A stretch of 64,000 bases of DNA from Thermoplasmatota archaeon (lineage in GTDB: Archaea > Thermoplasmatota > Penumbrarchaeia > Penumbrarchaeales > Penumbrarchaeaceae). Within the stretch, counting starts at the first letter, position 1; each line of letters opens with the position of its first letter. Location: the NCBI GenBank assembly GCA_029762535.1, contig JARVGK010000003.1:32001-96000 (forward strand). The letters run 5' to 3'. A model generated the notes under the pieces. It made no database searches, had not been told where the DNA came from, and worked only from the letters and a program-made list of their open reading frames with translations. The translations under genes were made by a program, and so were the position numbers. This document shows positions 1 to 64,000 of the stretch, piece after piece.

Positions 1-50
1 CCCAAGGGTTCGAATCCAAATGTACAATGCTCCCGAAAATAATTAGAAAG

Positions 51-124
51 CGGACCCATGGGGATTCGAACCCCACCCCCCGGCTCCGAAGGCCGGAAGA
101 CTATCCTGGCTATCCTATGGGCCC
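51..124 (-). tRNA. tRNA-Arg(TCG)
   Basis: Reverse complement folds as a cloverleaf: acceptor GGGCCCA/TGGGTCC, anticodon arm CCGGC-CTTCGGA-GCCGG, T-loop TTCGAAT; CCA not encoded. Confidence 0.93.
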
Positions 125-680
125 GATGATTGGGTTATGGCCCTGTAGGGTCATAACCCTATTTTAATCGATTCATAAGCGGATCCCCAGGATATGTGTT
201 ACTCCCGAAGGGATCGGGGGTGGGGAAAAAAGTCTCTGTGGTTGGATTCTTTCGGGGGAAGAATCCACCGGAAGACTATCCTGGCTATCCTATGGGCCCA
301 TATTGGTTTGTAGTCCGAATGTAATGAGGACTATAAACCTTTATATGGTGATCCTTAGGCTGGATAGGCGGATCAAGCCATATTCGGGGTGGGGGAAAAG
401 CCTCTGTACGGAGGCCGGATCGGGGATCCGGCCTGAAGACTATCCTGGCTATCCTATGGGTCCATGAACTATTGGATGGCCAAAGGCCGGCCAATAGTTC
501 TATTTTTCGGACCCATAGACGATGGGGGATAGGCGGATCTAGCCGAGTTCGGGGTGGGGGAAAGAGTCTGTGTACGGAGGCCGGATCGGGGATCCGGCCT
601 GAAGACTATCCTGGCTATCCTATGGGCCCGATGATTGGGTTATGGCCCGTAGGGATATAACCCAATTTCAATCAATTCAT
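125..680. repeat. tRNA-Arg-derived tandem array upstream of the tRNA (3 diverged units, periods 175/164/166 bp)
   Basis: gaagactatcctggctatcctatggg(c/t)cc (tRNA nt 1-29) recurs at 96, 271, 435 and 601; spacers are hairpin-rich. Confidence 0.9.
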
Positions 681-1003
681 CTACCGCTTATACGGTACCA
701 TGCGGGAAGCCCGATGTACCTGTAATGGTCCTCGATCTGCCTGGAATATATGGAGGCATAGAAGCGGTTGAAATCGGCGACATGAAGCAGTCCCTTCTTC
801 GTGGGAACGACCTTGTAGGACCTCTCGTCCCTATCGACCGATATGTAGCCCTCACCCTCCAGATGCGAGAGCACCCTCTCCGTCATGTTGTGGTTTGACC
901 TTATATGATGCATTATCTCCGATTTGGAAAGCCCGTCGATCCCTCCAGAAAGAAGCTGTTCGATCTTCGATCCGAGATCTTTCTGCTGGAGATCGATGCC
1001 CAT
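677..1003 (-). CDS. Winged helix-turn-helix protein, putative transcriptional regulator
   Basis: LSKSEIMHHIRSNHNMTERVLSHLEGEGYI...YKVVPTKKG wHTH pattern; ATG at 1003 preferred over the GTG at 1081. Confidence 0.65.
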   Translation of the reverse strand: MGIDLQQKDLGSKIEQLLSGGIDGLSKSEIMHHIRSNHNMTERVLSHLEGEGYISVDRDERSYKVVPTKKGLLHVADFNRFYASIYSRQIEDHYRYIGLPAWYRISGR

Positions 1004-1086
1004 CGCTGAGGCTAGAAGGTTCAACACGATGCAGGAATACAGGTTGATGTCCTTGTAGCTCTTTCCTTCCAAACCGCACACACCTC

Positions 1087-1932
1087 TCAGGGCAGCACTT
1101 TCGGGAGCTCTGGGACATACGGTATGAACTCGTATCTCCCGTTCGGAAGTTCCACGACGACCTGAACGTTCATCCGCTTCTCCTTCTTTGCCTTAAGGTA
1201 TATCCTACCCTCGACAAGTTTGTCATACAATTTCTCGTCGATCCCGTTGAACGACCCTCCCGCCTTGTAAAGCAGACATACCCTGCCCGGGTATATCTTC
1301 GATCTCGATGTGATATCCTCCAGGTCACTTATGATGGCCTTGAGGTCCTCTGAACTGGGGGATCTCCTGTACTCTCGTATGAAGATGGAGTATCCCGGAT
1401 ACCCGATCCTGAACAGCTTGGAGAAGAACGATGCCTTGTTGAGGATGAAAGCGCTGAAATGATGCCTCTTTCCCGACTTGCCCACGGCATACGAGTCCTT
1501 CCTGATGATCTCCGGCCTTCTGCTGATCATCCTCTTGAAGGTGAGATTGTTCTTCTTCAGATAGTTGAGGAACCGCTCCGTCATGTTCTTGCCTTTCGGT
1601 ATGGAATGTCCAGGGGGCCCCTCCCTCATGGCCTTGATGGCCGAATACCTGAAAGCGGCCGTCTTGAGAAAACGCCTCAAATGGGTGAGAAGCCGTGCGG
1701 TTATGATCCCGGTCACGAGAAGGGAGAGAAGTATCAGCACGAGGAACCAGTTGCCACTGGATAGCGTTGCAAGGAACAGCAGCAGGTAAAGTACAACTGA
1801 GAACCATACGAAATATAGCGCGAACTTTGATAGGAACAGTATCCTATCCGAGTTGTCGATTATCTCCTCGGCCAGGTTGAACGTCCCTGATATGGGGTCC
1901 TCGACCCCTCTGTATAGCTGCCATCGCTTCAT
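1087..1932 (-). CDS. Membrane protein (2 TM) with C-terminal restriction-endonuclease-like (Mrr/PD-(D/E)XK-like) domain, probably inactive
   Basis: Two hydrophobic helices at about aa 33-82; GKSGKRHHFSAFI resembles the archaeal GKSGxxHxFD motif. Confidence 0.5.
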   Translation of the reverse strand: MKRWQLYRGVEDPISGTFNLAEEIIDNSDRILFLSKFALYFVWFSVVLYLLLFLATLSSGNWFLVLILLSLLVTGIITARLLTHLRRFLKTAAFRYSAIKAMREGPPGHSIPKGKNMTERFLNYLKKNNLTFKRMISRRPEIIRKDSYAVGKSGKRHHFSAFILNKASFFSKLFRIGYPGYSIFIREYRRSPSSEDLKAIISDLEDITSRSKIYPGRVCLLYKAGGSFNGIDEKLYDKLVEGRIYLKAKKEKRMNVQVVVELPNGRYEFIPYVPELPKVLP

Positions 1933-2082
1933 TTCAAATCACCCAAGAGATCCTTTTCTGTGCTCTCTCGGCCCTCATCGTATTTAAACCCGTATGAAAC
2001 AAAGTTACGTAACTTTCTGTTAGAACAAGCTTTCGTTCCCTTATATATGATTTTTCGTGCCTCTTCCCTGTGGTGATAAGAC

Positions 2083-4236
2083 ATGACCAAAGGAAAAGCA
2101 TGGATAATCCTGCCCCTGATCCTCGCCGGCGCGATAATCGCCTCGGGCGTGGGGATGATAGGTCTCCTGCTCCAGCTGACGGAGAGGGATGGGGCAGGGC
2201 CGGATATTGAGCCAGAGCATGCGATCACCAGCAGCGAGCTGCTGCTGGCCAAGGAGATATCCTCGGAAACCTACCGGCGATCGCTGGACACCGCACTCTC
2301 CGCAGAGGGATATTCCCCCAAGGAGAAGGGGATCCCCATACGGCCTGAAAATGAAAAGGTCCCGCTTCCCCCAACAGCTGAGGGTGAGCCCGAACGTACG
2401 AGAGGGGAGGACGATCTTACAAGCATGGAAGGATACATTAACAGGGACGAGGGCCCGGGAGCGCCCGAGATCAACGTGGATTCCACCGCCTCCCTTCTCG
2501 GCGAGAAGGGATCCCTCATAGAGGGCTCCTACTCCACGCTGAAGGAGGGCTCGATCCCGGACGGTTTCTCCGTGATCGATATCGATGAGGACCACGACCT
2601 CCCCGTAACCGAGGAGGGGATCTCCATGGAAGAGGATATGCCCCCTGAGATCTCCAAGGATATGGAGGACCTTTCCGATGAGCTCTCCGATGTTCTTGGA
2701 GAGAACGCACCCGATGCGGCATCGGCGGGAATCGACCTCAACGACGTGGCTGAAACCACCTGGACCATGTCGAACTCGACATCCAGGGATTCGGACCTCG
2801 ACGGCAACCCCGAATACAAGTACGAGATCAAAGTGGCATACGGAAGGAAGAACAACACCGTTCTCAACTCCAGCCTCGAATATATCGCTGGCTACGAATA
2901 TGAATACCGTGACGCGGACTCCGACGGGACACCTAACTACGAGAGGCTCTTCATCGTCAAGTTCGCGAATTACACTGTGAACGGCAACAAGGTTGCCGAG
3001 GGCGTCTCCTTCACCGAGATCGTGAAGAACGATACCGACGGCGACTCGTTGATCGATCGTGAGGACATAAAGCATCTGTCATACGGGTATCACGCCACGT
3101 TGTTCGGCACGGTGAAGAGCTTCGCCAGGGCGGGCGAGATCTCCCGGATCGACGATGACGCTGACTCCGGGTTCGACAGGACCACAGGCAGCGCCGTCTT
3201 CTACATGAAGAACGAGAACGTAAGGACGAATGTCACCTTGAGGGAGTCCTTCATTGTTATCAAGGGATCGCGCTCCGAGGTATATGCCGAGTACTCGAGC
3301 CTCGCTTTCACGAGGCTCAACGGGACCTCGGGTAACGTCCTTCTCGAGGACGCGCGGATAATGACCTACAAAGAGAGCGGCTCGAATAGGAACCTCGTCC
3401 TCATCGCAGGAAGGAACAACACCGTCACCGGACGGGTCCAGTATGGTATCTTGAACCTCACGGCGTCATCTCAGGGAAATACGACGACGATAAGGGTAAC
3501 GGGATTCGCACTGGAGAACTCCACTCTCCTTCTCGGCGGGACCAGGTCCGACGCCGTGGCCGTGGATTACACTGTCGTGATCGAAGGGACCTCAAAGACC
3601 GAATCCGGCTTCCTCGCAGCCTCCAGAACGGATATGAGGCCCAAGACCACGGAGGAGTCGGTGATATTCCTGTCCATGGACAGGAGCTCATCCTCAAACG
3701 TCACCATCAGCGAGAACGTGACGGTATTCGCCAGGGTGAACGTGACAGGGACCGGACTGACCTCGACCTCGGCGCTGGCCATGAGGAACTACGCCGATGC
3801 CGACGCGGACGGCAATGCCGAATATCTGAAGGAGGCATGGGTCGTCGGCAGGTCCGAGGACCTGGACAACGACGGCATCGTTGATAAGGAAGGTTACATA
3901 GTCCACTGGGCCGAGACGATGGACCAGGATGACGACGGCAACCCCGAGCGCATCAACAACTTCACCATGATGGGCTGGAAACACGATACCGACGACGACG
4001 GGAACGTGGACATCGAGAGGGGATTGATGGTCAACGTGACATGGTACGACGAGAACTCCAACGGCACGTTCGAGCTCAAGGAGACAGGCATCCTTGGCTT
4101 CGAGAAGAAGGATGCCGATTCCGACGGTGTTTTCGACAGCGAGAAATACGCCGGCGCCTGGGAGAAGATCATCGACGTCCATGACGATGGCACCGAGATC
4201 AACAAGCAGTCCGGAACCTGGACGCACGAGGTATGA
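2083..4236 (+). CDS. Secreted or N-anchored beta-rich protein with many DxDxDG Ca-binding motifs
   Basis: N-terminal hydrophobic helix, acidic linker, about 11 DxDxDG-like turns, NxS/T sequons. Confidence 0.7.
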   Translation: MTKGKAWIILPLILAGAIIASGVGMIGLLLQLTERDGAGPDIEPEHAITSSELLLAKEISSETYRRSLDTALSAEGYSPKEKGIPIRPENEKVPLPPTAEGEPERTRGEDDLTSMEGYINRDEGPGAPEINVDSTASLLGEKGSLIEGSYSTLKEGSIPDGFSVIDIDEDHDLPVTEEGISMEEDMPPEISKDMEDLSDELSDVLGENAPDAASAGIDLNDVAETTWTMSNSTSRDSDLDGNPEYKYEIKVAYGRKNNTVLNSSLEYIAGYEYEYRDADSDGTPNYERLFIVKFANYTVNGNKVAEGVSFTEIVKNDTDGDSLIDREDIKHLSYGYHATLFGTVKSFARAGEISRIDDDADSGFDRTTGSAVFYMKNENVRTNVTLRESFIVIKGSRSEVYAEYSSLAFTRLNGTSGNVLLEDARIMTYKESGSNRNLVLIAGRNNTVTGRVQYGILNLTASSQGNTTTIRVTGFALENSTLLLGGTRSDAVAVDYTVVIEGTSKTESGFLAASRTDMRPKTTEESVIFLSMDRSSSSNVTISENVTVFARVNVTGTGLTSTSALAMRNYADADADGNAEYLKEAWVVGRSEDLDNDGIVDKEGYIVHWAETMDQDDDGNPERINNFTMMGWKHDTDDDGNVDIERGLMVNVTWYDENSNGTFELKETGILGFEKKDADSDGVFDSEKYAGAWEKIIDVHDDGTEINKQSGTWTHEV

Positions 4237-4250
4237 AGGAGGAATAGAGC

Positions 4251-4700
4251 ATGAGAATGTGGGCAATGATAGGACTTGCGGCTCTCATAATGGGGGCCGG
4301 ATTGATGGCCGGATGCATAGACGAGGTGGCCGATCCCACCCTCGAGTTCAACGTGATGGATGTGGCGCTGAACAATTCATCGCCAAACCCGTCATCGGTC
4401 GATGCAGGCAGCGGGTACCAGTTCCTCTACGTCAAGGTGAGGCTGGTGAACCTCAACGAGAAGGCTGATCTCACTGTTGTTCCCGGATCGTTCGCCGTGG
4501 ATGACAACTCGACCGTCGAGAAGAGGGGCGATCACATGGCCACCCTCGACATGAGGCGCATAGACAGCATAAGGGTGGACCCACAGGATGAGAAGATCTT
4601 CTGGGTCACGTTCAAGGTGCCTACGGATTCTAAGATGATATTCATCCGCTACAGGGGCACTTTGGACGAGCCCGTGGAAAGGACGCTGCCGGAATATTGA
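4251..4700 (+). CDS. Lipoprotein, DUF4352-like Ig fold
   Basis: Lipobox LMAGC; GYQFLYVKVRLVNLN and FWVTFKVP motifs; GGAGG RBS upstream. Confidence 0.65.
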   Translation: MRMWAMIGLAALIMGAGLMAGCIDEVADPTLEFNVMDVALNNSSPNPSSVDAGSGYQFLYVKVRLVNLNEKADLTVVPGSFAVDDNSTVEKRGDHMATLDMRRIDSIRVDPQDEKIFWVTFKVPTDSKMIFIRYRGTLDEPVERTLPEY

Positions 4701-4717
4701 GGCCTGAAGGAAAGGTT

Positions 4718-4753
4718 GGATCCCCCAATTCCAAGGGGGATCCTTTTATTTTT
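4718..4753 (+). terminator. Hairpin plus T-tract between convergent genes
   Basis: ggatccccc-aattccaa-gggggatcc followed by ttttattttt. Confidence 0.6.
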
Positions 4754-5042
4754 ATCCGACGACGACCCGGAACTTCTCCCTGACGGGGGGTGATACGAGG
4801 AATTCCCTCATCCTCTCTATGAGAAGGTCGTAGACCCCGACTTCCTCGTACCTTCTGGCGTCCTCCTCCGTCTCCCAGAACCCCATGTCGAAGCCCTTGC
4901 CCGTCTCATCGTCTATGAACAGCTCGCCTTTGACGAAACCGCTCTGCTTCTCGGCGTCCTGAAGGACATAGCACTTCCAGATCCTTATGGCATCATCTAA
5001 CCTGTCCTTGCTGAAATGATATGTGACCATTCCCACGTACAT
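4752..5042 (-). CDS. ABM (antibiotic biosynthesis monooxygenase)-like dimeric alpha/beta barrel protein
   Basis: 96 aa; QSGFVKG...WETEEDARRY pattern. Confidence 0.7.
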   Translation of the reverse strand: MYVGMVTYHFSKDRLDDAIRIWKCYVLQDAEKQSGFVKGELFIDDETGKGFDMGFWETEEDARRYEEVGVYDLLIERMREFLVSPPVREKFRVVVG

Positions 5043-5188
5043 AGGTAACCTCCAGATGGTTGAGAAAGAGCATCTGTCTGAAAACTATTTATTGATTTTC
5101 ATCGTTTCGTTCTTTGAAGCCACGACGATCCCTGGTCGTTCCCTTTGGTCGGTCCCGATTAAATTAATATCATCCAACCCCGCTTGGG

Positions 5189-6691
5189 ATGACAAGCATG
5201 AAAGACAATGGACCGAAGAAAAGGAGGGCATTCCCCAGGCGAATCCCCTCCCTGGATATCCCGTTGAGGATCCCGGAGCTCGAATGGACCAGCTTCCCGG
5301 AGCCGAAGCGCTATTTCACCTTCTTCTACTCGAAGAAGTACATCATTCTGGTCCTTATTCTGACACTTGCGACCTATCTTATCACCCAGGGGCAGAGCGA
5401 ACCCATAAGGAGGGTCGCCGCGATATTCGTCCTGGTCGCCGGGTGCTGGCTCTTCGAGATATTCCCGATATACATCACAGGGCTCATGGTCCCGGTCCTT
5501 CTGACGTTTGCCGGGATCTTCAAGCCGGCTCAGGCGTTCGAGCCCTTCGCCCATCCGGTGATATTCCTGCTAATCGGCGGCCTCACCCTGGGCCAGGCCG
5601 TGGTGAAGCACGGGATCGACAGAAGGATCGCTTTTTCCATACTGAGGTATTCCATGGGCAAGCTGGAAGGCGTCGTGATAGTCTCGATGCTGACCACGGC
5701 CTTCATCAGCATGTGGATATCCAACACCGTGGCGATAGCCATACTGCTCCCTGTGGTCCTCACCATACTAGCCTCCGTGCCCGATGATATGCTGCCTTTC
5801 AAGAGGAGGGTTCTCTTCGGAATGGCCGTGAGCGCCACCCTTGGAGGCATGGCCATGCTCACGGGCAGCACGCCGAACATGATCGTGGCAGCCCTTCTCG
5901 AGAGCAGGACCCCTTTCGGCTTCCTGCAGTGGGCATATTACGGGATCCCGGTCGTGGTCCTCTCCCTTGTCTCATCATATTTCATTCTCAAACGCCTCTT
6001 CAGAACGCCGGATGCGAAACTGGACCTGGGCAGGGTCATGGGCCAGAACCGGTCCGAGGGACCCATGGGCTTTTCGCAGAAGATGGTGATAGCGATATTC
6101 GGGTTCACGATCCTGCTGTGGTTCTTCGGGAGCCAGGCTGAGATATTCCTGGGACTGCCCTCGTCGATCTCGAGCGCCGCCATCGTTTCGATCCTGTCGG
6201 TCCTCGTGATGTTCGGATCGGGCCTTCTGGATATGAAGGACCTCAAGTCGATACACTGGGAGATCATGTTCCTGGTGGGTGGAGGGATCCTCCTGGGCGA
6301 GGCCATGGTGGAATCCGGGCTCGCGGGTGAGATAGGTGGCGCGGTGGCATCGACCAGTTCGTTCCTCCCGGTAGTCATGATGATCCTCCTGTTCACCCTG
6401 CTGACCATCGCCCTGACGAATTTCATTTCGAACAGCGCGACCGCGGCCATCCTGGGTCCGATCGCGATCGCCGCCTCGGATTCGATGGGGATGAACCCCA
6501 TACCTTTTGTCATGGGGATCGGACTCGGGGCGTCCGTAGCGTTCATCACCCCGGTCGGGACGCCTTCGACGGCCATGGTGTACTCCACTGGATTGATCCC
6601 CAAGGACATGCTCATCAAGTACGGCCTCATGATAGGGATCATAGTCGCCCTTGTGATATCTATCATAACGTTCATATTCCCGATACCCTGA
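5189..6691 (+). CDS. DASS/SLC13 family Na+:sulfate/dicarboxylate symporter
   Basis: SMWISNT, GSTPN, TNFISNSAT and PVGTPSTA motifs; many TM helices. Confidence 0.92.
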   Translation: MTSMKDNGPKKRRAFPRRIPSLDIPLRIPELEWTSFPEPKRYFTFFYSKKYIILVLILTLATYLITQGQSEPIRRVAAIFVLVAGCWLFEIFPIYITGLMVPVLLTFAGIFKPAQAFEPFAHPVIFLLIGGLTLGQAVVKHGIDRRIAFSILRYSMGKLEGVVIVSMLTTAFISMWISNTVAIAILLPVVLTILASVPDDMLPFKRRVLFGMAVSATLGGMAMLTGSTPNMIVAALLESRTPFGFLQWAYYGIPVVVLSLVSSYFILKRLFRTPDAKLDLGRVMGQNRSEGPMGFSQKMVIAIFGFTILLWFFGSQAEIFLGLPSSISSAAIVSILSVLVMFGSGLLDMKDLKSIHWEIMFLVGGGILLGEAMVESGLAGEIGGAVASTSSFLPVVMMILLFTLLTIALTNFISNSATAAILGPIAIAASDSMGMNPIPFVMGIGLGASVAFITPVGTPSTAMVYSTGLIPKDMLIKYGLMIGIIVALVISIITFIFPIP

Positions 6692-6736
6692 GGTTCCCGG
6701 GAAGGTTTTTCATTGCCAGAGAGGTTACCCTCATCG

Positions 6737-7399
6737 ATGGAAACGATGAAAGGCGCTCGGTCGAGCGATATCGGCCCGGACCTGTTCCGGAAGCTGATCC
6801 AGGAATACTTCAGGACATGCGTCGATCTGGGGTGCGGGGACGGAAAATACTGCTACGAGATGGCGCGAACCGATCCCGATACGTTCTACATCGGGATCGA
6901 CGCCGACCGCAACGGTCTCGTCGAGTATTCAAGGAGGATAGTGAAAAAACCCTCGAGAGGGGGACTGAAGAACGTCCTCTATCTCATCTCGAACGTGGAG
7001 TCACTCCCCGAAGAACTCAATGGGATCGCGGATGAGGTCACGGTCATCCTGCCGTGGGGATCCCTTCTTCAGGGTATGGTGGGGTCCGATCCGCTGTATC
7101 TTTCTAACATCAGGAGGATCTCAAAGGACGGGTCACTCCTGAAGATCTATCTGAACTACGACGTCAAGTACGAGCCCGTCGAGATGGAGAGGAAAGGGCT
7201 GCCGGAGCTCACCGAGGGTTACGTTGAGGATCACATGGTCCCGGCATACGCTTCTGCGGGGATCCGGATCGCCGGATACCGCTTCATGGAGAACGAGGAG
7301 GCCAGATCGATCCCTTCGACCTGGACGAGGAAATTGGGTTTCGGCAGGGCCAGATCGACCCTTTTGATCGAGGGCGTCATCGAGGGGGGATCCCCCTGA
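6737..7399 (+). CDS. 16S rRNA (adenine(1408)-N1)-methyltransferase, NpmA/KamB family
   Basis: DLGCGDG, FYIGID, KKPSRGGLKNV, ESLPEEL, LPWGSLL, GLPEL and STWTRKLGFGR match NpmA/KamB along the whole length; ATG 6737 aligns with the NpmA N-terminus. Confidence 0.88.
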   Translation: METMKGARSSDIGPDLFRKLIQEYFRTCVDLGCGDGKYCYEMARTDPDTFYIGIDADRNGLVEYSRRIVKKPSRGGLKNVLYLISNVESLPEELNGIADEVTVILPWGSLLQGMVGSDPLYLSNIRRISKDGSLLKIYLNYDVKYEPVEMERKGLPELTEGYVEDHMVPAYASAGIRIAGYRFMENEEARSIPSTWTRKLGFGRARSTLLIEGVIEGGSP

Positions 7400-7806
7400 A
7401 GGCCTCCTTCACCTGTCGTGGGCATCCCAACATCAGAGCCGAACACAGCCGGACCATCGAGTTCACGAAGGATAAGGAGCTGACCGAGAGAGGGGATTGT
7501 ATCATCGGCGTCTCCTGCGACTTCGATCCGGAGGAATTGAAAAAGCTCTCCGGGAAGGTCTGGATAACGGTTCAGGTCGATGAGATGACGGACGGGTTCC
7601 GGGCCTACATCAATCCGAAATTCGATCAAGACAGGGAGATCGTGTTCCGAAAGAGCCGGGTGAGGACCCAAAGAACGCTTGGAACGGACCTGAACAAAGG
7701 GGCCTCAAAGCTCGAAAGGTCCATAGTCGAGAGGATGAGGGATCCGAATGCCGTGATGCATGTCGTGCTCGAGAGCAAGGGGGGGGCATCCTATGGGAAA
7801 GGATGA
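7396..7806 (+). CDS. DUF371 family protein, apparent CTG start
   Basis: In-frame upstream extension of ORF 7537 reads FTCRGHPNIRAEHSRTIEFTKDKELTERGDCIIGV, the DUF371 signature; also IVFRKS and RTLG. Confidence 0.85.
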   Translation: MKASFTCRGHPNIRAEHSRTIEFTKDKELTERGDCIIGVSCDFDPEELKKLSGKVWITVQVDEMTDGFRAYINPKFDQDREIVFRKSRVRTQRTLGTDLNKGASKLERSIVERMRDPNAVMHVVLESKGGASYGKG

Positions 7807-8536
7807 GGTCCGGGGATCCTACGATTCCTCATCCGAGTATTGGCTGAAGAAGAGCCGGGTCTCGGAGAGGTATCTGTCCCTCATCGAGGGATCCCTCGGA
7901 GAGGATATGACGGTCCTTGACCTCGGATGCGGAGGGGGCAGGATGTCGTTCCTGCTTGCAGGGAAGGCGAGGAGGATCGTGGGATGCGATCTTTCCCCCG
8001 CCCTTGTGGAAGGCGCAAGGGAGAAGGCAAAGGACCAACCCGGGATGGTATTCGTCCAGGGGGATCTCGAATCGCCCTCGGCATGGGATGATTGTTTGAA
8101 GGCCAACGACGGGGAGGAATTCGATATGATCATCTCTAACGTAGCTCTCCGAAAGGACGCTTTGAGGCTGGATCGCGTCCTTGACAATGCCGGGAGCGTT
8201 CTCGCTCCAAAGGGAAGGATCATCCTTAGGATCGAATCCTCGGGGGATCTCCCGGAGATCGGATGCCCCCTCCCATGCTATCACCTCAGGGAGGTGCGAT
8301 CCTCCTTTGAGGAAAGAGGATACAGGATAGAGCTTCTGGAGGAAGAGCGCTTCTCCCAGAGGTTCTCCTCCTTTTCGGCGTTTCGGGATTTCCTTGAGAG
8401 GACATCCCTCATGTCGCATCTGGTCGAGACCCATTCCATGGACAAGGCCCTTGACAGGGCCCGATCCCTTGAGGGCAGGGACGGGATAAGAGTGACCAGG
8501 AGCTACTGGATCGTCAAGGTCGATCCCACCTTGTAG
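7793..8536 (+). CDS. Class I SAM-dependent methyltransferase
   Basis: VLDLGCGGG, GCDLS, FDMIISN, LAPKGRI. Confidence 0.85.
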   Translation: MGKDEVRGSYDSSSEYWLKKSRVSERYLSLIEGSLGEDMTVLDLGCGGGRMSFLLAGKARRIVGCDLSPALVEGAREKAKDQPGMVFVQGDLESPSAWDDCLKANDGEEFDMIISNVALRKDALRLDRVLDNAGSVLAPKGRIILRIESSGDLPEIGCPLPCYHLREVRSSFEERGYRIELLEEERFSQRFSSFSAFRDFLERTSLMSHLVETHSMDKALDRARSLEGRDGIRVTRSYWIVKVDPTL

Positions 8537-8583
8537 TAAGAAAACTATTTCTTGGAGTAGTATAATACATATTCGGTGGTGTA

Positions 8584-9759
8584 TTGGTATGCTTGAAGTG
8601 GGAATCCCCCATCATCGCTTCATTGATGTTCGTCTTCTACTTGATGGTTGGGTTCACCTCATGTTCCTTTTTCATAGAACCCAGTGCCTCGGCTCCTCTT
8701 GAAGGGATGCCACCGAAAATACTCATTGAGGCGATAAACGAGACCGTAACGACATCGGATTGGTCCTACGAGATCCGGGCTGCCGACAACGAGACCCCGG
8801 AGGAGTTCCTGACCTTCTCGATCACGAGCATCGAGTGGGAATATTCCAGATATTTCTCCATGCAGGGGAACTGGATCGTCGCGACCGGGCTTAAACCCGG
8901 GTACGATTCTGTTCGTATAACGATCGAGGTCATGGACACCGACGGGCTAACGGACAGCGCCATGTACGACATCTACATCGATATAGATGACCCCGCGCCG
9001 ATGATATTGAGCAGCATACAGACCCTCACAGTCACTGGCATGAACGCGTATTTTTTTGTCGGCACCGGTCCCCAGTGCGACGTTCGCTATCACGATCCTC
9101 ACGGGGACCAAATCTATATCGATGAGGTGGTGAGCCCGGACATGACCCTAAATGTGCGGCGGGATTCGGACCGGGAGGGCGTGGACTACAGGGTCGAGGT
9201 GAGGAGGGGATGGATCTATGATGATTACCCCTCTCACCCCTTCATTGGTGGAGCGGATTTGGTCTTCGACATCAAAGACGAACAGAACAGCGTTCGTGTG
9301 ACGATCACGGTCCATTTTCTACCCCTGTCCGATATGTTCAGGATCGTGCCCCTTGTAAACCTCGACGATCTCACGGACAGGGATCCGGTCATACTCGGAA
9401 TAGGCATGGTCGGGGTCGAAGGATTGCTTTTCCACAACCTTTCCTCCGTATACTGGGATTCTAACAGGACATCCATAGATGACGAGTACTCCCCGATAAT
9501 GAAGGATGTCCTGAGCGCAGGCCATCATAATATCTCGGTCGAGTTCGATCTTACGGACGACGATACCAGTTCGGAATACGAAGTGTACATTCACATATAC
9601 GTGCATCCGACGGAGGATCGTGTCGAGAGGACGGACGATGTCGGGGGCGAGATCTGCCTCTTCGCCCTCCTTTCCATGATGATCCTACCCCTGCTCATCG
9701 TCTCTCCTGCGGTGATAGGGTCGATCGTGCTCAAGGTCGTTCGGCGAAGGGGGCGTTAA
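8584..9759 (+). CDS. Surface protein with Ig/cadherin-like domains and C-terminal TM anchor
   Basis: Signal-like N-terminus, ITIEVMDTDGLTDS strands, C-terminal hydrophobic helix followed by RRRGR. Confidence 0.6.
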   Translation: MVCLKWESPIIASLMFVFYLMVGFTSCSFFIEPSASAPLEGMPPKILIEAINETVTTSDWSYEIRAADNETPEEFLTFSITSIEWEYSRYFSMQGNWIVATGLKPGYDSVRITIEVMDTDGLTDSAMYDIYIDIDDPAPMILSSIQTLTVTGMNAYFFVGTGPQCDVRYHDPHGDQIYIDEVVSPDMTLNVRRDSDREGVDYRVEVRRGWIYDDYPSHPFIGGADLVFDIKDEQNSVRVTITVHFLPLSDMFRIVPLVNLDDLTDRDPVILGIGMVGVEGLLFHNLSSVYWDSNRTSIDDEYSPIMKDVLSAGHHNISVEFDLTDDDTSSEYEVYIHIYVHPTEDRVERTDDVGGEICLFALLSMMILPLLIVSPAVIGSIVLKVVRRRGR

Positions 9760-9761
9760 AG

Positions 9762-12455
9762 ATGAGATCGCTCTTATTCCTCATAACGCCCCTGCTCATC
9801 GTCCCGATCGTTCTTTTCGTTGATATATCCTGGGCGGATCCGGTCCAGGGGACCGAGTGGGACGCGCCGTTCCCCGACGATCTCAGGTTCTCCGATCCTG
9901 GCCCCATCGATTACGAAAGAATGATCGATGTTCTCTATCTGGATGACGGCACATATTTCTGGTTACACATCGTGACGGAGCAGGTCCCCGGTTACGACCT
10001 GAACAGTGTGATCCTCCTGTTAGAGATGTACTCCGAGGCCGACGAGCTCCTATCGAGCGATCCGATAACGCTTTTCGAGACATCTTTCGATCCATACGAT
10101 CGGATAGTGTATCCGGCGGAGTACGGAGACGACGGGATCGCATTCCTCCTCGAACTGAAACAGAACTATTATGGCAACAGCGGGGCCGATGAATTCTATA
10201 TGGTGGTCCTCGATAACGCGACATCCTCCGGGCCTCTGTCGGCGGAGTCGAAATACCTGGACATAGAGGACTTCGATCATTTCAGGTTCAGGTTCGAGGA
10301 GGAGTCCCTCCCGTATATGGCATACCTTGTCCTCTATGGAGAGGATATGGTCTTCGTCCAGCCCTATTCCTCGGAGGAGGGGTTCTTGGACCCTATCGAG
10401 TTCGAGGAAGGGGTTCGTCAGGCCTCGGACATACTCGACCACGGTGAGGGTATCATATTCATACATCAGGAGGCCCGTGGGACGATCACTTTAAGATCAT
10501 ACTATCCCAACGGGACCAAATTTGGGTCCGTGGATGTGCCGGCATATCCGGAGGGGATCGGTCTGGACAACACCTTCGACTCGTGGATGCACGAAGGGAA
10601 TATCCACCTTATGGTCTGGCGGGACGAATTGCGTGGGTCCTACAAGCACCTGGACCATCTGGTGATCTCCATCGACGGGGAGATAATAGATAAGGATCTG
10701 GACATCCTCCCATGGGAGAGCCCGTTCCTTTTGACCAACCATCTCTTCGGCCTCGAGGGGGACATCTTCCTGCTCGGGACCAACTCGTACTCGCTCTACA
10801 GGTTCGAGAAGGACATGACCCCCATCGTCAGATATCCTATCGGATCCCACCCGGACGATCCCGGCCTCTGGGAGATATTCCTGTTGGATCATTTCAAGGG
10901 AGAGGTCCATCTTCTCATCCGGGGCGAGGATCATTTCGGGATCTCCTCCTACAGGGAGGGCGAATTGCCCATGTTCGGCTCCTTCAGTATCGAAGAGGAT
11001 ACGGTCATGGACAACGAGACCTATCCCCAGGATTGCAGACTGATCGTTGGGAACGGCAGCACCCTGGTCCTCGAGGGGATCGATCTGATGATCGAGTACT
11101 ACGACTTCCCTCTGATCGTAACGGATGGCGGATCACTGGAGATGAAAGGATGCACGAACCGGACGGGCGAGAATTGGAACGTCGATAACGATGGCCGACT
11201 GACCATGGTCGATTGCACCATGAGGATCGATATCACCGGCACGGGTTCGATATTACTTGAAGGGAACGGGAACGTCTTCCCCACCCGATACTATCTGGAC
11301 TGGGAATGTTCCTCGCTGACGTTGACCGGAATTGTCGCCTCCGGATCGGATATTCCCACCCATCAGATCTTCTACAGTATCCAGAGGAACGACTATACCG
11401 TCCCCATGTTGAACATCATCGATTGCGAACTCAGGGATCTCGCATCGAACACGCGCAAAGGATTGGAAATGAGGGCCGACTCGATCCTCGTCAGGGACTG
11501 CACCTTCGAGAACGTCAGCTGCTTCTTCAACGACGGCGACCTGAAGATCGAAGGGTCTACGTTCCAGGATTGCGATCTCTCCGGAGTGGATCCCGCGGAT
11601 ACGGTCCATGTTATCGATTCGACCTTCAGGGATTGCAGGAACGTCTATTGGCTGTTCGGCACGATGCATTCCGAGATCGAAGGGTCGTCCTTCATGAACT
11701 GCTCCCGGATCATCGAGACCTCGTCCTATGCCGATAATCGGATAGAGGTCTCGAAGTGCCGGTTCGTCGAATGCGAGAACGTCACCGAATACGAGGGATC
11801 GGACCTCATAACGATCGAGGATTCCCTGTTCCTGAACTGCCGGAGGACGATCGGCATCGATGCCGATCTGGATGAACACATAGGGCTCAGGATAGCGAAC
11901 TGCACCTTCGACGGTAAACAACGCCAGGTCTATTTCAAGGGCGATCCGCTGGACGATGTCGACCCGTTCGACGATCCCGAGGAACCGTTCGGTTACAACA
12001 CCCCGAGGATGGTTGACCTGGCCTACAATACCTGGAACGCCTCCCATCCGGAGCAGGTGGCCTCCGTCGTTTCCTTCGGTATCAAGTTCCTTCCGTTCAA
12101 TGACCTCGAGGGGAACCTGATATCGACCGAAGATGACGACATGGACCGGATGGACGACGATTGGGAGGAAAAGAACGGCCTTGACCCGGAGCATTATTTC
12201 GACAGGTTCCTCGATCCCGACAACGACGGCTACGACAATCTCGAGGAGTTCAGGGCGGGCTCGGACCCCATGGATGGCGGGGATCATCCCTACGAGATGA
12301 CTCCCGAACTGAAGTTATGGATACTTATATGCGCGTGCAGCGTCCTGGTGGCCGCCGCCCTTTTCATCGCGTTCCCACTGCAGGCATTCGTCAGGGGGAT
12401 CCGGCCTCCCCCTAAAAACCATAAGGATGAGAAGATAAAGGAGGGGGCGCATTGA
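9762..12455 (+). CDS. Surface protein: right-handed beta-helix, DxDxDG Ca-binding module, C-terminal TM
   Basis: Signal peptide; repeated (I/V)xDCTFxN units; DDDWEEKNGLDP...DPDNDGYDNLEEF; TM plus basic tail. Confidence 0.7.
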   Translation: MRSLLFLITPLLIVPIVLFVDISWADPVQGTEWDAPFPDDLRFSDPGPIDYERMIDVLYLDDGTYFWLHIVTEQVPGYDLNSVILLLEMYSEADELLSSDPITLFETSFDPYDRIVYPAEYGDDGIAFLLELKQNYYGNSGADEFYMVVLDNATSSGPLSAESKYLDIEDFDHFRFRFEEESLPYMAYLVLYGEDMVFVQPYSSEEGFLDPIEFEEGVRQASDILDHGEGIIFIHQEARGTITLRSYYPNGTKFGSVDVPAYPEGIGLDNTFDSWMHEGNIHLMVWRDELRGSYKHLDHLVISIDGEIIDKDLDILPWESPFLLTNHLFGLEGDIFLLGTNSYSLYRFEKDMTPIVRYPIGSHPDDPGLWEIFLLDHFKGEVHLLIRGEDHFGISSYREGELPMFGSFSIEEDTVMDNETYPQDCRLIVGNGSTLVLEGIDLMIEYYDFPLIVTDGGSLEMKGCTNRTGENWNVDNDGRLTMVDCTMRIDITGTGSILLEGNGNVFPTRYYLDWECSSLTLTGIVASGSDIPTHQIFYSIQRNDYTVPMLNIIDCELRDLASNTRKGLEMRADSILVRDCTFENVSCFFNDGDLKIEGSTFQDCDLSGVDPADTVHVIDSTFRDCRNVYWLFGTMHSEIEGSSFMNCSRIIETSSYADNRIEVSKCRFVECENVTEYEGSDLITIEDSLFLNCRRTIGIDADLDEHIGLRIANCTFDGKQRQVYFKGDPLDDVDPFDDPEEPFGYNTPRMVDLAYNTWNASHPEQVASVVSFGIKFLPFNDLEGNLISTEDDDMDRMDDDWEEKNGLDPEHYFDRFLDPDNDGYDNLEEFRAGSDPMDGGDHPYEMTPELKLWILICACSVLVAAALFIAFPLQAFVRGIRPPPKNHKDEKIKEGAH

Positions 12456-13396
12456 AGTTCGAGATCTCGATCAAGGGCGTCGACCTGCCCTCCTCCCTCT
12501 CGGCGGGTCTGAAGATACCGGAATTCCGGGTCGGGTCCGGAGGGACCGACTTCGTGAACATACTCAATAATGGGAACCGGGGTGAGTTCAAGGGATATTT
12601 ACTTGGGGATAGGAAGCCCGGAAGCGGTGACATTTGGTCATCTCCCGATCGAAACACAGTCAAGACCTCCCTGATCGGTCCGGAACGAGGTTATCTACCC
12701 CATCAGACCGTGAAGGGATATCTGGACCACATTATCGAGATATCCGGGATCGATCCTTCGGTCGCTCGCAGGCGGGATATACTCGATGAGCTGGAATTGG
12801 GCGCCATCATGGACTGCGAGGTCTCCGGGCTGGGCTCCGGACAGAGGATTTTAGTGGACCTTGCAAGAGGGGCGGTCCTCGATCCCGATCTGTTCATCAT
12901 CGATCTGATGGAAATGGAAGAGGCGGCGGGGAACCAGGAGAAGGTGGTATCTTTCATCAGGTGGTTCCTGAAAGGTAGCGAGAAGGGCGCGGTCATCTTC
13001 GTTAAGGAACCTCCAGAAGAGGTCCACGAGGGAGAGCGCTTCTATTCGGTCATGGACAACACCCTCTCCGAAAGGGACCTAACCCAGATGCCGGTAGGGA
13101 ACTTGTATCCGTTCAGGGTGAGGTTCGTCCTGGATGACATGGTCCAGGCCGCCCAGATCATAAGAGGGTTCCCCCATGTCAGGGTGGAGCCCTCGTTCAG
13201 GCCTATAATGGCAAAGGAAGAGGGCACGGACGATACCGGACTTTCCGAGGAACCGTTCTCAATACATTACGGCAGGGAGATGTTCTTCGGACTGAAGCGT
13301 TACGACATCCTGCCCCAGATCAACAAGGAGCTCATCTCCGCCGGGATCAAGGTGTACGAGGTATCATTGATGAAGAAGGGAGGTGAGCGCCAGTGA
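12452..13396 (+). CDS. Degenerate ABC-ATPase-like protein
   Basis: KPGSGDI, LGSGQRILVDLARGAVLDPDLFIID; no intact Walker A. Confidence 0.55.
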   Translation: MKFEISIKGVDLPSSLSAGLKIPEFRVGSGGTDFVNILNNGNRGEFKGYLLGDRKPGSGDIWSSPDRNTVKTSLIGPERGYLPHQTVKGYLDHIIEISGIDPSVARRRDILDELELGAIMDCEVSGLGSGQRILVDLARGAVLDPDLFIIDLMEMEEAAGNQEKVVSFIRWFLKGSEKGAVIFVKEPPEEVHEGERFYSVMDNTLSERDLTQMPVGNLYPFRVRFVLDDMVQAAQIIRGFPHVRVEPSFRPIMAKEEGTDDTGLSEEPFSIHYGREMFFGLKRYDILPQINKELISAGIKVYEVSLMKKGGERQ

Positions 13397-14322
13397 AAAG
13401 CGTCACATGTGCGATGCTCAAGGAGAACGTGAAGTGCTCCTCCATCGGGATCGCGAGGATATTCTCCGTGAAGGCGCTTGTGATGCTCGTGATAGTACTG
13501 TCGACGGTCCTGCCCATAATCGTGATTTCGGAGGACGATCAGGATCCCGGGGGTGATAACCTTTACAAATACCGACATCCGAGTGATGCCACTACGAACA
13601 GGCGGGGGGAGGTCGTGGATTGGGAGGGGGTCGACGAGATACCAGAGAATGAGGGATCGGACGATGCCGCTTCAGGGACAGCCCTGGCGACGATCGTCCT
13701 CGCTATTTCGATTTTGAATATCGCCATCTGTCATGTCTATTTATTCTCCAAGAACATAGGTAAGGGGAGGCTCACTATCCTTCAACAACTGGGTGTTCCC
13801 GATGGTCAGGTCTTCAGAGGTAATGTCCTCAGCGTAGCCGTCCTGTTCTCGGTACTATCCGTATTGGACATGGTCTTCTTATCGATTATCTATGCCATGG
13901 TCTCCTCCCTTTTTCTTGAGGTGATCGTCGTTGGTACCATCTCTTCGACGGTCGTACTGTCCTTGTATATAGTCGGCATTACACACCCGACCTCCGTCAA
14001 ACTGTTCAAGAGGAGGTTCATGGTCCCGCTTCTCAACATATCGATCATTATCTTTTTGGGCATCCTGCTATCGAGGACCATCCTGGACCCCGTGTTCGAG
14101 ATGGTAGGCCTTGATATCGAAATAATCAAAGCGATCCTCACCGGGTTCAGCCCGGTCCACTTCATAGGAGCCGTCGCCGGTTGGATGATTGGAGGGGAGG
14201 CGATCCGGGTCACTGACCTCCTGTGGACCGTTCCAGTGGCGATATTGATCTGCATGGGGATCGTGCTTACAGGCAGGATCAAGGCAGGGGAGCTGAGGTC
14301 CCCTTTCATGTCCCTACATTGA
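13393..14322 (+). CDS. Multi-pass membrane protein, ABC-2 permease-like
   Basis: About 6 TM helices; FSPVHF motif before the last helix; follows the ABC-like gene. Confidence 0.5.
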   Translation: MKSVTCAMLKENVKCSSIGIARIFSVKALVMLVIVLSTVLPIIVISEDDQDPGGDNLYKYRHPSDATTNRRGEVVDWEGVDEIPENEGSDDAASGTALATIVLAISILNIAICHVYLFSKNIGKGRLTILQQLGVPDGQVFRGNVLSVAVLFSVLSVLDMVFLSIIYAMVSSLFLEVIVVGTISSTVVLSLYIVGITHPTSVKLFKRRFMVPLLNISIIIFLGILLSRTILDPVFEMVGLDIEIIKAILTGFSPVHFIGAVAGWMIGGEAIRVTDLLWTVPVAILICMGIVLTGRIKAGELRSPFMSLH

Positions 14323-14376
14323 GGTTCGACCGATCTTTAACATATCTATAGGGTGCTCTGGTACAATCATCGATCG

Positions 14377-15672
14377 CTATGGGTCCACTCTCTCGATGAT
14401 AGCCGCGAAGAAACCTGAACGATCATCTCCTGGCATCGGATGGAAATATGTTCCTCTGAACAGATCCTTTGGAAGATATGGAACCATGCCATCCGCTTGG
14501 ACCGGGTGGAACCCTTCGTTCTCCTTGAGGAAACGTTCCACTATCGATCCGTTCTCCGACTTGTCCATTGAACACGTCGAATACACGAGCCTCCCGCCGG
14601 GCTTCACGAGGTCGGAATAGGTCTTCAGTATATCGTACTGGACCATCGGGAAACGTTCCATGTCCTCCTGTTTCAGGTGGATCTTTATGTCGGGGTTGCG
14701 CCTCATCGTCCCCAGTCCTGAGCATGGGGCATCGACGAGGACGAGATCCGCCCATTCCCTGTACGGATCGAGCGATGAAGGATCCTTGACGTGGAGCCTC
14801 TGATAGTTCCAGATCTGAGCCCTTCTTCCCCTCTGTCTAAGGCGCTGGAGGCTCCTCTCGTTGGTGTCCATTGATATTAGCATCCCCCTGTTCTTCATCA
14901 AGGCGCTCAGGGCGAGGGTCTTGCCACCGTTCCCGGCGCAGGCGTCCACGACCTTCAGGCCTTCGATCCCTGCAAGGGCGATCCTGCAGGCGATCTGGGA
15001 GGAGATGTCCTGCACTTCGATCAGACCCTGCCTGTACTCCTCGAGATCGTCGATCCTGGTCCCGTCCGGGAGAAGGAACGCATCGGGATCCAGGTCCGTC
15101 ATCATCGGGGAGTTCACGACCTTCGATATGGACCGCATGACCTTATCCCTCGTTGAGAGCAGGGTATTGGTCCTGATGCCGATATATCTCGGATGTAAGA
15201 GGGAATCGGCCAGAGCATCGTATGCCTTCTCCTTACCGAGGGAATTGATAAGGGTGCTTGATATGAATTCCGGGACCGATGACGATGCAATATTATCAGA
15301 TACATCTTCCCTTCTATCTATCGATGTGATCGCCGGTAATATTTTCGATCTCTCGACCGTTGCCTTGATGGCCTTGCGCCTCTCCCAGAAAAGGTCATGG
15401 TCCTTGGGCATCTCCTTGAGGAACACCATCGATGCCGCCATGGCAAGCTCATTTGGATCGGCGCTGCCTATCTCTTTAGTGAAAATATGGTGCCATCTAA
15501 GGTAAGAATAGCACGATATGGCCACCCTTGACCTGCTGCGATCGTCCAGATTAGAGTATTTAAGGATCCGGTGCAGCGATCTGTTGGATTTCTCCCCGCT
15601 CAATACCGATGTGATGAAATCCTTCAGGTGAGGATGGAGCTTGAATGACCTTTTTCCGGAACGGGGTATCAT
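14377..15672 (-). CDS. RsmB/NOP2/Fmu family RNA m5C methyltransferase
   Basis: VQDISSQ, DACAGNGGKT, DAPCSGLG and YSTCS motifs. Confidence 0.92.
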   Translation of the reverse strand: MIPRSGKRSFKLHPHLKDFITSVLSGEKSNRSLHRILKYSNLDDRSRSRVAISCYSYLRWHHIFTKEIGSADPNELAMAASMVFLKEMPKDHDLFWERRKAIKATVERSKILPAITSIDRREDVSDNIASSSVPEFISSTLINSLGKEKAYDALADSLLHPRYIGIRTNTLLSTRDKVMRSISKVVNSPMMTDLDPDAFLLPDGTRIDDLEEYRQGLIEVQDISSQIACRIALAGIEGLKVVDACAGNGGKTLALSALMKNRGMLISMDTNERSLQRLRQRGRRAQIWNYQRLHVKDPSSLDPYREWADLVLVDAPCSGLGTMRRNPDIKIHLKQEDMERFPMVQYDILKTYSDLVKPGGRLVYSTCSMDKSENGSIVERFLKENEGFHPVQADGMVPYLPKDLFRGTYFHPMPGDDRSGFFAAIIERVDP

Positions 15673-15848
15673 GTTAGCGATCCCCCTAACCCCCGAGGTG
15701 ATAGATGAAACTTTTCACCCCCCGAAGGGGGATCTCCTCCACCTACGGATGCTTACAACCTAAAGATCCCCTCCGCGATCCGGGATCCTACTCCTGGAAG
15801 GGGGGGATCCCTCCAAAAAATCAATGAGGTTATGATCTTGTGGTCGAT

Positions 15849-15883
15849 AAAAAAAAAGGGGGGAGATCGAACGATCTCCCCCC
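15849..15883 (-). terminator. Intrinsic terminator of the DUF4397 gene
   Basis: 12-bp stem ggggggagatcg-aa-cgatctcccccc with a T9 run on the minus strand. Confidence 0.7.
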
Positions 15884-15907
15884 AAGGGTTTTTCTGATTA
15901 TATACGA

Positions 15908-16657
15908 TCATCTGTCCTTCACGAGAAGTGCTCCGAGGGAGGGTTCGCCCGTCCCTGGCGAGACCAATCCCGTGGCGAAGACCGTGTACGAGGTCCTCTT
16001 CATCAGGCTCACATCGTCCACGCTCAGAACAACTGTCTCGGTCCCGGCGAGCCTGACCTCGAGATCGTAGGTCCCCGCCTTGACCGACAGATACCTCTCC
16101 ACATCGCCGAAGCTGACATCGGGGAACAGTACTGGGCCGTCCTTGACAGCGATATCCACCGCGGGAGCATCCGGAGATGCGTGGACGAACCTCACCCAGG
16201 ACCTGAATATGGGCCGGACCGGTCTGAGGTCCTCTATGACCAAAGGTTCGATCTCGGAGAGTTTACCCACGGCTACGATGGTGTAGTCCCTGACGGGTTT
16301 GAGAACGACATCCGCATTTATGACGATGGGTGACGTCTGTCCGGTTGGGACCACCTGTATGTTGTATGACGAACCTCCCTTGTTGAAGGGGACGGTCAGA
16401 TATGGTGTGTACTCGCCGAATGCCAGGTTTGACACCGCAAGGTTTCCGTTGACCCATATGTCCACCGCAGGGGCGTCAGGTGAGAGATGCACGGCTCTGA
16501 CCCTGGCCGAAGCCCAGGATGATCCCCCGAAGCCTCTGCCCCCTCCGTTGTTTTCCTTGTCCATTCCTCTTCCTTCCACCTGGCCTACCATTATCATGGA
16601 GCCCAGGAGGACCATGAGGGTGATCCCCATGGCGGCCGTTATTGTTCCTTTCCTCAT
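15908..16657 (-). CDS. Secreted DUF4397 (AlgF-like) domain protein
   Basis: Two VR(A/F)VH(L/A)SPDAPAVDI repeats; signal peptide. Confidence 0.85.
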   Translation of the reverse strand: MRKGTITAAMGITLMVLLGSMIMVGQVEGRGMDKENNGGGRGFGGSSWASARVRAVHLSPDAPAVDIWVNGNLAVSNLAFGEYTPYLTVPFNKGGSSYNIQVVPTGQTSPIVINADVVLKPVRDYTIVAVGKLSEIEPLVIEDLRPVRPIFRSWVRFVHASPDAPAVDIAVKDGPVLFPDVSFGDVERYLSVKAGTYDLEVRLAGTETVVLSVDDVSLMKRTSYTVFATGLVSPGTGEPSLGALLVKDR

Positions 16658-16991
16658 TTTTTTACCTCCAATGGCTTGGTGAAAGATGAGAAAGTATTCT
16701 TACATATTATAAACATAACTTGACATATTAGGTTTTTCATGTCCAGATACGGGACGAATGAAGGGATCCCTTCTTCTGGATAGGTCGATGTTCATATCGA
16801 GTACGGAATAGGGGATCGTTGACGGATGTTCTTGGACTGTTAATAGCAGGGGTGAGAGAAAGGATCCCGAACGGGGATCCCGCGATCATGGTCCTTGACA
16901 AGCTCTCAAGGTCCAATTTCAGGATGTCGATCCCCTTTTATCTCCGCACCAAGGAGGAGATCTTAAAAGTAAAGGATGATTAGACAATACT

Positions 16992-17369
16992 GTCACTGGT
17001 GGGAACCTTCGTAACGTCAACATGCCGACAACTACAACAGTTCCAAAGGGGGGAAAATGCCATCGGGAATTTTTTCGAAGTTGAACCCTGGGTTCAAAGA
17101 CGCCAGTGGCGACAATGAGTAAAAAAATAAACGGGAAGCAACAAATCGCTCGATCATCAGGCTTCCCGGTCCTGGAAAAACCAAGCCGGGGAATTGGTCA
17201 CTGGTAGTTTTTCCCGACTTTTTCATCCTACAACGATCACAATATGCCAAAGGATGAAAAAGAGCCACTGGTGGGAACCCGCAGAAACCTCGAAGAGGGT
17301 TCGAGGGCAGGGGAAATGTCATCAGACATTTTCCCGATGTTGAACCCAAGGTTCAATCACACCAGTGGC
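16992..17369. repeat. Two palindromic tRNA-Thr 3'-end elements (16992-17110 and 17262-17369) separated by stacked hairpins
   Basis: cactggtgggaa-[two hairpins]-ttgaacc..ggttcaa..ccagtggc-gacaa(t/a)gagtaaa occurs twice. Confidence 0.85.
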
Positions 17370-17389
17370 GACAAAGAGTAAAGAATAAA

Positions 17390-17464
17390 TGGAGCCACTG
17401 GTGGGAATTGAACCCACGACCTACTCCTTACCAAGGAGTCGCTATACCGCTAAGCCACAGTGGC
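17390..17464 (-). tRNA. tRNA-Thr(GGT)
   Basis: GCCACTG/CAGTGGC acceptor, ACTCC-TTGGTAA-GGAGT anticodon arm, TTCAATT T-loop, encoded CCA. Confidence 0.95.
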
Positions 17465-17520
17465 GATGTTTTGGAGGGTGGTTAAAAACGGACCTTTACT
17501 TAAACATTGCTGAGTTATCC

Positions 17521-17720
17521 GAGCCACTGGTGGGAACCTTTGGAACGTCAACATGCCGACAACTACAACAGTTCCAAAGGCGGGGAAAATGCCCTCAGGC
17601 ATTTTTCCAACGTTGAACCCACGACCTACTCCTTACCAAGGCCCTGGGAAAACCTTGGGTTTTCCCGGTCATGACCCCTTTCGGGCTCATGAAGTCGCTA
17701 TATCGCTAAGCCACAGTGGC
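17521..17720 (-). pseudogene. Full-length tRNA-Thr(GGT) copy interrupted by 76-nt and 51-nt double-hairpin insertions
   Basis: Removing 17537-17612 and 17642-17692 restores the tRNA except for a D-loop G>A and the lost CCA; 31 bp of upstream flank is also duplicated. Confidence 0.85.
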
Positions 17721-17778
17721 GATGTTTTGGAGGGTGGTTAAAAACGGACCTATACTAAAACAATATTGAATAAGAGAA

Positions 17779-17849
17779 GTCACTGGTGGGAACCTTTGGA
17801 ACTTCAACATGCCGACAACTACAACAGTTCCAAAGGCGGGGAAAAAGCC
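17779..17849. repeat. Truncated tRNA-Thr 3'-end element with the same hairpin insert
   Basis: cactggtgggaacctttggaac...gttccaaaggcggggaaaa is near-identical to 17525-17589. Confidence 0.85.
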
Positions 17850-17920
17850 TGTTGCTCTTTCTAAGATTTATCATCATCAATAGTGACAATATAATTATCG
17901 TATCAGATCATCCCGCCTTC

Positions 17921-18562
17921 ATGGATCTGGCGATATTGGTGGATTTTGACAATACCGTCACATCCCAAGACGCCTCCTATGCGATCCTCGACCGCTTCGC
18001 CGAAGGCGACTGGAGGCGGATCGAGGAGGAGGCTTTCCGCGGCAAATATACCATCCTCGAAGCCCTCGAGATCCAATCCCGAATGGTCCGGGGGGATCCC
18101 AAAGCCATCGACGAACATGTACTCTCCATTGTATCCCTCCGCGAGGGTTTCCTGGAATTCGCCAATTGGTGCAGGGAGAACTCCATTCATCTCGAGATCT
18201 GCTCCGACGGCTTCGGGCATACGATCCCCTTGATACTGAAGAGGGAGGGTTGTGAGCACATACCCTACACATCCAACCATACCTGGTTCGAGGGGGATCG
18301 AATGCGAATAGCCTTCGATCATAAAAGGGAGGGATGCCCCGTCAACGCAAACTGCAAATGCTCGCATCTCGAGCGTCTGGGGTCACTATACGGTGATGTG
18401 ATCTACGTAGGGGACGGCGCGACGGACGCGTGCGTGGCGGGCAAGGCCTCTCATCTGCTAGCAAGGGATTGGCTGGCGGCATACTGCAATGAAAAAGGCA
18501 TTCAATACACCGAATGGAAAGAATGGACCGACGTCATAGAATACGCATCAACCCTGCTTTGA
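17921..18562 (+). CDS. MtnX-like HAD-IB phosphatase
   Basis: DFDNTVT, CSDGFG, CPVNANCK, YVGDGATD. Confidence 0.85.
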   Translation: MDLAILVDFDNTVTSQDASYAILDRFAEGDWRRIEEEAFRGKYTILEALEIQSRMVRGDPKAIDEHVLSIVSLREGFLEFANWCRENSIHLEICSDGFGHTIPLILKREGCEHIPYTSNHTWFEGDRMRIAFDHKREGCPVNANCKCSHLERLGSLYGDVIYVGDGATDACVAGKASHLLARDWLAAYCNEKGIQYTEWKEWTDVIEYASTLL

Positions 18563-19654
18563 CCAATGCGTGCCGAGGGGTTCTCTCTTCCTCGTGTCGA
18601 AGGCCTTCTCCTCCTCACCTAGCGGAATGTCAATTCTCCTTCGCAGCACATCGGAGAGATGGGCGGCCTGCATGACCTCGACGCTCTCCCTCCCCTGAAC
18701 GCTGGTCACCGCTATGTCCTCATCTCGCGAGAGTACACCGATGACGTTGTTCAGGACCTTATCGTGGTTCGACATCGATCCTTGATACCCACCCTTGTAC
18801 GTGTTCGCGGGCGCGCCGAGAGGTATCTCAGGCTTTTCGACCCCCTCGACGCTCCAGTCCGAGATCTCGTTGAGGTACTTGCCACCGATCTTGATGCACC
18901 CCTTCTCGCCCAGCACCATCAGGGATCCCTCCATGTTCCTGCCGTAGGCGGCGGTGGTGTAGCTTAGGACCCCGGCGCATCCATTTTTGAAATCTATCCT
19001 GACATGGCCAAGGTCCTCTACCTCAATATAAGGATGGGCAACGTTGTCCATCCAGGCGTTCACTGATAGGGCCTCCCCTCCGATCCACAGTATCAGATCG
19101 ATGAAATGGCTGCACTGGGTGAACAATGCCCCTCCGTCAAGGTCGAGGGTACCCCGCCATTCGCCCTCTCTGAAATAGTTCATGTTCCGATTCCAGAGAA
19201 CCGTCGAGGATATCATATAGATCCTGCCCAGCTTCCCGCTAACGACCATGTCCCGCAGGATCGACACCGGTGGATTGTATCTGTTCTGCTTCACCAAGAA
19301 GTACTTCTTTCCCGTCTCCTTCTCGGTCCGTATTATAGAGTCGGCCTCCTTCAAGGTGAGGGCCATGGGCTTCTCGGAGAGCACATGCTTTCCGGCCCTC
19401 ATGGATGCTATTGCCTGTGAGGCATGCAGTCCAGAAGGCGTGCATAGGTTCACCACATCGATATCATCCCTGGACAGAACGTCATCGAAAGAATATACGC
19501 TCTCGCATCCCGCGATCGTGGCCCCTTCATCCGCCCGTTCGGGAACGATGTCGCACACCCCTGTTATCCTCGCGCCTTCCAGGCCTTTGAGGAAGGATAC
19601 GTGCCTCGAGCCAATATTGCCGTAGCCAACTACCGCGAACCTTACATCTTCCAT
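18548..19654 (-). CDS. Gfo/Idh/MocA oxidoreductase (WlbA/WbpB-like nucleotide-sugar dehydrogenase)
   Basis: GYGNIG, EKPMAL, QNRYNPP, WRGT..DGGA...SHFIDL. Confidence 0.85.
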   Translation of the reverse strand: MEDVRFAVVGYGNIGSRHVSFLKGLEGARITGVCDIVPERADEGATIAGCESVYSFDDVLSRDDIDVVNLCTPSGLHASQAIASMRAGKHVLSEKPMALTLKEADSIIRTEKETGKKYFLVKQNRYNPPVSILRDMVVSGKLGRIYMISSTVLWNRNMNYFREGEWRGTLDLDGGALFTQCSHFIDLILWIGGEALSVNAWMDNVAHPYIEVEDLGHVRIDFKNGCAGVLSYTTAAYGRNMEGSLMVLGEKGCIKIGGKYLNEISDWSVEGVEKPEIPLGAPANTYKGGYQGSMSNHDKVLNNVIGVLSRDEDIAVTSVQGRESVEVMQAAHLSDVLRRRIDIPLGEEEKAFDTRKREPLGTHWSKQG

Positions 19655-19690
19655 TCTAACGCGCTCCTATCGATCGTTCCCGGGTGGGGG

Positions 19691-21082
19691 TCATGACTTG
19701 TAGTAGGTCTTGATGTACTTATCATCTATTCTCTTGAGCTCGTCCTTGGGGATGATCCTCAAGAGCTTCCAGGCTATACCGAGCGTGTCTTCGATGGTTC
19801 GGTCCTCGTCGTTCCTCTGAGTGATAAAATGTTTCTCGAACTCCTCAGAGAAGCGCAGATATGCCCTATCCCTGTCGGTGAGAGCCTCCTCCCCGACCAC
19901 GGCGACGAGGTCCCTGAGGTTCACTCCCTCGGCGTAGGCGGCATAGAGCTGATTGGACACCTGGTCGTGATCGCCCCTGGTCCTGCCTTCTCCGATCCCC
20001 TGCTTCATCAGCCTGGAAAGGCATGGTAGTACATCGACGGGAGGGGATATGGACTTGCGGTGCAGGTCCCTGGATAGAACGATCTGTCCCTCAGTTATGT
20101 AACCCGTCAGGTCAGGTATCGGATGCGTTATGTCGTCATCTGGCATCGTCAATATGGGTATCTGGGTTATGGAACCCTTCCTGTTCTGTATCCTGCCCGC
20201 CCTTTCGTATATCTGGGACAGGTCGGTGTACATATATCCCGGGTAACCCCTTCTGCCCGGGACCTCCTCCCTCGCCGCCGCGATCTCCCTCAGAGCCTCG
20301 CAGTAGTTGGTCATGTCGGTGAGTATGACGAGTATATGCATGTCCTTGGAATATGCCAGGTATTCCGCCGTGGTGAGGGCCATCCTGGGGATGATGATCC
20401 TCTCGATCGCGGGATCGTCCGCTAGGTTAAGGAACAGGACGGACCTCTCCAGAGCCCCGCTCAGCTCGAAGGAACGTTTGAAGTAGTTCGCCTCCTCGGC
20501 AGTTATCCCCATTGCGCAGAATATAACGGCGAACTCGCCCGATCCTCCGGGGACCTTGGCCTGTCTAGCGATCTGTGCGGCGAGGTCATTGTGAGGAAGG
20601 CCCGATGCGGAAAAGATGGGGAGCTTCTGCCCTCTGACGAGCGTGTTCATTCCGTCTATGGTGGATATTCCGGTCTGGATGAACTCCCGAGGGTATTCCC
20701 TGGCAGTTGGATTGATGGGCTCCCCGTTGATGTCCTTTCGTAGCTCGGGAATGATCTCCGGGCCGTCATCGATGGGTCTGCCGATACCGTCGAAGACCCG
20801 GCCCAGCATGTCCTGGGACAGTGGGATCTTCATCGTCTCCCCGGTGAACCTCACCGAGGTCGTCTTGGTGTCTATACCCTTGGTTCCCTCGAAGACCTGT
20901 ATTATCGCCTTGTCGGTATGGGCCTCGAGGACCTGTCCGAGCCTCATCTTCCCATCCGGGGCCCTGACCTGTACCACCTCGCCGTAGGATGCGCCTTTTA
21001 CCCCTTCGACGACCATCAGCGGACCCGATACCTCCTGGACGGTCGAATACTCAACATCCTTGCCCTCGACCAGGGTTGACAT
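19691..21082 (-). CDS. atpB: A/V-type ATP synthase subunit B
   Basis: [44 protein letters not shown]. Confidence 0.97.
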
Positions 21083-21108
21083 GGGTCCGGGTAGCTGAAC
21101 TCCCGATA

Positions 21109-22986
21109 TTAATCTTTAGGTCGTCCTGGGATCATTAGCATAATGAGGAACATCAATACGAGGATCGATACGATAAGCCAGGATGCGAGCGCGGAAGTGT
21201 CGATCGGACTGGTTTTTGAGAATTCGACGTTCACAAGGTTGTTGGCCCTGAACGAGGCATCTGAATACTCGTCCTGTGAGGAGAGTTCCGCCTCGATGAT
21301 GTGCAAGCCTTCGGGGATCTCGCCAAGAGGCACCCTGATCTCCGATCCCCGGTCTTCCGTTATCATCACGGTCTCACGGCGTAGCAGGACCCCGTCCAGG
21401 GAAAGCTTCACGATGGCGTGGGCCTCGCCTTCACCCACCATCGCAACTTTTATGATCGCAGATCCTTCCTCGACGGTCAATGCCTCGATGTAGGGGTCCG
21501 CGAGAGGGATCTCCACGTCGACCATCAATCCCATTTCCGGCCGGATCGGGATCACCTTGTTCGAAATGCCCCAATAGGCTGTCATGGAGTAATCGACATC
21601 GACAATTGTCCCGTACTCCTTTACATATCCCCAAATGAGGTCGATGCGTCCCGGGCTCCTGTGATACGATCCGATATGGGATTCCAGAACAAGCTTTGCC
21701 CCCATGATCGGGAATCCCCCCGGGCCGACAGTTCCGATATCTACATAGCTCCACCAGGAGGTCCTGCCGGGGCTGTCCACCCCCGGGATGAACATGTTCA
21801 AAGGATAGTCGGTCTCGTCCCAGGTCTGTTCCTGTATGGCCCAGACCGAGTAGTTCTCGAACCTGCAGTTCTCGATATCGTTGACGCCGCCCCCTTCCAA
21901 TAGAAGCCCTATGTCGTTATCCTTGAAATTGCAGTCCCTCAGATCGAGGGGTGCTGAGGACCGGACCCCTATGTCCGCTCCATCGATGGTGAAGCGGCCA
22001 AGGAAAATACGCTGGGTGTTCGCACAGAGCACTCCTATCCCCGAGCTGTGTACCGCAGAATCGCTGAGAGGGACCACGTCGTTAACGGAATGGCACTCAT
22101 ATAGCGAGATCCCGGTATGCACCCCGTGGATGCTCACATCCTCGACATGTTGGATCCTTGCCTCATCGAACTTGAGCCCGAACAATGCGTTTTCCAGTTC
22201 TATTGTGACGTTCGAGATATTCACGCCCGACCCGCCGGAATATATCCCGGTGGTGTAGCTGCCGGATATGGACACGTCCATGGCGGTGAGATCGCACCCT
22301 CCCGTGGCGGATATCGATGCCACCTCGCTGTAGAACGCCATGTCGGAGATGAACGTGGAGTCGGATATCGAGAGGCTGCCCTGTCCATGCATCGTGATGC
22401 TGTACGAATCCACGATGCACTCGTCGAGGGTGTGGTTCCCCCTGAGGAAGATGGCCCCGGGGATGGTGGACGCTTTGATCATTGAATCGCAATCCCGCAA
22501 GGCCAGCATTCCACAGTCGACGAACGATGCGTCCTGGATCGAAACAACTCCGCGGTTGACGTAGAACCCGATCAATCCGATGTTGTCCCTGATATCCAAT
22601 AATCCATTTAGGGTGCTGTTGATCACGGTCACATCGCCCCATGCCTCGATGAAGATGGTCGTTCCCTGATGATCATCGGAAGGGGATATCGTTGAGTTGA
22701 TGATGGATAGGCTCTCCCCATCCGCTATGACGATCCCCGCGCCGTCAATGACGAGCGTGCAATCAACAATGGACAGCGACCCGTTCACGAGGATCGCTCC
22801 CGAGAGCATCTCCTCTCCCGTCAACATCAGGTCGCCCTCGATGACGTTGGGGTCCCAAACGCTTTCGGGCAGTTCGTTAACTACTGGCTGCGAGCACCCG
22901 GCATCGCCCAGAACCGGATAAGAGAACATGGTGAACATCAAAAAAATAGCCGTTATCAAGAGGATCTTACCATTCATGCGTACCAC
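21109..22986 (-). CDS. Surface protein: right-handed beta-helix, CARDB-like Ig domain, C-terminal TM
   Basis: Signal peptide, beta-helix repeats, ANNLVNV motif, terminal hydrophobic helix. Confidence 0.65.
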
Positions 22987-25572
22987 TCACATCGAACACC
23001 AGGAGCATCTTCCCTTGCCATCGCAGACGTTGCAGGTACCGCTGCCTTTGCAGGATGTGCATGTGTCCCCGAAGTATTTTCCAGTCCCGTTGCAGGTGGA
23101 GCATTTTCCGGTGCCCTTGCACCATGAGCACTCGCCCGTCCCGGAGCAGGATATGCAGTTGGGATCGCCGGCCTTCTTGACCGGTGCCTCCTCGACCTTG
23201 TCCTCGGAGGGTCTTTCCTTTTCCTTGGTATCTTTCTTCTTTTCCTCTTCTGGGGTCTGCTTGAGCTTCATAAGGATCTTCTTCTTGTAGAAGCTGGCTT
23301 CCTTGTTCTTCTGGTCGATATTGAGGACCGCATCGAAGAAACCAAGGGATTCCATCATTCTGCCGGCCTTGTATGAGGACCTGGCCTTTTCTAACAGTTC
23401 GTCGATCTCTCTCTTGGTAGTTCCATCTTTATTCTCGGCGGGCATTTTTTTCCCGGATATTTCTGATTCATATTCATCCACCATATAGGGATCGTTGAAG
23501 GAGTTCGCTTTGGCCTTCAGGTCATCGTCCTTCTTCTTGTAGGCGTCCCTTAGAAGGCCAGCCTTGAGCTTTATGAGCCTTTTAACGAGTTCCTTGAATA
23601 TCTCGTACTCCGAATTCAGATAATCAGTGTCCGTCGTGAGGTAGCTCCTGATCTTAGAGGTGTCAATCCCCTTGGAGTCTATCTCATCAAGCTTTCTGCA
23701 GATGACGCCGCGCCTCTGCTCCTCCTTGGCGTTCTTCTCCTTTAGGTTCTGGAACACCTCCATGACCTCTGAAGTCATGTCGGGTTTGTCCAGATTCTCG
23801 GCGATGAACGTCTCATCCGTCTTGAACCAACCCCTGATCTCGGTCTGGAACTCCTTCTTGAAGGTCTCGAGCGTTGCGATCGAGCGGGTGTATTTAAGCA
23901 TGATATCCTGAAGGTTCTCCACGGTCTTGGCCTGTCTCATCTGAGATAGAATGCCTTCGATCTCGTACCCCTGTCCCCTCCAAACCTTGAGCAGATCGTT
24001 GAGCTCCTTTCTCTTCTCCCTCATCCCCTCATATTCCTGGATCTGTCCTTCGATCTCGGAATACTCCCTGATCACGGATTCGTACAGTTCGGGGTTCTTG
24101 AGCTTCAATAATACCTTGTGGACGCTGTCGGATATCTCCTTTACGTTCTGGGACTTGAGTTTCGCTTCGATATCCAGGAGTTGCTTGATCCTGTCATCGT
24201 ATAGTTCGATCAGCTTTTCCGTAGAGTCCAGGTCCTTTTTATCGAACATGTCCTCCAATTGATTGATCGTGAATCCCATACCCTTCCACTGCTTTATTGT
24301 GGATTCGATGTTCTGCGTCCTGATCCTGTGGGCCTTGATCCTCTCCTTAAGCTCCTTTATCTGATGGTCTATGACCTCCATGTTGGTGGGATCGTTCATG
24401 GACTCGAATATCTGTGCGAGATCGTCCTCGAAATCGGTGGCATCCATAGAGAACAGCCTCTCCTTCAGGGACTTGAGCTTCGCGAGGTTCCTGACGAAAA
24501 TGTCATATTCCTCCTCAAGCAGGTTCATATCCTCGTTCAGGAGTTGCTCCACCATCTCCACCTTGTATCCTTCGACCCTGTAACGCCTGAGGCTCTCCTT
24601 AATCTCGGCACGCCTCTTGGATTCCTCCACTAGGCGCTTCTCCCTATCTTTTATGGCGCCGATCTCCTTTTCGAGAGAGAGCATCCTCTCGACGATGGTA
24701 TCCAGCATCCAGGGGTCATCGATCATCGACTCCAGGTCCCTTAATTGGGAGGAGATCGAGGAGCTCACCGGAGAGGATTTGATATCGAGGAATTTCTGCT
24801 TTTCCTTCAAAAGATAATCAACGTTACCCTCGTAGATGTTGAACTGCTTCTCCAGATAGTCGAGGTCATCGTCGTTGTCTATCATCTCCTCGAGCGAATG
24901 GGTAATGAGACCTTTCCTCTTGTATCTCTGCAGCCTGTTCCTTAGGGCTCTGTATCGGCCATCAACGGATTTGAGTATGCCTCTGAGCTGGCCGATCCTT
25001 CTATCGAGGTCATCAAGCTTACCCAACTTGAAGACCTCCTTCTCGATGTTATCGATCTTTTTCCTGTATCCGCCTCCCACCTCGGAATGGTTGGCTCTAA
25101 GGTCCGCTATCGTGTCCCTTATTCTCTCTGCCTTCTCTATCTGCTCTCCCAGGGATACGAATCGCCTTTCCACCTCCTCGAAGGGATGGGAGAACAGGCC
25201 ATCATCCTTTTCCAGTTTGTATCCTTTCTCCCTCCATTCGGACACAATGGCCTTCCACTCCGATATCTTCTGGTCCATCTGATTCGCGTCCCTTATGAGC
25301 GCGAAGACACCCTTGCCCTTTTTCGAGGCGTTGCCCTTATCCTTGTTCAGTGTATCTTTCAGTCGGTTCAGATCGCCTATGAACTCCTGGATGAGGCTGT
25401 AGGCCTTCTGATGTTCACCGGTCTTGAAGAACTCCCTTGCCGAGTCGAGCTTTCCTCTTACGGGAGAGATGTCCAGGCCCTGACGCTCAAGCTGGGTCGC
25501 AAAGGCATCCCCTTTCTGGATGACCTGCTCCAGCTTCTGTATCTTGTCCTGTGCGGACGGGGATTCAATCAA
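22987..25572 (-). CDS. Large helical-repeat protein with TPR-like helix pair and C-terminal DnaJ-type CxxCxGxG Zn finger
   Basis: Repeated (W/Y)xxxG(Y/F) units; six CxxC motifs at the C-terminus. Confidence 0.65.
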   Translation of the reverse strand: MIESPSAQDKIQKLEQVIQKGDAFATQLERQGLDISPVRGKLDSAREFFKTGEHQKAYSLIQEFIGDLNRLKDTLNKDKGNASKKGKGVFALIRDANQMDQKISEWKAIVSEWREKGYKLEKDDGLFSHPFEEVERRFVSLGEQIEKAERIRDTIADLRANHSEVGGGYRKKIDNIEKEVFKLGKLDDLDRRIGQLRGILKSVDGRYRALRNRLQRYKRKGLITHSLEEMIDNDDDLDYLEKQFNIYEGNVDYLLKEKQKFLDIKSSPVSSSISSQLRDLESMIDDPWMLDTIVERMLSLEKEIGAIKDREKRLVEESKRRAEIKESLRRYRVEGYKVEMVEQLLNEDMNLLEEEYDIFVRNLAKLKSLKERLFSMDATDFEDDLAQIFESMNDPTNMEVIDHQIKELKERIKAHRIRTQNIESTIKQWKGMGFTINQLEDMFDKKDLDSTEKLIELYDDRIKQLLDIEAKLKSQNVKEISDSVHKVLLKLKNPELYESVIREYSEIEGQIQEYEGMREKRKELNDLLKVWRGQGYEIEGILSQMRQAKTVENLQDIMLKYTRSIATLETFKKEFQTEIRGWFKTDETFIAENLDKPDMTSEVMEVFQNLKEKNAKEEQRRGVICRKLDEIDSKGIDTSKIRSYLTTDTDYLNSEYEIFKELVKRLIKLKAGLLRDAYKKKDDDLKAKANSFNDPYMVDEYESEISGKKMPAENKDGTTKREIDELLEKARSSYKAGRMMESLGFFDAVLNIDQKNKEASFYKKKILMKLKQTPEEEKKKDTKEKERPSEDKVEEAPVKKAGDPNCISCSGTGECSWCKGTGKCSTCNGTGKYFGDTCTSCKGSGTCNVCDGKGRCSWCSM

Positions 25573-25813
25573 CTTCCCTTTCCCTCCCGGGTGTCCTGAA
25601 ACGGGGTGAGATAGGCTATCTGGACTTAATATTTTGCCTAATCTTTCCCTATATCGTATACTATGGACCCGAAGGTTAATTTCGAACGATTATTTATTTG
25701 AATGGGTATCATTCCTCCTTTGGCCTAATGAGATCGGGATAGAAAAAAGAAACGTTAAGTAATGGGATTGTTTAAGCCATTCCATCATAGGAAAACGGAA
25801 CGATCGGGTCAGG

Positions 25814-26137
25814 GTGTCTCAAATGAAAGCTTCTTCGATGGACAGGCTGCTCCAGGCCGAGCGCTTGGCCCAGCAGCGGGTCGATGGTGCCCGGACCGAG
25901 GCCTCGCAAATGGTCAATAGGGCCCGGGATGATATGAAGGAACATTCGGAGAAGTTGATCAAAGACGAAATTAGGTCGAAAAAAGCCGAGCTGGCAGCGG
26001 TCAAGGAGCGGGCCGAGAAAGAGTCCGAAAGACTGAGAAAGGAAGGAGCGATCTACGCCGAGGAGATAACGAAAAAGGGACGTAAGCTGGTCCCGGATGC
26101 GGTTGAAGCGGTAGTCGGCGAGTACCTTGATGGATGA
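25814..26137 (+). CDS. atpH: A-type ATP synthase subunit H (peripheral stalk)
   Basis: Charged coiled coil (LLQAERLAQQRVDGARTEA); first gene of the operon. Confidence 0.75.
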   Translation: MSQMKASSMDRLLQAERLAQQRVDGARTEASQMVNRARDDMKEHSEKLIKDEIRSKKAELAAVKERAEKESERLRKEGAIYAEEITKKGRKLVPDAVEAVVGEYLDG

Positions 26138-26152
26138 GGGAGATGAGTTGTA

Positions 26153-28195
26153 TTGTACCCGGAAAGGATGGACAGGGTGGACTTGTACCTTATGAAAAAG
26201 GATGTGGAAGGGACCCTTAAAGCCCTCCATGCGTCCATGATGATCGAGGCGGTCTCCTCGAAGGTCGCCCCCAAGGCAGGTGGGAACGATCGGGCATTGT
26301 CCGAAATGAAGGCAAGGGCGGATCGTCTCATGGACTTCATCGACGAACATCGCACTAGGCCAAAGGGCATGATATCCTCCATGCTGCCCGAGGAAGGAAT
26401 GATCCTCGATATCCCGGAGAACGAGGTACGGGGATATGTTTCAAAGCGCCTCAAGATCATCGAATCATCGATCCTGCCCGTGAAGCTCGATCTGGAAAGT
26501 ATCGTGAACGATCTCGAATTCCTTTCGGATTCGATTTCCAGACTGACCCAGATATCAGGGTTGGACGTGGATATGGGATATCTGTCCGAATTCAGTTTCC
26601 TGAAGTTCCGTGTGGGTTACACTCGCAGATTCACGGAGCTCAGGGAGACAGTGGAGGCCGCCGGAGGGTCCGTTGAAGGCTCCTTGCTCGATCGCAGGGA
26701 GGGCCTGCACGCCGTGAGCGTGATCTACACGAAAAGCACCGCTCAGGTTGTGGAGGAAGCTCTCAGGGGGAGGCTCTTCACCGACATAGTCATCGATAGG
26801 GTGAGGCTCTCGAGGGTTTTGGAGAGGGGTGGCCTCTCGTCCAAAGTACTGAAAATGAGGGTTCGGGACCTGCTCCCCGAGCTCGAGAGAGCGCGTGTGG
26901 GCCTTCTGGCCAAGAGGGATTCCACAAGGGCGATGGCCTCAGCGCTCTCTTCAGATCACTATCAGGAGATGCTCTCCCTGGAGGAGGCGCTCGATGTGGA
27001 GCGTGATATGGAACTGGGCAGGGGTTACTTCGGTCATAGTAGGTATACCGCATCGATCTCAGGATGGGTGCCAAGAAGGAGGCGCAATGAGCTCATATCC
27101 ATATTCAAGGCGACCTTGGGAAGGGAATTCCAAGCCGATTTCAGGGAACCAACGGAGGATGAGATCGGTTCCGAAACGGTCCCTGTCAAGTTGCGCAACG
27201 GATGGTTGGGCGAATTGTTCGAGCCCTTGACAACGACCTTCGCCATGCCGCGCTACAACGAGATCGATCCGAGCCTCTTCATTTCAATACCATTCATACT
27301 ATTCTTTGGAATGATGATGGGCGATGCGGGATACGGCGCCCTAATATTGCTTCCTTCGATTTACCTGTATATCAAGGGAAAGCGGAGCCCCATGCTCAAG
27401 ACCACGTCCATCCTCGGGATGTTAATGGGGGTGTCGTCCATTCTTGCCGGCATATGGATGGGCGCTTTCTTCGGAGATCTCGTACCGAGGCTTTTCTACG
27501 GCGACCCCCTGAAGCCCATATACTCATTGACGATAGCCGGTTATACCCTCCCCTATGACAGCTTGAGAGACCCAATGCACCTGTTCGGAATATCGATGGC
27601 CCTCGGTCTTCTCCATATAAACCTGGGTTTCCTACTGCTCGGATACGACAGGTTGAGAAAAAAAGACATTTGGGGTTTCATCAAAGGATCGGTATCTTGG
27701 GTATTCATCCAGTCAGGTGCCGGTATCCTTCTTGGCGGAACCATGCTTCAGGCTTTCGAGGCGGGGACCGGCGTTCTCGCCGCTGGAGGCGCATTGTTCC
27801 TGATCGGGGCAGTCCTTCTGGCATTCGAAGCCAAGGTGATGACCTTTTTCTCGATCGAAGGGATAATCGGCGATGTCGTCTCATACGCCAGGATACTGGC
27901 CCTGGGCCTATCGACGTTCGGTTTGGCCATGGCGTTCAACATAATCGGAGAGATGCTAGGTGGGATGACCCCCTTGCTCTTTCCAGTGGCGGCACTGCTG
28001 CTCGCCGTGCTGCACGTGGTTAACCTGCCTATACAGATGCTCGGGGGTTTCGTGCACTCGCTCAGACTGCAGTATGTCGAATTCTTCGGCAAGTTCTACG
28101 AGGGAGGGGGCCGCAAGTTCGAGCCCTTCGGCAGGGAGAGGCAGCATACAAGATATGTCCGCATCCAAAACGCGGAGGGGGTCGGTGAACGATGA
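26153..28195 (+). CDS. atpI: A-type ATP synthase subunit I (a)
   Basis: PRYNEIDP, FFGMMMGDAGYG, SYARILALGL, HSLRLQYVEFFGKFY. Confidence 0.95.
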   Translation: MYPERMDRVDLYLMKKDVEGTLKALHASMMIEAVSSKVAPKAGGNDRALSEMKARADRLMDFIDEHRTRPKGMISSMLPEEGMILDIPENEVRGYVSKRLKIIESSILPVKLDLESIVNDLEFLSDSISRLTQISGLDVDMGYLSEFSFLKFRVGYTRRFTELRETVEAAGGSVEGSLLDRREGLHAVSVIYTKSTAQVVEEALRGRLFTDIVIDRVRLSRVLERGGLSSKVLKMRVRDLLPELERARVGLLAKRDSTRAMASALSSDHYQEMLSLEEALDVERDMELGRGYFGHSRYTASISGWVPRRRRNELISIFKATLGREFQADFREPTEDEIGSETVPVKLRNGWLGELFEPLTTTFAMPRYNEIDPSLFISIPFILFFGMMMGDAGYGALILLPSIYLYIKGKRSPMLKTTSILGMLMGVSSILAGIWMGAFFGDLVPRLFYGDPLKPIYSLTIAGYTLPYDSLRDPMHLFGISMALGLLHINLGFLLLGYDRLRKKDIWGFIKGSVSWVFIQSGAGILLGGTMLQAFEAGTGVLAAGGALFLIGAVLLAFEAKVMTFFSIEGIIGDVVSYARILALGLSTFGLAMAFNIIGEMLGGMTPLLFPVAALLLAVLHVVNLPIQMLGGFVHSLRLQYVEFFGKFYEGGGRKFEPFGRERQHTRYVRIQNAEGVGER

Positions 28196-28235
28196 ATATG
28201 AGATCAATTTCACACCATATGGTATCTAAAAACGA

Positions 28236-28982
28236 ATGGAGGATAAAGAAATGAGATGGATGTCCGTATTGATCGTGTCGATCATCGTAGCAGGAGCCCT
28301 GCTCATGGCAGGTATCGCGAACGCCGAGAGGGTCCCCGTACTCGACGAGGATAATGACGGGATGGATGACAACTGGGAGTTAGCGAATGGCCTGGACCCA
28401 ACCGTTGACGATTCCCTTGAGGACAAGGACGGAGACGGTGTCACCAACATCAAAGAGTACCTGGACTATTCGGATCCCGACGATCCAGAGGACTCCCCTA
28501 CGGTCATTTCCAACAGGAGGCTGGTCTTCATAGGCGTTGCCGTTGCGGCGGGAGTATCGGCCATCATGTCCTCGTTGGGGATAGGGATAGCAGGGGCTGC
28601 GGCCGCTGGAGTGGTCGGGGAGCGCCCCGACAAGTTCGGAAAGCTGATAATATATCAGGCGATGCCGATGACCCAGGGCATATATGGCCTTCTCATAGCC
28701 ATACTCGTACTGAACTTCACGGGACTCACCGATCTGAATATCGAGGTCCTGAAGAACCCGTTCATCGGGTGGGCGGCTCTGGGAATCGGCATTGTCATCG
28801 CCCTTTCATCATTTTCAGCGATACCGCAGGGGATGACATCCGCATCGGCCGCGGCCGCGTTCGGCAGGAACAACGCGATATTCGGCAAGGGTATGATATT
28901 CATAGTGATGTCGGAGACCCTGGCCATCTTCGGACTGCTCGTCGCCCTCTTCCTCATTCTGGCATCGGGAATGCTGGGCTGA
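28236..28982 (+). CDS. atpK: A-type ATP synthase subunit K (c), 4-TM Na+ type, with N-terminal signal peptide and DxDxDG module
   Basis: PMTQGIYG, SAIPQG and MSETLAIFG motifs; position in the operon. Confidence 0.92.
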   Translation: MEDKEMRWMSVLIVSIIVAGALLMAGIANAERVPVLDEDNDGMDDNWELANGLDPTVDDSLEDKDGDGVTNIKEYLDYSDPDDPEDSPTVISNRRLVFIGVAVAAGVSAIMSSLGIGIAGAAAAGVVGERPDKFGKLIIYQAMPMTQGIYGLLIAILVLNFTGLTDLNIEVLKNPFIGWAALGIGIVIALSSFSAIPQGMTSASAAAAFGRNNAIFGKGMIFIVMSETLAIFGLLVALFLILASGMLG

Positions 28983-29005
28983 ACCGCTTCTGGAGATGTG
29001 AGGAT

Positions 29006-29617
29006 ATGGGCGTAGAGGATGTCGTTCGGAGGATCGAGGCCGAGGCGGAGGAGGAGCAAAAGGCCATCATCGACGAAGCTATGGCCAGATCAGTCGGGAT
29101 AAAGGAAGAGGAGCTGTCCAGGATCGAGAACGAGCTCAAAGAGATAAGGAGATCCTTCGAGAGGGAGAAGGCCAGCCTGGTCAATGTCTATCTGAGCGAG
29201 GGTAGAAGAAAGGCCAGGCAGGCCGTGCTCGCCGCGAAGGAGAACGTGATATGGGAGGCGGTCTCAGGCATCAGAAAAAGGTTCAGCGACCTTGATGGCT
29301 CCGAACTTGAGGCCCTCCTTCGCAAGTTCTCCGAAAGGTCAAGAAAGGGACTTGGACCGGGCATTTCCATCTATGCTGTCAGGAGGAAGGACTCGGAGAT
29401 GCTGGAGAAATGCGGGGCGGAGGTGGCAGGGATCATAGAGGGCGACGACCCGCTTCCCGATGGAATATCCCGCTTGAGATCGCGATCCCTCATGGGGGGT
29501 TTCATAGCGATCTCCAAGGATGGTAGGAGAGCCCTTGACATGACCTTCGGTGGAACGCTAGAACGGGATAAGGAGAGAGTGCGGTCAAAAATATCGGAGA
29601 TTCTCTTCAGGGAATGA
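29006..29617 (+). CDS. atpE: A-type ATP synthase subunit E
   Basis: MGVEDVVRRIEAEA; MGGFIAISKDG...DMTF; ATG 29006 follows a GTGAGG RBS. Confidence 0.88.
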   Translation: MGVEDVVRRIEAEAEEEQKAIIDEAMARSVGIKEEELSRIENELKEIRRSFEREKASLVNVYLSEGRRKARQAVLAAKENVIWEAVSGIRKRFSDLDGSELEALLRKFSERSRKGLGPGISIYAVRRKDSEMLEKCGAEVAGIIEGDDPLPDGISRLRSRSLMGGFIAISKDGRRALDMTFGGTLERDKERVRSKISEILFRE

Positions 29618-29626
29618 GGATGTGAC

Positions 29627-30727
29627 ATGTCGCCTATTGGATTGTCCGGTCTGGTATATCCAGCCATAGCTGCTGGGGGGGCTTTGGCGGTCTCCGGAGC
29701 CGCTTTCGGGGTCAAGTACATGATAAGGCTCGGTCAGTTCTCCTACCAGAACGCCCGTTTATCGACCATTGGAAATCCTTATATCACCAGGGAGCAGTTG
29801 ATGCAATTGGTGGAGTTCGGAGATGCCGACGCTCTGTCTCGATCCCTTCAAGGGTCGTTCTCATTTAACTCCCCACCTCGTTCTTTCAGAGATGCTGATC
29901 ACCGCTTGATGGATTCATTCGCGAAGGTGATCGATGAACTCGTTAAGGATTCGCCGTCCCCGACCCATCCGAGTATAGCCCTACTTCTACTTCGATACGA
30001 GTCCATGGAGCTCAAACGCCTTCTCAGGTCCGTGGGCAGTAGCGATGGACCAATTCATCCCATCGGTTCTTTAAGGCCGGATCTTGAGATGCAGGTCCTT
30101 CGATCAGGCGGTTTGTCCCAGGCCGTAGAATGCTTGGAGCATCACCCTCTAGGCAAGGATATATCATCATTGACAAGGTCGGGAGACGTCGACCTGAGCT
30201 CATTGGACATGGCCCTTGACAGGGCGGTCATAGGGTACATGAGACGCGTTGAAGGTGTGCCAAAAATTGCAAAGAAGGGCACAATCGATCTAGGAGACAC
30301 TCTTGCTGACGCCTACAACATCAACATGATGCTGCGTTTGAAGGGGGGATCGACCGACAGGGAAAAGGCAATGACATTTGTTGTTCCCGGGGGGACGATA
30401 AGGCCGGACCGCATCGAGGGAATGGCCGAGGCGACCACGGTCCATGAGGCCGTTCAGGTCCTATCCGGGACGACCGCAGAGGAACATCTAAAGAGGTCCG
30501 AGGTCTCAGGGACCATCAATATGGACGTGGCCATGGACCGGATGGTCCTCGATGGCGCTGTGAGGATCGGACAGAGGTATTTCAGCGGAATAGGACCGAC
30601 GATAAGGCATGTGATCTCCCTGGAGATGGAGATGAGGAACCTCAGGACGTTGTTTCTCGCTTCGTTCTACGGCTGGGAAAGAGAGAGGACGATCAGCAAC
30701 CTTGTACTCCAGGAGGAGAGCGTATGA
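29627..30727 (+). CDS. atpC: A-type ATP synthase subunit C (d)
   Basis: FSYQNARL and EMEMRNLR motifs; position in the operon. Confidence 0.88.
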   Translation: MSPIGLSGLVYPAIAAGGALAVSGAAFGVKYMIRLGQFSYQNARLSTIGNPYITREQLMQLVEFGDADALSRSLQGSFSFNSPPRSFRDADHRLMDSFAKVIDELVKDSPSPTHPSIALLLLRYESMELKRLLRSVGSSDGPIHPIGSLRPDLEMQVLRSGGLSQAVECLEHHPLGKDISSLTRSGDVDLSSLDMALDRAVIGYMRRVEGVPKIAKKGTIDLGDTLADAYNINMMLRLKGGSTDREKAMTFVVPGGTIRPDRIEGMAEATTVHEAVQVLSGTTAEEHLKRSEVSGTINMDVAMDRMVLDGAVRIGQRYFSGIGPTIRHVISLEMEMRNLRTLFLASFYGWERERTISNLVLQEESV

Positions 30728-31056
30728 TGGAAGAGAACCTCCACGCCGCTCTCGATGATGACATGGCCCTGGGCTTCTCGTTGGCGGGGGTCAAGGACAT
30801 TTTCATTGTCACGGACGGGGAGGGCGATGGCGGATTGAAGGAATGGTTCCTGTCCAGGCTGAAGGATGAGGGTGGTCTGATCATCCTCTCCATGGAAGCG
30901 GCTGAAGGACTCAGGGACGAGCTTTTCACTAAAAGGGCCAGGGGGGCGCTTTTACCTGTTGTAGTGATTCTACCCGGAAGCGGAGAGGACAGTATCGCCA
31001 AGGACCTTGTCCGGAGGGCCATTGGAATGATGCCACACGGGGAGGGAACATCATGA
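30724..31056 (+). CDS. atpF: A-type ATP synthase subunit F
   Basis: DDDMALGFSLAGV; LVRRAIG. Confidence 0.9.
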   Translation: MMEENLHAALDDDMALGFSLAGVKDIFIVTDGEGDGGLKEWFLSRLKDEGGLIILSMEAAEGLRDELFTKRARGALLPVVVILPGSGEDSIAKDLVRRAIGMMPHGEGTS

Positions 31057-31093
31057 AGGTATTGAACGGCTCGAACATTGAGGAGGCCGGATA

Positions 31094-32878
31094 ATGAACG
31101 ATGATATGCATGGACAGGGATACATAGAGATGATCGCAGGACCGGTGGTCAAGGCCAGGGGCATGCGCGGTTCGAGGATGTACGATGTGGTGGCCGTTGG
31201 GAACGAGAAGCTCATTGGCGAGATCATCGGCCTGGAGGATGATATGGCCGTCATCCAGGTATACGAGGAGACAACAGGCATCGCCCCGGGCGAGCCGGTC
31301 TTGGCCACTGGAGTGCCCCTTTCGGTAGAGCTAGGACCTGGTATCATGTCGATGATCTACGACGGGATACAGCGTCCGCTGGAGAAGATCATGGATCGGA
31401 CAGGGGATTTCATAGCCCGGGGGGTTTCCGTAACCGCTCTGGACCATTCCCGCAAATGGCATTTCGTTCCGGTATGCTCCCAGGGGGATAGGCTGTTCGG
31501 GGGGGACGAGATGGGAAACGTCAAGGAGACCCCCACCGTCCTTCACCGGATACTTGTACCTTCGGGAGCGGACGGCACGGTGGATTGGGTCGCTCCAGAA
31601 GGGGATTACGATATAGATGAGGCCATTTGCCGTCTCAAAACATCTTCGGGCCAAAGGGAGCTGAACATGCATCAGAAATGGCCTGTCAGGATGGCGAGGC
31701 CCTACAGGAGCAAGCTCGATCCGGCTAGGCCGTTGATCACTGGTCAGAGAGTACTTGACACATTCTTTCCGCTCACCAAGGGCGGAACCGCGGCAATACC
31801 CGGAGGATTCGGCACTGGAAAGACGGTCACCCAGCATCAACTGGCGAAATGGTCCGATGCGGACATTATAGTTTACATCGGTTGCGGAGAAAGGGGAAAC
31901 GAGATGACGGATGTATTGAGGGAGTTCCCCCATCTCGAGGATCCTCGGACCAAGGAGCCTCTGATGTCGAGGACCGTGCTTATAGCTAACACCTCGAACA
32001 TGCCGGTGGCCGCAAGGGAGGCATCTGTATACACAGGTATCACGATAGCGGAATACTTCAGGGACATGGGATACGATGTAGCTCTTATGGCGGACTCGAC
32101 CTCTCGATGGGCCGAAGCTCTGAGGGAGATCTCGGGGCGGCTCGAGGAGATGCCGGGAGAAGAGGGTTATCCGGCATATCTAGCGAGTAGGCTGGCGAAT
32201 TTCTACGAGAGAGCGGGGCTCGTTCAGACCATCGGATCCAAGCCAGAGGAAGGCTCGATCTCGGTCATAGGAGCGGTATCTCCGCCTGGAGGTGATTTCT
32301 CCGAGCCCGTGACCCAGAACACGTTGAGAATAGTCAAGGTGTTCTGGGCTCTGGACGCGCTTCTGGCCGACAAGAGGCATTTCCCATCCATCAACTGGTT
32401 GAAATCCTATTCCCTATACCTTGAGAAGGTGGAGACATGGTGGAAGGAGAATGTCGACTCCAATTGGCTTTCTATGCGCAACGAATCGATGGCCCTTTTG
32501 CAGAAGGAGGCCGAGCTGCAGGAGATAATTCAGCTCGTCGGTCCCGACGCCCTGCCTCCCTCCCAGCAGGCGGTCCTGGAGGTTACCAGGATGCTGAGGG
32601 AGGATTTCCTACAGCAGAACGCATTCCATGATGTGGATTCTTACTGCTCAGAGACAAAGCAGGTCTCGATGCTGGGGGCCATCCTTCTTTTTCACAGGCT
32701 CTCCTCGCAGGCCGTTGATAGAGGGGCGACGATCGATATGGTCCGATCGTGCAGGTCCAGAGTTGCCATTTCCCGTCTTCCCAAGGTGGATGAGGCATCT
32801 TTCCCGAAGGAGATCGAAACCCTGAAAAAGGATATGATACAGGAGTTCAAGGCCATGGGGGCTCATTCCCGGCAATGA
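31094..32878 (+). CDS. atpA: A-type ATP synthase subunit A
   Basis: GGFGTGKT P-loop, [17 protein letters not shown]; no intein. Confidence 0.97.
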
Positions 32879-32949
32879 GACCAGGAGAGAAACGTATTTC
32901 TATCTGTTCCATAGTTCCAATCGTGTCCGGCATCCGGAGGTAGGTCATT

Positions 32950-33312
32950 TTGCCCAAGGTGATGATAGTCGATGACGAACCCACCATCCAGCAGCTTCTG
33001 AGGATAATCATGGAGGACATGGGATACGAGGTCGTTGCCCAGTCGATGAACGGGGAGGCGGCCCTCAAGGCATATGACGGGATGGACCCAAAGCCGGATG
33101 TCCTGATCATAGATCACCGAATGCCGGTCATGACAGGATTGGACCTGGCGAAACGCGTTCTCGAGAAGGAGCCTGGTCAGAAGATCCTATTCCTCACAGC
33201 AGATGAGACCATCAAGGAACGCGTGAAGGAGATCGGCGTGACCTCCTTCCTCGAGAAGCCAGCTGAAATAGATGTCATAAGGACATCGGTCAGATCCCTC
33301 ATAGGCGAGTGA
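32950..33312 (+). CDS. Stand-alone response regulator receiver (CheY-like)
   Basis: IVDDE, IIDHRMP, FLTA, EKP. Confidence 0.92.
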   Translation: MPKVMIVDDEPTIQQLLRIIMEDMGYEVVAQSMNGEAALKAYDGMDPKPDVLIIDHRMPVMTGLDLAKRVLEKEPGQKILFLTADETIKERVKEIGVTSFLEKPAEIDVIRTSVRSLIGE

Positions 33313-33314
33313 CC

Positions 33315-33668
33315 TCATTTCACTCTTATCTTCTGCACCTTCTTTCGAGGCCTGGCATCGTCCTTCTTCTCCATTCCCAGAGCTACGCTCTGTGGTATGG
33401 CGACGACGCGGGTAGAAGGGCCTTCGATGTCGGCCGAGAGCAAGCCCTTGAGAACATCCTGGATCCTCTGGGCGCAGGCCTTGGACATTATGAGCTGTGC
33501 ATTTGATATGTAGAACTCGCCCGCCGATGACTCGACCACCTCGTTGTAGACGTGCAATCTCACATCGTCCTCTGTAACGGACGCGATCCCACCTATGATG
33601 TAATGGCTCCTGTGGTCCGAAGTCCTGACGACGCGTATCTCATCCTTGGAACCTTTCTCATCCTTCAC
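33315..33668 (-). CDS. Small conserved-looking protein, possibly DUF3467-like
   Basis: Beta-beta-beta-helix pattern (HYIIGGIASVTEDDVRLHVYNE); coupled to the upstream regulator. Confidence 0.35.
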   Translation of the reverse strand: MKDEKGSKDEIRVVRTSDHRSHYIIGGIASVTEDDVRLHVYNEVVESSAGEFYISNAQLIMSKACAQRIQDVLKGLLSADIEGPSTRVVAIPQSVALGMEKKDDARPRKKVQKIRVK

Positions 33669-34085
33669 CTAGCCCAACCTCCCGTGAACGAAACATCTGG
33701 GTAGATTCCCCCAGGAAACGATGACGATCTTGTTCGGAAGCTCTCTCGCCGGTTCTGGACCGCCCTCCCTCGACAACTCCTCTCCTATCGCTATAAGATG
33801 AAGACAACGAGGTGTAGGGATGTAGAAAGAATAGTCCCTTCTCCCCTCTTTACGGCAGACCACGTTCTCCACGAGACCCCTATCCCGCATCAGCCCAAGA
33901 TGATACGCACATAGCGAAGGAAGGGATCCGATATTCGATGAGAGCTCGCTGATGGAAGATCCGTTCTCACCGCTCTCAATGATGTATGAGATAATTTTCC
34001 GTCGTATGGGGTGTTCGATCCAATCGATATCTCTAAGGACATCCTTGCCCGACCTTAAATTTCTTGACATCATATTGGGCCCCAT
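33669..34085 (-). CDS. ArsR-type wHTH regulator
   Basis: HPIRRKII...ISELS...YHLGLMRDRGLV. Confidence 0.8.
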   Translation of the reverse strand: MGPNMMSRNLRSGKDVLRDIDWIEHPIRRKIISYIIESGENGSSISELSSNIGSLPSLCAYHLGLMRDRGLVENVVCRKEGRRDYSFYIPTPRCLHLIAIGEELSREGGPEPARELPNKIVIVSWGNLPRCFVHGRLG

Positions 34086-34277
34086 TTTAAATTCAAATAA
34101 TGTTGTATATATTCAAAGCTATTTGAATATTGCTGTGAAAAAACATGGTCACCTCGACATTTTCGGCATTTTCGATATCAGCGAAGGGGTTTTTCCTCGT
34201 AAACTATATAAAGGATGTTCATGAGATATCTGGGAATAATCGAACAGTATCTGATTTGACGGAAAGGTGAATGACCT

Positions 34278-37200
34278 ATGAACATCAAGATCGTATCCGC
34301 AGCCATGGTTTTGTTAATGATCGCAACCTCCGGGATCGTCCTCTTCGGAGCGCAGGAGGCAGAAGGGGTTCCCCCGACGAGGGCCATACCAAGGACCTTC
34401 ACCGGGTTCATAGATAACTATACCTTGGCCAACAGAGGAGATTTCGTTGCGAACATAACGGCAGAGACAGTGGACCCCTCGGTCCAGCCGCCTCTACAGA
34501 TAGGTCCGTTCTTTGGCATGTTCAATGAGACGCATCCCGCGCTCGAATTCAGGATCTCGGTGGATATCCAGTCCGTTCCTGCCGGGTCCCCTTGGACGAT
34601 CAGGATAAACGACAGGTATGGCTGGAACGAGACCGGTGGAGGCTCGATATCGGTCACCCCCTATCCGGAATTCTACTGGCAGAACGGCAGCGCGAAGACC
34701 GTATACGTTCTGGAGAACGGTTCCTCGGACCAGCCAGCTTACCTGCCGGGGGTTTTCGGCAACCTGTCCTTCACGATCTTGAACGGTTCTTCCGGAGAAC
34801 CTCTAGAGGGAGTCGCTTTCGATTTCGACAAACACAAGGGGCACTCGACCTCGACCTCCGGCAACTATACGGACCTCTCAGGCAACGTCACGTTCCGGAA
34901 CATGCAGCTCGGCATCGACCAGGACAACAATGTGAAGGTGACCTTCATCAAGGAGCATTTCAACACGGTCGATCAGACCGGATATTCCTTCTTCGAGTTG
35001 AGGGAGGGCGTTGACACCCATCACTTCTTCACCTTGATCGAGGATCCGCTGGTCAGGTCCGTCGCTCCAGCCGACGGAACGATGAACGTGAGGACGGAGA
35101 AGGACATCGTGAACATCTTCGTGAGGTTCACCGATCTCATCAACGTATCGACGATAAACCAGAACACGATATGGCTCGAGAACGGTTCTGGGGCCAAGGT
35201 TCCAGTGAGCTACACGTTCAACAACGACACATTGCCCTCCACATGGGCATATCTACAACCCATCGAGGACCTGGAATACGATACCGACCACAAGCTCGTG
35301 GTCGATACGGGAGTCAAGACCACGGTCGGAACGAGCTCCCTTTGGCGCAGGTACGAATCGAGTTTCCGGACCTGGAAGGCCCCTGGCATACTCAGGGGAA
35401 CGGTCTTGGTCGAGGGAACGTCCAACCCCGCTCCGGAAGGAACGAGGATCTGGCTTGATGGGGTTCTTCCGAGGGATCTCGTGGACGGGGAGTTCGTTTT
35501 CGATCCAGTCTCCGAGGGCGTCCATACGTTGAAGACCGTTGGACCTACCGTTGGGGGAATAGACGAATACCTCTATACAGGTATGGAGACTGACCCGATA
35601 ACGGTGGTCAGGGGCGACGATATTGACGTCCAGGACCTGACCGTCACGAAAAGGCCCACCGTCAGCGTCATTATCACGGTGACCGACAGGTCCGGCATAC
35701 CCTTGGAGGGGGCGACGGTCACCCACGTGATCACCGATGCTCAGAGCATCTCCGATCCCAATGGAAGGGCCGTTCTCTCCGACATCAGGGCATCCTATAC
35801 TCAGCAGTTCTGGGTGAGGGCCGAGAACTATCAGGACAGCATTGTACCTCTGGATGTTGGTGATTCGGATCCGGCCCAGTTCACTGTGGCCCTTTCCGAG
35901 AGCCCGCTTCCATTGACGATAACCGCAAGGAACGGAGTGGAAGTGACACTCGACGAGGGGGCCGTTGTCGCTGTAAATTCCTATTTCGTTCTTACTTTCG
36001 AGGATCTCATGAACCCCGATACGATGACGACCGCGAACATAAAGGTCTTTGACAGCACGAACGATCCCCTCTCCCTCAGGATAGTTAACGACACGAACAA
36101 TATGAAGAGATGGTACATAACTCCAGTATCGAACATGATGTGGGGATCCGATTACAGGCTTTGGATAAGCAGCCTCGTCGCGGACTCCTTGGGGGACAAT
36201 CCTCTTTGGCGCGATGTGGAGATCGCCTTCAAGACACATCCATTGAACCCCGCCAGCGTCTCAGGAAGGGTCGCGATAAACGACAAGGGGTTGGAGGGAT
36301 TCGACGTTGTACTGAAGAATGGCGAGGATACCTTGGGTAGTGCGGTGACCGGCCCCAATGGCGCATTCTTCCTCTACATACCCATGAGCGTCGAGACCCT
36401 AACTGGCGTCGATGCGCTTGTGAACGGTTCGGAATACGGTCTGCTCGAGGGCAGGAGGACCGGTCTGACCTTGAACGCGGACGAGGCGCTGGACGATGTG
36501 GTCATAAACATGGTCAGAAGGCCTAATTGGTTCCGTGTAACATATCAGGTGGACGACACGGGCAGGATGCTGAGGAACGGGAACATCACAATCTCCTTCG
36601 ACAGGGAATTGGACCATACATCCGAGGGTTTCCAGAACAATTTCACGCTCGGCAGCATGCGGATATCCGTCACGCCTTCCGCTGACGGTACCGGTGTAGT
36701 GATCATCCCCGAAGAGCCTCTGGAGTATGACACGGAGTATGCACTGACGATCTCGGTCTTCAGCGATGTGGATTATCACAAGGAGCTTAGGTTCGCGGAT
36801 GGGAAACCCGCTTTGATAAGGGGCGATACCGTGACCCTGAGGACCGAACTGCGTCCTTTGACAGTGACCCTCCAGTCACCATCCGGCGACCTGCTGAACG
36901 CCGTTGCCAAGGACGAGCGGTTCGTTGTGAGGTTCTCCACTGCGGTCGTAAGTGAGGTCGTGGAGGAGGAGATATCGATGGTCAGGTTCGTCGACGATCG
37001 GCCCGTGGGCAACATCGCTTTCGAGTGGAGGGACGACTTCCGAGCTCTGGATATAACCCACGAGAACTTCATGCCCGAGACAAGGTACGTCATAAGGCTC
37101 GGTTCCGGATCATACGGTCAGAACGGCGCCAAATTGATGGAGGACTTCGAGGTATTCTTCAGGTCCGATTCCTGGACCGATCCTGCCCTCAGACCTCTCC

Positions 37201-37862
37201 CGAGCCTGCCTGAAGGATCGATGTTCGCATCTCCTATAGTGGTTTCCTTGAGCAATTCCAAAGGATATCCCATCAACGTTTGGATAGGATACAGGATCAA
37301 GGATACGACACTCGCCCCGACCGAGCTTGTGAACGAGACCCTCGCGGCCCTTGAATCGAACCGTCAGGTCACTCTCGATCTTTCCGAGGTGCCCGTTGGC
37401 GTTTACGAGATCAGGGTCATCGTAAGGGACGCCACGGAGGGTTCCGTCCTCAATGAATACCCATTGTACCTCACTATAGAGGAGAGGACCCCGGACACGA
37501 CCAGATCATGGATCATCATAGTCGTGGTGGTCCTTCTCCTGATCGTCATAATAGGCGTTGGGGCCTTCCTCTATCTTCAGTCCCGAAAGGGAAAGGAGGA
37601 AATGGCCGTCCGCGAGGAGTTCGAATGTCCAGAGTGCCACAACACCGTTGGCGCGGATGATACGGTGTGCCCCAACTGCGGTGCCGAGTTCGAGGAGGAG
37701 GCCTACAAGTGCCCGAAGTGCGGCAACATGCTGGACCCCGAGGACGATGAGTGCTCCGAATGTGGTTACGATTTCGCCGATGAGGACAAGATGGAGATCG
37801 ACGAGGACGATTATGAGATCGATGAGGGCGAGGTCGAAGAGCTCATCGACATGGAGGAGTGA
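34278..37862 (+). CDS. Large surface protein: Big_5/SbsA Ig-like and carboxypeptidase-regulatory-like domains, TM, cytoplasmic double Zn ribbon, acidic tail
   Basis: PADG/LEYDTxY repeats, TM, CPEC..CPNC..CPKC..CSEC. Confidence 0.8.
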   Translation: MNIKIVSAAMVLLMIATSGIVLFGAQEAEGVPPTRAIPRTFTGFIDNYTLANRGDFVANITAETVDPSVQPPLQIGPFFGMFNETHPALEFRISVDIQSVPAGSPWTIRINDRYGWNETGGGSISVTPYPEFYWQNGSAKTVYVLENGSSDQPAYLPGVFGNLSFTILNGSSGEPLEGVAFDFDKHKGHSTSTSGNYTDLSGNVTFRNMQLGIDQDNNVKVTFIKEHFNTVDQTGYSFFELREGVDTHHFFTLIEDPLVRSVAPADGTMNVRTEKDIVNIFVRFTDLINVSTINQNTIWLENGSGAKVPVSYTFNNDTLPSTWAYLQPIEDLEYDTDHKLVVDTGVKTTVGTSSLWRRYESSFRTWKAPGILRGTVLVEGTSNPAPEGTRIWLDGVLPRDLVDGEFVFDPVSEGVHTLKTVGPTVGGIDEYLYTGMETDPITVVRGDDIDVQDLTVTKRPTVSVIITVTDRSGIPLEGATVTHVITDAQSISDPNGRAVLSDIRASYTQQFWVRAENYQDSIVPLDVGDSDPAQFTVALSESPLPLTITARNGVEVTLDEGAVVAVNSYFVLTFEDLMNPDTMTTANIKVFDSTNDPLSLRIVNDTNNMKRWYITPVSNMMWGSDYRLWISSLVADSLGDNPLWRDVEIAFKTHPLNPASVSGRVAINDKGLEGFDVVLKNGEDTLGSAVTGPNGAFFLYIPMSVETLTGVDALVNGSEYGLLEGRRTGLTLNADEALDDVVINMVRRPNWFRVTYQVDDTGRMLRNGNITISFDRELDHTSEGFQNNFTLGSMRISVTPSADGTGVVIIPEEPLEYDTEYALTISVFSDVDYHKELRFADGKPALIRGDTVTLRTELRPLTVTLQSPSGDLLNAVAKDERFVVRFSTAVVSEVVEEEISMVRFVDDRPVGNIAFEWRDDFRALDITHENFMPETRYVIRLGSGSYGQNGAKLMEDFEVFFRSDSWTDPALRPLPSLPEGSMFASPIVVSLSNSKGYPINVWIGYRIKDTTLAPTELVNETLAALESNRQVTLDLSEVPVGVYEIRVIVRDATEGSVLNEYPLYLTIEERTPDTTRSWIIIVVVVLLLIVIIGVGAFLYLQSRKGKEEMAVREEFECPECHNTVGADDTVCPNCGAEFEEEAYKCPKCGNMLDPEDDECSECGYDFADEDKMEIDEDDYEIDEGEVEELIDMEE

Positions 37863-37932
37863 TCCCGCCCTAATCGAGCCAAGGACCCGAATGTGAAGTA
37901 TATCGGATACACGTATTAAGAGGTGGTTCAGG

Positions 37933-40900
37933 ATGCAGTCGAAGAACATCGTTACGATGTTACTGGTGATCTTGTTGATAGCCATGGCACAGCCCGCGAC
38001 CGGTGATCGGTCGGAGGGCGATCCAACGCGCGGAACGCTGGACGCCTATGTCGCCGGGACGGTCCTCAATGCAACGGGGGGCCATCCCGTCAGCGTCTCC
38101 TCAAGGGAGCTGAGCAGCAACATGTTCATATACTTCAACGGAACGACCGATAACCTGGGAAGGTTCAATATCACCGTGGACTCGGACCCGGTGGACCTCT
38201 TGCCCTACACCGTGTCGATCGCTGAGGTCTATTTTCAGGTCCCATCATTGGGGACGTACAACTTCGACACCACGATCGGATCGGGCCAGACGCAGCATGT
38301 GCCAGAGGGTATGCTTGAGCTTGTGGATGCCGCCCTGGGGGACCTGAAGATCACCATACTCAACGGTTCCTCGATGCGGCCGCTGCCGCACCCCCTTCTC
38401 AACATAAGGGCGGATTCGGTCCCGGATCCTCCATTCCCGACCGCTAAGATGGGTGACGCACAGGGTACGGCCGTTTACCTGGGGATCAGGGCGGTCACGA
38501 CGAAGGTGATTGCAAGCAAATCGAACTTCCTCACCTTGGAGGATTCCACTTCCGACGATATCGTTGAAGTGCTTCCCGGGGTTCAGACCGATGTGACCTT
38601 CGTGCTCGATGAGAGGCCATGGCCTTTCACAACGGACCCTGCGGACGGTTCCGAGGACGTTAACCATACCCAGCGCATGACCGTTTACTACGGACAGGAG
38701 ATGGACCCTCTGACCATCGCCGACGCTTCCAACTTCATGGTCTACCCTGCCGAAGGAGGGGATGCCCTCGAGCTGCAGGTGGAATCCGCGGGAGGCAACA
38801 CCCAGACCAGGATCACAACGATCGCTCCCATGGAATACAACACCTCATGCATTCTACGGATAGACAACACCGTGAGGACCAAGCTGGGTGCGAAGCCTCT
38901 CTGGAGGGCGATGGAGGTCAGTTTCACAACGGAGCTCGCGCCGGCCGTGGTCAGCGGGAGGTTAGTGGACTCATCGAGCGGATCCCCTGTCCCTGGGGTA
39001 TCACTTCGGTTGAAGGATATGCGGGCCAGATCGAATGGGTCCGGCCATTTCATCTTCCCTCTGGTCGTTCCTGAAGTTTACACCCTTGAGGTGGAACCAA
39101 GCTACCTGTTCCTCGGGACAAGCATCACTTCACTAGATATAGTGAAAGGGGAGATCAGGGACCTCGGGGATGTGGAGATCGATCCAAGGCCGAACGGGTC
39201 CCTCGAGGTCCAGGTCCTATCAGGCCCCTTCCCGCTGCCGGGAGCCTGGGTCCATATCGAAGGGTCCGATCTCAACCTGACGACCTCTGACGACGGCATA
39301 GCCTACTTCGAGAGGACCAGAACGGGACTTGTGACCTTGATGGTCGGGGCGGAGCATCATGCGATGGTCGTCGAACAGGCCACCGTGTCGGAAGGGCTAC
39401 GCTCACATCTATCAGTGGCCCTGGTCGAGGATCAAATGCTCGTAAGCGTCGTACCGACCTTGCCCCTCGGCGGTGGCATCGTTGAACCGGGGACGAAGTT
39501 CGTCCTGATAATGCCTGAACCTATAGATTTCTCCACCCTTTCCGTTTCCCTGTGGGAGACCGACAATGAACTGAACAGGGTTCTTCAGATGCCCACACTC
39601 CCGGTCAGCGCAGGGGAGGCTATCAATACATACATGGTGTCCCCCACCTCCGCCCTCCCGATGGAGAGGAGCTATGTCCTCCTGATCGATATGGGTCTTG
39701 CGTCCTCCGGTTCGGGGGATCCTCTTCTGTGGAGGGACCTATCATATTATTTCAGCACGCCTGATTACCCTCTATCCTACGTTTCCGGTAAAATACTGCT
39801 CGACGACAGCCCCTTTGCAGGGCTCGAGGTGAACTTCGGAACCTTCGTTTCTCAGACCGGGGACGACGGGGAATTCAACATCACGGTCGACCTCTCCGGT
39901 CCCACGCTGGATGGGATACTATCCTTCAACGGCTCCGCATGGGGATACGAGAGCCTGAGCCAGTCCATCAGTATTACCCCTGGGGTCGTCGTTGATGCCG
40001 GGACGATCCATCTGGCGATGCTGCCCGGAAGATGCACGATCGATCCGGAGGATGGGTCTAATAATGTAGAACCGGACATTGCCGTATCCTTCACCTTCTC
40101 CGAACCTGTCATCGTACCGGAGGAGGGACTCTCTGCAAGGCTCTTTCTGTCCAGGAATGGATCTACTACCCCCATTCCGGGGTCATATGAGGCTTCGAAC
40201 GGGAACAGGACCATAACGTTCTCCCCAACGTTCCAATTGGAAGAAAGTATGGTTTACGTCGCGACCGTACGGAACGCGCTCATGCTTGGGACGGGATACC
40301 CGGCCTGTCCTGTGGGACACACCTCCCGTTTCACTGTCAGGATGCCGATGGTGCGCATCTCGCTCCTGTCCCCGGATACGTCCATCCTCGAAGAATTGCC
40401 CCTCGACGAACCCATTGTCCTGTCCTTCTCGATGCCGGTGAACCGGACAATGGTAGAGTCATCGTTGGTGATCGATCCGGACCCGCTACTGTTACGATAC
40501 CTATGGAGGACATCCACGGAACTGGAGATCGTCCTCTTCATGACCCCTCTGTCGGAATACACCCTTACCCTGCCCAGATCTGACTTGGGTATGGATGGTC
40601 AGATGGGCATGGAGGAACTTTCGATACAGTTCACGGCGGGAAGATCCTATGCTCGCAGCCACGAGGAGAGGTCCTTCTCGATACTCCCGGACACCATACC
40701 GGAGGTCAAGCCGGGTCAGGAGATTCGCTTGAACGGCCTGATCGACGGCTCTAAGGGATATGATGTCGTCGTGAAGCTGACCGGGAACGGAATGGAACAG
40801 GAACACGTCGCACAGGTGGGAGAGGACGGGTCCTGGGACATAGCCTTCAAGGCTCCGAATGCGTCAGGCACCTACACGATCTCTCTGACCATAGGGGTGC

Positions 40901-41133
40901 CAGGGGCACCATCATGTATAGAACCCAGGTCCTATACTATAGAGGTCGGATCAGAGAAGGAGGTGGATGAGCCCTACGACATCCAGGGTTTGATGGTACC
41001 GGTCCTGGTCGGTTTATTCATACTGATCATCGTTCTTGTGGCGATCGCCGTGTTCTTTGTTCAAAGGAAGAGAGCCAGAGAGACCCTCGAGAACATAGAT
41101 TACGACTCCGTCGATATCGACATGGAGGAATGA
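37933..41133 (+). CDS. Paralogous Ig-like (Big_5) surface protein with C-terminal TM
   Basis: PADGSEDV, PLWRxxxxxFxT repeats, terminal TM, ends DIDMEE. Confidence 0.8.
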   Translation: MQSKNIVTMLLVILLIAMAQPATGDRSEGDPTRGTLDAYVAGTVLNATGGHPVSVSSRELSSNMFIYFNGTTDNLGRFNITVDSDPVDLLPYTVSIAEVYFQVPSLGTYNFDTTIGSGQTQHVPEGMLELVDAALGDLKITILNGSSMRPLPHPLLNIRADSVPDPPFPTAKMGDAQGTAVYLGIRAVTTKVIASKSNFLTLEDSTSDDIVEVLPGVQTDVTFVLDERPWPFTTDPADGSEDVNHTQRMTVYYGQEMDPLTIADASNFMVYPAEGGDALELQVESAGGNTQTRITTIAPMEYNTSCILRIDNTVRTKLGAKPLWRAMEVSFTTELAPAVVSGRLVDSSSGSPVPGVSLRLKDMRARSNGSGHFIFPLVVPEVYTLEVEPSYLFLGTSITSLDIVKGEIRDLGDVEIDPRPNGSLEVQVLSGPFPLPGAWVHIEGSDLNLTTSDDGIAYFERTRTGLVTLMVGAEHHAMVVEQATVSEGLRSHLSVALVEDQMLVSVVPTLPLGGGIVEPGTKFVLIMPEPIDFSTLSVSLWETDNELNRVLQMPTLPVSAGEAINTYMVSPTSALPMERSYVLLIDMGLASSGSGDPLLWRDLSYYFSTPDYPLSYVSGKILLDDSPFAGLEVNFGTFVSQTGDDGEFNITVDLSGPTLDGILSFNGSAWGYESLSQSISITPGVVVDAGTIHLAMLPGRCTIDPEDGSNNVEPDIAVSFTFSEPVIVPEEGLSARLFLSRNGSTTPIPGSYEASNGNRTITFSPTFQLEESMVYVATVRNALMLGTGYPACPVGHTSRFTVRMPMVRISLLSPDTSILEELPLDEPIVLSFSMPVNRTMVESSLVIDPDPLLLRYLWRTSTELEIVLFMTPLSEYTLTLPRSDLGMDGQMGMEELSIQFTAGRSYARSHEERSFSILPDTIPEVKPGQEIRLNGLIDGSKGYDVVVKLTGNGMEQEHVAQVGEDGSWDIAFKAPNASGTYTISLTIGVPGAPSCIEPRSYTIEVGSEKEVDEPYDIQGLMVPVLVGLFILIIVLVAIAVFFVQRKRARETLENIDYDSVDIDMEE

Positions 41134-41214
41134 GCCTCCGACCAAAGTTTATAATCCGATTACGGCATAACCCGAATATTCGAAACAGCGGTCTTTGGGC
41201 CAGCCGGTGGACTG

Positions 41215-41847
41215 ATGAAAGGTTATGACAGATATGTCGTCATCTCAGGAACGGTATTCCTTTTCATGATAGTCATCACTTCGTTGATGTTCGGGGCGAA
41301 CGTCGGGGGCGATGGAGGCGATAGACCCGTTGAAAAGGGCTATCTCGAACCATTGGAGCTGAAGAAGGAGACCATCAGTAACGTAGGCCAGCTTGACGAG
41401 GGCATCGAGGACCTCATCACGATAGCCCAGACCGGCAAGGCCATAAGGAACGTTTCGGCCGTCCTCACATGGGTGGACGAATCGGACAGGCCCGGGATGC
41501 CAAGGCTTCGCCGCTACGAGAACCAGCCGGACACCTTCGAGTTGAGAACACAGCCTCCAGTGGGCAACGGAAGCAGCCAGACAGCTCAGAACCCCGTCAA
41601 CTCGGAGGGCAGGATAGAGCTCTCCCATTCGCATACTCTGGACGAGCTCTACACGATGATCGATGAGGCGAGATCGTCGCAGAACTCGACCCTACCCGAC
41701 TGGGAACTGGCCGTCAAGCTCGTGAGTGCCGGAAATTGGGTTCCGGTACTCCCTCCCAAGTTCATAGGTTACATCGACGATTCGAACTCCTACATACTCG
41801 AGGTCACGATCGAGTATTATGATATTTCTGGTCTTATGGAGGGATGA
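41215..41847 (+). CDS. N-terminally anchored secreted beta-rich protein
   Basis: Hydrophobic N-terminus; AVLTWVDE...DTFEL. Confidence 0.55.
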   Translation: MKGYDRYVVISGTVFLFMIVITSLMFGANVGGDGGDRPVEKGYLEPLELKKETISNVGQLDEGIEDLITIAQTGKAIRNVSAVLTWVDESDRPGMPRLRRYENQPDTFELRTQPPVGNGSSQTAQNPVNSEGRIELSHSHTLDELYTMIDEARSSQNSTLPDWELAVKLVSAGNWVPVLPPKFIGYIDDSNSYILEVTIEYYDISGLMEG

Positions 41848-41862
41848 GGGGGTTATTTTCCG

Positions 41863-43884
41863 ATGGCTGACCATTACGAACCTTATATTTCACCGGACGT
41901 GGATATCAGCGAGTTCTCCATCAAGGCGATCGTCGTCGGTATCATCATCACCATCGTGATGGGCGCGGCCAACGCCTACCTGGGACTATTCGTGGGAATG
42001 ACCGTATCGGCGACCATCCCCTCTCTGGTCTTCGCACTGGCCATCCTCAAGGTGTTCAAAGGGAATATCCTCGAGATAAACATGTCCAAGAACATTGGTG
42101 TGGCCGGTGAAGCTCTTGCGGCAGGCATCATATTCACCTTTCCCGCATTGATAGTGATCCATTCCATAACCGGTGGCAGTGCCGGCTGGGAGGATATGCT
42201 CCAGATCAGGAACCTCCTGATCATGCTCGTCATATCCACCGTGGGCGGACTGTTCGGGATACTGTTCACCATACCCTTGAGGAAGGTCTTCATACAGGAC
42301 CTCGACCTGCCCTATCCCGAGGGCGTCGCCGCGGCCGAGGTGCTCAAGGTCATGGAGAAGGGCGGCAGGGGCATTTACCAGATCGGAATAGCTGCGGGTA
42401 TTGGAGGTGCCATGAAGTTCGCCGCGGAATCCGGCCTCTCGCTCTGGAAGGAGAGGCTCGAAGCGGTGGTCGGGGGCGAGAGGATACGATTGTTCGGCGG
42501 TTTCAACATCTCGCCCGCCCTGCTAGGCGTTGGATACATCATCGGTTTCAGGATATCGCTCATAGTCTTCGCCGGAGGCATAGTAGGTTGGGTCTTTGCC
42601 ATACCTTTGATCGGTCTTTTCAAGGGCTGGCCGACCGTCGATTTCCAGGGAAATCCGGTCGATGCGATAGGATCGATCTATGCGGTATGGTTCAACGAGA
42701 CCAAATGGATCGGCATAGGAGCGGTCCTGACGGGCGGGATCTACACGCTGTTCTCCCTCAGAAAGACCATAGTCCAATCCGTCAAGGGCATGTTCGCCAA
42801 GAAGAGGGCCTCCTCGGAACCAGCCCCGCTGCGGACGGAGAGGGATTTCCACGTCAACCTCGTATACATCATCATCCTTGCGGTCATCGTTGCGATCATC
42901 TATTTCTTCGTCACGGGAGAGATATTCACCGCGATATTGCTGGCACTGGTGATGATAGCCGCTACGTTCTTCTTCACGGCCGTTGCGGGGTATCTGGCAG
43001 GCATAGTGGGCTCCTCCAATAATCCCATCTCGTCCGTGACGATATCCACGCTCGTCGTCACGGCCCTCCTTTTACTTCTTCTCGGGGGCATAGGAGTGTC
43101 GAACATGGGCATGGACCTGGGAATGACCGCGACTATACTCGTCGCCGCCATAGTCTGCTGCTCCGCGGCCATTGCGGGAGATTCTATGCAGGAGCTCAAG
43201 ACCGCCCAGATCCTCGGGGCCACCCCGGTCAGGATACAGTGGGGGCGATTCATCGGCGTGATCGTTGGCGCATTGACCATCCCGGTCATCGTCGCACTGC
43301 TCGCACAGGCGTACGGGATCGGCTCCCCCGCCCTGCCCTCACCGCAGGCGGTCATTATGGGCTCTACCGTCCACGCGATATTCAACTTGAAGTTCAACGT
43401 TTTGATGTTCGGAATAGGTGTGGCCATCGCCGCGGGGTTGATATTCTTCAAGCTGCCCGTTATGGCCGTTGCCATCGGGATATACCTCCCATTCACCCTT
43501 ACTACCCCGATCTTCTTCGGCGGTATACTCGCCTGGATCACGAACAGGTTCGTGGCCGTGAAGGAGCGGCTTTTCAGCAACCTCTCCGGAACCGAGCTGG
43601 AGGCCAGGACCAAGGCCTCACAGGAGGTTACCTACAACCGAGGTCTCCTCTTCGCCGCGGGGCTCGTCGCGGGCGAAGCGATCATGGGGGTGGTCGTGGC
43701 CGGCATCATAATATTCCTGGGGCCGGGTGCTATCACCATATTCAACGATCCCAGCTGGATCCCCGGATTGCTGGCGCTCATCTATCTGCTCTTCCTGATA
43801 ATATACATGGTCCTGAGGGACGACATCAAGGACATGAGCAGGCGCGAGATCGGGTCGGTCTTCGGAAGGTTCTTCGGCAAGTGA
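41863..43884 (+). CDS. OPT family oligopeptide transporter
   Basis: AANAYLGLFVG, LPYPEGVAAAEVL, GSSNNPIS, MQELKT, LPSPQA. Confidence 0.95.
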   Translation: MADHYEPYISPDVDISEFSIKAIVVGIIITIVMGAANAYLGLFVGMTVSATIPSLVFALAILKVFKGNILEINMSKNIGVAGEALAAGIIFTFPALIVIHSITGGSAGWEDMLQIRNLLIMLVISTVGGLFGILFTIPLRKVFIQDLDLPYPEGVAAAEVLKVMEKGGRGIYQIGIAAGIGGAMKFAAESGLSLWKERLEAVVGGERIRLFGGFNISPALLGVGYIIGFRISLIVFAGGIVGWVFAIPLIGLFKGWPTVDFQGNPVDAIGSIYAVWFNETKWIGIGAVLTGGIYTLFSLRKTIVQSVKGMFAKKRASSEPAPLRTERDFHVNLVYIIILAVIVAIIYFFVTGEIFTAILLALVMIAATFFFTAVAGYLAGIVGSSNNPISSVTISTLVVTALLLLLLGGIGVSNMGMDLGMTATILVAAIVCCSAAIAGDSMQELKTAQILGATPVRIQWGRFIGVIVGALTIPVIVALLAQAYGIGSPALPSPQAVIMGSTVHAIFNLKFNVLMFGIGVAIAAGLIFFKLPVMAVAIGIYLPFTLTTPIFFGGILAWITNRFVAVKERLFSNLSGTELEARTKASQEVTYNRGLLFAAGLVAGEAIMGVVVAGIIIFLGPGAITIFNDPSWIPGLLALIYLLFLIIYMVLRDDIKDMSRREIGSVFGRFFGK

Positions 43885-43890
43885 TGTGCC

Positions 43891-44403
43891 ATGGACGATA
43901 GTGGACCGGACGAGGATCCGAAAAAGGGCAAAGGCCGGCCGTCGAAATGGTGGAGGGAAGGCGACCGCAAGCTCGTTCAGCACAGGATCGAAGAAGTGAC
44001 CTCCTCGATGGGTTTTAAAAAGGTGGACCTGGACGATTCCGACAGGGAGGCCCTTGTTCAGGAGGCCAGAAAAAGGGATCCCCGACTGAGGAACATGCTC
44101 GATGTCGTATTCGAGAGGGCGGATCGAGTCAGCAGGGAAGGTGAATACCTAACCATTCCCATTTACAGGTCCAAGATGGGAGAGAGCATCGCCAGGGCGC
44201 TCAGGATCCGGACCAGGAGGCGTATAAGGCTCGACGGATACGGCTGGGCAGTTTGGGAACTCCTTGACGGCCGCAGGACGCTGGAGCGGGTCGGGGAGGA
44301 ATTGAAGAAGCGCTTCGGGGACGAGATCGAGCCCATCTATCCCCGGCTCGCGAGGTTCATGACATATCTCGTCAACCTCGGATTGGCAAGGGAGAGGGCG
44401 TGA
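43891..44403 (+). CDS. PqqD-family (RRE-like) protein
   Basis: IRLDGYGWAVWELLDGRRTL...FGDEIEPIYPRL. Confidence 0.8.
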   Translation: MDDSGPDEDPKKGKGRPSKWWREGDRKLVQHRIEEVTSSMGFKKVDLDDSDREALVQEARKRDPRLRNMLDVVFERADRVSREGEYLTIPIYRSKMGESIARALRIRTRRRIRLDGYGWAVWELLDGRRTLERVGEELKKRFGDEIEPIYPRLARFMTYLVNLGLARERA

Positions 44404-47400
44404 TCATTTTCTCTTTACTCTCTTCCTGGTCCTGACAGTGGCCCTTTCCGATCCATCGTCATCTGGGGGTGTTTCTGCGGACATGTCCTCTTCAGAGGTC
44501 TCGACCTCGGGGCCTACCTCATCGTCCTCAAGGACCTCATCCTCGAGATCTTCCTCATCTTCATATCCCTCCTCCTCTGCTCCCTCCTCTTCGTCCTCGG
44601 GCTCCCCTTCGTCCTCCAGGTATTCCTCATCTTCCAGGTCCTCATCGGCTTCCTCATCCGCGTCCCCGTAAGCCTCCTCATCGAGATAGTCATAGCTGTA
44701 AGGATCGAACTCCTCCTCATCGGTTCCGAGATCGTCGTCCCTGGGCTGTTTGATGTATATGTATACGCCGATGGCGATGATGATGATCGCGAAGATTGCA
44801 AGGGCCGCGTACATCACCTCCCTCGGTATCCCATCGGATCCTACGATGGTCCTCTCGGTCCGGAAGGTCCATGTATTGTTGGTGTAGCCCTGAGGGAAAC
44901 CGGCCCCTTCTATGGACCTGGCCTCGGTCCCGATCCTCACGGTGTATGATACGCGGTTGCCGAGCCCGTCGTGCAGGATCTCGAGGCTCTGATTGTTATT
45001 GGTCCATACGTATCTCGCACCTTTGAGGGGGGGGTCGATCGTAGTGTATGATTCGATGGTAAGGGTGTCCATGGGCTGGTTGAACATGATCCTTATGGAG
45101 GTATCGAGGTCCCTGACCGTACCTACCGGGGTCCTCCAGAGCACCAGGAGCTCCCTGGGCGGCGGAGTGAAATCCAGATAGTCCAGCCTGATCTCGAACC
45201 TGCCCCAGTATGGTTCCTGGGAACTTACCTCGAACGTATTGGTCATCTTCTGCAGATATCCCGCTCTCTTCCCGGGGATCGCCGAGACGGATTCCGGAGG
45301 GGTGACCTTGAACCTGCCAATGAAGGGGAGCGTCCTGATGCTGAACGTCGCCTCTCCCAGGTTGTTCGTGGTCCTGTTCTCGAGGACGACATCATCCATC
45401 GAAAGCAGTTCTATCAATGCGTTGAAGACCGCCCCGCTCCTCGGACCCTCTCCGAATGCGACGAAAACATCTATCGAACCGGTCTCCGGTCTGAGATAAT
45501 ATGTCAGAAAGAGTTCAGTGAAAAGATCGGGGTTCGGACCTGATGCGGATATGAACGTGCTGGTGTTCGAGAGATAGCCTGAGCGAACGCCGATCTCTCC
45601 TCTCAACGCGGCCTCCGGAGCTCCTTCCAACCTGTATTCCCCTCCCATCTCAAGGGAGGAGAATCCAACAACTCCGTCCTCCTGGGCTTGGGCGCTCTCG
45701 ATCAGAGTGCCGTTGAAGGACAGGAGACGTACTATGGAGCCCTGCGCCCCCTGGCCTGAGAGCGGCCCTCCCTCGTAAAGGACCGTCACTTCAAGTGAAT
45801 AGAGCATGCGTTCGGTCGTTCCCTGGAATACGGGAGTGTAAGGGGAATAGTTGTATGATGTATCGAAGGCCAGCATCCTGAAGCCATAAAGCGTCCCGGG
45901 GACAAGACCTCCTAGGGTGTACGACGTTTCTCCGGGACCGAGCGTCACAAGCGTTTCGAACTGCGTCATGGAGGGGGTAGAATTCATCTCGATGATGAAA
46001 CCTTCAAGATCGGTCTCGGAGCCGGGGTCCCAGGATATGGTGAGATGATCGACGCCCTTGTCGGAGATGATCGCGGAGGTTGGCGTGGCGGGCGGGGTCA
46101 GGTCCGACGTGATGTTGGTCGCTGGCTGGGAAGGAGCCCCTTCCCAAACTCCGTCAAAGGCTGACACTCTGAATATTCCCCGCGTGGAAGGGCCTATCTC
46201 AGGGGATATCCAGGATGTTGATGGATGGTCGACCTCCCCCGAGAGTATCCATTCTCCCGAGGAGAATGAGTATATCCTGTAGGCGATCGTGTCGTCGTCG
46301 TTGGGGTCCCATTTTAGCTTTATGCTCTCGAGCGTATCCAATGAGTCCGCCGTCAGGTTCAGGACGGATTGTGGAAGGTCTATGTCAGGTACAACAAGTT
46401 CGACCGACATCGGAGCCGATGTGTCGATATCGTAGACATGATCCCATATCATCGCCGTTCCCGGAACGTGAACGGTCGCGTTGGTCCTAACGTTCATAGG
46501 CGCGTTGGATCCGGGATAGATCATTTTCAAGGCCACGAATGGTGCTATTCCGCCATCCGGTCCCGTGACCGGGTCGCTCCCCCCGAAGTAAGGGGTCGAG
46601 TGGAGGCCGCCTGTCCTTTCGTTCACTACGTGGAGCTCCACTCCTTCCATGGGCTGCACGTCCTTGTACAGGACGCGAACTCCGATCGTGTTGCTTATCA
46701 TTACGTTCGACATGGGGTCGACATCGAACGAGGACACGGTAGTGTCCAGGACCTCGACCTCAGCTCCTTCGTATGCGGATAGGGCCGTCCCGCTGGCGAC
46801 TATATCCGATCCCACAACGGCATGGTCCCCCTCCCTGAATATCACGCTCCTTTGTGCGTCCACCTTGCTGTTGTTCATGAGCAGTCGGGCGCTATTCGAT
46901 TCCAGGCCGATGCCGGCGCTCTTGACGATGACGTGGTCCAGGACGATATCGTTTCCGGAGAGGTCGAGGGCGGCCATGGTGGTATTGGACCAGATGATGA
47001 CGTCCTTCATCATCATGCTGGTCGTATCGTGCCCCGTTACTATCGAATGGCCTGTGCCCGGATCGGAATGGATCATGGTGGTCAGGATGCGTAGATTGGT
47101 AGTATGCGGAGGCACTGGGCCTGCCCTTATCCCTGTCGATCCCTCTCCGATGAGGTCGATGGAACAGCCATCGATCACCCCTCTCCTTACGTCCCCGAGA
47201 ACGTCTATCCCCGTACCGGGGCCGTTCAGATATATCTGGGAGTATACCACCTCGTTATTACTTCCGCCCAGATGGAGTAGCCAACCGTCGTTGAACGATG
47301 TGAGGGTGGAGTCGATAAGGACGTTGTCCGTTCCCGAGAGGATCGATCCGCTCGAAGCTTCGCCCCAGACTATGAAGGTCGAATCTCGGATCTCCGTCTG

Positions 47401-48735
47401 GTCCGCTCCAACCCGGACCCCGAAGGAGTTGTCCGCCCTTATGGAATAGCTGTTCGAAGAAAGGAGCGCCCCCCTGCCCGGACCGAGAACGATGCCGTTG
47501 GTCATCATACCGCTGGTCATGATGATGTCATTGATCAGGGTGAGGTTCCTGTGGTCGGAGAAGGCCGCTATGATCGATCCATTCCCCCCTTGGTAGAAGT
47601 TCGATCCCGATATGGACATATCAACGCATCCCAGTAGGAACGACCCGTTCACAAGGCCCCCGGAGAGGGATATGCCCGTTTGATTATCCCCCTTCGAGGA
47701 ATAGGACAGGTCCATGATCGAGCATCCTATGAGATGGGTGCCATTGAGGAAGGACGAACCGTTCCCGAGCATGTTCACAGATGTATTGCTCAGCATGACA
47801 TCCCTCACGTTGAACACCTCGATACCTCTGGCTCCCGAGTCCAGGAAAAGGGCCGTCCCGTTCATTGTGACGTTATCACACGATGAAAGTTCGATGCCGT
47901 GTGTGTTCTTACCGGTCATGGTGAGGAAGCAGCCCTCTATCTCTATCCCGGAACCGGAGAGGTGCATCGCCGTTCCGACCATCTCGATGATCATGGCATT
48001 GAGCTCGAGGTCTGTACCCTGGAAGTGGATCCCAGATGCTCTCCCGGTCGATGTGATGCTGGAGTTATGGAAGTGGATGGAATCTCCCGAGATGATGAAC
48101 CCCTTTGAACCGGACCCGAGTCCTATGTCCATGTCCCTGAAGGTGATGTTCGAGACATTGATGGCATGGCATATCGTGGATCCCGATCCGTCACTTGCCA
48201 TTTTCCCCAATATGATGTTCGATGAATTGGCTATGTTCACGCAGATGTCCGGCGATCCCGAGAAGGATGCTCCGTCGATCTCGATGGACTTCGACGACTC
48301 TATGTTCAGAGCGATGCCGGTCGTTGACCTGAAGCCGATCCCCGTCAGATCGATGTCGTTCGAGGAGATGTTGAGAGACCGACCGACGAAGGTCATGCCG
48401 GCCAATGTTACGAAGGGAGCGGTCACACTGCTGTTCTTGCCATACGGGCCTGAGATAAGTACCGATGCCGTATCATTACCCCTGAGCGTTACGGAACGGG
48501 TCCCGACACTGATCGATTCGTTGTAATTGCCGGATGCGATGACTATTACATCGCCCTCGACGGCATCGCCCAGGGCTGCCCCTATGGTGGAATAGGTGGA
48601 TCCCGTCCCGACGTAAAGTACGAGTCCGGATGCCCCGCGTGGGGTTATCAGCAGGATCCCCGATGTGAATAACAATAATACCATGGCCGTTGCGATGAGC
48701 TTACCTTTGCGTTCCCCGGCGTGTACTTCGATCAT
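44404..48735 (-). CDS. Large surface protein: beta-helix, FN3 domains, Big_5, TM, acidic cytoplasmic tail
   Basis: YSTIGAAL..GDVIVIASGNY beta-helix start; LTISWDP..LVPGTLYGFR FN3; IMFNQPMD. Confidence 0.8.
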   Translation of the reverse strand: MIEVHAGERKGKLIATAMVLLLFTSGILLITPRGASGLVLYVGTGSTYSTIGAALGDAVEGDVIVIASGNYNESISVGTRSVTLRGNDTASVLISGPYGKNSSVTAPFVTLAGMTFVGRSLNISSNDIDLTGIGFRSTTGIALNIESSKSIEIDGASFSGSPDICVNIANSSNIILGKMASDGSGSTICHAINVSNITFRDMDIGLGSGSKGFIISGDSIHFHNSSITSTGRASGIHFQGTDLELNAMIIEMVGTAMHLSGSGIEIEGCFLTMTGKNTHGIELSSCDNVTMNGTALFLDSGARGIEVFNVRDVMLSNTSVNMLGNGSSFLNGTHLIGCSIMDLSYSSKGDNQTGISLSGGLVNGSFLLGCVDMSISGSNFYQGGNGSIIAAFSDHRNLTLINDIIMTSGMMTNGIVLGPGRGALLSSNSYSIRADNSFGVRVGADQTEIRDSTFIVWGEASSGSILSGTDNVLIDSTLTSFNDGWLLHLGGSNNEVVYSQIYLNGPGTGIDVLGDVRRGVIDGCSIDLIGEGSTGIRAGPVPPHTTNLRILTTMIHSDPGTGHSIVTGHDTTSMMMKDVIIWSNTTMAALDLSGNDIVLDHVIVKSAGIGLESNSARLLMNNSKVDAQRSVIFREGDHAVVGSDIVASGTALSAYEGAEVEVLDTTVSSFDVDPMSNVMISNTIGVRVLYKDVQPMEGVELHVVNERTGGLHSTPYFGGSDPVTGPDGGIAPFVALKMIYPGSNAPMNVRTNATVHVPGTAMIWDHVYDIDTSAPMSVELVVPDIDLPQSVLNLTADSLDTLESIKLKWDPNDDDTIAYRIYSFSSGEWILSGEVDHPSTSWISPEIGPSTRGIFRVSAFDGVWEGAPSQPATNITSDLTPPATPTSAIISDKGVDHLTISWDPGSETDLEGFIIEMNSTPSMTQFETLVTLGPGETSYTLGGLVPGTLYGFRMLAFDTSYNYSPYTPVFQGTTERMLYSLEVTVLYEGGPLSGQGAQGSIVRLLSFNGTLIESAQAQEDGVVGFSSLEMGGEYRLEGAPEAALRGEIGVRSGYLSNTSTFISASGPNPDLFTELFLTYYLRPETGSIDVFVAFGEGPRSGAVFNALIELLSMDDVVLENRTTNNLGEATFSIRTLPFIGRFKVTPPESVSAIPGKRAGYLQKMTNTFEVSSQEPYWGRFEIRLDYLDFTPPPRELLVLWRTPVGTVRDLDTSIRIMFNQPMDTLTIESYTTIDPPLKGARYVWTNNNQSLEILHDGLGNRVSYTVRIGTEARSIEGAGFPQGYTNNTWTFRTERTIVGSDGIPREVMYAALAIFAIIIIAIGVYIYIKQPRDDDLGTDEEEFDPYSYDYLDEEAYGDADEEADEDLEDEEYLEDEGEPEDEEEGAEEEGYEDEEDLEDEVLEDDEVGPEVETSEEDMSAETPPDDDGSERATVRTRKRVKRK

Positions 48736-48843
48736 ATCCTTCGCCCTCCCCGGCGCTATCGCCTATCCATATGCAACAACGCCATCAATTAATTTTCCTG
48801 ACATATGTAAAAGATTTAAAAGGGGGACGCTTTCATCCTGCTC

Positions 48844-50076
48844 ATGCATCCGACGGATGAGTTGAGGGGCGCAGCATCGACCCTCCTCGAAGGTAGAACG
48901 ATCGTCCTTGGCGTAACTGGGTCCATCGCTGCGGTCGAGTGCGTCAAACTCGCCAGGATGCTAATCCGTCACGGCGCTGCAGTTCATGCTGTCATGACGG
49001 CGGAGGCCAGGAAGATAGTGGGGGAGTACGCCCTCGGCTTCGCAACGGCGAACCAAGTCATCACCGAGCTGACCGGAGACCTCGAGCATGTGGCTATGTG
49101 CGGGGACGTTGAAGGGCGGGCGGACCTTCTCCTGATCGCCCCCTGCACCGCCAACACCCTCGGGAAGATCGTCAACGCTATCGACGATACCCCCGTCACG
49201 ACGTTCGCCACCACGGCGATAGGGACAGGGATCCCGTTGATCGTCGTTCCCGCCATGCACAATACCATGTACGCCCACGAGGGTGTGGCCTCCAACATCA
49301 AGAAGGCCAGGTCCATGGGCATAGAGGTTGTGGACCCGGTGCTCTCCGAGAAGAAGGCCAAAATGGCCCCGGTGGACACCATAGTCGAGATCGCGATAAG
49401 AAAGCTCTCCGGAGGGGGCCTTCAAGGTCGAAAGGTTTTGATCGTCGCCGGGGCCAACCGGGAGGAGGTGGACGATATGAGGCTCCTTACCAACAGGGCG
49501 ACTGGAAGGACCGGGATCCATCTGGCCATGGAGGCTTTCAGAAGAGGGGCGGACGTGACCCTCCTTGCCGGAGTATCGGTCCACGGGATCCCGCCTCACT
49601 TCAGGACGGTTCGCTTCGGAGGGGTCATGGACCTCTGGGAGAAAGTGGAGGAGGAATTGTCTTCCTGCGACCAGTTCGATATCGCCCTCTTCCCGGCGGG
49701 GATCTCAGACTACATACCTTCCAGGTTAGATGGGAAGGTCCCCTCGGGACGGGAGGAGATGACTCTCGAGCTCAAACCCGCCATAAGGATCATGGATCGC
49801 TTCGTGAAGAGGGGCGGTAGCCGCCTTATCGTGGGTTTCAAGGCCGAGAGCGTATCGGGTGAGGAGCTCCTGAGAAGGGCCTACAGGAGGCTTAAGGAGG
49901 TCGGGATGGACCTGATCGTGGCGAACGACCTTTCTCAGGTGAAGGAGGATTCCAATCACGTTATGATAATATCGAACGACAGGGAGGTCCTCGACATCGA
50001 GGGATCGAAGGCTGACATCGCTTCCGTGCTCATGGCGAGATGCCAGGAGATGCTCGTCGGGATAAAGGAGAGTTGA
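48844..50076 (+). CDS. coaBC: Bifunctional phosphopantothenoylcysteine decarboxylase/ligase
   Basis: GVTGSIAA, APCTANT, PAMH, TNRATGRTG, VGFKAE, IVANDL. Confidence 0.95.
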   Translation: MHPTDELRGAASTLLEGRTIVLGVTGSIAAVECVKLARMLIRHGAAVHAVMTAEARKIVGEYALGFATANQVITELTGDLEHVAMCGDVEGRADLLLIAPCTANTLGKIVNAIDDTPVTTFATTAIGTGIPLIVVPAMHNTMYAHEGVASNIKKARSMGIEVVDPVLSEKKAKMAPVDTIVEIAIRKLSGGGLQGRKVLIVAGANREEVDDMRLLTNRATGRTGIHLAMEAFRRGADVTLLAGVSVHGIPPHFRTVRFGGVMDLWEKVEEELSSCDQFDIALFPAGISDYIPSRLDGKVPSGREEMTLELKPAIRIMDRFVKRGGSRLIVGFKAESVSGEELLRRAYRRLKEVGMDLIVANDLSQVKEDSNHVMIISNDREVLDIEGSKADIASVLMARCQEMLVGIKES

Positions 50077-50079
50077 ACC

Positions 50080-51273
50080 ATGGTACTGCGAGGTGGAGCT
50101 TTCTGCCCCGGGCATATCACCGGGCTTTTTTCCATACACGACGATACCGAGATGTACCTCCACAAAGGCTCCAGGGGGTCCGGGGTCTCCGTTACCCTCG
50201 GGGCCTCCGTTTCCACTGCACTGTATCCCCCTGAAGATGGGAACGGGACGGAGAACCTTTCACTGGAGCTTCATGTAAGGGGAGTTGACAAGTTCCCCGT
50301 GAACGATCCGATATACCGCCAGGTCCTGAAGGAGATGCTTCCCAATTCAGGTATCGGATGGAGGGCGGCTGTAAGGTCGAACCTGCAGCTGCCCGTAGGT
50401 CAGGGGTTCGGAATGTCGGGAGCCGGCGCCCTAGCCACCGCAATTTCCGTCTGGGAGGCCCTCCATTCGACCATTCCGCGCTGGGACCGAAAATTGAGGT
50501 TCAAGGGACAGCAGGAGATGTTCTTCTCGATGAAAACGTCGGAGTTCAGCGTCAGGCCGATAAGGAGGAGGATGCGCTCACACCTGCAGCTTCTGTCAAT
50601 GAAGGAGGAACCCTCGCTGCCTGTCCAGCCTTTCGGCAAACCCTCAGGAATGGTGGAGGAGGGAGGGGTCAGGCCCCCCATGAGGTGGCTCAAGGACAGC
50701 GAGGCCGAAAAAGGGTCCGGTGGGATCACGTACGCCGATTGCGTGAACGCGGCGCACAGGGTCGATGTCATGATCGGCGGAGGTCTGGGCGATGTGATCT
50801 CACAGGCCAGGGGCGGCGTGGAGATCAGGATGTCTCCCGGCGTCCCGCCCTACGGGGAGATCCACACCATCCCCGTGGAGCTGGACAACACCCCGAAAGT
50901 GATCGCCGCCACGGTGGGGCCCCCGATAGAAACTTCGAGGGTGATAGGGAATCCCGCAAGAAGAGAAAGGATACACGGGGCGGGCGAGGCGGCGTTGAGG
51001 AGGCTGACAGAAGCGCCATCGATGACCATGATGATGTCAGAGAGCAGGCAGTTCTCCATCGAGGCCGGGATCCAGAGCATGATGGTGAGGTCCGCCCTCT
51101 CCGAAGTCGATGCGATGGTGAAGGCCTCGCAGATAATGATCGGCAACAGCGTGTTCACCATGGTACCGAGCAAGGATAAGGACCTCGTCAAAAGTATCAC
51201 GGAGATCTGGGGAAGGAGAGGAAGCGTATTCTCCATGGACGTGGACCTGATCGGTGCGAGGCCCTTGACCTGA
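50080..51273 (+). CDS. pok: Pantoate kinase (GHMP family) with about 80-aa insertion
   Basis: FCPGHITGLF, LPVGQGFGMSGAGAL, GLGDV..Q..GG.EIR..PG; adjacent to coaBC. Confidence 0.88.
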   Translation: MVLRGGAFCPGHITGLFSIHDDTEMYLHKGSRGSGVSVTLGASVSTALYPPEDGNGTENLSLELHVRGVDKFPVNDPIYRQVLKEMLPNSGIGWRAAVRSNLQLPVGQGFGMSGAGALATAISVWEALHSTIPRWDRKLRFKGQQEMFFSMKTSEFSVRPIRRRMRSHLQLLSMKEEPSLPVQPFGKPSGMVEEGGVRPPMRWLKDSEAEKGSGGITYADCVNAAHRVDVMIGGGLGDVISQARGGVEIRMSPGVPPYGEIHTIPVELDNTPKVIAATVGPPIETSRVIGNPARRERIHGAGEAALRRLTEAPSMTMMMSESRQFSIEAGIQSMMVRSALSEVDAMVKASQIMIGNSVFTMVPSKDKDLVKSITEIWGRRGSVFSMDVDLIGARPLT

Positions 51274-51575
51274 CCAGCAGGGGTTCCTAAAGTTCCCAAG
51301 AGATGATACCGCCTTGTACACGAAGAAGAATATTGAGGCCGATATCTTCATTTGAATCCGATCAGGGCCGATCGGATCCTATCACTGAAGCGAACTTCGT
51401 ACGATCGGAGCCATCCATTCGATCCCTATTGACCCGACACGGGAGGGATCACATTGTTCTTGTTTCGCTTCTACCCAAACGTGATATAGTTAAAAAGCCT
51501 AACCGGGAAAGAAAAACCCTTATAGGCCATCCCTTTTGAGCGCACTGGGGTGATCGAAAAAAACAATGAAGGCGA

Positions 51576-52646
51576 GTGTTGATCATGTTGGAGGACCAGC
51601 TTTCCACATCCAGGTTCGAGAGCGTTGGGGTCAATGTCCCCTCCAGGTCACTCACGACCACCGACCTTATGAGGTCCATGAAGCACAGGATCGGGCTAGA
51701 CCTCGAGAGGCTTACGGGCATCCATGCTAGGAGGGTCTGCGCCCCAGGAGAGTCATCATACACATTGGCCCTGAATTCCGCCAGGGACTGCCTCAGCCAT
51801 TCGAGATACAAGCCGGATGACCTGGAGGTTATAATAAACTGCTCCATATCCCGTTCAAAGGACCGGAACATGATAGTCTATGAACCATCCATGGCCCATT
51901 ACATCCGTCAGGCGATCGGGGCCAAGAACGCAATGGTGTTCGATATCAACAATGCATGCGCTGGAATGCTAACGGGCGTTCAGATACTAAACGGTTATAT
52001 CAGGAACGGAATATTCAAGAACGGCATGGTCGTCAGCGGAGAGCATATAACGCCGATCAGCGACAGCGCGACAAGGACGGTCAGGTCGATAGCGAGCAGA
52101 CAGCTCGCCTCCCTTACCGTTGGAGACGCGGGAGCCGCGGTAATACTCGAAAAAACGGGGGATCGGGGCAACGGGATGTCGGTCACCCAGTTCACCACCC
52201 TCTCGAAGTTCAGCAGGCTCTGCATAGGAAAGCCGCTCACCAACGATATCGGCGGAATGATGGTGGCAAAAGCAAGGAAGATCCACAGGGTGGCCCTGGA
52301 CCACGCCCCTCAACTGATCAAGGGGGCCCTCATCAAGGCGGGACTGACCATAGACAGGATAGATCATCTCATCCCGCACCAGACCTCGAAAAGCTCAATA
52401 AAGAAAGGCATAAAGGAGATGGCCGACCATTTCAAAGCGACTCCCAAGAACGTCGTCATCAATCTGATGGAGTATGGGAATACGGCCTCGACGACAGTGT
52501 TCCTTGCCCTTCATGACATGCTCAAGGGCGGCATCGTGAAGAAAGGCGAGAAGATCATGCTATTGTGCTTCGCATCGGGCCTGGTCGTTGGGGTTATCAT
52601 CTTTACAATGGACGATCTGGTGGATCGATATGGGATCTCGAATTAG
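51576..52646 (+). CDS. oleA: OleA-like acyl-CoA condensing enzyme (KAS III/thiolase fold)
   Basis: GIHARR, SISR, EPS, NAC, LASLTVG, HQ and GN motifs; next to oleBCD-like genes. Confidence 0.7.
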   Translation: MLIMLEDQLSTSRFESVGVNVPSRSLTTTDLMRSMKHRIGLDLERLTGIHARRVCAPGESSYTLALNSARDCLSHSRYKPDDLEVIINCSISRSKDRNMIVYEPSMAHYIRQAIGAKNAMVFDINNACAGMLTGVQILNGYIRNGIFKNGMVVSGEHITPISDSATRTVRSIASRQLASLTVGDAGAAVILEKTGDRGNGMSVTQFTTLSKFSRLCIGKPLTNDIGGMMVAKARKIHRVALDHAPQLIKGALIKAGLTIDRIDHLIPHQTSKSSIKKGIKEMADHFKATPKNVVINLMEYGNTASTTVFLALHDMLKGGIVKKGEKIMLLCFASGLVVGVIIFTMDDLVDRYGISN

Positions 52647-53526
52647 GTCAGCCGCATTCGTTGGGAAGAGCCTCAACCCTTTCTCCAGAGGCGCCATATC
52701 ACTGGGTGTCAAGGCTGCGAGGAAATGCATCCATAACTCGGGTATAGACCCGTCAGACATAGGACTGCTCATCTTCTGCGGAATATACCGGGACGAGAAC
52801 ATCGGGGAGCCGGCCATCGCCTCGCTCATACAGTCCAATCTTGATATCAACCTCCTGAGCGAGGGTGAGAAGGGGACGTTCGCGTTCGACATACTGAACA
52901 GCGGTTGTGGGATGGTGACCGCGCTCCATGTGGCCGACAGCCACCTCCGATCGGGTGGAGGTGAATATGCGATGATAGTGGCCTCCGATCACATACCCAT
53001 CCCGAGCCATACCGAGGGTTACCCTTTCCAACCCGGGGGAGGCGCACTTCTGCTCGAACGCTCCGACGAGGACAGGGGCCTTACCGATTTCAGGTTCGAT
53101 ACATATCCGACCGACAAGGAGGCCTTCCACTCGTTCATCGAATACAGGGACGGAAAGGAGAAGGGTAAAAAGAAGGGGCAGTTCCTCAGGTTCGAGGAGG
53201 ACCCACATTTCCTGGAAAAGGGCGTATCGGGTGCGCTTATGACGGTTAATAAACTCCTTGAGAGGAATTCACTGAGCATCGATGACGTACGGTCGATCCT
53301 GCCATCCCAGAGCCCGACAGGCTTCCCCATTGCCCTTGGAAAAGGGTTGGGCCAAGAGAAGAGGACCATTGACCTTACAAGCATCCATGGGAACCTCCAC
53401 ACGGCGGGATTGGCGGCCTGTCTCGAGAGCGCCATGGAGAGCGATAAGCTTCCTGCGAACTCGAACCTCCTTCTCGTAAATGTTGGATCGGGAATATCGG
53501 TGGGCGCGGCCCTTCTCCGAACATGA
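52630..53526 (+). CDS. Second KAS III/OleA-like protein with degenerate catalytic residues
   Basis: GEPAIA retained; NAC becomes NSGC and HQ becomes SQ; GNLHTAG. Confidence 0.75.
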   Translation: MGSRIRSAAFVGKSLNPFSRGAISLGVKAARKCIHNSGIDPSDIGLLIFCGIYRDENIGEPAIASLIQSNLDINLLSEGEKGTFAFDILNSGCGMVTALHVADSHLRSGGGEYAMIVASDHIPIPSHTEGYPFQPGGGALLLERSDEDRGLTDFRFDTYPTDKEAFHSFIEYRDGKEKGKKKGQFLRFEEDPHFLEKGVSGALMTVNKLLERNSLSIDDVRSILPSQSPTGFPIALGKGLGQEKRTIDLTSIHGNLHTAGLAACLESAMESDKLPANSNLLLVNVGSGISVGAALLRT

Positions 53527-53557
53527 ACCATAGACCGGCCGGGACCTGTTATATCCG

Positions 53558-54553
53558 TCAGATCGGATGCCCCTTCAGATATTCTCCATACCTCTTCATA
53601 CCCTCCGCCGTGGAAATCCTAGGTCCGTAGCCAAGGTCCCTTTTGGCCGAGGAGATATCGAACCAGTGTGAACTGGTCATCTCCTCCACAAGGAACCTGG
53701 TGACAATGGGCTCTCCTCTCCTTCGAAGGAGGAAGTGGGTCAATTCCATGATCCCCGCTAAAGCCATGGCCGTCCATTTGGGAATGGACCCCCTGATAGG
53801 AGGGGCCCCTGCAAGGGCCAGGAAGTCATCGATGGCATCCCAGGCATTCACTGGCTCACCGTTGGTGATGAAATATGCTCTGCCCCTGCATCGTGGGTTC
53901 TCCTTGAGCGCTTTGAGGGCCAGGATATGGGCCTCGGCGGCGTTTTCAATATAAACCATGTCCACAACGTTCTTTCCGCCCCCTAACCTCTTCAACCTTC
54001 CGGCCCTTGCCCCCTGGACGAGCCGAGGGAGCAATCGGTCGTCCCCCGGACCCCAGATGAGATGCGGACGCAGTGCAATGGTCCGAATATCATCGCCGTT
54101 CGCTGAGAGGACCATACGCTCGGACGCCGCCTTGGTCCGGTTGTAATGCGACCCATGCACTGCGGGATACGGTGCGCTCTCATCGGCGCCCTCCATGTCC
54201 TTCCCATCAAAGACAACGGAAGGGGAGCTTGTGAAGACGAGGTAACCCACTCCGTTACTCCTGCATGCTTCGATCACGTTCCGGGTCCCCTCAACGTTCG
54301 TCCTGTGGAATTCGTGATAAGGCCCCCAGAAACCCACCCTGGCAGCAGTATGTATGACCGCATCCATGCCCCCGACGGCATCCACCACCGTTCGCTGGTC
54401 CCCTATGTCCCCTGATATCGTCATGATGCCGCTCTTCCCAAGTTCAGGATAGCTGCCTCTGGAGAAGCTCGTGACATCATGGCCCTGATCCCGGAGCATG
54501 TGACATATGGCTCCTCCCAGGAACCCGCCTCCGCCGGTGACGAGGACCCTCAT
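53558..54553 (-). CDS. oleD: OleD-like 2-alkyl-3-oxoalkanoate reductase (extended SDR)
   Basis: TGGGGFLG, TSSPSVVF, YNRTK, RPHLIWGPGD, WFDIS.A.RDLGY. Confidence 0.85.
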   Translation of the reverse strand: MRVLVTGGGGFLGGAICHMLRDQGHDVTSFSRGSYPELGKSGIMTISGDIGDQRTVVDAVGGMDAVIHTAARVGFWGPYHEFHRTNVEGTRNVIEACRSNGVGYLVFTSSPSVVFDGKDMEGADESAPYPAVHGSHYNRTKAASERMVLSANGDDIRTIALRPHLIWGPGDDRLLPRLVQGARAGRLKRLGGGKNVVDMVYIENAAEAHILALKALKENPRCRGRAYFITNGEPVNAWDAIDDFLALAGAPPIRGSIPKWTAMALAGIMELTHFLLRRRGEPIVTRFLVEEMTSSHWFDISSAKRDLGYGPRISTAEGMKRYGEYLKGHPI

Positions 54554-56175
54554 CAGAATTGCCTCCCGGCCCATTCCGCAAGCTCTTCCCTGAGTATCTT
54601 GGCATTGTGGCGAACGTCCATCGGGAATCCGTCATGGATCAGGATATCTCTAATATCCTCGGTCAGAATATTGGCCTTTCCCAAAGCCAGGAGCTCCTTT
54701 TTGATCCTGTCCGGATCGCCGATATTTTGGTCCTTCTTAAGCTCGACAACGATCACAGGCCTCTGGTTTCCTATTTGACCCACACCGACTAGTGCCGACC
54801 TGAAGACCAAGGGGTGTTTGTTGAAGATCGCCTCACATCTGACGGGATATAGCGTTCCTTTCTTTGTCACGACCCTGTGCGCCTTCCTCCCGCAGAACCA
54901 GAGCATTCCGTCCTCCAGATAGCCCGTGTCCCCCATTCTGTGCCATATGGTCTTGCCATCCAGTATCTTGGCGTTTTTGGTATGCTCAGGCTTCCTGAAG
55001 TATTCCTTGGTCACCGAGGGCCCCCTCACGCATATCTCACCGACTTCCCCATCCGGTAGGACCTCAGCGGACCCCCAATCCGCGACAGGTCCGTCCGTGA
55101 TCCGAATGATCCGAACCTCGTTGCCAGGTAGCGGCCTACCCACGCATGTTCCTGCTCCGGTCTCGGTCCTGCGGAGGGAGTGCTCCAGTATCACATCGCT
55201 GGAGATATCAGTTACTGGCAGTGCCTCGGTCGCCCCGTAAGGAGTATGGATAAGAGCATTTTTTGGCAGTATTCGGTGAAGATCGACCATGAGGTCGGGA
55301 CGTATTGGAGCTCCCGCGGTCACGATCCTTCTCACCGATCCCAGGGTCAACTTCCTCTCTATCCCGTAACGGGCCAGGTTCGTCAAGAGCGCCGGGGAAC
55401 CATAGACATTGGTGCATTTCTGGTCCTCAATGGCCCTGACTATGTTCTTAGGATCGGCCTTTCCGGGCTTGGTAGCATCCATGTAAGGGATGACCGAGGT
55501 CAGCCCCAGGTTGGCGTCGAATAGGGCGAAGAGCGGGAACGTCGCCAGGTCAACATCTCTCTTTTCGTATCCGAAATGGTCCTTTAGGAATCCGATCTGA
55601 TGGTCGAACATGGAATGTTCGTAGACCACTCCCTTCGGGGGGCCTGTGGAACCGCTGGTGAAGAAAATACCGACGGTATCCTCAGGCCTTCTCTTGACCG
55701 AAGGGAAAGGAGCGGGATCGGAGGATCGAACCTCTTTAAGCCTCTTACCGCCCCATGCACCTGTGGTTATCTTCAGTTCGACGGTCCTGAAAGCGGACGG
55801 TGAGAGTATCCTGAGTACATGGGCAAGGGGCGTCCCGATGAACGCCTTGGCCTCGACCTCCCCGAGGGAGGAGACGAGCCTCTTCTTGCCCATACCAGGG
55901 TCTATCATAACAAGGACAGCCCCCATTTTTAAAAGGGCGGAAGTGAGGGAAAAGAACTCTATCGAGGGTTTGACCATCAGGATGGCCTTGTCGTCCTTCT
56001 TGAGCCCCGCATCGATCAACCCCCTGGCGTATCTGTTCGATTCCTCCTCTAGCCTGCGGTAGGTCATGCTCCTATATCGAGGAGACGGATCGACCTGGAC
56101 CACCACAGCCGCCTTATCAGGTTGTGTCCTTGCTAACTCCGTCAACCTCTCCGAGAGGTTCGTCGTCGAATCCAT
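54553..56175 (-). CDS. oleC: OleC-like beta-lactone synthetase (AMP-binding)
   Basis: IDPGMG, FTSGSTGPPKG, DLATFPLFAL, TPYGATEALP, WHRMGD, GRKAHRV, DVRHNAKI. Confidence 0.88.
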   Translation of the reverse strand: MDSTTNLSERLTELARTQPDKAAVVVQVDPSPRYRSMTYRRLEEESNRYARGLIDAGLKKDDKAILMVKPSIEFFSLTSALLKMGAVLVMIDPGMGKKRLVSSLGEVEAKAFIGTPLAHVLRILSPSAFRTVELKITTGAWGGKRLKEVRSSDPAPFPSVKRRPEDTVGIFFTSGSTGPPKGVVYEHSMFDHQIGFLKDHFGYEKRDVDLATFPLFALFDANLGLTSVIPYMDATKPGKADPKNIVRAIEDQKCTNVYGSPALLTNLARYGIERKLTLGSVRRIVTAGAPIRPDLMVDLHRILPKNALIHTPYGATEALPVTDISSDVILEHSLRRTETGAGTCVGRPLPGNEVRIIRITDGPVADWGSAEVLPDGEVGEICVRGPSVTKEYFRKPEHTKNAKILDGKTIWHRMGDTGYLEDGMLWFCGRKAHRVVTKKGTLYPVRCEAIFNKHPLVFRSALVGVGQIGNQRPVIVVELKKDQNIGDPDRIKKELLALGKANILTEDIRDILIHDGFPMDVRHNAKILREELAEWAGRQF

Positions 56176-56179
56176 CAGC

Positions 56180-57082
56180 CTACCCCCTGCGCAGGGCTTT
56201 CCCCACCTCTTTCAGGATGCGGTCCCTGGCATCCTCTATGACATAATGTCCAGCATCCTGATATGTCACGAATCGGGCCTTCGGGAATCGAGCCCTCCAG
56301 ACGTCTAATATATCCATATCGAATATGAAATCCTTTTCACCCCAAATAACGAGCATCGGCTTCCCCTTTAGCTTTGACAGGTTCTCGTCGATCCACTTGA
56401 GCGTGCCGTAGCTTGGGTCCTTTGGTACGAGGGGTATGTCCTGAACGAACCTGAGCGTGGATAGGCGGTTCCTCCACGAGTTGTACGGGGCGACGTAACC
56501 CTTCCTTACATGGGGGTCCATCCTCTTTTCAACGCCGATATGGGACGCTATTCTGGAAAAAGCGTTGAGACCCCTGATGAGAAGGGTCGGTGAGATCAGG
56601 CCGTACTTCACGTAATAGAGAGACAGGGGCAATCTCTTGCCCTCCGGCATCCTGAAGGCCGCGGTGTTCATGAACACGAACCTCGAGAACCGCTCCGGAT
56701 GTCCGACCGCGACCCCTGCTCCGATCACACCCCCCCAATCATGGGCTATCAGAGTGATATCCTCATCGATGCCCAGGTGATCGAGGAGCGCTTCCACATC
56801 CTGGATCCTGGATGCGATCCTGTATTGGTATTTGTCCTCTCCTGGTCGGTCCGACAGCCCCATTCCCATATGATCGGGCACGATGCATCGGTGGTCCGCC
56901 CTGAGGTCCTTGACCAGCTCCCGGAAATAAAAAGACCAGGTCGGGTTGCCGTGAAGAAAAAGAACGGGAGGTCCCCTGCCCTCGTCGAGATAATGATGCC
57001 TCAGACCGTTCCTCTCGAACCAGTGATGTTCGAACGGGTAAATGTCCCTGAAAGGGGTAATATCGAAAGGTGTTCCATGCAT
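56180..57082 (-). CDS. oleB: OleB-like beta-lactone decarboxylase (haloalkane dehalogenase fold)
   Basis: HGNPTWSF, HDWGG, FVQDIP, WGEKDFIF, AGHYVIED; precedes oleC. Confidence 0.85.
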   Translation of the reverse strand: MHGTPFDITPFRDIYPFEHHWFERNGLRHHYLDEGRGPPVLFLHGNPTWSFYFRELVKDLRADHRCIVPDHMGMGLSDRPGEDKYQYRIASRIQDVEALLDHLGIDEDITLIAHDWGGVIGAGVAVGHPERFSRFVFMNTAAFRMPEGKRLPLSLYYVKYGLISPTLLIRGLNAFSRIASHIGVEKRMDPHVRKGYVAPYNSWRNRLSTLRFVQDIPLVPKDPSYGTLKWIDENLSKLKGKPMLVIWGEKDFIFDMDILDVWRARFPKARFVTYQDAGHYVIEDARDRILKEVGKALRRG

Positions 57083-57248
57083 TGTATCCGGGGACCAAGG
57101 TCCATATCCTAAATTAAGATTGCTTCGGGGATGATCCGCTTAGATCGATCTATTATCATCCATCATCATTCATGAACCCCGGGATGTTTAATTATGGTCG
57201 AGTGGGGTTCGAATCCCGTGCGTCGCTAGAGCTACAACAAATTAGATA

Positions 57249-57335
57249 TGGTGCAGGGGAAGGGATTCGAACCCTCGAACCACTAAGGACCAGACCCTGA
57301 ATCTGGCGCCGTTGGCCAGGCTTGGCTACCCCTGC
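57249..57335 (-). tRNA. tRNA-Leu(CAG)
   Basis: GCAGGGG/CCCCTGC acceptor, CCAGA-TTCAGGG-TCTGG anticodon arm, long variable arm, encoded CCA. Confidence 0.95.
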
Positions 57336-57657
57336 ATGTTTTTGCGTTTGTGCCTGGGTAGCGTATGGCCAACGGCGCCCCGAGACGCAGTCTCGGTGAT
57401 GGCGCCTCGGATGGGTGGCATGTGCCACCCGTCCCCTTCCGCGAACGCTTTGGTGGTGAGACCAAAGGGTTCTTGGGCAGGCTTGGCTACCCCTGCATGT
57501 TTTTGCGTTTGTGCCTGGGTAGCGTATGGCCAACGGCGCCCCGAGACGCAGTCTCGGTGATGGCGCCTCGGATGGGTGGCATGTGCCACCCGTCCCCTTC
57601 CGCGAACGCTTTGGTGGTGAGACCAAAGGGTTCTTGGCCAGGCTTGGCTACCCCTGC
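57336..57657. repeat. Two near-identical 161-bp tRNA-Leu-derived tandem units
   Basis: 57336-57496 and 57497-57657 differ at one position by eye; each ends in tRNA nt 1-24 (ttgg(c/g)caggcttggctacccctgc). Confidence 0.92.
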
Positions 57658-57732
57658 GATATCTGGGCATCGTTGATACGATGTCGCCTTTAACGACCGT
57701 TCGATAATAAAGATATCGATGAGAAGGTCTCA

Positions 57733-59997
57733 TCAGGTGATGACGAGATCCTGGGACGATGAAACGAACAGTGTATCTCGAACTTTGTCGAACCTCGTGA
57801 AAATCTCAGGACCCATGTTCTCGATCTGCTCCTGAGTGAATCCAACTATGGTGAGATCCGCTTTTTTCGAGATCCTGTTGATCTTATCCCTCATCTCCTC
57901 ATCGCTCTCATATACCTTGGACTTTACCGATCTCATCGAGATCGGCAGCCTCCCCTCGGATACCAAAGCCTTCACCCTCTTGGCAAGGGCTGCGCGATCC
58001 CCTTTGGGAAATAGAGTGAATATCGAGATCTTCGTCCCTTTCCATTCATCATGCTCCATAATAATATAGGACAGAAGTATCATGAGATTGACGTTCCTGA
58101 AATCCTCCTTGGTTATCCATAGATGTATATTCTGTCTATGTCCGAAGTTATGCTCCGTGGATCTCAACACGAGCTTGTTGTAGTTCACTATGGATGCCAT
58201 CCTCAATCCCGTTATGATGTCGGTGAGGTCATCTTGTCTATTCTTGTGGAACTCGAACATTATGGTGTTATTGTCCATCCCTGAGATACCGGAGATCTGC
58301 ACGGTCTGGGCAACTGCCGTAAGCGTAGAAGGAGAAACCAAGGTGGTTACCGAATAGTTCGCCTTTGAGCTTCTCATCTCCTCTATTAGTATTCTCTCGT
58401 CCTTTTTCGAGGATTTGACGGTCTCCGGGTCCAATTTTCCCCTCGTCATATGTACCAGGGTCCCGAAACCGTAATGATGCGAGATCCACCTAAGCATGTC
58501 CTTGGGTCCCTTCCGCTCGATGGCATTGGTGGAAATGGCGATTATCGAGGGCCTCCAGTTGAACTTGTCGGGTTTTGACATGGTCCTCTGGAGGGTGATC
58601 TTCATCAACCTGCTGAGCTGGAACATCACACCCTGGAATATTATGGCGAACGACCGCGACCTTTTATGCCTCATACCTAATAGATAATAGATCCCTCCCA
58701 TTATCAGAAGGGTAAGGAACGCGTAACCCGCGCTCAACTGGAACATGATACCGAATGAGAATACGGCTCCAACAAGGGAGATATACCACTTGGTCTTGAA
58801 TGTTGGACGATAGGAGGGATTACCCGCAAAATGTTCGAGGAATGAAATGAGACAGACCGAGCCGTATGCGATCAGGAAGAACATGGTGATGATCTGGGCC
58901 ACCATGTTGAGGTTGCCCATGAAGATGAACACGATCGCGATGATCGCAGATAAAAGTGTTCCGTTGATAGGTTCGTTCTCCTTTCCCTTGCCATATCTTA
59001 TGAAATCCCCTATTCTCTTGGAGTAGAACACCTTGTCCTTGCCCAGGGCCTGGAGCGTCCTTGGTCCGATCAGAGCGAACCCAACTGCTGATGATATCGT
59101 GGCACCGAAAAGGCCTGCGAGTATAACGTATCCCAGATGCAGGTTCCCGATCCCGTTGGCCATATCGAACATTATCAATGTGTTCGATGCGAGGACATCA
59201 ACCGGGGCGCTCAGATAGAGCTTGACCATCATTGCCAGATAGACGAAGAACCCGATCACTATGGCGAAAATGATACCCTTTGGGATCGATTTCCCCGGGT
59301 CCTTGAGGTCTCCCGAAAGACCTACTCCTGCCGTCATGCCTGTGAACGCCGGGAATGCAATTGCGAAGACGGGTAGGAACCCCAAAGAGTTCTGTGATGT
59401 AGCGGTTATCCCGGACGGGGCGCCGGGTAGGGGTGGGCTTATCATAAAGATGATTATTGAAGCGACCATCAGTGTGAATACCACCCAAAGGAGTTTGATA
59501 CCGATCTTGGCTCCCTTGGTGAGAATGATGCTGAATAGTATGAGTGCCAAGGGAATGCTGATGAGCCGGGGATCGTAAGTTATTGAGATCGGCAGAGGAT
59601 CGAGCAGATATCTCTGGATCGGTTCTTTCAACGCCTCGAACCCTTCGGCAAAACCGATGATGTAGAAAGCCACGGATATGGACTGGGCCGCATACAGCAT
59701 GACGCCGATCGTAGCGCCAATCCTCGGTCCAAAGGATCGGCTGATGATGTAATACTCGCCACCGCCGCCAACCCTTAGGTTCGTGGCGATCTCGGATATG
59801 GCTACCCCGGTGGGAAATGTTACCATGTGCCCTAATAGAACTATCGCGATGGCCCCTATGAATCCGACGTTGCCGACCGTGAAACCAAAACGCAGGAACA
59901 TGACGGCGCCTAGTATGGCGCAGATCGAGGTGAGGAAGACGGGGGCGGTACCGAAACCGTATCCGCCCTTGATAATGTTCCTTATCCTTCTGACCAT
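57733..59997 (-). CDS. Cation-chloride cotransporter (SLC12/CCC-like, APC superfamily)
   Basis: ILGAVMFLR, GGGEYYIISRSFG, FPAFTG..AG..LSGDLKDP, NWRPSI; soluble C-terminal domain. Confidence 0.9.
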   Translation of the reverse strand: MVRRIRNIIKGGYGFGTAPVFLTSICAILGAVMFLRFGFTVGNVGFIGAIAIVLLGHMVTFPTGVAISEIATNLRVGGGGEYYIISRSFGPRIGATIGVMLYAAQSISVAFYIIGFAEGFEALKEPIQRYLLDPLPISITYDPRLISIPLALILFSIILTKGAKIGIKLLWVVFTLMVASIIIFMISPPLPGAPSGITATSQNSLGFLPVFAIAFPAFTGMTAGVGLSGDLKDPGKSIPKGIIFAIVIGFFVYLAMMVKLYLSAPVDVLASNTLIMFDMANGIGNLHLGYVILAGLFGATISSAVGFALIGPRTLQALGKDKVFYSKRIGDFIRYGKGKENEPINGTLLSAIIAIVFIFMGNLNMVAQIITMFFLIAYGSVCLISFLEHFAGNPSYRPTFKTKWYISLVGAVFSFGIMFQLSAGYAFLTLLIMGGIYYLLGMRHKRSRSFAIIFQGVMFQLSRLMKITLQRTMSKPDKFNWRPSIIAISTNAIERKGPKDMLRWISHHYGFGTLVHMTRGKLDPETVKSSKKDERILIEEMRSSKANYSVTTLVSPSTLTAVAQTVQISGISGMDNNTIMFEFHKNRQDDLTDIITGLRMASIVNYNKLVLRSTEHNFGHRQNIHLWITKEDFRNVNLMILLSYIIMEHDEWKGTKISIFTLFPKGDRAALAKRVKALVSEGRLPISMRSVKSKVYESDEEMRDKINRISKKADLTIVGFTQEQIENMGPEIFTRFDKVRDTLFVSSSQDLVIT

Positions 59998-60123
59998 TTC
60001 CCTACCCCCTTGGATGACACTGGTCCGTCATCTGTGCCTCTGGTGCGTCCCAGTGTCAATTCTGGCATTGATATTTATACGTTATGTCATCCTTCCATAA
60101 CTCTCGATCATTCGTTATGGATC

Positions 60124-62421
60124 TCAAGGATAGGAGCCGTAGCACTGCTGCATGATATGATACGACGCTTTGAGCCTGGGCACATATTCGGGTATGTCCC
60201 AGTTATCCCAACCATAGAACATGAAGTCCACTCTCCTGAACACGCCTGAGAGGGGGCGGGGGATCGAATCGGATATCGGGGGGTGATTCGTCCCGTGACT
60301 AAAATTTCCGAATGCATCAGGCTTGTAGGTGATGACGGCGAGGTGAATGCCATCTATCCTCTGGCTCGCCTTCAATCCATCCCTCCACATATCCCCCATC
60401 ACCTCCTTTCTTGAAGGGTCCCTGAAGTTTAAAAGCAGCCAGGGGATCCTCATCTCTAAGGAGTCATCCCCCCATGAGATATCGGCAAGGGAGTTGTAAT
60501 TGGGCATGGCCGGGTCCGCCACCCCCCATCTCAGCTTGCCGGTCTCGTGAGTGGAGAAGTTCGCGCTGATGTTGAACCTCTCGATAATATAACCGCGTTC
60601 ATGCGTGAGTTCTATGGTGTGGAATATGCCATTGTCCTTGCGGTTTGCATATTCCACGATCGGGATGACGCCTTCGTCCACCGCGTAATCGTAATGGTTG
60701 ACGTCGTAGTACGAATCGACGATGACCCTGGACTCCTCTCCGTTCAGTTGGATGAGGAAGTCTATACCCCTCTCGGATACGATCCCCGATCCGAAGGGCA
60801 TGACATGTACGCCCTGGTCCTGAACCGTGTCGAGGAGGACCATCGTCCTCATCCTCGACCAATCGGGAGGGCCCTGAAGGTCCATGTATTCCAGCCTGAG
60901 GTAGAGATAAGCGGCGTCATGGTGTACTTGAACGGCCTGGAGATCCCTGCCGTCGTCGTACCCGTCATCGAATATATTGTAGCGGGATCCGGCCGTCCTT
61001 CCGAGGGGGTCCACCCTTTCCCAATCGCCGGAGGATCCGTCGATGACGATACGATGCTCGGAGACGGGATCGAAGGCGAGCATGCCGTAGCATTGTTCGC
61101 ACGTCTGTACATCGTTCCAGTAAGGCCTTCTTCCCGGGTTCATGTAGTCCATGGTGTTCCATGCCCGCTTGAACCATTCGTCCTGCCACGAGAACAGAAG
61201 CCCTCCTGCGTAACCCTCATCAATAATATCGTTGAACAGTGAGGAAGTATAGGCTCCCTGTTCTTTTTCCGTTAAACCCCCATGGTGCATCCCATTGTTA
61301 TTGAAGTGAGCGATCCCACGAGAGGAACTTATACCATATTCCGCGACCAGTATCGGAATGGAAAGCGTCTTTTTCAGGTCATTCAGGTATGATGCATAGG
61401 GGGAGGCCCTTCCATATTTTGATATGTAATTTGCATAAGAGGGATCCAGATTAAGGAAATCTGGATAGTTGGGATATACATGGTATGAGGCGAAGAAACC
61501 GGGATAGAAATGGGACTTAACACGAAAATGCCTATCATCGATAGTCTCCCAATCATCATACAGCCTGGGTTCATATTTATGCTCCAGAGGATCGGTGGTT
61601 GGCCAGTTGATAAAGCTTTGAGCCCTCTGACAGTCGTAGTTGTCATATTCATAACCTGCGCAGAAATCCATCATCCTGGCCAGCCAGATCTCCATCGGGC
61701 TTGCCTCCACGGTTCTGAAGAACCTTCCATCGAGCTGGTGGATCCCCCGGTTGTTGGAATTGGTCCCGTTGACGATGTAGGGATCGTATTCGATCCCGAG
61801 GATGTATCCAAGGACATATTCTGAAACATCATGCCTGTATATGCCGTCGGCGATCCCCACGGTCGGTTCGACCTTCCTGTTGCCGTGGATTATGTCAACG
61901 GCCATGGCGATGTTGTCTATGAATACCGTGCTTACCTCATCATCGAAGGCATCGCAGCGCTCATGGATCGCGATCTCGTCCAAGGTCACGCCCTGGAAGA
62001 GGAATATCGGATCGGGGCGCACTCTGTTGTACTCGAGCAAGGCCCTGTAGAAATCCGGAGGGTGATGCGTGTATATCCTGACGGCGTTCGCGTTCATCTC
62101 CCCAATGAGTCGGAACCAATCCCTGTATTCGGAATAGGTTATCGCGGCCTCCCCGGGGAAATATCCCGGCTTGGCGGCCCCCATGTTCACTCCTTTGATG
62201 ATGATGTCCGTCCATATACCATCCTTCATGATCTGGAAACGCTCCTCTCCCACCCGGGACGTGATCCATGCCCCTTTTCCCCCGACATCGAAATATGCCC
62301 CCTCCATGTGATAGCGGGGGATCTCCCTGTCCCTGATCAAAAGAGGCCTCACGGCGAGGGCCGAGAGCAGCAGCATCCCGGCAATGAATACCGCATACTT
62401 TAGAGGACCTTTCCACTCCAT
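60124..62421 (-). CDS. Membrane-anchored putative glycoside hydrolase (clan GH-A-like barrel plus beta-sandwich)
   Basis: IKGVNMG, NANAVRIYT, HVYPNYP, ILVAEYG, FSWQDEWFK. Confidence 0.6.
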   Translation of the reverse strand: MEWKGPLKYAVFIAGMLLLSALAVRPLLIRDREIPRYHMEGAYFDVGGKGAWITSRVGEERFQIMKDGIWTDIIIKGVNMGAAKPGYFPGEAAITYSEYRDWFRLIGEMNANAVRIYTHHPPDFYRALLEYNRVRPDPIFLFQGVTLDEIAIHERCDAFDDEVSTVFIDNIAMAVDIIHGNRKVEPTVGIADGIYRHDVSEYVLGYILGIEYDPYIVNGTNSNNRGIHQLDGRFFRTVEASPMEIWLARMMDFCAGYEYDNYDCQRAQSFINWPTTDPLEHKYEPRLYDDWETIDDRHFRVKSHFYPGFFASYHVYPNYPDFLNLDPSYANYISKYGRASPYASYLNDLKKTLSIPILVAEYGISSSRGIAHFNNNGMHHGGLTEKEQGAYTSSLFNDIIDEGYAGGLLFSWQDEWFKRAWNTMDYMNPGRRPYWNDVQTCEQCYGMLAFDPVSEHRIVIDGSSGDWERVDPLGRTAGSRYNIFDDGYDDGRDLQAVQVHHDAAYLYLRLEYMDLQGPPDWSRMRTMVLLDTVQDQGVHVMPFGSGIVSERGIDFLIQLNGEESRVIVDSYYDVNHYDYAVDEGVIPIVEYANRKDNGIFHTIELTHERGYIIERFNISANFSTHETGKLRWGVADPAMPNYNSLADISWGDDSLEMRIPWLLLNFRDPSRKEVMGDMWRDGLKASQRIDGIHLAVITYKPDAFGNFSHGTNHPPISDSIPRPLSGVFRRVDFMFYGWDNWDIPEYVPRLKASYHIMQQCYGSYP

Positions 62422-62551
62422 TGAGCCTTATGAGCCGCATATCATAACTTAAACGTTGTCCAGTCATTCTCCTCGGCCCCCCAACATGGCCGACCGGATC
62501 CAAATCGTTGATTATTTATGCCGCGTGCCCGATACGTGGCGGAGGTTCAAA

Positions 62552-63118
62552 ATGACGACCAGGAAGACCCATATAGTGTTCGATCTGGAGGCCACTTGCT
62601 GGAGGGAAAGGGGGGATCCCGATCGAATGGAGATAATAGAGATCGGAGCGACAAGGCTCGATACGGTCTCATTCGACGTCACGGAGGTGTTCTCCACCTT
62701 TGTGAGGCCTTTGAGGGAACCTCAACTTAGCGATTTCTGCAAGGAGTTAACCAGCATCAGGCAGTCCGATGTTGACGGCGCCCGCCTATTCCCTGAGGCC
62801 ATGACCTCCTTCCTAGGGTGGATCGGGTCCGTTGATGCCGTTCTCTGCTCATGGGGGGCATATGACCTCAAGCAGATGAGAACGGACCACAGCAGGCACG
62901 GTATGCCCGAGCCCGATATCCTGAACGATCATATCAACCTAAAACAGCTTTATGCTGACCTGTTCAAAAGGAAACGATGCGGGATGAAGAAGGCCCTGGA
63001 GCAGCTGGGGATCCCGCTCGAGGGGACACATCACCGCGGCGTGGACGATGCCAGGAACATCGCGAAGATCGCCAAAGTGATACTGCCGATGTACTACGAT
63101 CGAAATTCCGATCGATGA
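62552..63118 (+). CDS. DEDDh 3'-5' exonuclease (ERI1/KapD-like)
   Basis: DLEATCW, EIIEIGA, SWGAYD, HHRGVDDA; ATG 62552 follows GGAGG. Confidence 0.9.
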   Translation: MTTRKTHIVFDLEATCWRERGDPDRMEIIEIGATRLDTVSFDVTEVFSTFVRPLREPQLSDFCKELTSIRQSDVDGARLFPEAMTSFLGWIGSVDAVLCSWGAYDLKQMRTDHSRHGMPEPDILNDHINLKQLYADLFKRKRCGMKKALEQLGIPLEGTHHRGVDDARNIAKIAKVILPMYYDRNSDR

Positions 63119-63124
63119 GGGAAT

Positions 63125-63196
63125 GGCAGGGGCGGCCGAGGGTTTTCATGGGGTGAGTGTGGTTCGGGAGGCCAAAAAGAAGCGGCCGCTCCTGCC
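63125..63196. repeat. About 72-bp stem-loop element, copy 1
   Basis: ggcaggggcggccg...cggccgctcctgcc; loop is similar to copy 2. Confidence 0.65.
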
Positions 63197-63264
63197 CGGC
63201 TTCCTTATCCTTGAGAATAATACGTCACTGAAGGGTATATAAGATTTGTAGTACAACGTTCGTA

Positions 63265-63912
63265 TTGAGATCCTTTCATGCGTTCGGGATAAATACGCTG
63301 ACGGCATCACCCGATGTTATGGATCAGGTCCACAAGCAGTCATATGGATTCTCCTGCGGCCCTGCCGCACTCCTCTCAGTTCTTCACTGGATGGACCCGT
63401 CCATTCCGCTCGAGCATGACGTGGAGTTGGACCTCTGGAGGGATGCCAACCTCGGAGAGTCCCGGGCCACCTCCGCACACGGATTGGCCCTCGCCGCGCT
63501 CAGGTTGGGCTTCAAGGCCCGGATCATCGCGAGCGGCGAGGGAATAGGTTTCGATGGGAGGTTGATGGAGCATTTCCCATCGATCCGCCCGGAATTGCTC
63601 CATGCCCTGTTCGATCACACCAGAAGGAGGTCCTTATCCTTGGGACTCATAGAGGAGATCGCACCCGTAACGCTTGATATCATCGGATCGCATATAGGGT
63701 CCGGTCATCTTCCGATAGTTCTGATCTCGACCTCTCTGATGGGGGAGGATCCGGGGATCCCGCACTGGGTGGTCGTTGTCGATGTGGATGATGGGATAAG
63801 TATCGCGAATCCGGAGACCGGAGGGATCGAGAATCATTCCATTCAAGAATTCTCGAATTCATTCGGTTATGACGGATACTCCGCTTGCGTTCTGGTATGG
63901 AAGGAAGAATGA
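63265..63912 (+). CDS. Peptidase C39-like (DUF3335) protein
   Basis: QSYGFSCGPAAL, ELDLWRDA, GLALAA, PHWVVV. Confidence 0.8.
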   Translation: MRSFHAFGINTLTASPDVMDQVHKQSYGFSCGPAALLSVLHWMDPSIPLEHDVELDLWRDANLGESRATSAHGLALAALRLGFKARIIASGEGIGFDGRLMEHFPSIRPELLHALFDHTRRRSLSLGLIEEIAPVTLDIIGSHIGSGHLPIVLISTSLMGEDPGIPHWVVVVDVDDGISIANPETGGIENHSIQEFSNSFGYDGYSACVLVWKEE

Positions 63913-63914
63913 TC

Positions 63915-63985
63915 GGCAGGAGGGGCGGACAAGAAGGGTTTGATGATGTGTGGTTGGAGGCTTACAATATTCGCCTCCTCCTGCC
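63915..63985. repeat. About 72-bp stem-loop element, copy 2
   Basis: ggcaggaggggcg...cgcctcctcctgcc. Confidence 0.65.
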
Positions 63986-64000
63986 CAAGTGTAGTCTCTG

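Follow-up and report, generated by a model that had tools for sequence, protein, structure and literature searches.

tRNA genes of the window and their arrays

The window, meaning the whole stretch of 64,000 nucleotides that was analysed and that comes from an uncultured Thermoplasmatota archaeon, carries three tRNA genes (Arg, Thr and Leu), all on the minus strand according to ARAGORN and Rfam, and all three have arrays of hairpin-rich units that contain parts of the resident tRNA. In the following list, z values compare the folding of a unit with that of its shuffles.

1-25, minus: start of Arg downstream unit A, with left arm GGATTCGAACC and the beginning of hairpin a (model R1, cut at the window edge)
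26-49, minus: T-rich trailer of tRNA-Arg
50-124, minus: tRNA-Arg(TCG), intact, no encoded CCA (ARAGORN; Rfam tRNA, 50 bits)
125-299, minus: Arg upstream unit U1, 175 nt, opening with tRNA positions 1-32 (268-299)
300-463, minus: Arg upstream unit U2, 164 nt, opening with tRNA positions 1-34 (430-463)
464-629, minus: Arg upstream unit U3, 166 nt, opening with tRNA positions 1-34 (596-629); z -5.65
630-680, minus: second copy of the hairpin spacer that precedes the intact tRNA-Arg (cf. 125-178)
16994-17110, minus: Thr downstream unit D2, D1-like design, decayed, ending with tRNA positions 58-69; z -0.67
17264-17369, minus: Thr downstream unit D1, ending with tRNA positions 58-73; z -6.07
17390-17464, minus: tRNA-Thr(GGT), intact, CCA encoded (ARAGORN; Rfam, 71.6 bits)
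17521-17720, minus: second complete but interrupted tRNA-Thr(GGT) copy with two hairpin inserts
17781-17849, minus: further Thr upstream fragment, a hairpin module followed by tRNA-Thr positions 58-69
~57150-57225, minus: partial downstream unit A of tRNA-Leu, long hairpin a and then decay
57249-57335, minus: tRNA-Leu(CAG), intact, CCA encoded (ARAGORN; Rfam permissive scan, 47.7 bits)
57336-57496, minus: Leu upstream unit U1, 161 nt; z -6.73
57497-57657, minus: Leu upstream unit U2, 161 nt, 99% identical to U1

Arg downstream unit A continues to the left of the window, where it is joined by a second unit (G000:C36:31766-32025); there R1, a covariance model of one unit type, gives full matches at C36:31908-32025 and 31766-31883. 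Upstream, U1 contains a perfect hairpin with a CCCCCGA loop, a T6 run and a C-rich motif; it also has an inverted 5' copy, degenerate in sequence, and just before the tRNA a hairpin spacer. In U2 the hairpin GGCCGGATC-CCC-GATCCGGCC, which recurs beside tRNA-Pro(GGG) and tRNA-Arg(CCG), is followed by CCGTACAGAG, the C-rich motif and a promoter-like AAAGGTTTATAG hairpin; U3 has the same hairpin and C-rich motif, and its remnant of the 3' acceptor strand, CTATGGGTCCG, pairs with the 5' copy in a 10-bp closing stem. The C-rich motif (CCCCACCCCGA) recurs at tRNA-Pro and at other tRNAs for Arg and is therefore not derived from tRNA-Arg; of the inverted tRNA copies that a preliminary description had reported here, this stretch is a motif of the module, whereas a degenerate inverted copy of the D arm and 5' part does exist.

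The interrupted tRNA-Thr copy, preceded by a copy of the tRNA-Thr upstream spacer, consists of tRNA positions 1-28 (17693-17720), 29-57 (17613-17641) and 58-73 (17521-17536), separated by two inserts with two hairpins each, of 51 nt after position 28 (17642-17692) and of 76 nt within the T loop (17537-17612). Model R1 matches 17521-17631 on the plus strand, so that the module is inverted relative to tRNA-Thr. Downstream, a 10-bp closing stem (GCCACTGGTG/CACCAGTGGC), a mimic of acceptor plus T stem, surrounds the three hairpins of D1.

At the Leu locus, U1 is composed of tRNA positions 1-24 (57473-57496, one change), three hairpins and a 17-nt spacer, with a 27-nt inverted copy of tRNA positions 4-31 at 57353-57379; in U2, positions 1-24 are at 57634-57657 and the inverted copy at 57514-57540. 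Downstream unit A includes an inverted T arm, GGGATTCGAACCCC, at 57205-57217, and the first 44 nt behind tRNA-Leu(CAG) are identical to those behind tRNA-Leu(TAA) on another contig. For the identical Leu units the copy number comes from a short-read assembly, and the depth of the collapsed unitig (23.6 versus ~14) fits two copies; scaffold gaps of ~100 N are found inside several other arrays of the source genome. tRNA promoters are located near -40, and TATA-like boxes at the single-copy tRNA-Leu(CAG) are absent from U1 and U2 and occur only upstream of U2 (~57690-57715), so both upstream units should belong to the 5' leader of this tRNA. In the metagenome of another study the Leu unit differs at 8 of 185 positions and the neighbouring hydrolase gene by ~9%, mostly at third codon positions. 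The single layout earlier ascribed to the three loci holds as a common principle (tRNA-end copy, hairpins, inverted copy), but the layouts are not identical.

Unit architecture and folding

Downstream units are built, in order, of a spacer, the reverse complement of the tRNA 3' part, two or three hairpins that are near-perfect, and this 3' part once more as a direct copy. The inverted copies correspond to tRNA positions 52-64 and are located at +100 to +130, and the direct copies after them to positions 55/56-75 or 60/61-75; upstream units open with the first 24-34 positions, and direct copies on that side run from position 1 to positions 24-44. The predicted fold of a downstream unit is a closing helix with two or three hairpins, in which the 3' strand of the helix repeats the segment from T loop to 3' end of the resident tRNA and the 5' strand is complementary to it; upstream units are a mirror image of this design, made with the 24-34 nt at the tRNA's 5' end. 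Units measure 95-230 bp, have no gene inside and fold far better than their shuffles, with z values of -6.7 (Leu), -5.7 (Arg) and -6.1 (Thr D1) against only -0.7 in the decayed Thr unit D2. An acceptor helix serving as a "processing handle" is not universal, since Arg-type units leave the acceptor part of their 3' copy unpaired.

One module architecture with conserved loop motifs is found behind unrelated tRNAs, and an identical 21-nt hairpin plus flank adjoins tRNA-Pro and two Arg tRNAs. The blocks can alternate as A-B-A-B, and distal copies restart a unit and then decay, a behaviour typical of tandem repeats. Within the source genome, paralogous arrays resemble each other more closely than orthologous arrays of different genera do. 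Stems are for the most part perfect, and hairpins have their whole sequence replaced from one genus to another, so renewal at the DNA level fits as well as selection on RNA. Hairpin c occurs also in non-tRNA repeats, and a P-type ATPase gene is located between tRNA-Met-type units.

Distribution in the genome and conservation in the order

Hairpin-rich tandem modules, each starting or ending with the resident tRNA's end, flank most tRNA genes in all relatives of the order that were searched and in the source genome, where about 25-30 of 46 have them; these 46 genes form a near-complete canonical set, and every array has its intact tRNA. Genome-wide, an exact 14-mer is common to a tRNA and its own flank for 24 of the 46 tRNAs and for none of 214 mismatched tRNA/flank pairs, which excludes chance as the source of the tRNA copies. 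The earlier claims that the arrays track the resident tRNA, and are not one dispersed MITE family since their sequence follows that tRNA, are borne out; the proposal that a process acting on tRNA genes in general builds or keeps them agrees with the number of affected tRNAs, with the arrays at orthologous tRNAs of relatives and with the unit model in 18 of 18 genomes. The flanks of the SRP RNA, two 5S and the RNase P RNA genes lack arrays, no Rfam family matching the units was found, and neither ARAGORN nor Rfam calls them as tRNA. A search also confirmed that the window is without integrase, reverse transcriptase (RT) or cas gene; in the search for a co-occurring enzyme no RT and no solo Cas1 were found, Y1 transposase was absent from all 20 genomes of the order, and the tyrosine-recombinase matches in the source genome were two, a 271-aa Xer-like protein and one fragment.

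Model R1 matches all 18 genomes of the order (16/16 in the family, 2/2 in its sister family); each relative has 2-18 matches and the source genome (G000) 21, and copy number varies between relatives. In all 24 cases where a match has a tRNA nearby, it follows this tRNA at a distance of 15-54 nt and on the same strand. In 47 units, aligned by fitting to the model and with cells that count sequences and not events, 93.4% of the cells are paired versus 77.4% in shuffles, and double changes occur at 21 of 27 pairs (200 cells versus 50); slid controls are 25-66% paired. Hairpin c of unit A shows a strand asymmetry (G:T 35, A:C 0) that could instead reflect a conserved T5 run; the G:T to A:C ratio is 8:3 in the closing helix and 22:31 in all array hairpins of the source genome together. 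The orientation of hairpin c is reversed in B-type units and at Thr loci (8 sense, 13 antisense), and its fixed G:T asymmetry in both orientations makes one transcript strand insufficient as an explanation. In the spacer between tRNA and unit, T runs do not exceed four in 19 of 23 relatives, which corresponds to weak stops, and T5-T6 runs are present in about half of the source-genome trailers; the latter should stop archaeal RNA polymerase.

Comparison with known systems

The tRNA-linked repeats (TLRs) of E. coli were reportedly described by Egan and Landy in 1978 and by Rudd in 1999. A TLR module closes with the final 18-19 nt of the tRNA or rRNA that precedes it, and the group includes the tyrT 178-bp repeats and RtT, besides rrA/rrB/rrF behind 5S rRNA; read-through transcription and processing are documented for the three tested, all of them located after 5S rRNA genes, and TLR function is largely unknown (Stenum et al. 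2021, PMC8144298). The statement that no described system has such a layout was thus too strong, since modules terminated by a tRNA end are the hallmark of both. In both, modules are placed directly behind the tRNA gene on the tRNA strand, often in tandem, and copy the last nucleotides of the gene (15-22 here, 18-19 in E. coli). In contrast to TLRs, the archaeal modules are closed by a complementary arm, have mirror-image arrays of tRNA 5' ends upstream, are common to unrelated tRNAs, affect over half of the tRNAs while sparing 5S rRNA, and follow a design found throughout an order; there is no sequence or Rfam relationship, RtT being unmatched even at E <= 1.

Elements with tyrosine integrases leave attL/attR duplications in tRNA genes, also in archaea (PMC9897764). 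The arrays share with them the direct repeat from T loop or anticodon arm to the gene end, the fixed orientation and the possibility of tandem accretion, but the units are gene-less, 95-230 bp long and without an integrase nearby, each has an inverted copy of the att-like segment and a conserved hairpin architecture with compensatory changes, and ~25 tRNAs bear arrays in a genome with only two recombinase matches. Bacterial REP/BIME/REPIN elements are mobilised by RAYT (Y1 HUH) transposases; they are likewise short imperfect palindromes with fixed G:T asymmetry, in mosaics of alternating orientation and also between ordinary genes, whereas Y1 transposase is missing from the 20 genomes of the order and the array units, devoid of REP sequence similarity, are anchored and tailored to tRNA ends. 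Disrupted archaeal tRNAs comprise the split tRNAs of Nanoarchaeum and the multi-intron tRNAs and "mobile" introns of Thermoproteales, reportedly treated by Randau and Soll in 2008, Fujishima et al. in 2010 and Sugahara et al. in 2012. What recalls them is a tRNA copy whose anticodon stem and T loop contain inserts that form hairpins, along with related inserts in different tRNAs, but here every affected tRNA has an intact gene, and a full tRNA set does not require the fragments, which are surplus copies. In the archaeon Methanopyrus kandleri, too, a conserved palindrome directly follows many tRNA genes; it is found ~10 bp behind half of them and was proposed as a 3'-maturation signal, but unlike the arrays it consists of one short palindrome (CGTTA-N9-TAACG) and has no tRNA-end copies (PMC5217627).

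Origin and possible role of the arrays

The main rival explanation, rather unlikely in our judgement, considers the units selfish DNA, namely miniature elements without genes that insert or integrate (or their attP-like scars) and have the T loop and anticodon stem of tRNA genes as targets. They would carry or regenerate the displaced tRNA end, pile up by repeated site-specific recombination and depend for mobility on a tyrosine recombinase supplied in trans, either by the host or by viruses or plasmids passing through. Their breakpoints are the known crossover places of tyrosine integrases (T loop to 3' end, anticodon arm), for which Williams is said to have given a sublocation rule within tRNA genes in 2002, and in the interrupted tRNA-Thr copy two modules are cleanly inserted into a tRNA that is otherwise complete. 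The occurrence of both module orientations, the shared 21-nt hairpin, the likeness of paralogous arrays, the copy-number differences between relatives, the ATPase gene between Met-type units and hairpin c in non-tRNA repeats also favour such elements, and site-specific recombination is compatible with the strict orientation behind tRNAs. This explanation is weakened by the failure to find RT, solo Cas1 or Y1 transposase, by the two recombinase matches only, by the lack of unit-like context among viral contigs and by the fixation of units behind many tRNAs in 18/18 genomes with compensatory changes; moreover, a fixed element end would not be tailored to each tRNA as the inverted arm is, and a 110-190-bp circle is an unlikely recombination substrate. 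Very improbable is a role as decoy or buffer att sites, in which extra tRNA-end copies in both orientations would divert integrases or serve as repair templates and thus protect single-copy tRNA genes: the copies coincide exactly with the segments that usually serve as att sites, one cargo gene is found between Met-type units and not inside a tRNA, and the integrase fragment adjoins tRNA-Arg(TCT)/tRNA-Trp, both without arrays of this kind, but a single candidate insertion was seen, normal integration restores the tRNA so that little protection is needed, and conserved hairpins, strand rule and promoter copies are left unexplained. The tRNA-primed or SINE-like copying suggested in the preliminary description, like an assembly artefact, is largely refuted and the least probable of all; fragment lengths do resemble tRNA-derived fragments, and a short-read assembler could in principle miscount identical Leu units, but RT was not found, most units are diverged copies beyond an assembler's invention, and arrays are present in ~20 independent genomes and in another study's contigs. 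Retro-copying is rejected because copies and complements include trailer nucleotides and follow the CCA status of the gene, not the mature tRNA.

Neutral debris, with neither function nor dedicated mobility, is a quite unlikely explanation. In it, tRNA genes, being highly transcribed and prone to hairpins, would be tandemly duplicated through unequal crossing-over and through repair by fold-back or template switching, and the duplicates would decay into fragments whose ends are kept alike by gene conversion with the live tRNA. Correction of quasipalindromes by template switching yields perfect palindromes; the decaying distal copies behave as tandem repeats, the interrupted tRNA-Thr copy resembles an intermediate, and scaffold gaps and contig ends at arrays indicate instability or repetitiveness. 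Debris, however, would not account for one module architecture with conserved loop motifs at unrelated tRNAs in 18/18 genomes, for compensatory changes far above controls, for a strand rule obeyed 24 times in 24 or for a Leu unit better conserved than the neutral sites of the neighbouring gene. It is highly improbable that the units are working disrupted tRNA genes (split, permuted or multi-intron) spliced at bulge-helix-bulge motifs: the two inserts of the tRNA-Thr copy, one between positions 28 and 29 and the other within the T loop, occupy places comparable to those of non-canonical introns in Thermoproteales, and the ends of the T-loop insert can pair as a 4-bp TTGG/CCAA helix, but inspection by eye revealed no regular bulge-helix-bulge at the insert junctions, the middle of the tRNA is missing in most units, ARAGORN and Rfam do not call them, and the 46-gene set already supplies an intact tRNA for every array.

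We tentatively prefer to regard the arrays as structured modules on pre-tRNA transcripts, similar to E. coli TLRs and reshuffled by recombination between tRNA-end repeats. This reading draws on the tailoring to each tRNA, the regular copy rules, the order-wide conservation, the strand and distance rule, the compensatory changes, the asymmetry of hairpin c, the weak stops, the promoter position and unit conservation at the Leu locus, the tandem-repeat behaviour and the precedent of TLRs; counted against it are a search of RNA runs that found the locus in none of them, hairpin c in both orientations, the overall 22:31 ratio, the unpaired acceptor part of Arg-type units, the T5-T6 trailers, the perfect stems with wholesale hairpin replacement and the model-fitted covariation alignment. 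What the analysis shows is the anatomy, the specificity for tRNAs, the strand and distance rule, the conservation across the order, the compensatory changes and the lack of RT and Y1 transposase; transcription, processing and any function of released RNAs are what we infer. Modules would be physically part of tRNA transcription units, the upstream ones co-transcribed as 5' leader and the downstream ones by read-through of weak oligo-T stops; the tRNA-end copies would give every module the tRNA's end sequence and helix, and these shared ends could let RNase P, RNase Z and exonucleases release or trim the modules. At the DNA level, repeated tRNA ends and the universal T-loop sequence may drive unequal crossing-over and gene conversion, a recombination that would expand, shrink and exchange modules between tRNA loci and keep the end copies identical to the resident tRNA. 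Compared with the TLRs of E. coli, the arrays thus appear to be their archaeal counterpart in a more elaborate form.

Architecture of the Arrays in the Window

Three tRNA genes of the window (G000:C36:32001-96000) are flanked by arrays of tandem, hairpin-rich units, each bearing a copy of the resident tRNA's own end:

50-124, minus strand, tRNA-Arg(TCG)
17390-17464, minus strand, tRNA-Thr(GGT)
57249-57335, minus strand, tRNA-Leu(CAG)

In the sense of the tRNA, three units of 164-175 nt lie ahead of the tRNA-Arg gene, each opening with tRNA positions 1-32/34, and two 161-nt units, 99% identical, lie ahead of the tRNA-Leu gene, each of which carries positions 1-24 at its start and a 27-nt inverted copy of positions 4-31. 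Upstream of tRNA-Thr lies a second whole copy of the tRNA, interrupted twice, by 51 nt after position 28 and by 76 nt within the T loop, and surrounded by three more units whose ends correspond to tRNA positions 58-73. The unit coordinates were verified letter by letter, and the layout given for these loci in the preliminary description was borne out by flank reading and by a repeat finder. The units fold more stably than shuffled sequence (z of -5.7 to -6.7), one decayed unit giving -0.7. The covariance model of the downstream unit type (unit A) has matches within the window that adjoin tRNAs only, and at the Thr locus it matches the antisense strand. The window also encodes very large predicted surface proteins. 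Two of them, of 1194 and 1066 aa at 34278-41133, plus strand, have Big_5 and CarboxypepD_reg domains, and zinc ribbons close the first of the two; a third, of 897 aa at 9762-12455, plus strand, has beta-helix/LRR_5. Several long ORFs are without a Pfam match (2083-4236, 60124-62421).

A downstream unit starts with an AT/T-rich spacer followed by a left arm, the reverse complement of the 3' part of the local tRNA. This arm always includes the T-loop/T-stem and often extends over the acceptor strand as well; in Arg-type units the acceptor part has no pairing partner. The unit contains the short hairpin a (GAACCC-TTGG-GGGTTC), the long and perfect hairpin b (9-13 bp, a 20-24-nt loop and variable sequence), and hairpin c (GGAAAAT..ATTTT(T)C); the right arm is a direct copy of the tRNA end, and the two arms close a four-way junction. 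Upstream units of the Arg/Pro type hold the first ~30 nt of the tRNA and then a perfect hairpin whose loop reads CCC(C)GA, as well as CCGTACAGAG, a T-run and a C-rich motif, and they include a copy of the promoter-like hairpin AAAGGTTTATAG. In class II units a closing helix, made of the tRNA 5' part and its complement, encloses three hairpins. Strong hairpins number 138 in the arrays versus about 47 in random genome stretches, a threefold excess.

The left arms are complementary to two or three nucleotides of the trailer and not to CCA, and the direct copies keep the CCA status of their own gene, which indicates that the template is the gene or its primary transcript and not the mature tRNA. 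In the tRNA-Ala arrays the left arms have A3:U70 where the tRNA has G3:U70. A PBS-like inverted arm, complementary to the mature tRNA 3' end with CCA, was ruled out because the arms pair with trailer nucleotides.

Genome-Wide Extent and Specificity

The source genome (G000; 2.96 Mb in 102 contigs) contains 46 canonical tRNA genes. When each was searched against its own +/-2.5 kb, about 25 had strong direct self-copies and 30 had a match of any kind; an exact 14-mer common to tRNA and own flank was found for 24 of the 46, against 0 of 214 control flanks, in which a tRNA was paired with the flanks of tRNAs for another amino acid. Together with the arrays at tRNAs of relatives, these counts support the earlier inference that a process acting on tRNA genes in general lies behind the arrays.

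The layout follows a rule. Downstream, positions ~52-64 are copied in inverted orientation at +100..130, ahead of a direct copy of positions 55/56-75 at about +190..250, with more copies of positions 60/61-75 further on at a spacing of 95-190 nt. Upstream, direct copies of positions 1-24, 1-28/30, 1-34 or 1-44 recur with a period of 161-229 nt, and at class II tRNAs they are separated by an inverted copy of positions 12-31.

No such arrays were found at the SRP RNA gene, the two 5S rRNA genes or the RNase P RNA gene of G000. The "orphan" arrays on contigs C7, C29 and C102 adjoin no other RNA gene; the one at C7:38450-39026 carries a 3' end common to tRNA-Pro(CGG) and tRNA-Val(CAC) and abuts a scaffold gap. 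ARAGORN found no canonical genes for tRNA-Asp, Lys(CTT), Leu(TAG) and Pro(TGG) in G000 (completeness 93%), and these may lie in gaps or at contig ends.

Distribution and Structural Conservation

The covariance model, built from 13 units, gave 21-30 matches in G000 and 2-18 in each of the relatives searched within the order (18/18), where it matched the other family members in 16/16 genomes and the sister family in 2/2. There were none in seven genomes from other families of the class and six weak matches elsewhere in 150 genomes of the phylum. The pattern GGATTYRAACC-N3-7-GGTTC, searched in 401 genomes, was too narrow and partly matched ordinary tRNAs, and the covariance model was used instead. 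Among the matches fetched from relatives, 24 of 28 adjoin a tRNA, and all 24 lie on the tRNA strand, 15-54 nt past the tRNA 3' end; they involve at least nine amino-acid families of tRNA, and the 3'-end copy tracks the local tRNA.

In 47 aligned units, standard pairs occupy 93.4% of pair cells versus 77.4% in shuffles, and changes on both sides occur in 21 of 27 pairs (200 cells versus 50), figures that come from an alignment fitted to the unit model and from cells that are not independent events; sliding the partner columns lowers pairing to 25-66%. Non-Watson-Crick cells of hairpin c comprise 35 G:T and 0 A:C, and those of the closing helix 8 and 3, respectively. Over all array hairpins of G000 the ratio is 22:31, with no strand signal, in a test diluted by chance hairpins (~47/138). 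RNAalifold on the raw MAFFT alignment recovered the structure in part only.

Exchange between Loci and Turnover

The arrays of unrelated tRNAs are colinear homologues whose arms are nonetheless those of the resident tRNA. The Gly(CCC) and Leu(TAA) arrays are 74% identical over 310 nt, and the Pro(GGG) and Arg(CCG) upstream arrays 88% over 78 nt, including an identical 21-nt hairpin. The units behave as tandem repeats, with A-B-A-B blocks in which unit A alternates with a second unit type, and the last copy is often trailed by a restarted, decaying unit. At orthologous tRNA-Leu(CAG) genes of other genera the architecture is kept, with quite different hairpin sequences and other unit numbers; arrays of one genome therefore resemble each other more than orthologous arrays do, which means that exchange or homogenisation is ongoing. 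In a synteny search that used the hydrolase neighbouring the locus, no tRNA was found beside this gene in relatives.

Reliability of the Assembly

Assemblers do not create diverged copies of the kind that makes up most of the units, and the same design recurs in ~20 independent genomes; an assembly artefact is thus unlikely for most of them. In Logan contigs of the probable source run, the identical Leu units are collapsed into one 160-nt unitig with a depth of 23.6 versus ~14 for the flanks, in line with two copies. The Leu unit and a flanking 24-mer are also present in a metagenome of another study, with 8/185 differences, together with a neighbouring hydrolase gene that is ~9% different, mostly at third codon positions; this suggests that the unit is under constraint, in a comparison biased towards pieces at least 90% alike.

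The arrays disrupt short-read assembly at tRNA genes, as indicated by ~100-N scaffold gaps inside them and, in relatives, by many tRNAs within a few hundred bases of contig ends, so that array copy numbers are lower bounds. When intron length was left free, ARAGORN also reported "tRNAs" with 460-1450-nt introns in G000, in which the program probably joined 5' and 3' tRNA fragments that belong to arrays, or else chance pieces; tRNA finders are thus probably misled by the arrays into false "giant-intron" tRNAs.

Scaffold gaps (~100 N) inside tRNA arrays and giant-intron ARAGORN calls in G000 (contig:positions)
C5:47337-47435, scaffold gap
C21:19536-19634, scaffold gap
C23:22796-22894, scaffold gap
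C33:25851-25950, scaffold gap
C47:81633-81732, scaffold gap
C47:82217-82313, scaffold gap
C69:78603-78702, scaffold gap
C4:5815-6998, giant-intron call
C8:6704-8233, giant-intron call
C12:51840-52414, giant-intron call
C24:33542-34091, giant-intron call
C26:28609-29208, giant-intron call
C33:6438-7394, giant-intron call
C48:5083-6291, giant-intron call

Comparison with Known Systems

tRNA-linked repeats (TLRs) have been known in E. coli since 1978 and are a 45-year-old puzzle; to our knowledge they have no accepted function or origin. In E. coli, 22 modules at ten loci each finish with the final 18-19 nt of the tRNA or 5S gene that precedes them, three of them, behind 5S rRNA genes, are transcribed by read-through and processed, and their function is mostly unknown (PMC8144298). 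The archaeal modules likewise lie directly downstream of the tRNA on the same strand (24/24, 15-54 nt), and end copies of 15-22 nt with 100% identity occur behind ~24 tRNAs. The arrays differ from the E. coli TLRs in being present at both tRNA ends, in affecting more than half of the tRNA genes and in having a complementary arm that closes the modules. They match neither the sequence nor the structure of RtT (RF00391), the member of the group modelled in Rfam; in fact, Rfam detected only tRNA at gathering score and nothing else at E <= 1 on eight array loci, which argues against homology with RtT. By analogy, the arrays are a new archaeal variant of tRNA-linked repeats, and a much richer one. 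Full-text literature searches turned up no account of arrays like these in archaea, a short palindrome behind M. kandleri tRNA genes being a distant precedent (PMC5217627).

Hairpin c, an imperfect palindrome of fixed asymmetry present in the arrays in 8 sense and 13 antisense copies and also at non-tRNA sites, resembles REP/BIME elements with their mosaics of alternating orientation. Mobilization by a RAYT was rejected, as no Y1/IS200 transposase (PF01797) was found in G000 or in any of 20 genomes of the two unit-bearing families; the domain is present in other families of the class. Three hairpin-rich repeat clusters outside the window and away from any known RNA gene (C31:5150-5700, C6:78450-78800, C25:48350-48750) combine the GGAAAAT..ATTTTTC hairpin with GGGGCCCC-type repeats, which points to a broader REP/BIME-like hairpin population in G000.

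The preliminary description had reported no integrase, reverse transcriptase or cas gene in the window, and the genes of these kinds matched in G000 are indeed all on other contigs. Of the co-occurring enzymes that it proposed to look for, G000 has no reverse transcriptase (0 PF00078 matches) and no Y1 transposase. PF00589 has two matches, a 271-aa Xer-like gene on C25 and a tyrosine-integrase fragment at the end of C53 (C53:7237-8098, 45.7 bits), just behind tRNA-Arg(TCT) and an intron-containing tRNA-Trp (intron of ~125 nt); the locus may be an ordinary element integrated at a tRNA. Casposons are recognized by a solo Cas1 and by 14-15-bp target duplications around an element with terminal inverted repeats. 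Casposon/Cas1 integration, with a target duplication of 15-20 bp, was rejected, since the sole Cas1 of G000 is CRISPR-associated, in a 555-aa ORF of a normal CRISPR-Cas locus (C5:60700-67000) with 53 repeats of 36-37 nt. TRF consensus units of the CRISPR array resemble hairpin c, but the 51 real spacers match no module; one has an 18-nt partial match inside the window (C36:55950-55967), and there is otherwise none in the genome outside C5. A viral origin was also discarded, as the hairpin c pattern occurs in 21 viral contigs and a unit-like context in none of them.

Interpretation of the Arrays

Two mutually compatible readings stand. In the first, tentatively held and somewhat short of an even chance, the modules are putative parts of tRNA transcription units. 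This is suggested by the strict strand-and-distance rule, by the compensatory changes and the G:T asymmetry, and by the weak T-runs between tRNA and unit in relatives (T4 or less in 19/23); T5-T6 runs in some trailers and the unpaired acceptor part of Arg-type units count against it. Promoter geometry points the same way: tRNA promoters lie near -40, and at the single-copy tRNA-Leu(CAG) the two upstream units, which are GC-rich, have no TATA-like box, such boxes lying only past the outer unit, so that 322 nt of modules should form the predicted 5' leader of this tRNA. The read-through and processing of E. coli TLRs offer a precedent (PMC8144298). Through the copies of the tRNA ends, and the acceptor-like closing helix where present, the borders of a module would be set by the tRNA end-processing machinery. 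Array turnover would be driven by recombination that involves the repeated ends and the universal T-loop sequence, and the copies would thereby be kept matched to the resident tRNA.

The second reading, that the units are gene-less DNA insertion elements, is a serious contender though rather unlikely. Several features point to DNA-level mobility: the breakpoints fall in the T loop and the anticodon stem, two inserts interrupt the tRNA-Thr copy cleanly, hairpin c occurs in both orientations and the unit model has an antisense match at the Thr locus, unrelated loci have identical hairpins, non-tRNA repeats also contain hairpin c, and a P-type ATPase gene lies between tRNA-Met-type units. The reading is opposed by the lack of a plausible enzyme, the fixation of the units across the order and an inverted arm tailored to each tRNA. 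The ATPase gene (P-type, E1-E2, 702 aa, positions 1688-3796 of locus L088; G000:C29:950-3860, outside the window), together with a 90-aa ORF, is flanked by the tRNA-Met downstream array on one side and by two Met-type units (L088:950-1300) on the other, and looks like a gene cassette bracketed by units bearing tRNA ends. That region is the exception-like case for att duplication by an integrated element, which was otherwise rejected because the units, of 95-230 bp, are gene-less and come with no integrase; for the same reasons the arrays are not known attachment-site remnants. Decoy att sites are very improbable, and neutral duplication debris is improbable. Working split or multi-intron tRNAs are scarcely plausible, an intact gene being present for each affected tRNA and no regular bulge-helix-bulge being seen by eye at the Thr inserts. 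The tRNA-primed or SINE-like copying put forward in the preliminary description was rejected, as no reverse transcriptase is present and the copies hold trailer nucleotides and follow the CCA status of the gene; the signature of retro-copying, CCA where the gene has none, appears only at tRNA-Ala(CGC) and is inconsistent elsewhere. Retro-copies or artefact thus have the slightest chance of all.

A joint reading, speculative and distinctly unlikely as a whole, extends the transcription-unit reading to order-wide, tRNA-specific structured RNAs that would be made as pre-tRNA extensions, tagged, cut out and act on tRNA biology. The tag, the 5' or 3' end of the own tRNA with its complement, would direct excision by the tRNA maturation machinery, and the freed tRNA-end mimics might, for example, titrate end-processing, CCA-adding or tRNA-targeting enzymes, or alternatively pair with tRNA halves.

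Significance

The archaeal arrays display the hallmark of tRNA-linked repeats with far greater regularity and extent than in E. coli. They are conserved across an entire order, with compensatory base changes, and they supply many independent, comparable cases for the role of the modules and for the upkeep of their match to the tRNA. If the modules are DNA elements, they would represent a new kind of gene-less, tRNA-targeting insertion that requires no obvious transposase; if they are RNAs, they would constitute a large undescribed family tied to tRNA maturation. Should the joint reading be true, the arrays would be a regulatory or defensive layer on individual tRNA genes and would provide the first functional handle on tRNA-linked repeats.

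Follow-up and report, generated by a model that had tools for sequence, protein, structure and literature searches.

A predicted 16S rRNA A1408 methyltransferase gene in an archaeal chromosome and its apparent coupling to a DUF371 gene and a second methyltransferase gene

The window analysed here is a stretch of 64,000 nucleotides (G000:C36:32001-96000) from the metagenome-assembled genome of an uncultured sediment archaeon (MAG G000; 2.96 Mb in 102 contigs, 93% complete, 1% contaminated). Three genes on its forward strand, encoding an NpmA-like protein, a DUF371 protein and an orphan methyltransferase designated MT3, are predicted from their arrangement to form a translationally coupled module (Table 1). 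The NpmA-like reading frame runs from ATG 6737 to TGA 7397-7399, and this ATG, not the TTG that precedes it at 6713, is taken as its start because the N-termini of homologues read ME(I/T)MKG. The archaeal host assigned in the first-pass annotation is borne out by a complete archaeal SSU rRNA gene on contig C14 of the same MAG (1513 bits) and by an A/V-type ATPase operon within the window, whose contig is 137 kb long. A gene for an RsmB/F-type RNA m5C methyltransferase also lies in the window, at a position that is conserved in the related contig L004, and there is no evidence that it is a member of the module.

Table 1. Features of the locus and of the contigs compared with it.
Feature	Contig	Positions	Strand	Description
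NpmA/Kam-family class I SAM methyltransferase gene	window	6737..7399	+	220 aa; predicted 16S rRNA (adenine1408-N1)-methyltransferase; PF24675, PDB match, AF2 model
G_GGG_GGA run	window	7384..7390	+	formal -1 slippery heptamer into the DUF371 frame, within the NpmA-like frame
NpmA-like/DUF371 junction	window	7384-7399
DUF371 gene	window	7396..7806	+	136 codons; 8-stranded barrel; PF04027 93.4 bits; PDB 3cbn E 1.2e-13
MT3 gene	window	7793..8536	+	247 aa; class I SAM methyltransferase, orphan; Methyltransf_31/25/11 domains
RsmB/F-type gene	window	14377-15672	-	NOL1/NOP2/Sun RNA m5C methyltransferase; 6 kb downstream of the triad
NpmA-like/DUF371 junction	L106	6898-6913		independent assembly, same arrangement; 95% nt identity over 7.8 kb; NpmA-like 93% aa identity
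NpmA-like/DUF371 junction	L004	819-834		NpmA-like 72% aa identity
Triad	L016			NpmA-like 67% aa identity
AbiEii-type nucleotidyltransferase toxin gene	L016	602-1453		directly upstream of the triad
Triad	L014			NpmA-like 57% aa identity
Triad	L015			NpmA-like 57% aa identity
NpmA-like gene and DUF371-RsmI fusion	L038	3219-5260		305-kb marine metagenome contig
Bacterial NpmA-family gene	L017	6001-6660		42% identity to the window protein

The coupling to DUF371 and a second methyltransferase that had been proposed at first sight stands as far as the stop/start overlaps go, which are real: the MT3 ATG at 7793 lies 14 nt inside the 3' end of the DUF371 gene. The DUF371 gene itself, however, has no canonical start. 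Its frame contains no ATG, GTG or TTG before 7537 (codon 48) and opens with CTG 7396, which overlaps the TGA of the NpmA-like gene as CTGA. The junction reads CTGA in the window, L106 and L004, TTGA in L016, and ATGA in L014 and L015, and the 47 codons upstream of the first canonical start are open and conserved at the protein level. Since CTGA is common to three independent assemblies and the upstream codons stay conserved, we regard the CTG start as real and rejected an assembly error as the cause of the missing start codon. The simplest reading of the junction would be that ribosomes terminate at the TGA and then reinitiate at the near-cognate CTG that overlaps it. Gene callers cut DUF371 to 89 aa in L106 and begin the L004 copy at a downstream GTG.

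All three CTG-start contigs carry the G_GGG_GGA run, placed 7 nt ahead of the stop codon and 14 nt ahead of the last base of that codon. We considered whether it could direct a programmed -1 frameshift, creating an NpmA-DUF371 fusion like the bacterial ones described below, however, no stable or conserved RNA structure was found downstream of it (folds with z of -0.2 to -1.4). We set this candidate aside, granting it little chance at best, and the run is probably incidental.

The NpmA-like protein is, with near certainty, a member of the NpmA/Kam family. It matches PF24675 (Pfam NpmA) at 236.6 bits (E 2.5e-70; curated cut-off 60 bits), with residues 3-214 aligned to profile positions 2-213 of 214. 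NpmA is its best PDB sequence match (phmmer E 2.5e-46, identity ~40%), followed in order by NpmB1, CacKam, KamB, UncKam and Kmr. The gene had been annotated as of the NpmA/KamB type on colinear motifs over its full length, and the end-to-end profile match agrees; the gene is intact. TrmB-like proteins, the next family among the PDB matches, follow only at E >1e-3. The identity of TrmB (the tRNA m7G46 methyltransferase) was tried and rejected: TIGR00091 scores 35.1 bits against a cut-off of 112.65, PF02390 gives no full-domain match, and the match to the TrmB model covers only residues 17-94, the SAM-binding half. An AlphaFold2 model (32 homologues; pLDDT 94.7, pTM 0.91) was compared with the PDB using Foldseek, and the top 19 fold matches are all m1A1408 methyltransferases, after which TM falls to 0.61 or less. 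The best of them is NpmA itself (3MTE; TM 0.94, rmsd 1.7 A over 217 columns). Scores against the NCBIfam models for named resistance enzymes all lie under the cut-offs, at 152.8 vs 470 bits for NpmA (NF000030), 140.2 vs 350 for KamB (NF000363), 127.8 vs 460 for NpmB (NF040634) and 137.3 vs 305 for WarA (NF051863). By these scores the protein is none of these four enzymes, and since they are so far under the cut-offs, its function is extrapolated across ~40% identity.

The motifs singled out in the first-pass annotation are present as K70-K71-P72-S73-R74-G75-G76, P106-W107-G108 and S194-T195-W196. Numbering runs parallel to NpmA until about residue 170, and W196 aligns with NpmA W197. Retained are the SAM-binding residues D30, G32xGxG36, D55 and E88 (NpmA numbering; roles from PMC3061052), the aromatic clamp for the flipped adenine (P106-W107 and W196) and the basic beta2/3 linker. 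In the beta6/7 region E146, R204 and R206 are kept, the two arginines corresponding to NpmA R205 and R207, and K153 replaces NpmA R153. Ten residues (D30, G32, G34, G53, D55, N79, P106, W107, L110 and W196) are invariant in 32 diverse homologues. In NpmA, alanine substitution of D30, W107 or W197 abolishes activity (PMC3061052), R207, E146 and R153 make contacts with 16S rRNA and stabilise A1408 in its flipped state, and the basic beta2/3 linker and the E146-supported beta6/7 arginine have roles in 30S docking (PMC4705659). Activity and its control vary among Kam-family members (PMC4705659).

The presumed target is present in the host. The MAG holds, besides the 16S gene on C14 (L001), a second, divergent partial 16S 3' end on the 972-bp contig C71 (L002), which is either a second rRNA operon or a co-binned relative. 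The check for an adenine at 1408 that had been suggested gave the same answer in both copies, which read GCCCGUC-A-AAC and so have A at 1408. Both also have an A1409-U1491 pair, as against C-G in bacteria, and this pair may already lower aminoglycoside binding, which would weaken a resistance rationale. The four helices on which NpmA docks are reportedly, from the paper on the 4OX9 structure, h24, h27, h44 and h45. The core sequences of h24 (790 loop), h27, the top of h44, and h45 in the host 16S are identical to those of E. coli. The NpmA docking surface has been given as four 16S helices (Witek & Conn, PMC4705659), and NpmA footprints fall on helices 24, 42 and 44 (Husain et al., PMC3061052). 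One survey of archaeal rRNA modifications does not include m1A1408 among the helix-44 modifications it describes (PMC2584109).

The pairing of an NpmA-like protein with DUF371 recurs outside this locus. Among the best 150 cluster representatives, 8 are fusions of an N-terminal NpmA-like domain with a C-terminal DUF371 domain (343-380 aa), one of which stands for a cluster of 130 members that takes its name from a Dehalococcoidia bacterium. In the Kam tree the fusions turn up at no fewer than five scattered positions. The three fusion contexts examined are bacterial (with DnaN; with PNPase, MurJ and HolA; with EF-G), and MT3 occurs in none of them. L024 carries an NpmA-like/NUDIX/DUF371 operon that is the unfused sister of one fusion. 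Of 80 DUF371 loci from metagenomes most stand alone; in L026 the two domains are fused, and in L027 the two genes are adjacent. L038 and L044 each have an NpmA-like gene followed by a DUF371-RsmI fusion (TIGR00096 202.6 bits vs a cut-off of 167.9), and L039 has the same DUF371-RsmI reading frame on a contig that lacks upstream sequence. RsmI is the 16S C1402 2'-O-methyltransferase, which acts six nucleotides from A1408.

A DUF371 tree gave a similar picture. The window copy falls in a clade with SH-aLRT 97 and 14 rows, 12 of which are Kam-linked; of the remaining two, one lacks a Kam gene within 850 nt upstream, and the sequence around the other is too short for a link to be judged. The Kam-linked label requires 3 changes on the tree compared with 16.8 when labels are shuffled. 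Within the Kam-linked set G9, H10, N12, E22, R85, T94 and R108 are invariant. Because DUF371 is fused or adjacent to Kam enzymes and is also fused to RsmI, it looks like a dedicated partner of decoding-centre methyltransferases, although its role need not be specific to methyltransferases, since most DUF371 genes stand alone. The conserved neighbours of these stand-alone genes (RimK-like ATP-grasp, RNA polymerase B, asparagine-synthase-like and PCMT proteins) gave no consistent functional clue, a literature search on DUF371 returned an ECOD fold note alone, and protein-atlas look-ups of MT3 and DUF371 gave generic names only.

We think it probable that the NpmA-like enzyme methylates A1408 of its host's own ribosome. 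The alternative that fares best is that the Kam fold has been kept for another substrate unrelated to A1408 or aminoglycosides, be it a different adenine in rRNA or tRNA or a target that DUF371 specifies. Such a switch would suit the ~40% identity to characterised enzymes, the unlike 1409-1491 pair, and the constant company of DUF371 and an orphan methyltransferase, partners that the characterised members of the Kam family do without. However, the elements for docking on the 30S subunit and holding A1408 (the KKPSRGG linker, W107/W196, and E146 with R206) are all conserved, as are the docking helices of the host 16S, and RsmI, the other methyltransferase found fused to DUF371, also acts at the decoding centre. 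We consider another substrate unlikely.

To place the module, we compared the window with related loci. The triad occurs in the same order in 5 of 5 related metagenomic contigs (L106, L004, L016, L014 and L015), with genes that overlap or nearly abut (an 11-nt gap in L004 as called). Its flanks vary from contig to contig, and the chromosomal sites differ. In L014 the triad adjoins an FtsJ-ThiI-DCD-GTP cyclohydrolase II block, the ortholog of which in G000 lies on the 16S-bearing contig C14 (46-64% aa identity), away from the triad, so the triad has relocated as a unit. The ThiI of L014 has 49-56% identity to that of 22 of the 22 host-family genomes with a match and 34-42% to those of other families of the class, so the L014 organism is a sister or deep member of the host family. 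As the 57% identity between the NpmA-like proteins of G000 and L014 resembles that of the flanking housekeeping genes, the module is already old in this sub-lineage. A search of genome contigs for related loci returned a single match, a distant Acidobacteriota locus, and a profile scan of metagenomes with the module-clade alignment returned no matches.

Two further observations concern individual contigs. In L016, from an archaeal relative, the AbiEii-type toxin gene upstream of the triad shares 4 nt with the start of the NpmA-like gene. In the MAG itself, contig C73 (830 bp; L013) combines 470 nt that resemble C29:35118-35588 (80% nt identity) with a stretch of 89% nt identity to C36 that covers the 3' part of DUF371 and the 5' part of MT3. 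C73 is either a chimeric assembly or a strain variant with other sequence in place of the NpmA-like gene and the front of DUF371.

The distribution of the three genes in the phylum is narrow. PF24675 was found above its cut-off in 1 of 24 genomes of the host family, 1 of 37 of the class and 1 of 401 sampled from the phylum (262 of the 401 being at least 90% complete), in each case G000 alone, and it had no match in four archaeal control genomes. DUF371 (PF04027) and MT3 were likewise each found in 1 of the 401 (G000). Among the control genomes, those of Methanocaldococcus, Haloferax and Sulfolobus do carry DUF371. Across a database of 5.8 billion proteins, relatives of MT3 with more than 34% identity are confined to the module clade. 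Because each occurs in 1 of 401 genomes, all three genes are foreign to the phylum as sampled. The DUF371 gene had been taken at first as a mark of an archaeal setting, a view that is supported neither by this distribution nor by its place in a clade whose members are fused or adjacent to Kam enzymes in bacteria. In GC, GC3 and codon fit the three genes cannot be told apart from their neighbours. Against L004 and L016 the NpmA-like gene has a Nei-Gojobori dN/dS of 0.12-0.18, DUF371 one of 0.18 and MT3 one of 0.25-0.37, with dS saturated. The host-like composition and low dN/dS together show that selection maintains the genes and indicate that the import is old.

Homologues of the NpmA-like protein point toward bacteria. 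Searched exhaustively, 1.84 billion cluster representatives yielded 1014 matches at E <=1e-3 and 97 at 1e-30; all organism-named matches are bacterial (Nitrospira, Dojkabacteria, Eubacterium, Herbivorax, Acidobacteriota, Bacillota and Dehalococcoidia), as are all the non-module contigs that we examined around family members. A quick, unrooted maximum-likelihood tree built from 111 sequences groups the nine module-clade proteins together with SH-aLRT 99; their long-stemmed clade lies within an unresolved radiation. As the tree is unrooted and poorly resolved, a bacteria-to-archaea direction rests on parsimony. Two relatives are of separate note. The L017 gene lies inside an ffh-rpsP-khpA-rimM-trmD-rplS ... 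rnhB cluster, which suggests a housekeeping-type role for some Kam enzymes. P0140 (369 aa) is a natural fusion of an NpmA-family domain to a C-terminal GNAT acetyltransferase domain; the GNAT family includes aminoglycoside acetyltransferases, and P0140 may be a double resistance-type enzyme.

The gene had first been cast as either a domesticated resistance gene or an archaeal housekeeping modifier, and of these the domesticated import fits better. The second option holds that the gene is a native, ancient rRNA modifier, vertically inherited and merely homologous to the bacterial resistance enzymes. Its host-like composition, its purifying selection and the G000/L014 divergence, in step with that of flanking housekeeping genes, would all suit such a gene, and some bacterial homologues do reside in ribosome-biogenesis operons, such as the rpsP-rimM-trmD-rplS region of L017. 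An ancestral archaeal gene is contradicted, however, by the distribution just described, in which DUF371 and MT3 are as restricted as the NpmA-like gene, and by the bacterial identity of the organism-named matches and non-module contigs. We therefore judge native descent improbable.

A recent mobile resistance gene, or bacterial DNA mis-binned or chimeric in an archaeal MAG, is a more remote prospect still. The NpmA/Kam family is best known from resistance genes of plasmids, ICEs and antibiotic producers (PMC12271512), the MAG is in 102 contigs, and the triad of L016 directly follows a toxin gene. Nevertheless, tblastn of the NpmA-like protein against 72,556 plasmids (PLSDB) gave no match, and a Pfam scan of the larger flanking ORFs on both sides turned up neither a transposase nor an integrase domain. 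These results, which for the scanned ORFs agree with the first-pass statement that no mobile element is nearby, together with the host-like codon usage led us to reject an acquired mobile 16S-methyltransferase resistance gene. The 137-kb contig also carries the A-type ATPase operon. Against a bacterial or chimeric contig stand the independent assembly L106, which has the same arrangement at 95% nt identity, and L014, where the triad is tied to archaeal core genes in another independent assembly, which rules out mis-binning.

The suggestion that the locus is relevant to where npmA came from proved weak, and that clinical npmA came from the archaeal gene or from one closely related to it is scarcely credible: NpmA is its best PDB and NCBIfam match, but at only ~40% identity, and with NCBIfam NpmA-model scores as a proxy for authentic npmA in the tree comparison, the Bacillota homologues P0139, P0025, P0026 and P0123 reach 228, 209, 180 and 174 bits vs 153 for the window protein and form their own supported clade, of which the separate, long-stemmed archaeal clade (99) is not the supported sister. 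Because the Bacillota proteins score higher and stand apart, the archaeal gene says little about, and in our view has no bearing on, the origin of clinical npmA.

Together, the best reading of these sequences is that the module represents a long-resident, horizontally acquired decoding-centre methylation unit. We propose that it entered the archaeal lineage horizontally and whole, most likely from bacteria, and that it has since been kept under purifying selection and relocated as a unit. The NpmA-like enzyme would bind mature host 30S subunits via its basic linker and, with A1408 of upper helix 44 flipped out and clamped by W107 and W196, transfer a methyl group from SAM to N1. DUF371, made from the same mRNA, would act with the NpmA-like enzyme, and probably also with MT3, at the top of helix 44, where it probably helps to dock or regulate the methyltransferases on the 30S subunit. 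Constitutive m1A1408 would in turn make the ribosome intrinsically insensitive to 2-deoxystreptamine aminoglycosides of the kanamycin and apramycin types, and such insensitivity of the host is a likely consequence of the predicted activity. The selective advantage could be either resistance or ribosome tuning. The data themselves establish the family, the fold, the retained residues, the target base, the conservation and distribution of the module and the selection on it, whereas what the enzyme really modifies, what DUF371 does, where MT3 acts and which phenotype results are inferred. More tentatively, we speculate that DUF371 might be a dedicated 30S decoding-centre subunit shared by the NpmA-like enzyme and MT3, so that one complex, transferred whole from bacteria, would place m1A1408 and a second constitutive methyl group nearby. 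If true, this would be the first archaeal ribosome with a natural m1A1408.

Kam/NpmA enzymes make their hosts resistant to aminoglycosides at a very high level, and discussion of them usually centres on bacterial resistance. Here a member of the family is established in an archaeal chromosome, under selection and with its target adenine present, which raises the possibility that m1A1408 is a standing ribosome modification outside bacteria. The locus adds an archaeal, split-gene example to the recurrent Kam-DUF371 pairing, and that pairing offers a testable decoding-centre role for a domain of unknown function that is 20 years old. The pairing also suggests that many "resistance" methylases of the environment belong to rRNA modification units with more than one enzyme.

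Several known systems resemble parts of the locus. The closest is NpmA (E. coli ARS3 / Clostridioides difficile; PDB 3MTE, 3P2E, 4OX9), which has the same length, fold, key residues and KKPSxGG linker, whereas the window gene is chromosomal, archaeal, off mobile elements and always trailed by DUF371 and a second methyltransferase. KamB, Kmr, CacKam, NpmB1 and UncKam (PDB 3MQ2, 4RWZ, 4X1O, 7EHF, 7JLZ) share family and fold (TM 0.75-0.91) and, like the window gene, are chromosomal, intrinsic and from environmental organisms. Their hosts, however, are bacteria, some of them aminoglycoside producers, and no DUF371 partner is described for them in the literature we searched. The DUF371 of the window belongs to the same Pfam family as MTH639 (PDB 3CBN, 7Y7N), with the 8-stranded RIFT-type barrel and the conserved GHxN motif, but the stand-alone archaeal DUF371 genes fall in other clades and do not lie beside Kam genes. 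The bacterial NpmA-DUF371 fusions (Dehalococcoidia HIM59801.1, P0138 cluster) and the Kam plus DUF371-RsmI pairs (L038) join the same two domains, and the window DUF371 belongs to the same DUF371 clade as the fused forms. In contrast to the bacterial fusions, the window has separate polypeptides with a CTGA overlap, an archaeal host and the orphan methyltransferase MT3 in the downstream place. What is new at this locus is the archaeal host, the split triad with its orphan methyltransferase, the conserved CTG start, and the finding that all three genes are foreign to the phylum as sampled.

What the first reader, a model, noticed from the sequence alone, without database searches (positions are those of the whole stretch)
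16992..17849. The same T-loop site carries a double-hairpin insert in four tRNA-Thr-derived copies, with compensatory changes
Seen: copies starting at 16992, 17262, 17521 and 17779 all break at gtgggaa|ttgaaccc (tRNA 58/59; the last copy is truncated). The second hairpin covaries: ggaaaatgcc-ctca-ggcatttttcc (about 17584-17608) versus gggaaatgtc-atca-gacattttccc (about 17311-17335). In the 17262 copy the first hairpin is a different sequence (cctcgaa..ttcgagg). The 17132-17262 spacer is three more consecutive stems. Inference: structure rather than sequence is maintained, as expected for a functional RNA or ssDNA element, or for hairpin-driven repair.
Basis: seen in the sequence. Interest (0 to 1): 0.7.

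Follow-up and report, generated by a model that had tools for sequence, protein, structure and literature searches.

The report
Hairpin-pair inserts in spare tRNA copies
The four "interrupted tRNA-Thr copies" are dead or partial duplicates of a threonine tRNA gene. Each carries a copy of a small gene-less two-hairpin DNA module. In this sediment archaeon (Thermoplasmatota) that module sits beside most tRNA genes, always fused to a spare copy of the tRNA's own end, and I found no published description of such a system.

Summary
Four tRNA-Thr(GGU)-derived copies on the minus strand are broken exactly between T-loop positions 58 and 59 by a two-hairpin ("dumbbell") insert. One copy is a full paralog with a second dumbbell at 29/30.

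They are not tRNA introns. There is no bulge-helix-bulge motif, the T-loop insert is structured on the strand antisense to the tRNA, and the paralogs carry disabling substitutions.

A covariance model finds 34 dumbbells in this genome, all joined to tRNA-derived sequence. It finds up to 4 copies in each of 11 of 23 relatives of the same family, and none in the other families searched. Across 60 distinct copies 96.5% of cells pair (74% when shuffled), 17 of 21 pairs show double changes, and a G·T wobble is kept on one strand.

Behind 20 tRNA genes lie 35 units, each bounded by 14-25-nt direct repeats of the local tRNA 3' end, without terminal inverted repeats. Congeneric genomes differ by presence or absence of units at the syntenic locus.

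Best reading (about 0.5): a REP-like, gene-less insertion module that moves as folded single-stranded DNA into tRNA-gene copies; the enzyme is unknown. The scan noted the same phenomenon before, in this genome and in other archaea.

The parts
17390..17464 (-). Intact tRNA-Thr(GGU) gene, CCA encoded, with its own promoter-like upstream block
   Evidence: ARAGORN; Rfam tRNA match at 71.6 bits
17522..17720 (-). Upstream paralog of tRNA-Thr(GGU) with the same duplicated promoter block. Its exon pieces are 17693-17720, 17613-17641 and 17522-17536. A D-loop G18-to-A change and the missing CCA make it a likely pseudogene.
   Evidence: Comparison with the intact gene. The same architecture occurs in G010 and G020.
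17642..17692 (-). 51-nt dumbbell insert at tRNA 29/30, V-W order on the tRNA-sense strand
   Evidence: Clean, unambiguous borders; fold z -7.7; matches model R1 at 25.3 bits on the minus strand. The same site is occupied in 6 of 24 family genomes.
17537..17612 (+). 76-nt dumbbell insert at tRNA 58/59 of the paralog, V-W order and G.T wobble on the + strand (antisense to the tRNA)
   Evidence: Best R1 hit at 85.8 bits; fold z -5.1
17778..17849 (+). Truncated third copy: antisense of t59-73, then the V hairpin and half of W. The rest of the tRNA copy is missing.
   Evidence: R1 hit at 52.4 bits
17264..17369 (-). Fold-back mini-copy: antisense acceptor/T-arm, a 3-nt turn, then a sense T-arm half split at 58/59 by a 62-nt variant dumbbell (17278-17339), then sense t59-73. 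It folds into a four-way junction.
   Evidence: fold z -7.6; R1 hit at 28.2 bits
17132..17261 (-). Three-hairpin X-Y-Z module, also present directly behind tRNA-Thr(UGU) and tRNA-Thr(CGU) on other contigs
   Evidence: fold z -3.3
16992..17110 (-). Second fold-back mini-copy, with a decayed 75-nt dumbbell (17006-17080) at 58/59
   Evidence: R1 hit at 47.5 bits. It folds no better than shuffles, z +0.6 and -0.9.

Best explanation
The inserts are copies of a gene-less palindromic module I call the V-W dumbbell. It consists of a V hairpin (10-13 bp stem, loop of about 24 nt), 2-4 nt, a W hairpin of the form GGAAAAT..ATTTTTC, and a 4-nt tail. The module behaves like a REP/BIME- or attC-like mobile DNA element.

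I propose that it propagates as a folded single strand and is joined, in a fixed orientation, to a few defined positions of tRNA-gene DNA:
- T-loop 54/55 on the sense strand
- T-loop 58/59 or 59/60 on the antisense strand
- anticodon stem 29/30

It survives only where the interrupted tRNA segment is redundant. Every copy therefore sits in a spare 3' end, a spare 5' end or a whole duplicated gene, while one intact gene remains.

At this locus the tRNA-Thr(GGU) gene with its promoter was tandemly multiplied (period 258-270 nt). The two upstream copies carry dumbbells: one is now a pseudogene with two inserts in opposite orientation, the other is truncated. Two fold-back mini-copies with dumbbells lie downstream.

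Shown here: precise scarless borders, family membership, strand-specific structure, presence/absence between congeners, and pseudogene status. Inferred: the single-stranded DNA intermediate, the enzyme (none identified), and whether insertion itself creates the target-end duplicate.
For: 1. Clean insertion without duplicated bases at 58/59 and 29/30 of an otherwise complete tRNA copy.
2. Model R1 finds 34 copies in this genome, all flanked by tRNA-derived sequence: 16 on the sense strand at 54/55 and 18 on the antisense strand at 58/59-59/60. Relatives hold at most 4 copies and only within the family, so this lineage shows an expansion.
3. Near-identical modules lie at different tRNA loci. The Arg-CCG and Arg-UCG units are 100% identical outside the V loop, and sub2 units (V-W on the strand antisense to the tRNA) are shared by Gly, Glu, Leu and Ser loci.
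4. At a syntenic locus in one genus, G004 has a mini-copy but no paralog, while G010 has a paralog but no mini-copy. The 29/30 insert is present in 6 of 24 genomes spread over 6 of 7 genera.
5. Covariation: 96.5% of cells paired against 74% when shuffled, and 17 of 21 pairs with double changes. On the V-first strand G.T/T.G cells number 58 against 16 A.C/C.A, with a G.T wobble at one position in 35 of 60 copies. This strand follows the element, not the tRNA's transcription direction.
6. The paralogs carry substitutions at G18, T55 and C72, and one dumbbell is decaying, as expected of relics.
7. W-type hairpins are a dispersed family: 47 strict copies against 0 in a shuffled genome, some in non-tRNA intergenic clusters.
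Against: - No mobilising enzyme was found. The genome (93% complete) has no Y1 transposase (RAYT/TnpA), TnpB, reverse transcriptase or DDE_Tnp_1.
- No short target motif is shared by the insertion sites.
- A pure dumbbell-insertion model does not explain why every spare 3' end is broken at the T-loop, nor why antisense copies of the local T arm accompany the inserts.
- The module behind tRNA-Leu(CAA) is orthologous in two genera. Its stems and W are 90-100% conserved while its loop and trailer are 58-82% identical. That looks like host-level constraint rather than a neutral relic.
Confidence: 0.5

Rival explanations
1. The units are gene-less integrative cassettes moved by a site-specific (tyrosine) recombinase. 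Each unit carries an att site identical to the tRNA's T-loop-to-3'-end block and stacks behind the gene by accretion, as integrase-less CIME-type elements do. The dumbbell would be the recombinase's folded recognition structure, as in integron attC or CTX phage attP.
For: There are 35 units bounded by direct repeats that start in the T-loop (t55 or t59/60) and run to the tRNA's 3' end, which is the classical T-loop att geometry. The units form tandem arrays. Two tyrosine recombinases are present, one beside tRNA-Trp at a contig end. Folded hairpins carry a strand-specific wobble.
Against: Homologous cassettes sit behind at least 20 different tRNAs, each with the LOCAL 3' end. An att-carrying element could not supply that without first destroying the gene. 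No spare ends lie at kilobase distance and no integrase lies next to the arrays. The Thr paralog has clean inserts with no repeat. The 5' arrays would need duplication of the promoter plus t1-29.
Confidence: 0.17
2. The modules are host-selected structured elements of tRNA transcription units, for example bidirectional terminators or insulators, or trailer RNAs. W has an A-tract, a GC stem and a T-tract. The modules would have spread by duplication and be kept for function.
For: W has the A-tract/stem/T-tract layout, with T5 on the V-W strand. Sense-strand modules begin about 41-47 nt after the tRNA end in four genomes. The Leu-CAA module is conserved across two genera, with stems and W 90-100% identical against 58-82% for the loop and trailer. 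Covariation is strong.
Against: Half of the copies are structured on the strand antisense to the tRNA. Copies lie inside pseudogenes and are sporadic among congeners. One copy is decaying. The copy number is ten-fold higher in this genome than in its relatives. No Rfam family matches.
Confidence: 0.18
3. The units were inserted by a Cas1-type integrase (casposase-like or CRISPR adaptation off-target) that makes staggered cuts at the T-loop and at the tRNA's 3' end. The fill-in would give the 14-25-nt local repeats.
For: Local direct repeats fall in two length classes tied to module type. As precedent in the same phylum, the Aciduliprofundum casposon uses the TpsiC-loop region of tRNA-Pro as its target and makes a 15-bp duplication, and tandem arrays are known (PMC5137440, PMC4779613).
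Against: No terminal inverted repeats exceed the shuffled controls in any unit. The only Cas1 is a Cas4-Cas1 fusion inside an ordinary CRISPR locus. The clean no-repeat inserts in the Thr paralog and the 5' arrays do not fit.
Confidence: 0.06
4. The inserts are non-canonical tRNA introns of a functional second tRNA-Thr gene.
For: The positions 29/30 and 58/59 are, from my recollection of the Thermoproteales literature, known non-canonical intron sites. The paralog keeps a promoter copy and near-identical exons.
Against: A brute-force search finds no bulge-helix-bulge motif at the borders in three orthologous paralogs. The T-loop insert is optimised on the antisense strand. The paralogs carry changes at G18, T55 and C72. 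The same inserts occur in fold-back fragments that cannot make a tRNA. All three Thr isoacceptors exist intact.
Confidence: 0.03
5. The hairpins and duplications are by-products of replication or repair at palindromes (template switching, quasi-palindrome correction), with no mobility or function.
For: Inverted and direct local duplications of tRNA ends and many perfect stems are present. Four N-to-T changes are confined to one V loop.
Against: Homologous modules occur at more than 20 loci, with their own conserved sequence and an imperfect (G.T) position kept in 35 of 60 copies. Insertion coordinates and orientation are fixed in several genera.
Confidence: 0.05

Closest known systems
REP/BIME elements (REPINs) of bacteria, mobilised by RAYT (IS200/IS605-like Y1 transposases)
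   Same: Both are short gene-less imperfect palindromes. They are dispersed and clustered in intergenic DNA, occur in both orientations, keep their stems by compensatory change with a strand-specific irregularity, and have terminator-like potential.
   Different: No RAYT/Y1 transposase is present here. There is no conserved GTAG-type head. The unit is two different hairpins rather than an inverted REP pair. About three quarters of the copies are fused to tRNA-gene ends at fixed tRNA coordinates.
Integrative elements at the T-loop sublocation of tRNA genes and their integrase-less derivatives (attL/attR duplications; CIME-type accretion); tRNA gene fragments of PMC9897764
   Same: [quoted passage not shown] An intact gene is kept, and elements stack in tandem behind the gene.
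   Different: The units are 90-170 nt and carry no gene, against 9-23 kb in PMC9897764. They occur behind some 20 tRNAs, each with the local end. Antisense copies of the end and a dumbbell lie exactly at the junction. There are 5' arrays, and no integrase is nearby.
Integron attC sites and CTX-phage attP (folded single-strand recombination sites)
   Same: Structure is conserved while sequence varies, the signal is strand-specific, the central part is variable, and gene-poor units form arrays.
   Different: No integron integrase or attI context was identified. The repeats between units are 14-25 nt of tRNA rather than a 7-nt core. The units are not ORF cassettes.
Casposons and CRISPR spacer integration (Cas1 family)
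   Same: Both target tRNA 3' ends with recognition of the TpsiC loop, produce long target duplications and form tandem arrays (PMC5137440, PMC4779613).
   Different: There are no terminal inverted repeats and no casposase. Cas1 occurs only in a CRISPR locus. The duplication here lies inside the tRNA.
Archaeal non-canonical (BHB) tRNA introns
   Same: The positions are 29/30 and 58/59, and the inserts are short and structured.
   Different: There is no BHB motif. The T-loop insert has antisense polarity. The host copies are pseudogenes or fragments.

Membership tests
Archaeal BHB tRNA intron | Bulge-helix-bulge motif (3-nt bulges 4 bp apart) placing both splice sites at the insert borders | tested here: not met
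   A brute-force hBHBh' search on the paralogs of G000, G010 and G020 found no motif at the borders and none shared among them. A hand check at 58/59 and 29/30 agrees.
Archaeal BHB tRNA intron | The host gene yields a functional tRNA after removal | tested here: not met
   Paralog exons carry G18A (G000); T55C, C72G, C25T and A27G (G010); and C25A, A27G and a changed discriminator (G020). Mini-copies lack the D and anticodon arms.
IS200/IS605-derived PATE / REP-RAYT | A Y1 (HUH) transposase of family PF01797 in the genome | tested here: not met
   No match to PF01797 or to the TnpB TNB domain in the 93%-complete genome, while the controls were positive.
IS200/IS605-derived PATE / REP-RAYT | Insertion 3' of one conserved 4-5-nt target, no target duplication, hairpins at both ends on one strand | tested here: inconclusive
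   No duplication at the Thr sites and strand-specific hairpins are both met. The flanks differ, however (GGGT, GGAA, GGGA, GACT; or TTCRA on the other strand only for some), so there is no single target.
Casposon / mini-casposon | Terminal inverted repeats | tested here: not met
   End-to-end alignment scores of the DR-bounded units that could be scored (30 of the 35) equal those of shuffled ends.
Casposon / mini-casposon | Cas1-solo casposase | tested here: not met
   The single Cas1 is a Cas4-Cas1-size ORF beside Cas2 and a 36-nt-repeat CRISPR array.
Casposon / mini-casposon | Fixed-length target-site duplication | tested here: inconclusive
   The direct repeats fall in two classes, about 20-21 nt and 14-18 nt, but the range is 14-25 nt and the Thr paralog inserts have none.
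tRNA-targeting integrative element (tyrosine integrase) | att identity block from the T-loop or anticodon loop to the tRNA's 3' end, duplicated at both ends of the element | tested here: met
   There are 35 units with such repeats.
tRNA-targeting integrative element (tyrosine integrase) | An integrase gene carried by, or adjacent to, the element | tested here: not met
   The units are 76-170 nt without ORFs. The only two PF00589 genes are elsewhere (C25; and C53 beside tRNA-Trp). No distant spare ends were found.
MITE | Terminal inverted repeats plus a short target-site duplication | tested here: not met
   No terminal inverted repeats were found. The borders in the Thr paralog are scarless.
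Integron cassette / attC | Integron integrase with an attI site; 7-nt core sites R''/R' | not tested
   Only generic PF00589 was searched. The core-site consensus GTTRRRY does not fit the T-loop by eye. No dedicated IntI model was run.
Any Rfam RNA family | Covariance-model match | tested here: not met
   Only the intact tRNA scores in window 14000-21000 at E<=1.

The most novel reading that the evidence does not exclude
The dumbbells and their tRNA-end copies represent an undescribed class of archaeal mobile element. It would be a gene-less cassette that recognises the hairpin-forming arms of tRNA genes as single-stranded DNA. It would insert at fixed tRNA coordinates and regenerate, or require, a copy of the interrupted gene end, using an enzyme outside the known transposase and integrase families, or a host repair or recombination enzyme. 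Related forms noted by this scan in DPANN, Marine Group II and other Thermoplasmata genomes would make it widespread, and it could be the DNA-level source of non-canonical tRNA intron positions.
Probability: 0.3. Interest if true: 0.9.

Novelty: new variant of a known kind. Interest (0 to 1): 0.7.

Why it matters
If these are mobile cassettes, they show a new way in which selfish DNA exploits tRNA genes without killing them. They also give a concrete, testable candidate for how inserts reach odd tRNA positions (29/30, 54/55, 58/59) in archaea.

If they are instead host-selected terminator or insulator modules, they define an unrecognised layer of tRNA-gene architecture in a major sediment lineage.

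In practice they break assemblies and create pseudo-tRNAs that annotation pipelines will miscall.

Tried and rejected
- BHB introns: rejected by exhaustive motif search.
- IS200/IS605, RAYT and TnpB: no enzyme found and no common target.
- Reverse transcriptase and DDE_Tnp_1: absent.
- Cas1/casposon: Cas1 is part of a normal CRISPR locus, and the units have no terminal inverted repeats.
- IS110: one copy (C22), without V-W-like hairpins around it. One serine recombinase (C58) was not examined further.
- Large integrated elements bounded by distant spare tRNA ends: none found with exact 16-mers.
- V loops as captured foreign or genomic sequence: 13-mer matches elsewhere in the genome are at chance level.
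- "V loop evolves faster than neutral DNA": not upheld. At the Leu-CAA ortholog the loops (58-71% identity) are about as diverged as the trailer (68-86%).
- Viral contigs: 12 pattern hits, none confirmed by the model.
- Genome contigs pattern scan: mostly chance hits. The only true hits were six loci in three Thermoplasmatota MAGs whose bit scores equal those of relatives G004, G010 and G015.
- Two metagenome scans: nothing found.
- Literature searches: casposon and attR-fragment papers came up, but no description of such modules.

Full report
**What is in the sequence.** The minus strand of window 16992-17849 carries one intact tRNA-Thr(GGU) gene (17390-17464, CCA encoded). Four further pieces derive from it.
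- Upstream in the tRNA sense lies a complete paralog (17522-17720) with a duplicate of the roughly 45-nt promoter-like block. Relative to the intact gene it has two clean insertions: 51 nt between positions 29 and 30 (17642-17692) and 76 nt between 58 and 59 (17537-17612). It also has a G-to-A change at G18 and no CCA.
- Further upstream is a truncated copy (17778-17849) holding only t59-73 plus most of the same T-loop insert.
- Downstream are two fold-back "mini-copies" (17264-17369 and 16992-17110). In each, an antisense copy of the acceptor and T arm is followed after 1-3 nt by the sense T-arm half. That half is split at 58/59 by an insert of 62 or 75 nt and is followed by sense t59-73.
- The mini-copies are separated by a three-hairpin module (17132-17261).

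**Are the hairpins more than chance?** As single strands the inserts fold into two adjacent hairpins far better than shuffles: z -5.1 for 17537-17612, -7.7 for 17642-17692 and -5.2 for 17278-17339. The 17262 mini-copy forms a closed four-way junction (z -7.6). The 16992 copy has mismatches in both hairpins and folds like random sequence (z +0.6). Within the window the claimed covariation amounts to one double change plus a moved wobble.

**Not introns.** An exhaustive search for helix-bulge-helix-bulge-helix motifs in the paralogs of this genome and of two other genera found none at the insert borders and none in common. The paralogs carry substitutions at universally conserved or paired positions: G18 here; T55 and C72 in G010; C25, A27 and the discriminator in G020. 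All three Thr isoacceptors exist as intact genes. The T-loop insert is optimised on the strand antisense to the tRNA (see below).

**A genome-wide architecture.**
- An exact-word scan around 40 tRNA genes found flanking copies of the gene's own sequence at 27 of them.
- Behind 20 tRNAs lie 35 units of about 76-170 nt. Each unit is bounded by direct repeats of the local tRNA 3' end. The repeats start either at T55 (about 20-21 nt) or at position 59/60 (14-18 nt), with an overall range of 14-25 nt.
- Before several tRNAs lie arrays of promoter plus t1-24..32.
- No spare 3' end runs uninterrupted across the T-loop.
- The junction always carries the same design: a V hairpin (10-13 bp stem, roughly 24-nt loop), 2-4 nt, a W hairpin (GGAAAAT, 2-4 variable bp, a short loop, then ATTTTTC) and a 4-nt tail.

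**Covariance model.** A model built from five copies (R1) finds 34 copies in this genome, and all are joined to tRNA-derived sequence.
- Sixteen have V-W on the tRNA-sense strand, with the junction at 54/55 and the spare t55-76 following.
- Eighteen have V-W on the antisense strand, with the junction at 58/59 in the two Thr loci and at 59/60 elsewhere.
- The 29/30 insert also matches R1, in sense orientation. The paralog therefore carries two dumbbells in opposite orientation.
- Among 40 relatives the model hits only the same family (11 of 23 genomes, at most 4 copies each), again next to tRNAs. Sense-strand modules begin about 41-47 nt after the gene.
- Titles of matching public records place the family in Thermoplasmatota. 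Viral contigs gave no true hit.

**Covariation and strand.** On 60 distinct copies 96.5% of cells are standard pairs, against 74.2% after shuffling partners and at most 63% after sliding. Seventeen of 21 pairs show changes on both sides, in 254 such cells against 63 expected. The alignment is fitted to the model and the copies are related, so these figures are upper bounds, but the signal is far beyond the controls.

One W position is G.T in 35 copies, G:C in 17 and A:T in 5. Overall G.T/T.G cells number 58 and A.C/C.A cells 16 on the V-first strand. Because V-before-W fixes the strand independently of the wobble, the folded form belongs to one strand of the element. In half of the copies, including the T-loop inserts of this finding, that strand is antisense to the tRNA. 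This argues against a tRNA-trailer RNA and for an element-intrinsic single strand (DNA, or its own transcript).

**Turnover.**
- G004 and G010 (same genus) are syntenic around tRNA-Thr(GGU). G004 has a downstream mini-copy whose dumbbell has V stems identical to ours, but no paralog. G010 has a paralog with two very different dumbbells, but no mini-copy.
- The t1-29 + "TC" signature of the 29/30 insert occurs in 6 of 24 family genomes, one in each of 6 of the 7 genera.
- Units behind tRNA-Arg(CCG) and tRNA-Arg(UCG) are identical over about 130 nt but have unrelated V loops.
- Antisense-strand units with the same body lie behind Gly, Glu, Leu and Ser genes, each fused to the local 3' end.
- By contrast, the module behind tRNA-Leu(CAA) is orthologous in four genomes of two genera. 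Its stems, W, anti-T-arm and spare end are 90-100% identical, while its loop and trailer are 58-82% identical. At least some copies are therefore old and constrained.

**Enzymes.**
- Not found in the 93%-complete genome: Y1 transposase, TnpB, reverse transcriptase, DDE_Tnp_1.
- Present: two tyrosine recombinases (one beside an intron-containing tRNA-Trp at a contig end), one IS110 transposase, one serine recombinase, and a Cas4-Cas1/Cas2 adaptation module in an ordinary CRISPR locus.
- None is adjacent to an array.
- The units have no terminal inverted repeats.
- W-type hairpins are themselves a dispersed family: 47 strict copies against 0 in a shuffled genome. About three quarters are tRNA-linked and the rest lie in other intergenic hairpin clusters.

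**Interpretation.** The best fit is a REP/BIME- or attC-like gene-less module that is copied between tRNA loci as a folded single strand and is tolerated only in redundant tRNA segments. The Thr locus is a tandemly multiplied gene whose extra copies are occupied, and inactivated, by such modules. I put this at about 0.5.

What I cannot explain well is the coupling to copies, including antisense copies, of the local tRNA end. Three readings remain alive:
- gene-less integrative cassettes using the T-loop-to-3'-end block as att (0.17);
- host-selected terminator or insulator modules (0.18; W has an A-tract/stem/T-tract layout);
- Cas1-type staggered insertion (0.06).

Introns (0.03) and pure repair by-products (0.05) are unlikely.

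**Prior notes of this scan** described the same modules at the tRNA-Arg locus of this genome, and similar ones in other archaeal phyla. I used them as leads only. Their "no BHB" and "scarless insert" claims were re-tested here and hold. Their wider taxonomic claims were not tested.

**Limits.** The genomes are MAGs, with N-masked stretches inside several arrays.

Noticed in passing
window 1-700 and 57249-57900 (tRNA-Arg(UCG) 50-124; tRNA-Leu(CAG) 57249-57335): Both other tRNA genes of the window also carry self-copy arrays. Arg has two downstream sense-strand dumbbell units and three upstream t1-29 units. Leu has upstream t1-24 units with antisense D-arm pieces and a downstream antisense acceptor piece.
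   Followed up: partly
L020 (G000:C15:9986-10202) vs L030 (G000:C36:31787-31863): Units behind tRNA-Arg(CCG) and tRNA-Arg(UCG) are identical except for the V inner stem and loop, which are unrelated. The two tandem Arg-CCG units differ only by four changes, all to T, in the 3' half of the V loop. A loop-specific replacement or mutation process is possible.
   Followed up: partly
L076 (G000:C5:52000-71999), about 11500-14800: An ordinary CRISPR-Cas locus with a Cas4-Cas1-size ORF (555 aa), Cas2 and an array of some 40 palindromic 36-nt repeats.
   Followed up: partly
L035 (G000:C53:7237-8098): tRNA-Arg(UCU) is followed by a tRNA-Trp with a roughly 125-nt intron that looks like a C/D-box guide RNA. 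Next comes the 3' end of a tyrosine integrase gene running off the contig, probably an unassembled integrated element. Spare tRNA-Trp-like 3' ends with dumbbells sit at the start of contig C102.
   Followed up: partly
G000:C25:48300-48850; C31:5400-5700; C6:78500-78800; C4:83700-83891 with C61:1-330; C16:300-380: These are non-tRNA intergenic clusters of W-type hairpins mixed with other repeats (GGGGCCCC-rich palindromes and a GCCCGCCCCGAGTCC motif). Several lie at contig ends.
   Followed up: no
window 14377-17900 vs L002 (G010) and L003 (G004): The RsmB/F-like methyltransferase gene neighbours the tRNA-Thr(GGU) locus in all three genomes. The tRNA segment is inverted relative to that gene in this genome, as might result from recombination between inverted tRNA-end copies.
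   Followed up: no
G000:C21:11900-12050 and C22:6450-6760; window 17132-17261: The three-hairpin X-Y-Z module follows all three tRNA-Thr isoacceptor genes. In tRNA-Thr(UGU) it starts directly after the discriminator and is followed by an antisense copy of the tRNA end.
   Followed up: partly
G000:C21:~19500, C33:~25850-26090, C47:~81640, C69:~78550-78700: Runs of N (assembly gaps or withheld sequence) fall inside several tRNA-flank arrays, so copy numbers are lower bounds.
   Followed up: no

Follow-up and report, generated by a model that had tools for sequence, protein, structure and literature searches.

In the 64,000-nucleotide stretch of DNA analyzed here (the window), a single frame encodes a genuine A-type ATP synthase K subunit, the only one of the cell, in which a predicted signal peptide and a strongly acidic module with two Ca-type loops precede a four-helix proteolipid. 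We consider it probable, with real room for doubt, that this sole K is made as a Sec precursor and that its acidic Ca2+ module is kept outside the cell, where the modules would form a rotating structural collar on the ring. We hold the anatomy of the fused K with high confidence and the function of the module on K with low confidence; cleavage of the signal, retention of the module, Ca2+ binding, the geometry of the collar and its function are all what we infer from that anatomy. Residues of the K precursor are numbered throughout on the 248-amino-acid form.

The K gene and its proteolipid core

The open frame (248 amino acids, 28236-28982, +) was placed between atpI and atpE from the ORF list, its translation and Pfam (Table 1). 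A first-pass annotation, made from the letters of the DNA, had taken this frame from its first ATG. The frame stands; the second ATG, at 28251, is the likelier start because a GGAGGA sits seven nucleotides upstream of it. The K precursor therefore likely begins M-R-W-M-S, and the database copy of the precursor (100% identity) is 243 amino acids long.

Table 1. Coordinates of the features discussed, given as positions in the window except for atpD.
Feature	Position	Strand	Remarks
Two-loop module and C-terminal anchor of surface protein 9762-12455	12132-12380	+	Residues 791-838; anchor ~850-873
atpB	19691-21082	-	Outside the operon, on the opposite strand; Pfam ATP-synt_ab, E 7.8e-79
atpH-like	25814-26137	+	Pfam V-ATPase_G, weak
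atpI	26153-28195	+	Pfam V_ATPase_I, E 3.2e-23
Shine-Dalgarno-like GGAGGA	28238-28243	+	7 nt before ATG 28251; read off the sequence
atpK	28251-28982	+	Likely 243-aa precursor; longest ORF begins at ATG 28236 (248 aa)
Signal peptide (predicted)	28251-28325	+	Residues 6-30, ending A-N-A; predicted cleavage before E31
Acidic ectodomain (predicted exported)	28326-28520	+	Residues 31-95; module ~31-82 and short linker into helix 1
Ca-type loop 1	28344-28379	+	Residues 37-48, D-E-D-N-D-G-M-D-D-N-W-E; EF-loop pattern
Ca-type loop 2	28422-28457	+	Residues 63-74, D-K-D-G-D-G-V-T-N-I-K-E; EF-loop pattern
Proteolipid hairpin 1	28530-28706	+	Residues 99-157; PF00137; no carboxylate; T146 and Q147 in P-M-T-Q-G
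Proteolipid hairpin 2	28779-28955	+	PF00137; includes Q198 and E227 (codon 28914-28916)
atpE	29006-29617	+	Pfam
atpC	29627-30727	+	Pfam
atpF	30724-31056	+	Pfam
atpA	31094-32878	+	Pfam
atpD	G000:C20:40237-40812	-	On another contig

The ATPase genes of this genome are scattered. The atpB gene lies ∼5 kb upstream of the operon on the opposite strand, atpD is on a different contig, and a response-regulator gene (32950-33312) comes after atpA in place of atpB-atpD. Divergent from the operon runs an 861-amino-acid ORF (22987-25572, -) without a Pfam match; by eye it is rich in charged residues and possibly coiled-coil, and a C-x-x-C-x-G-x-G run at its end resembles a DnaJ-type zinc finger.

Two PF00137 (ATP-synt_C) hairpins were identified in the K frame with Pfam (E 8e-26). 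This K is the sole PF00137 gene of the genome (2.96 Mb, 93% complete), and no second, plain K gene was found in the sequence at that completeness. The best sequence match of K among solved structures is Enterococcus hirae NtpK (2BL2, E 7.6e-16), and the top Foldseek match of the K model is a chain of the same entry (2bl2_A, TM-score 0.86 on the target). AlphaFold2, run with a 70-row alignment, returned a four-helix bundle (mean pLDDT 91) with helix 1 starting at mature residue 58, some five residues beyond the module.

NtpK forms the K10 ring of the E. hirae Na+ V-type ATPase and, like this K, is a duplicated four-helix protein with one carboxylate per subunit. Five of its residues, T64, Q65, Q110, E139 and Y68, reportedly form the Na+ site (Murata and co-workers, 2005). 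All five are kept in this K, where they align with T146, Q147, Q198, E227 and Y150, respectively, and these positions are invariant both in 30 and in 70 homologues. Hairpin 1 has Q147 at the carboxylate position, so that one ion site is expected per four helices. By these comparisons K is an NtpK-like four-helix proteolipid with one predicted Na+-type ion site per subunit; the initial description of a normal c subunit with four transmembrane helices is right as to the helices, and what has to be added to it is Q147 and the single site. The two proteins differ at the N-terminus, which in NtpK lies outside the cell. There, about seven residues precede the aligned region, with neither signal peptide nor outer domain, whereas in this K 25 signal residues and the 65-residue acidic module come first.

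The signal peptide and the acidic two-loop module

Residues 6-30 show the pattern of a cleaved Sec signal, that is, an n-h-c layout with small residues at positions -3 and -1; cleavage itself would take place after A-N-A. The signal-like N-terminus reported in the first-pass annotation was recovered here as a hydrophobic segment with an A-x-A site. In a set of 30 homologues, Ala occupies position -1 in 26 and Gly in three; at position -3, 29 have a small residue (A, V, S or G). The residues following the predicted cleavage site, [ED]-R-x-P, are conserved. Mean pairwise identity in the same 30 sequences rises from 27% in the signal segment to 55% in the module and 71% in the membrane core.

The hydrophobic segment is ∼19 residues long, can therefore span the membrane, and could stay there as a helix, which would count against a collar. 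K would then have an uncleaved fifth helix (helix 0), possibly packed within the lumen of the ring as the additional helix of V-ATPase c'' is, and the module would join it to helix 1 as a loop on the outside; V-type c'' chains are indeed among the sequence and fold matches of K. We regard this arrangement as unlikely. Ala at -1 in 26 of 30 homologues and a small residue at -3 in 29 of 30 argue against it, as does the conserved [ED]-R-x-P just after the cleavage site, and a segment only 27% conserved is what one expects of a signal peptide and not of a packed helix.

The ectodomain (residues 31-95) contains 22 D/E and 5 K/R, for a net charge of -17. An outer part of ∼55 amino acids with a DxDxDG motif had been described at first; the motif is present, but the ectodomain measures 65 residues. 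Both 12-residue loops fit D-x-D-x-D-G-x-x-[DN]-x-x-E, which is the EF pattern with ligands at loop positions 1, 3, 5, 9 and 12 and Gly at position 6, and these positions are invariant or nearly so. Eleven residues of the module are invariant (D39, D41, D45, W47, E48, D63, D65, D67, G68, N71 and E74). Judged by this pattern, the module would bind Ca2+.

Loops of this form, D-x-D-x-D-G-x-x-[DN]-x-x-E, are shared by the AtpK module, TSP3 repeats (PF18884) and EF-hands, but the module departs from both known types. AlphaFold2 models, with pLDDT of 88-93 over the module part of K and 85.7 for the module alone, show each loop followed, but not preceded, by a short helix, so that no entering helix is predicted for the AtpK loops and a canonical EF-hand helix-loop-helix was rejected. 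Pfam TSP3_bac matches residues 37-56 (E 0.014), and at 15.7 bits the AtpK repeats fall under the cut-off of 25. A relative with a doubled module scores 24.7 bits against the same cut-off, and the stretch C5:9539-9709, part of which passes it, matches the AtpK module at E 8e-14. We know of no function for TSP3-type repeats on a membrane enzyme.

Comparisons with solved structures gave weaker matches. In PDB profile searches the module matched best, though weakly, to lanmodulin (E 0.0018) and calmodulin, in both cases at EF loops, and Foldseek found no match of the module in the PDB at E values up to 10. A wide search with VIA-align gave Z of 2.0-3.3 to Ca-site regions of the Bap B domain, Vip1 and iota toxin Ib, which is too weak to name the fold of the module. 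Like lanmodulin (PDB 6MI5), many of the relatives place Pro second in the loop (D-P-D-x-D-G). The lanmodulin match suggests binding of lanthanides but is too weak to carry such a claim. A dockerin reading of the module was also discarded, there being no dockerin family match even at E values up to 10. The predicted complex of two module copies with four Ca scored 0.01, which speaks neither for nor against self-association. An N-glycosylation sequon lies between the loops in 37 of 43 family modules and is absent from this K; an N-glycan on the module therefore cannot be essential.

K subunits of relatives and modules on other proteins

The ortholog survey that had been suggested with the first-pass annotation was carried out, and the fusion was found in ∼47 database proteins of 233-255 amino acids, which are 55-87% identical to this K over roughly 90-100% of their length. 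Within the class, which is probably EX4484-6 (Ca. Penumbrarchaeia) and was sampled as species-level genomes, 30 of the 36 genomes from which K was recovered have the module on it. All 22 such genomes of the organism's own family have it, as do the two genomes of the sister family and members of three more families. The gene order I-K-E-C-F-A is the same in five relatives (L001-L005), and K is the only c-type gene across the family, save for one weak borderline match in one genome. In a closed genome of the class, a second, F-type-like single-hairpin c (a 78-amino-acid frame at G004:C1:2783515-2783694, -) occurs beside the module-bearing K. A fusion of signal peptide, module and c subunit, as first proposed, is thus seen here in a single frame and kept across the class. 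With invariant loop residues in dozens of independent assemblies, the sequence record indicates that the fusion is more than chance. In a sample of 401 genomes of the phylum, no K outside the class was found to carry the module. Module-bearing K fell in two groups in a quick tree built from the membrane core, which needs two to three changes; one gain followed by replacement, or two gains, are possible histories.

Other exported pieces occupy the place of the module elsewhere. Class members without it have a signal peptide and a tail of 20-50 residues rich in N-x-S/T sites, and many other Thermoplasmatota K have a signal peptide and an acidic tail of 10-30 residues. In others, a signal peptide and a PKD domain precede four to twelve fused hairpins. 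The order (signal peptide, exported piece, hairpins) is the same as in module-bearing K, but the exported piece is unrelated (Ig-like PKD or low-complexity sequence) and the number per ring would differ. Signal peptides followed by short acidic or N-x-S/T-rich tails occur on K in many families (L088-L093, P0096-P0121). Export of the K N-terminus seems, from these sequences, widespread in the phylum Thermoplasmatota. Very long K proteins (720-1190 amino acids, with up to 12 Pfam hairpin matches) are present in Nanoarchaeota-labelled and other archaeal MAGs (P0123-P0134), and some of these have a weak PKD match at the N-terminus.

Because many Thermoplasmatota K have only the short acidic tail, export of the N-terminus seems the older trait. 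The same tails are consistent with a signal peptide and module that serve biogenesis only, either Sec-dependent N-out insertion or ring assembly, after which the module would be removed and the ring left bare. Presequences on c subunits are known from nuclear-encoded mitochondrial forms, and these would fit the initial remark that some c subunits have presequences, which also leans toward a biogenesis role. Nonetheless, we doubt that the module is discarded: no second cleavage motif is conserved, only about five residues lie between the module and the N-terminal extension of helix 1, and class-wide invariant Ca-type ligands would be hard to explain in a discarded piece, as would folded PKD domains at the same place in other lineages. 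The short linker and the invariant ligands suggest instead that the module would stay on the mature ring subunit, as the collar that we favor requires.

Other proteins of this genome carry the module as well. A module-only search gave dozens of matches in large ORFs, and TSP3_bac gave 109 matches in the genome. With the AtpK-module profile, full-length copies were found in 24 ORFs, and in 20 of these a predicted membrane segment starts 6-40 residues past the end of the last module; the module is thus also on about 19 other membrane proteins. Most of the membrane segments are the single C-terminal anchor of surface proteins of 900-2000 residues. The surface protein at 9762-12455, which had been said at the outset to have the same module before its anchor, is an 897-amino-acid beta-helix with the module 11 residues before the anchor. 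Regular expression, profile and BLASTP searches agree on this identification (BLASTP against the AtpK module, 43% identity, E 2e-07), and TSP3_bac matches its residues 818-838. At the other extreme, a 150-amino-acid protein (G000:C36:104894-105235, -) consists only of signal peptide, module, anchor and a lysine-rich basic tail. A 306-amino-acid protein (G000:C102 from ∼86713, +) consists of a signal peptide, the module, one membrane helix and a cytoplasmic part that by eye looks like a winged-helix DNA-binding domain; it could be a one-component sensor with the module as its outer domain. Because the module precedes a membrane segment in 20 of 24 ORFs, it is, as far as sequence layout can tell, a general element of the outer membrane surface, placed beside a helix, and the layout on K is the same.

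That the module also occurs in many surface proteins and in a regulator tethered to the membrane hints at a membrane-surface role that is general and not specific to the rotor. On K, the module might accordingly tie the ring into a surface layer through Ca2+-bridged contacts to lipids, glycans or other module proteins, with no cap being formed. The 24 module ORFs with their membrane-proximal placement favor such a role, as do the 150-amino-acid protein of signal, module and anchor and the 306-amino-acid regulator with its apparently DNA-binding cytoplasmic part. Yet attachment to stationary partners would impede rotation, unless it is the rest of the enzyme that turns. A search for a cohesin-like partner found none (cohesin PF00963 has no match at E up to 0.1 in the 93%-complete genome), and unrelated domains occupy the same place on K elsewhere, which points to a role independent of binding specificity. 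We rate this reading as rather improbable. An extended form of it, in which the Ca2+-dependent module ties the ring into an envelope layer so that the ring is fixed and the rest of the enzyme turns, or in which outside Ca2+ gates rotation of the ring, strikes us as quite improbable.

That the fusion is an artefact, through a misplaced start, a frameshift or chimeric assembly, can be dismissed with near certainty. The K frame is open throughout, and from residue 44 to residue 110 it offers no in-frame ATG, GTG or TTG from which an intact K lacking the module could be made; the same architecture also recurs, with its operon context conserved, in dozens of independent assemblies and 30 species-level genomes.

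The proposed collar and its meaning

In the collar reading, the signal peptide would drive export of the highly acidic N-terminus and be cut off after A-N-A. The module would then fold outside around Ca2+ and stay joined to helix 1 by the linker of about five residues. This topology fits an outside module because the N-terminus of NtpK-type subunits lies outside the cell. In the NtpK structure (2BL2), helices 1 and 3 are on the inside, with helix 1 in the inner ring wall. A very short linker on an inner-wall helix would therefore place the modules on the outer face, round the mouth of the lumen. If the ring has about ten subunits, as does the E. hirae K10 ring, it would bear a rotating collar of about ten modules above the inner helices and the lumen mouth, each with a net charge of -17 and stiffened by Ca2+. 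The modules need not meet the stator subunit I. This putative geometry rests on the helix arrangement of the NtpK structure.

The most likely role of the collar would be structural, namely to cap and shield the outer face and the wide lumen of the rotor. Since unrelated domains are found at the same position of K elsewhere, the role is probably not tied to the chemistry of this module. Cations would also gather near the ion entry site, as a by-product of the charge. In most relatives, although not in this K, the module would also present an N-glycan.

A comparable cap exists in eukaryotes. Ac45/ATP6AP1, ATP6AP2 and Voa1 sit within the ring and cap the lumenal face of the V-ATPase rotor, a face that is topologically equivalent to the outside of this archaeon. 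The glycoproteins Ac45/ATP6AP1, ATP6AP2/PRR and yeast Voa1 are counted, with the c-ring, among the components of the rotor, and ATP6AP1 is heavily glycosylated (bioRxiv 10.1101/2024.04.01.587493; PMC10352029). They are, however, single-pass proteins in their own right, with one copy per ring, and are unrelated to the K module in sequence, whereas in this archaeon each ring subunit is encoded with a small Ca-loop module as its outer piece. The likeness, so far as the comparison goes, is one of analogy and not of homology.

The EX4484-6 class has lately been named Ca. Penumbrarchaeia and enriched to 90% on protein (PMC12220078), so that tests at the protein level are feasible. The same paper lists the ATPase genes of Ca. 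Penumbrarchaeia and does not mention an exported module on K. Full-text literature searches, which included a 2026 survey of rotary ATPase evolution, returned no paper on signal peptides or outer domains of archaeal c/K subunits. The first-pass annotation knew of no c subunit bearing a folded outer domain; this agrees with the published literature searched and fails for the sequence databases, which hold many K with exported tails or PKD domains. K with the collar module would thus be one form of a wider, undescribed design in Thermoplasmatota.

Textbooks present the rotor rings of rotary ATPases as bare rings embedded in lipid. If the collar is real, a folded, charged module on every ring subunit throughout a class would be a new structural element in a very well-studied machine; in sister lineages, this position on K is taken by unrelated domains. 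Prokaryotes would thereby have their own equivalent of the cap that Ac45/PRR forms on eukaryotic V-ATPases. It raises the questions of how the wide lumen of the ring is sealed in archaeal membranes, whether the outer rotor face needs to be shielded in protein-degrading cells, and whether Ca2+ outside the cell influences rotation. The source of this rotor with a putative outside collar is a sediment archaeon, and the design is found in most of its class.
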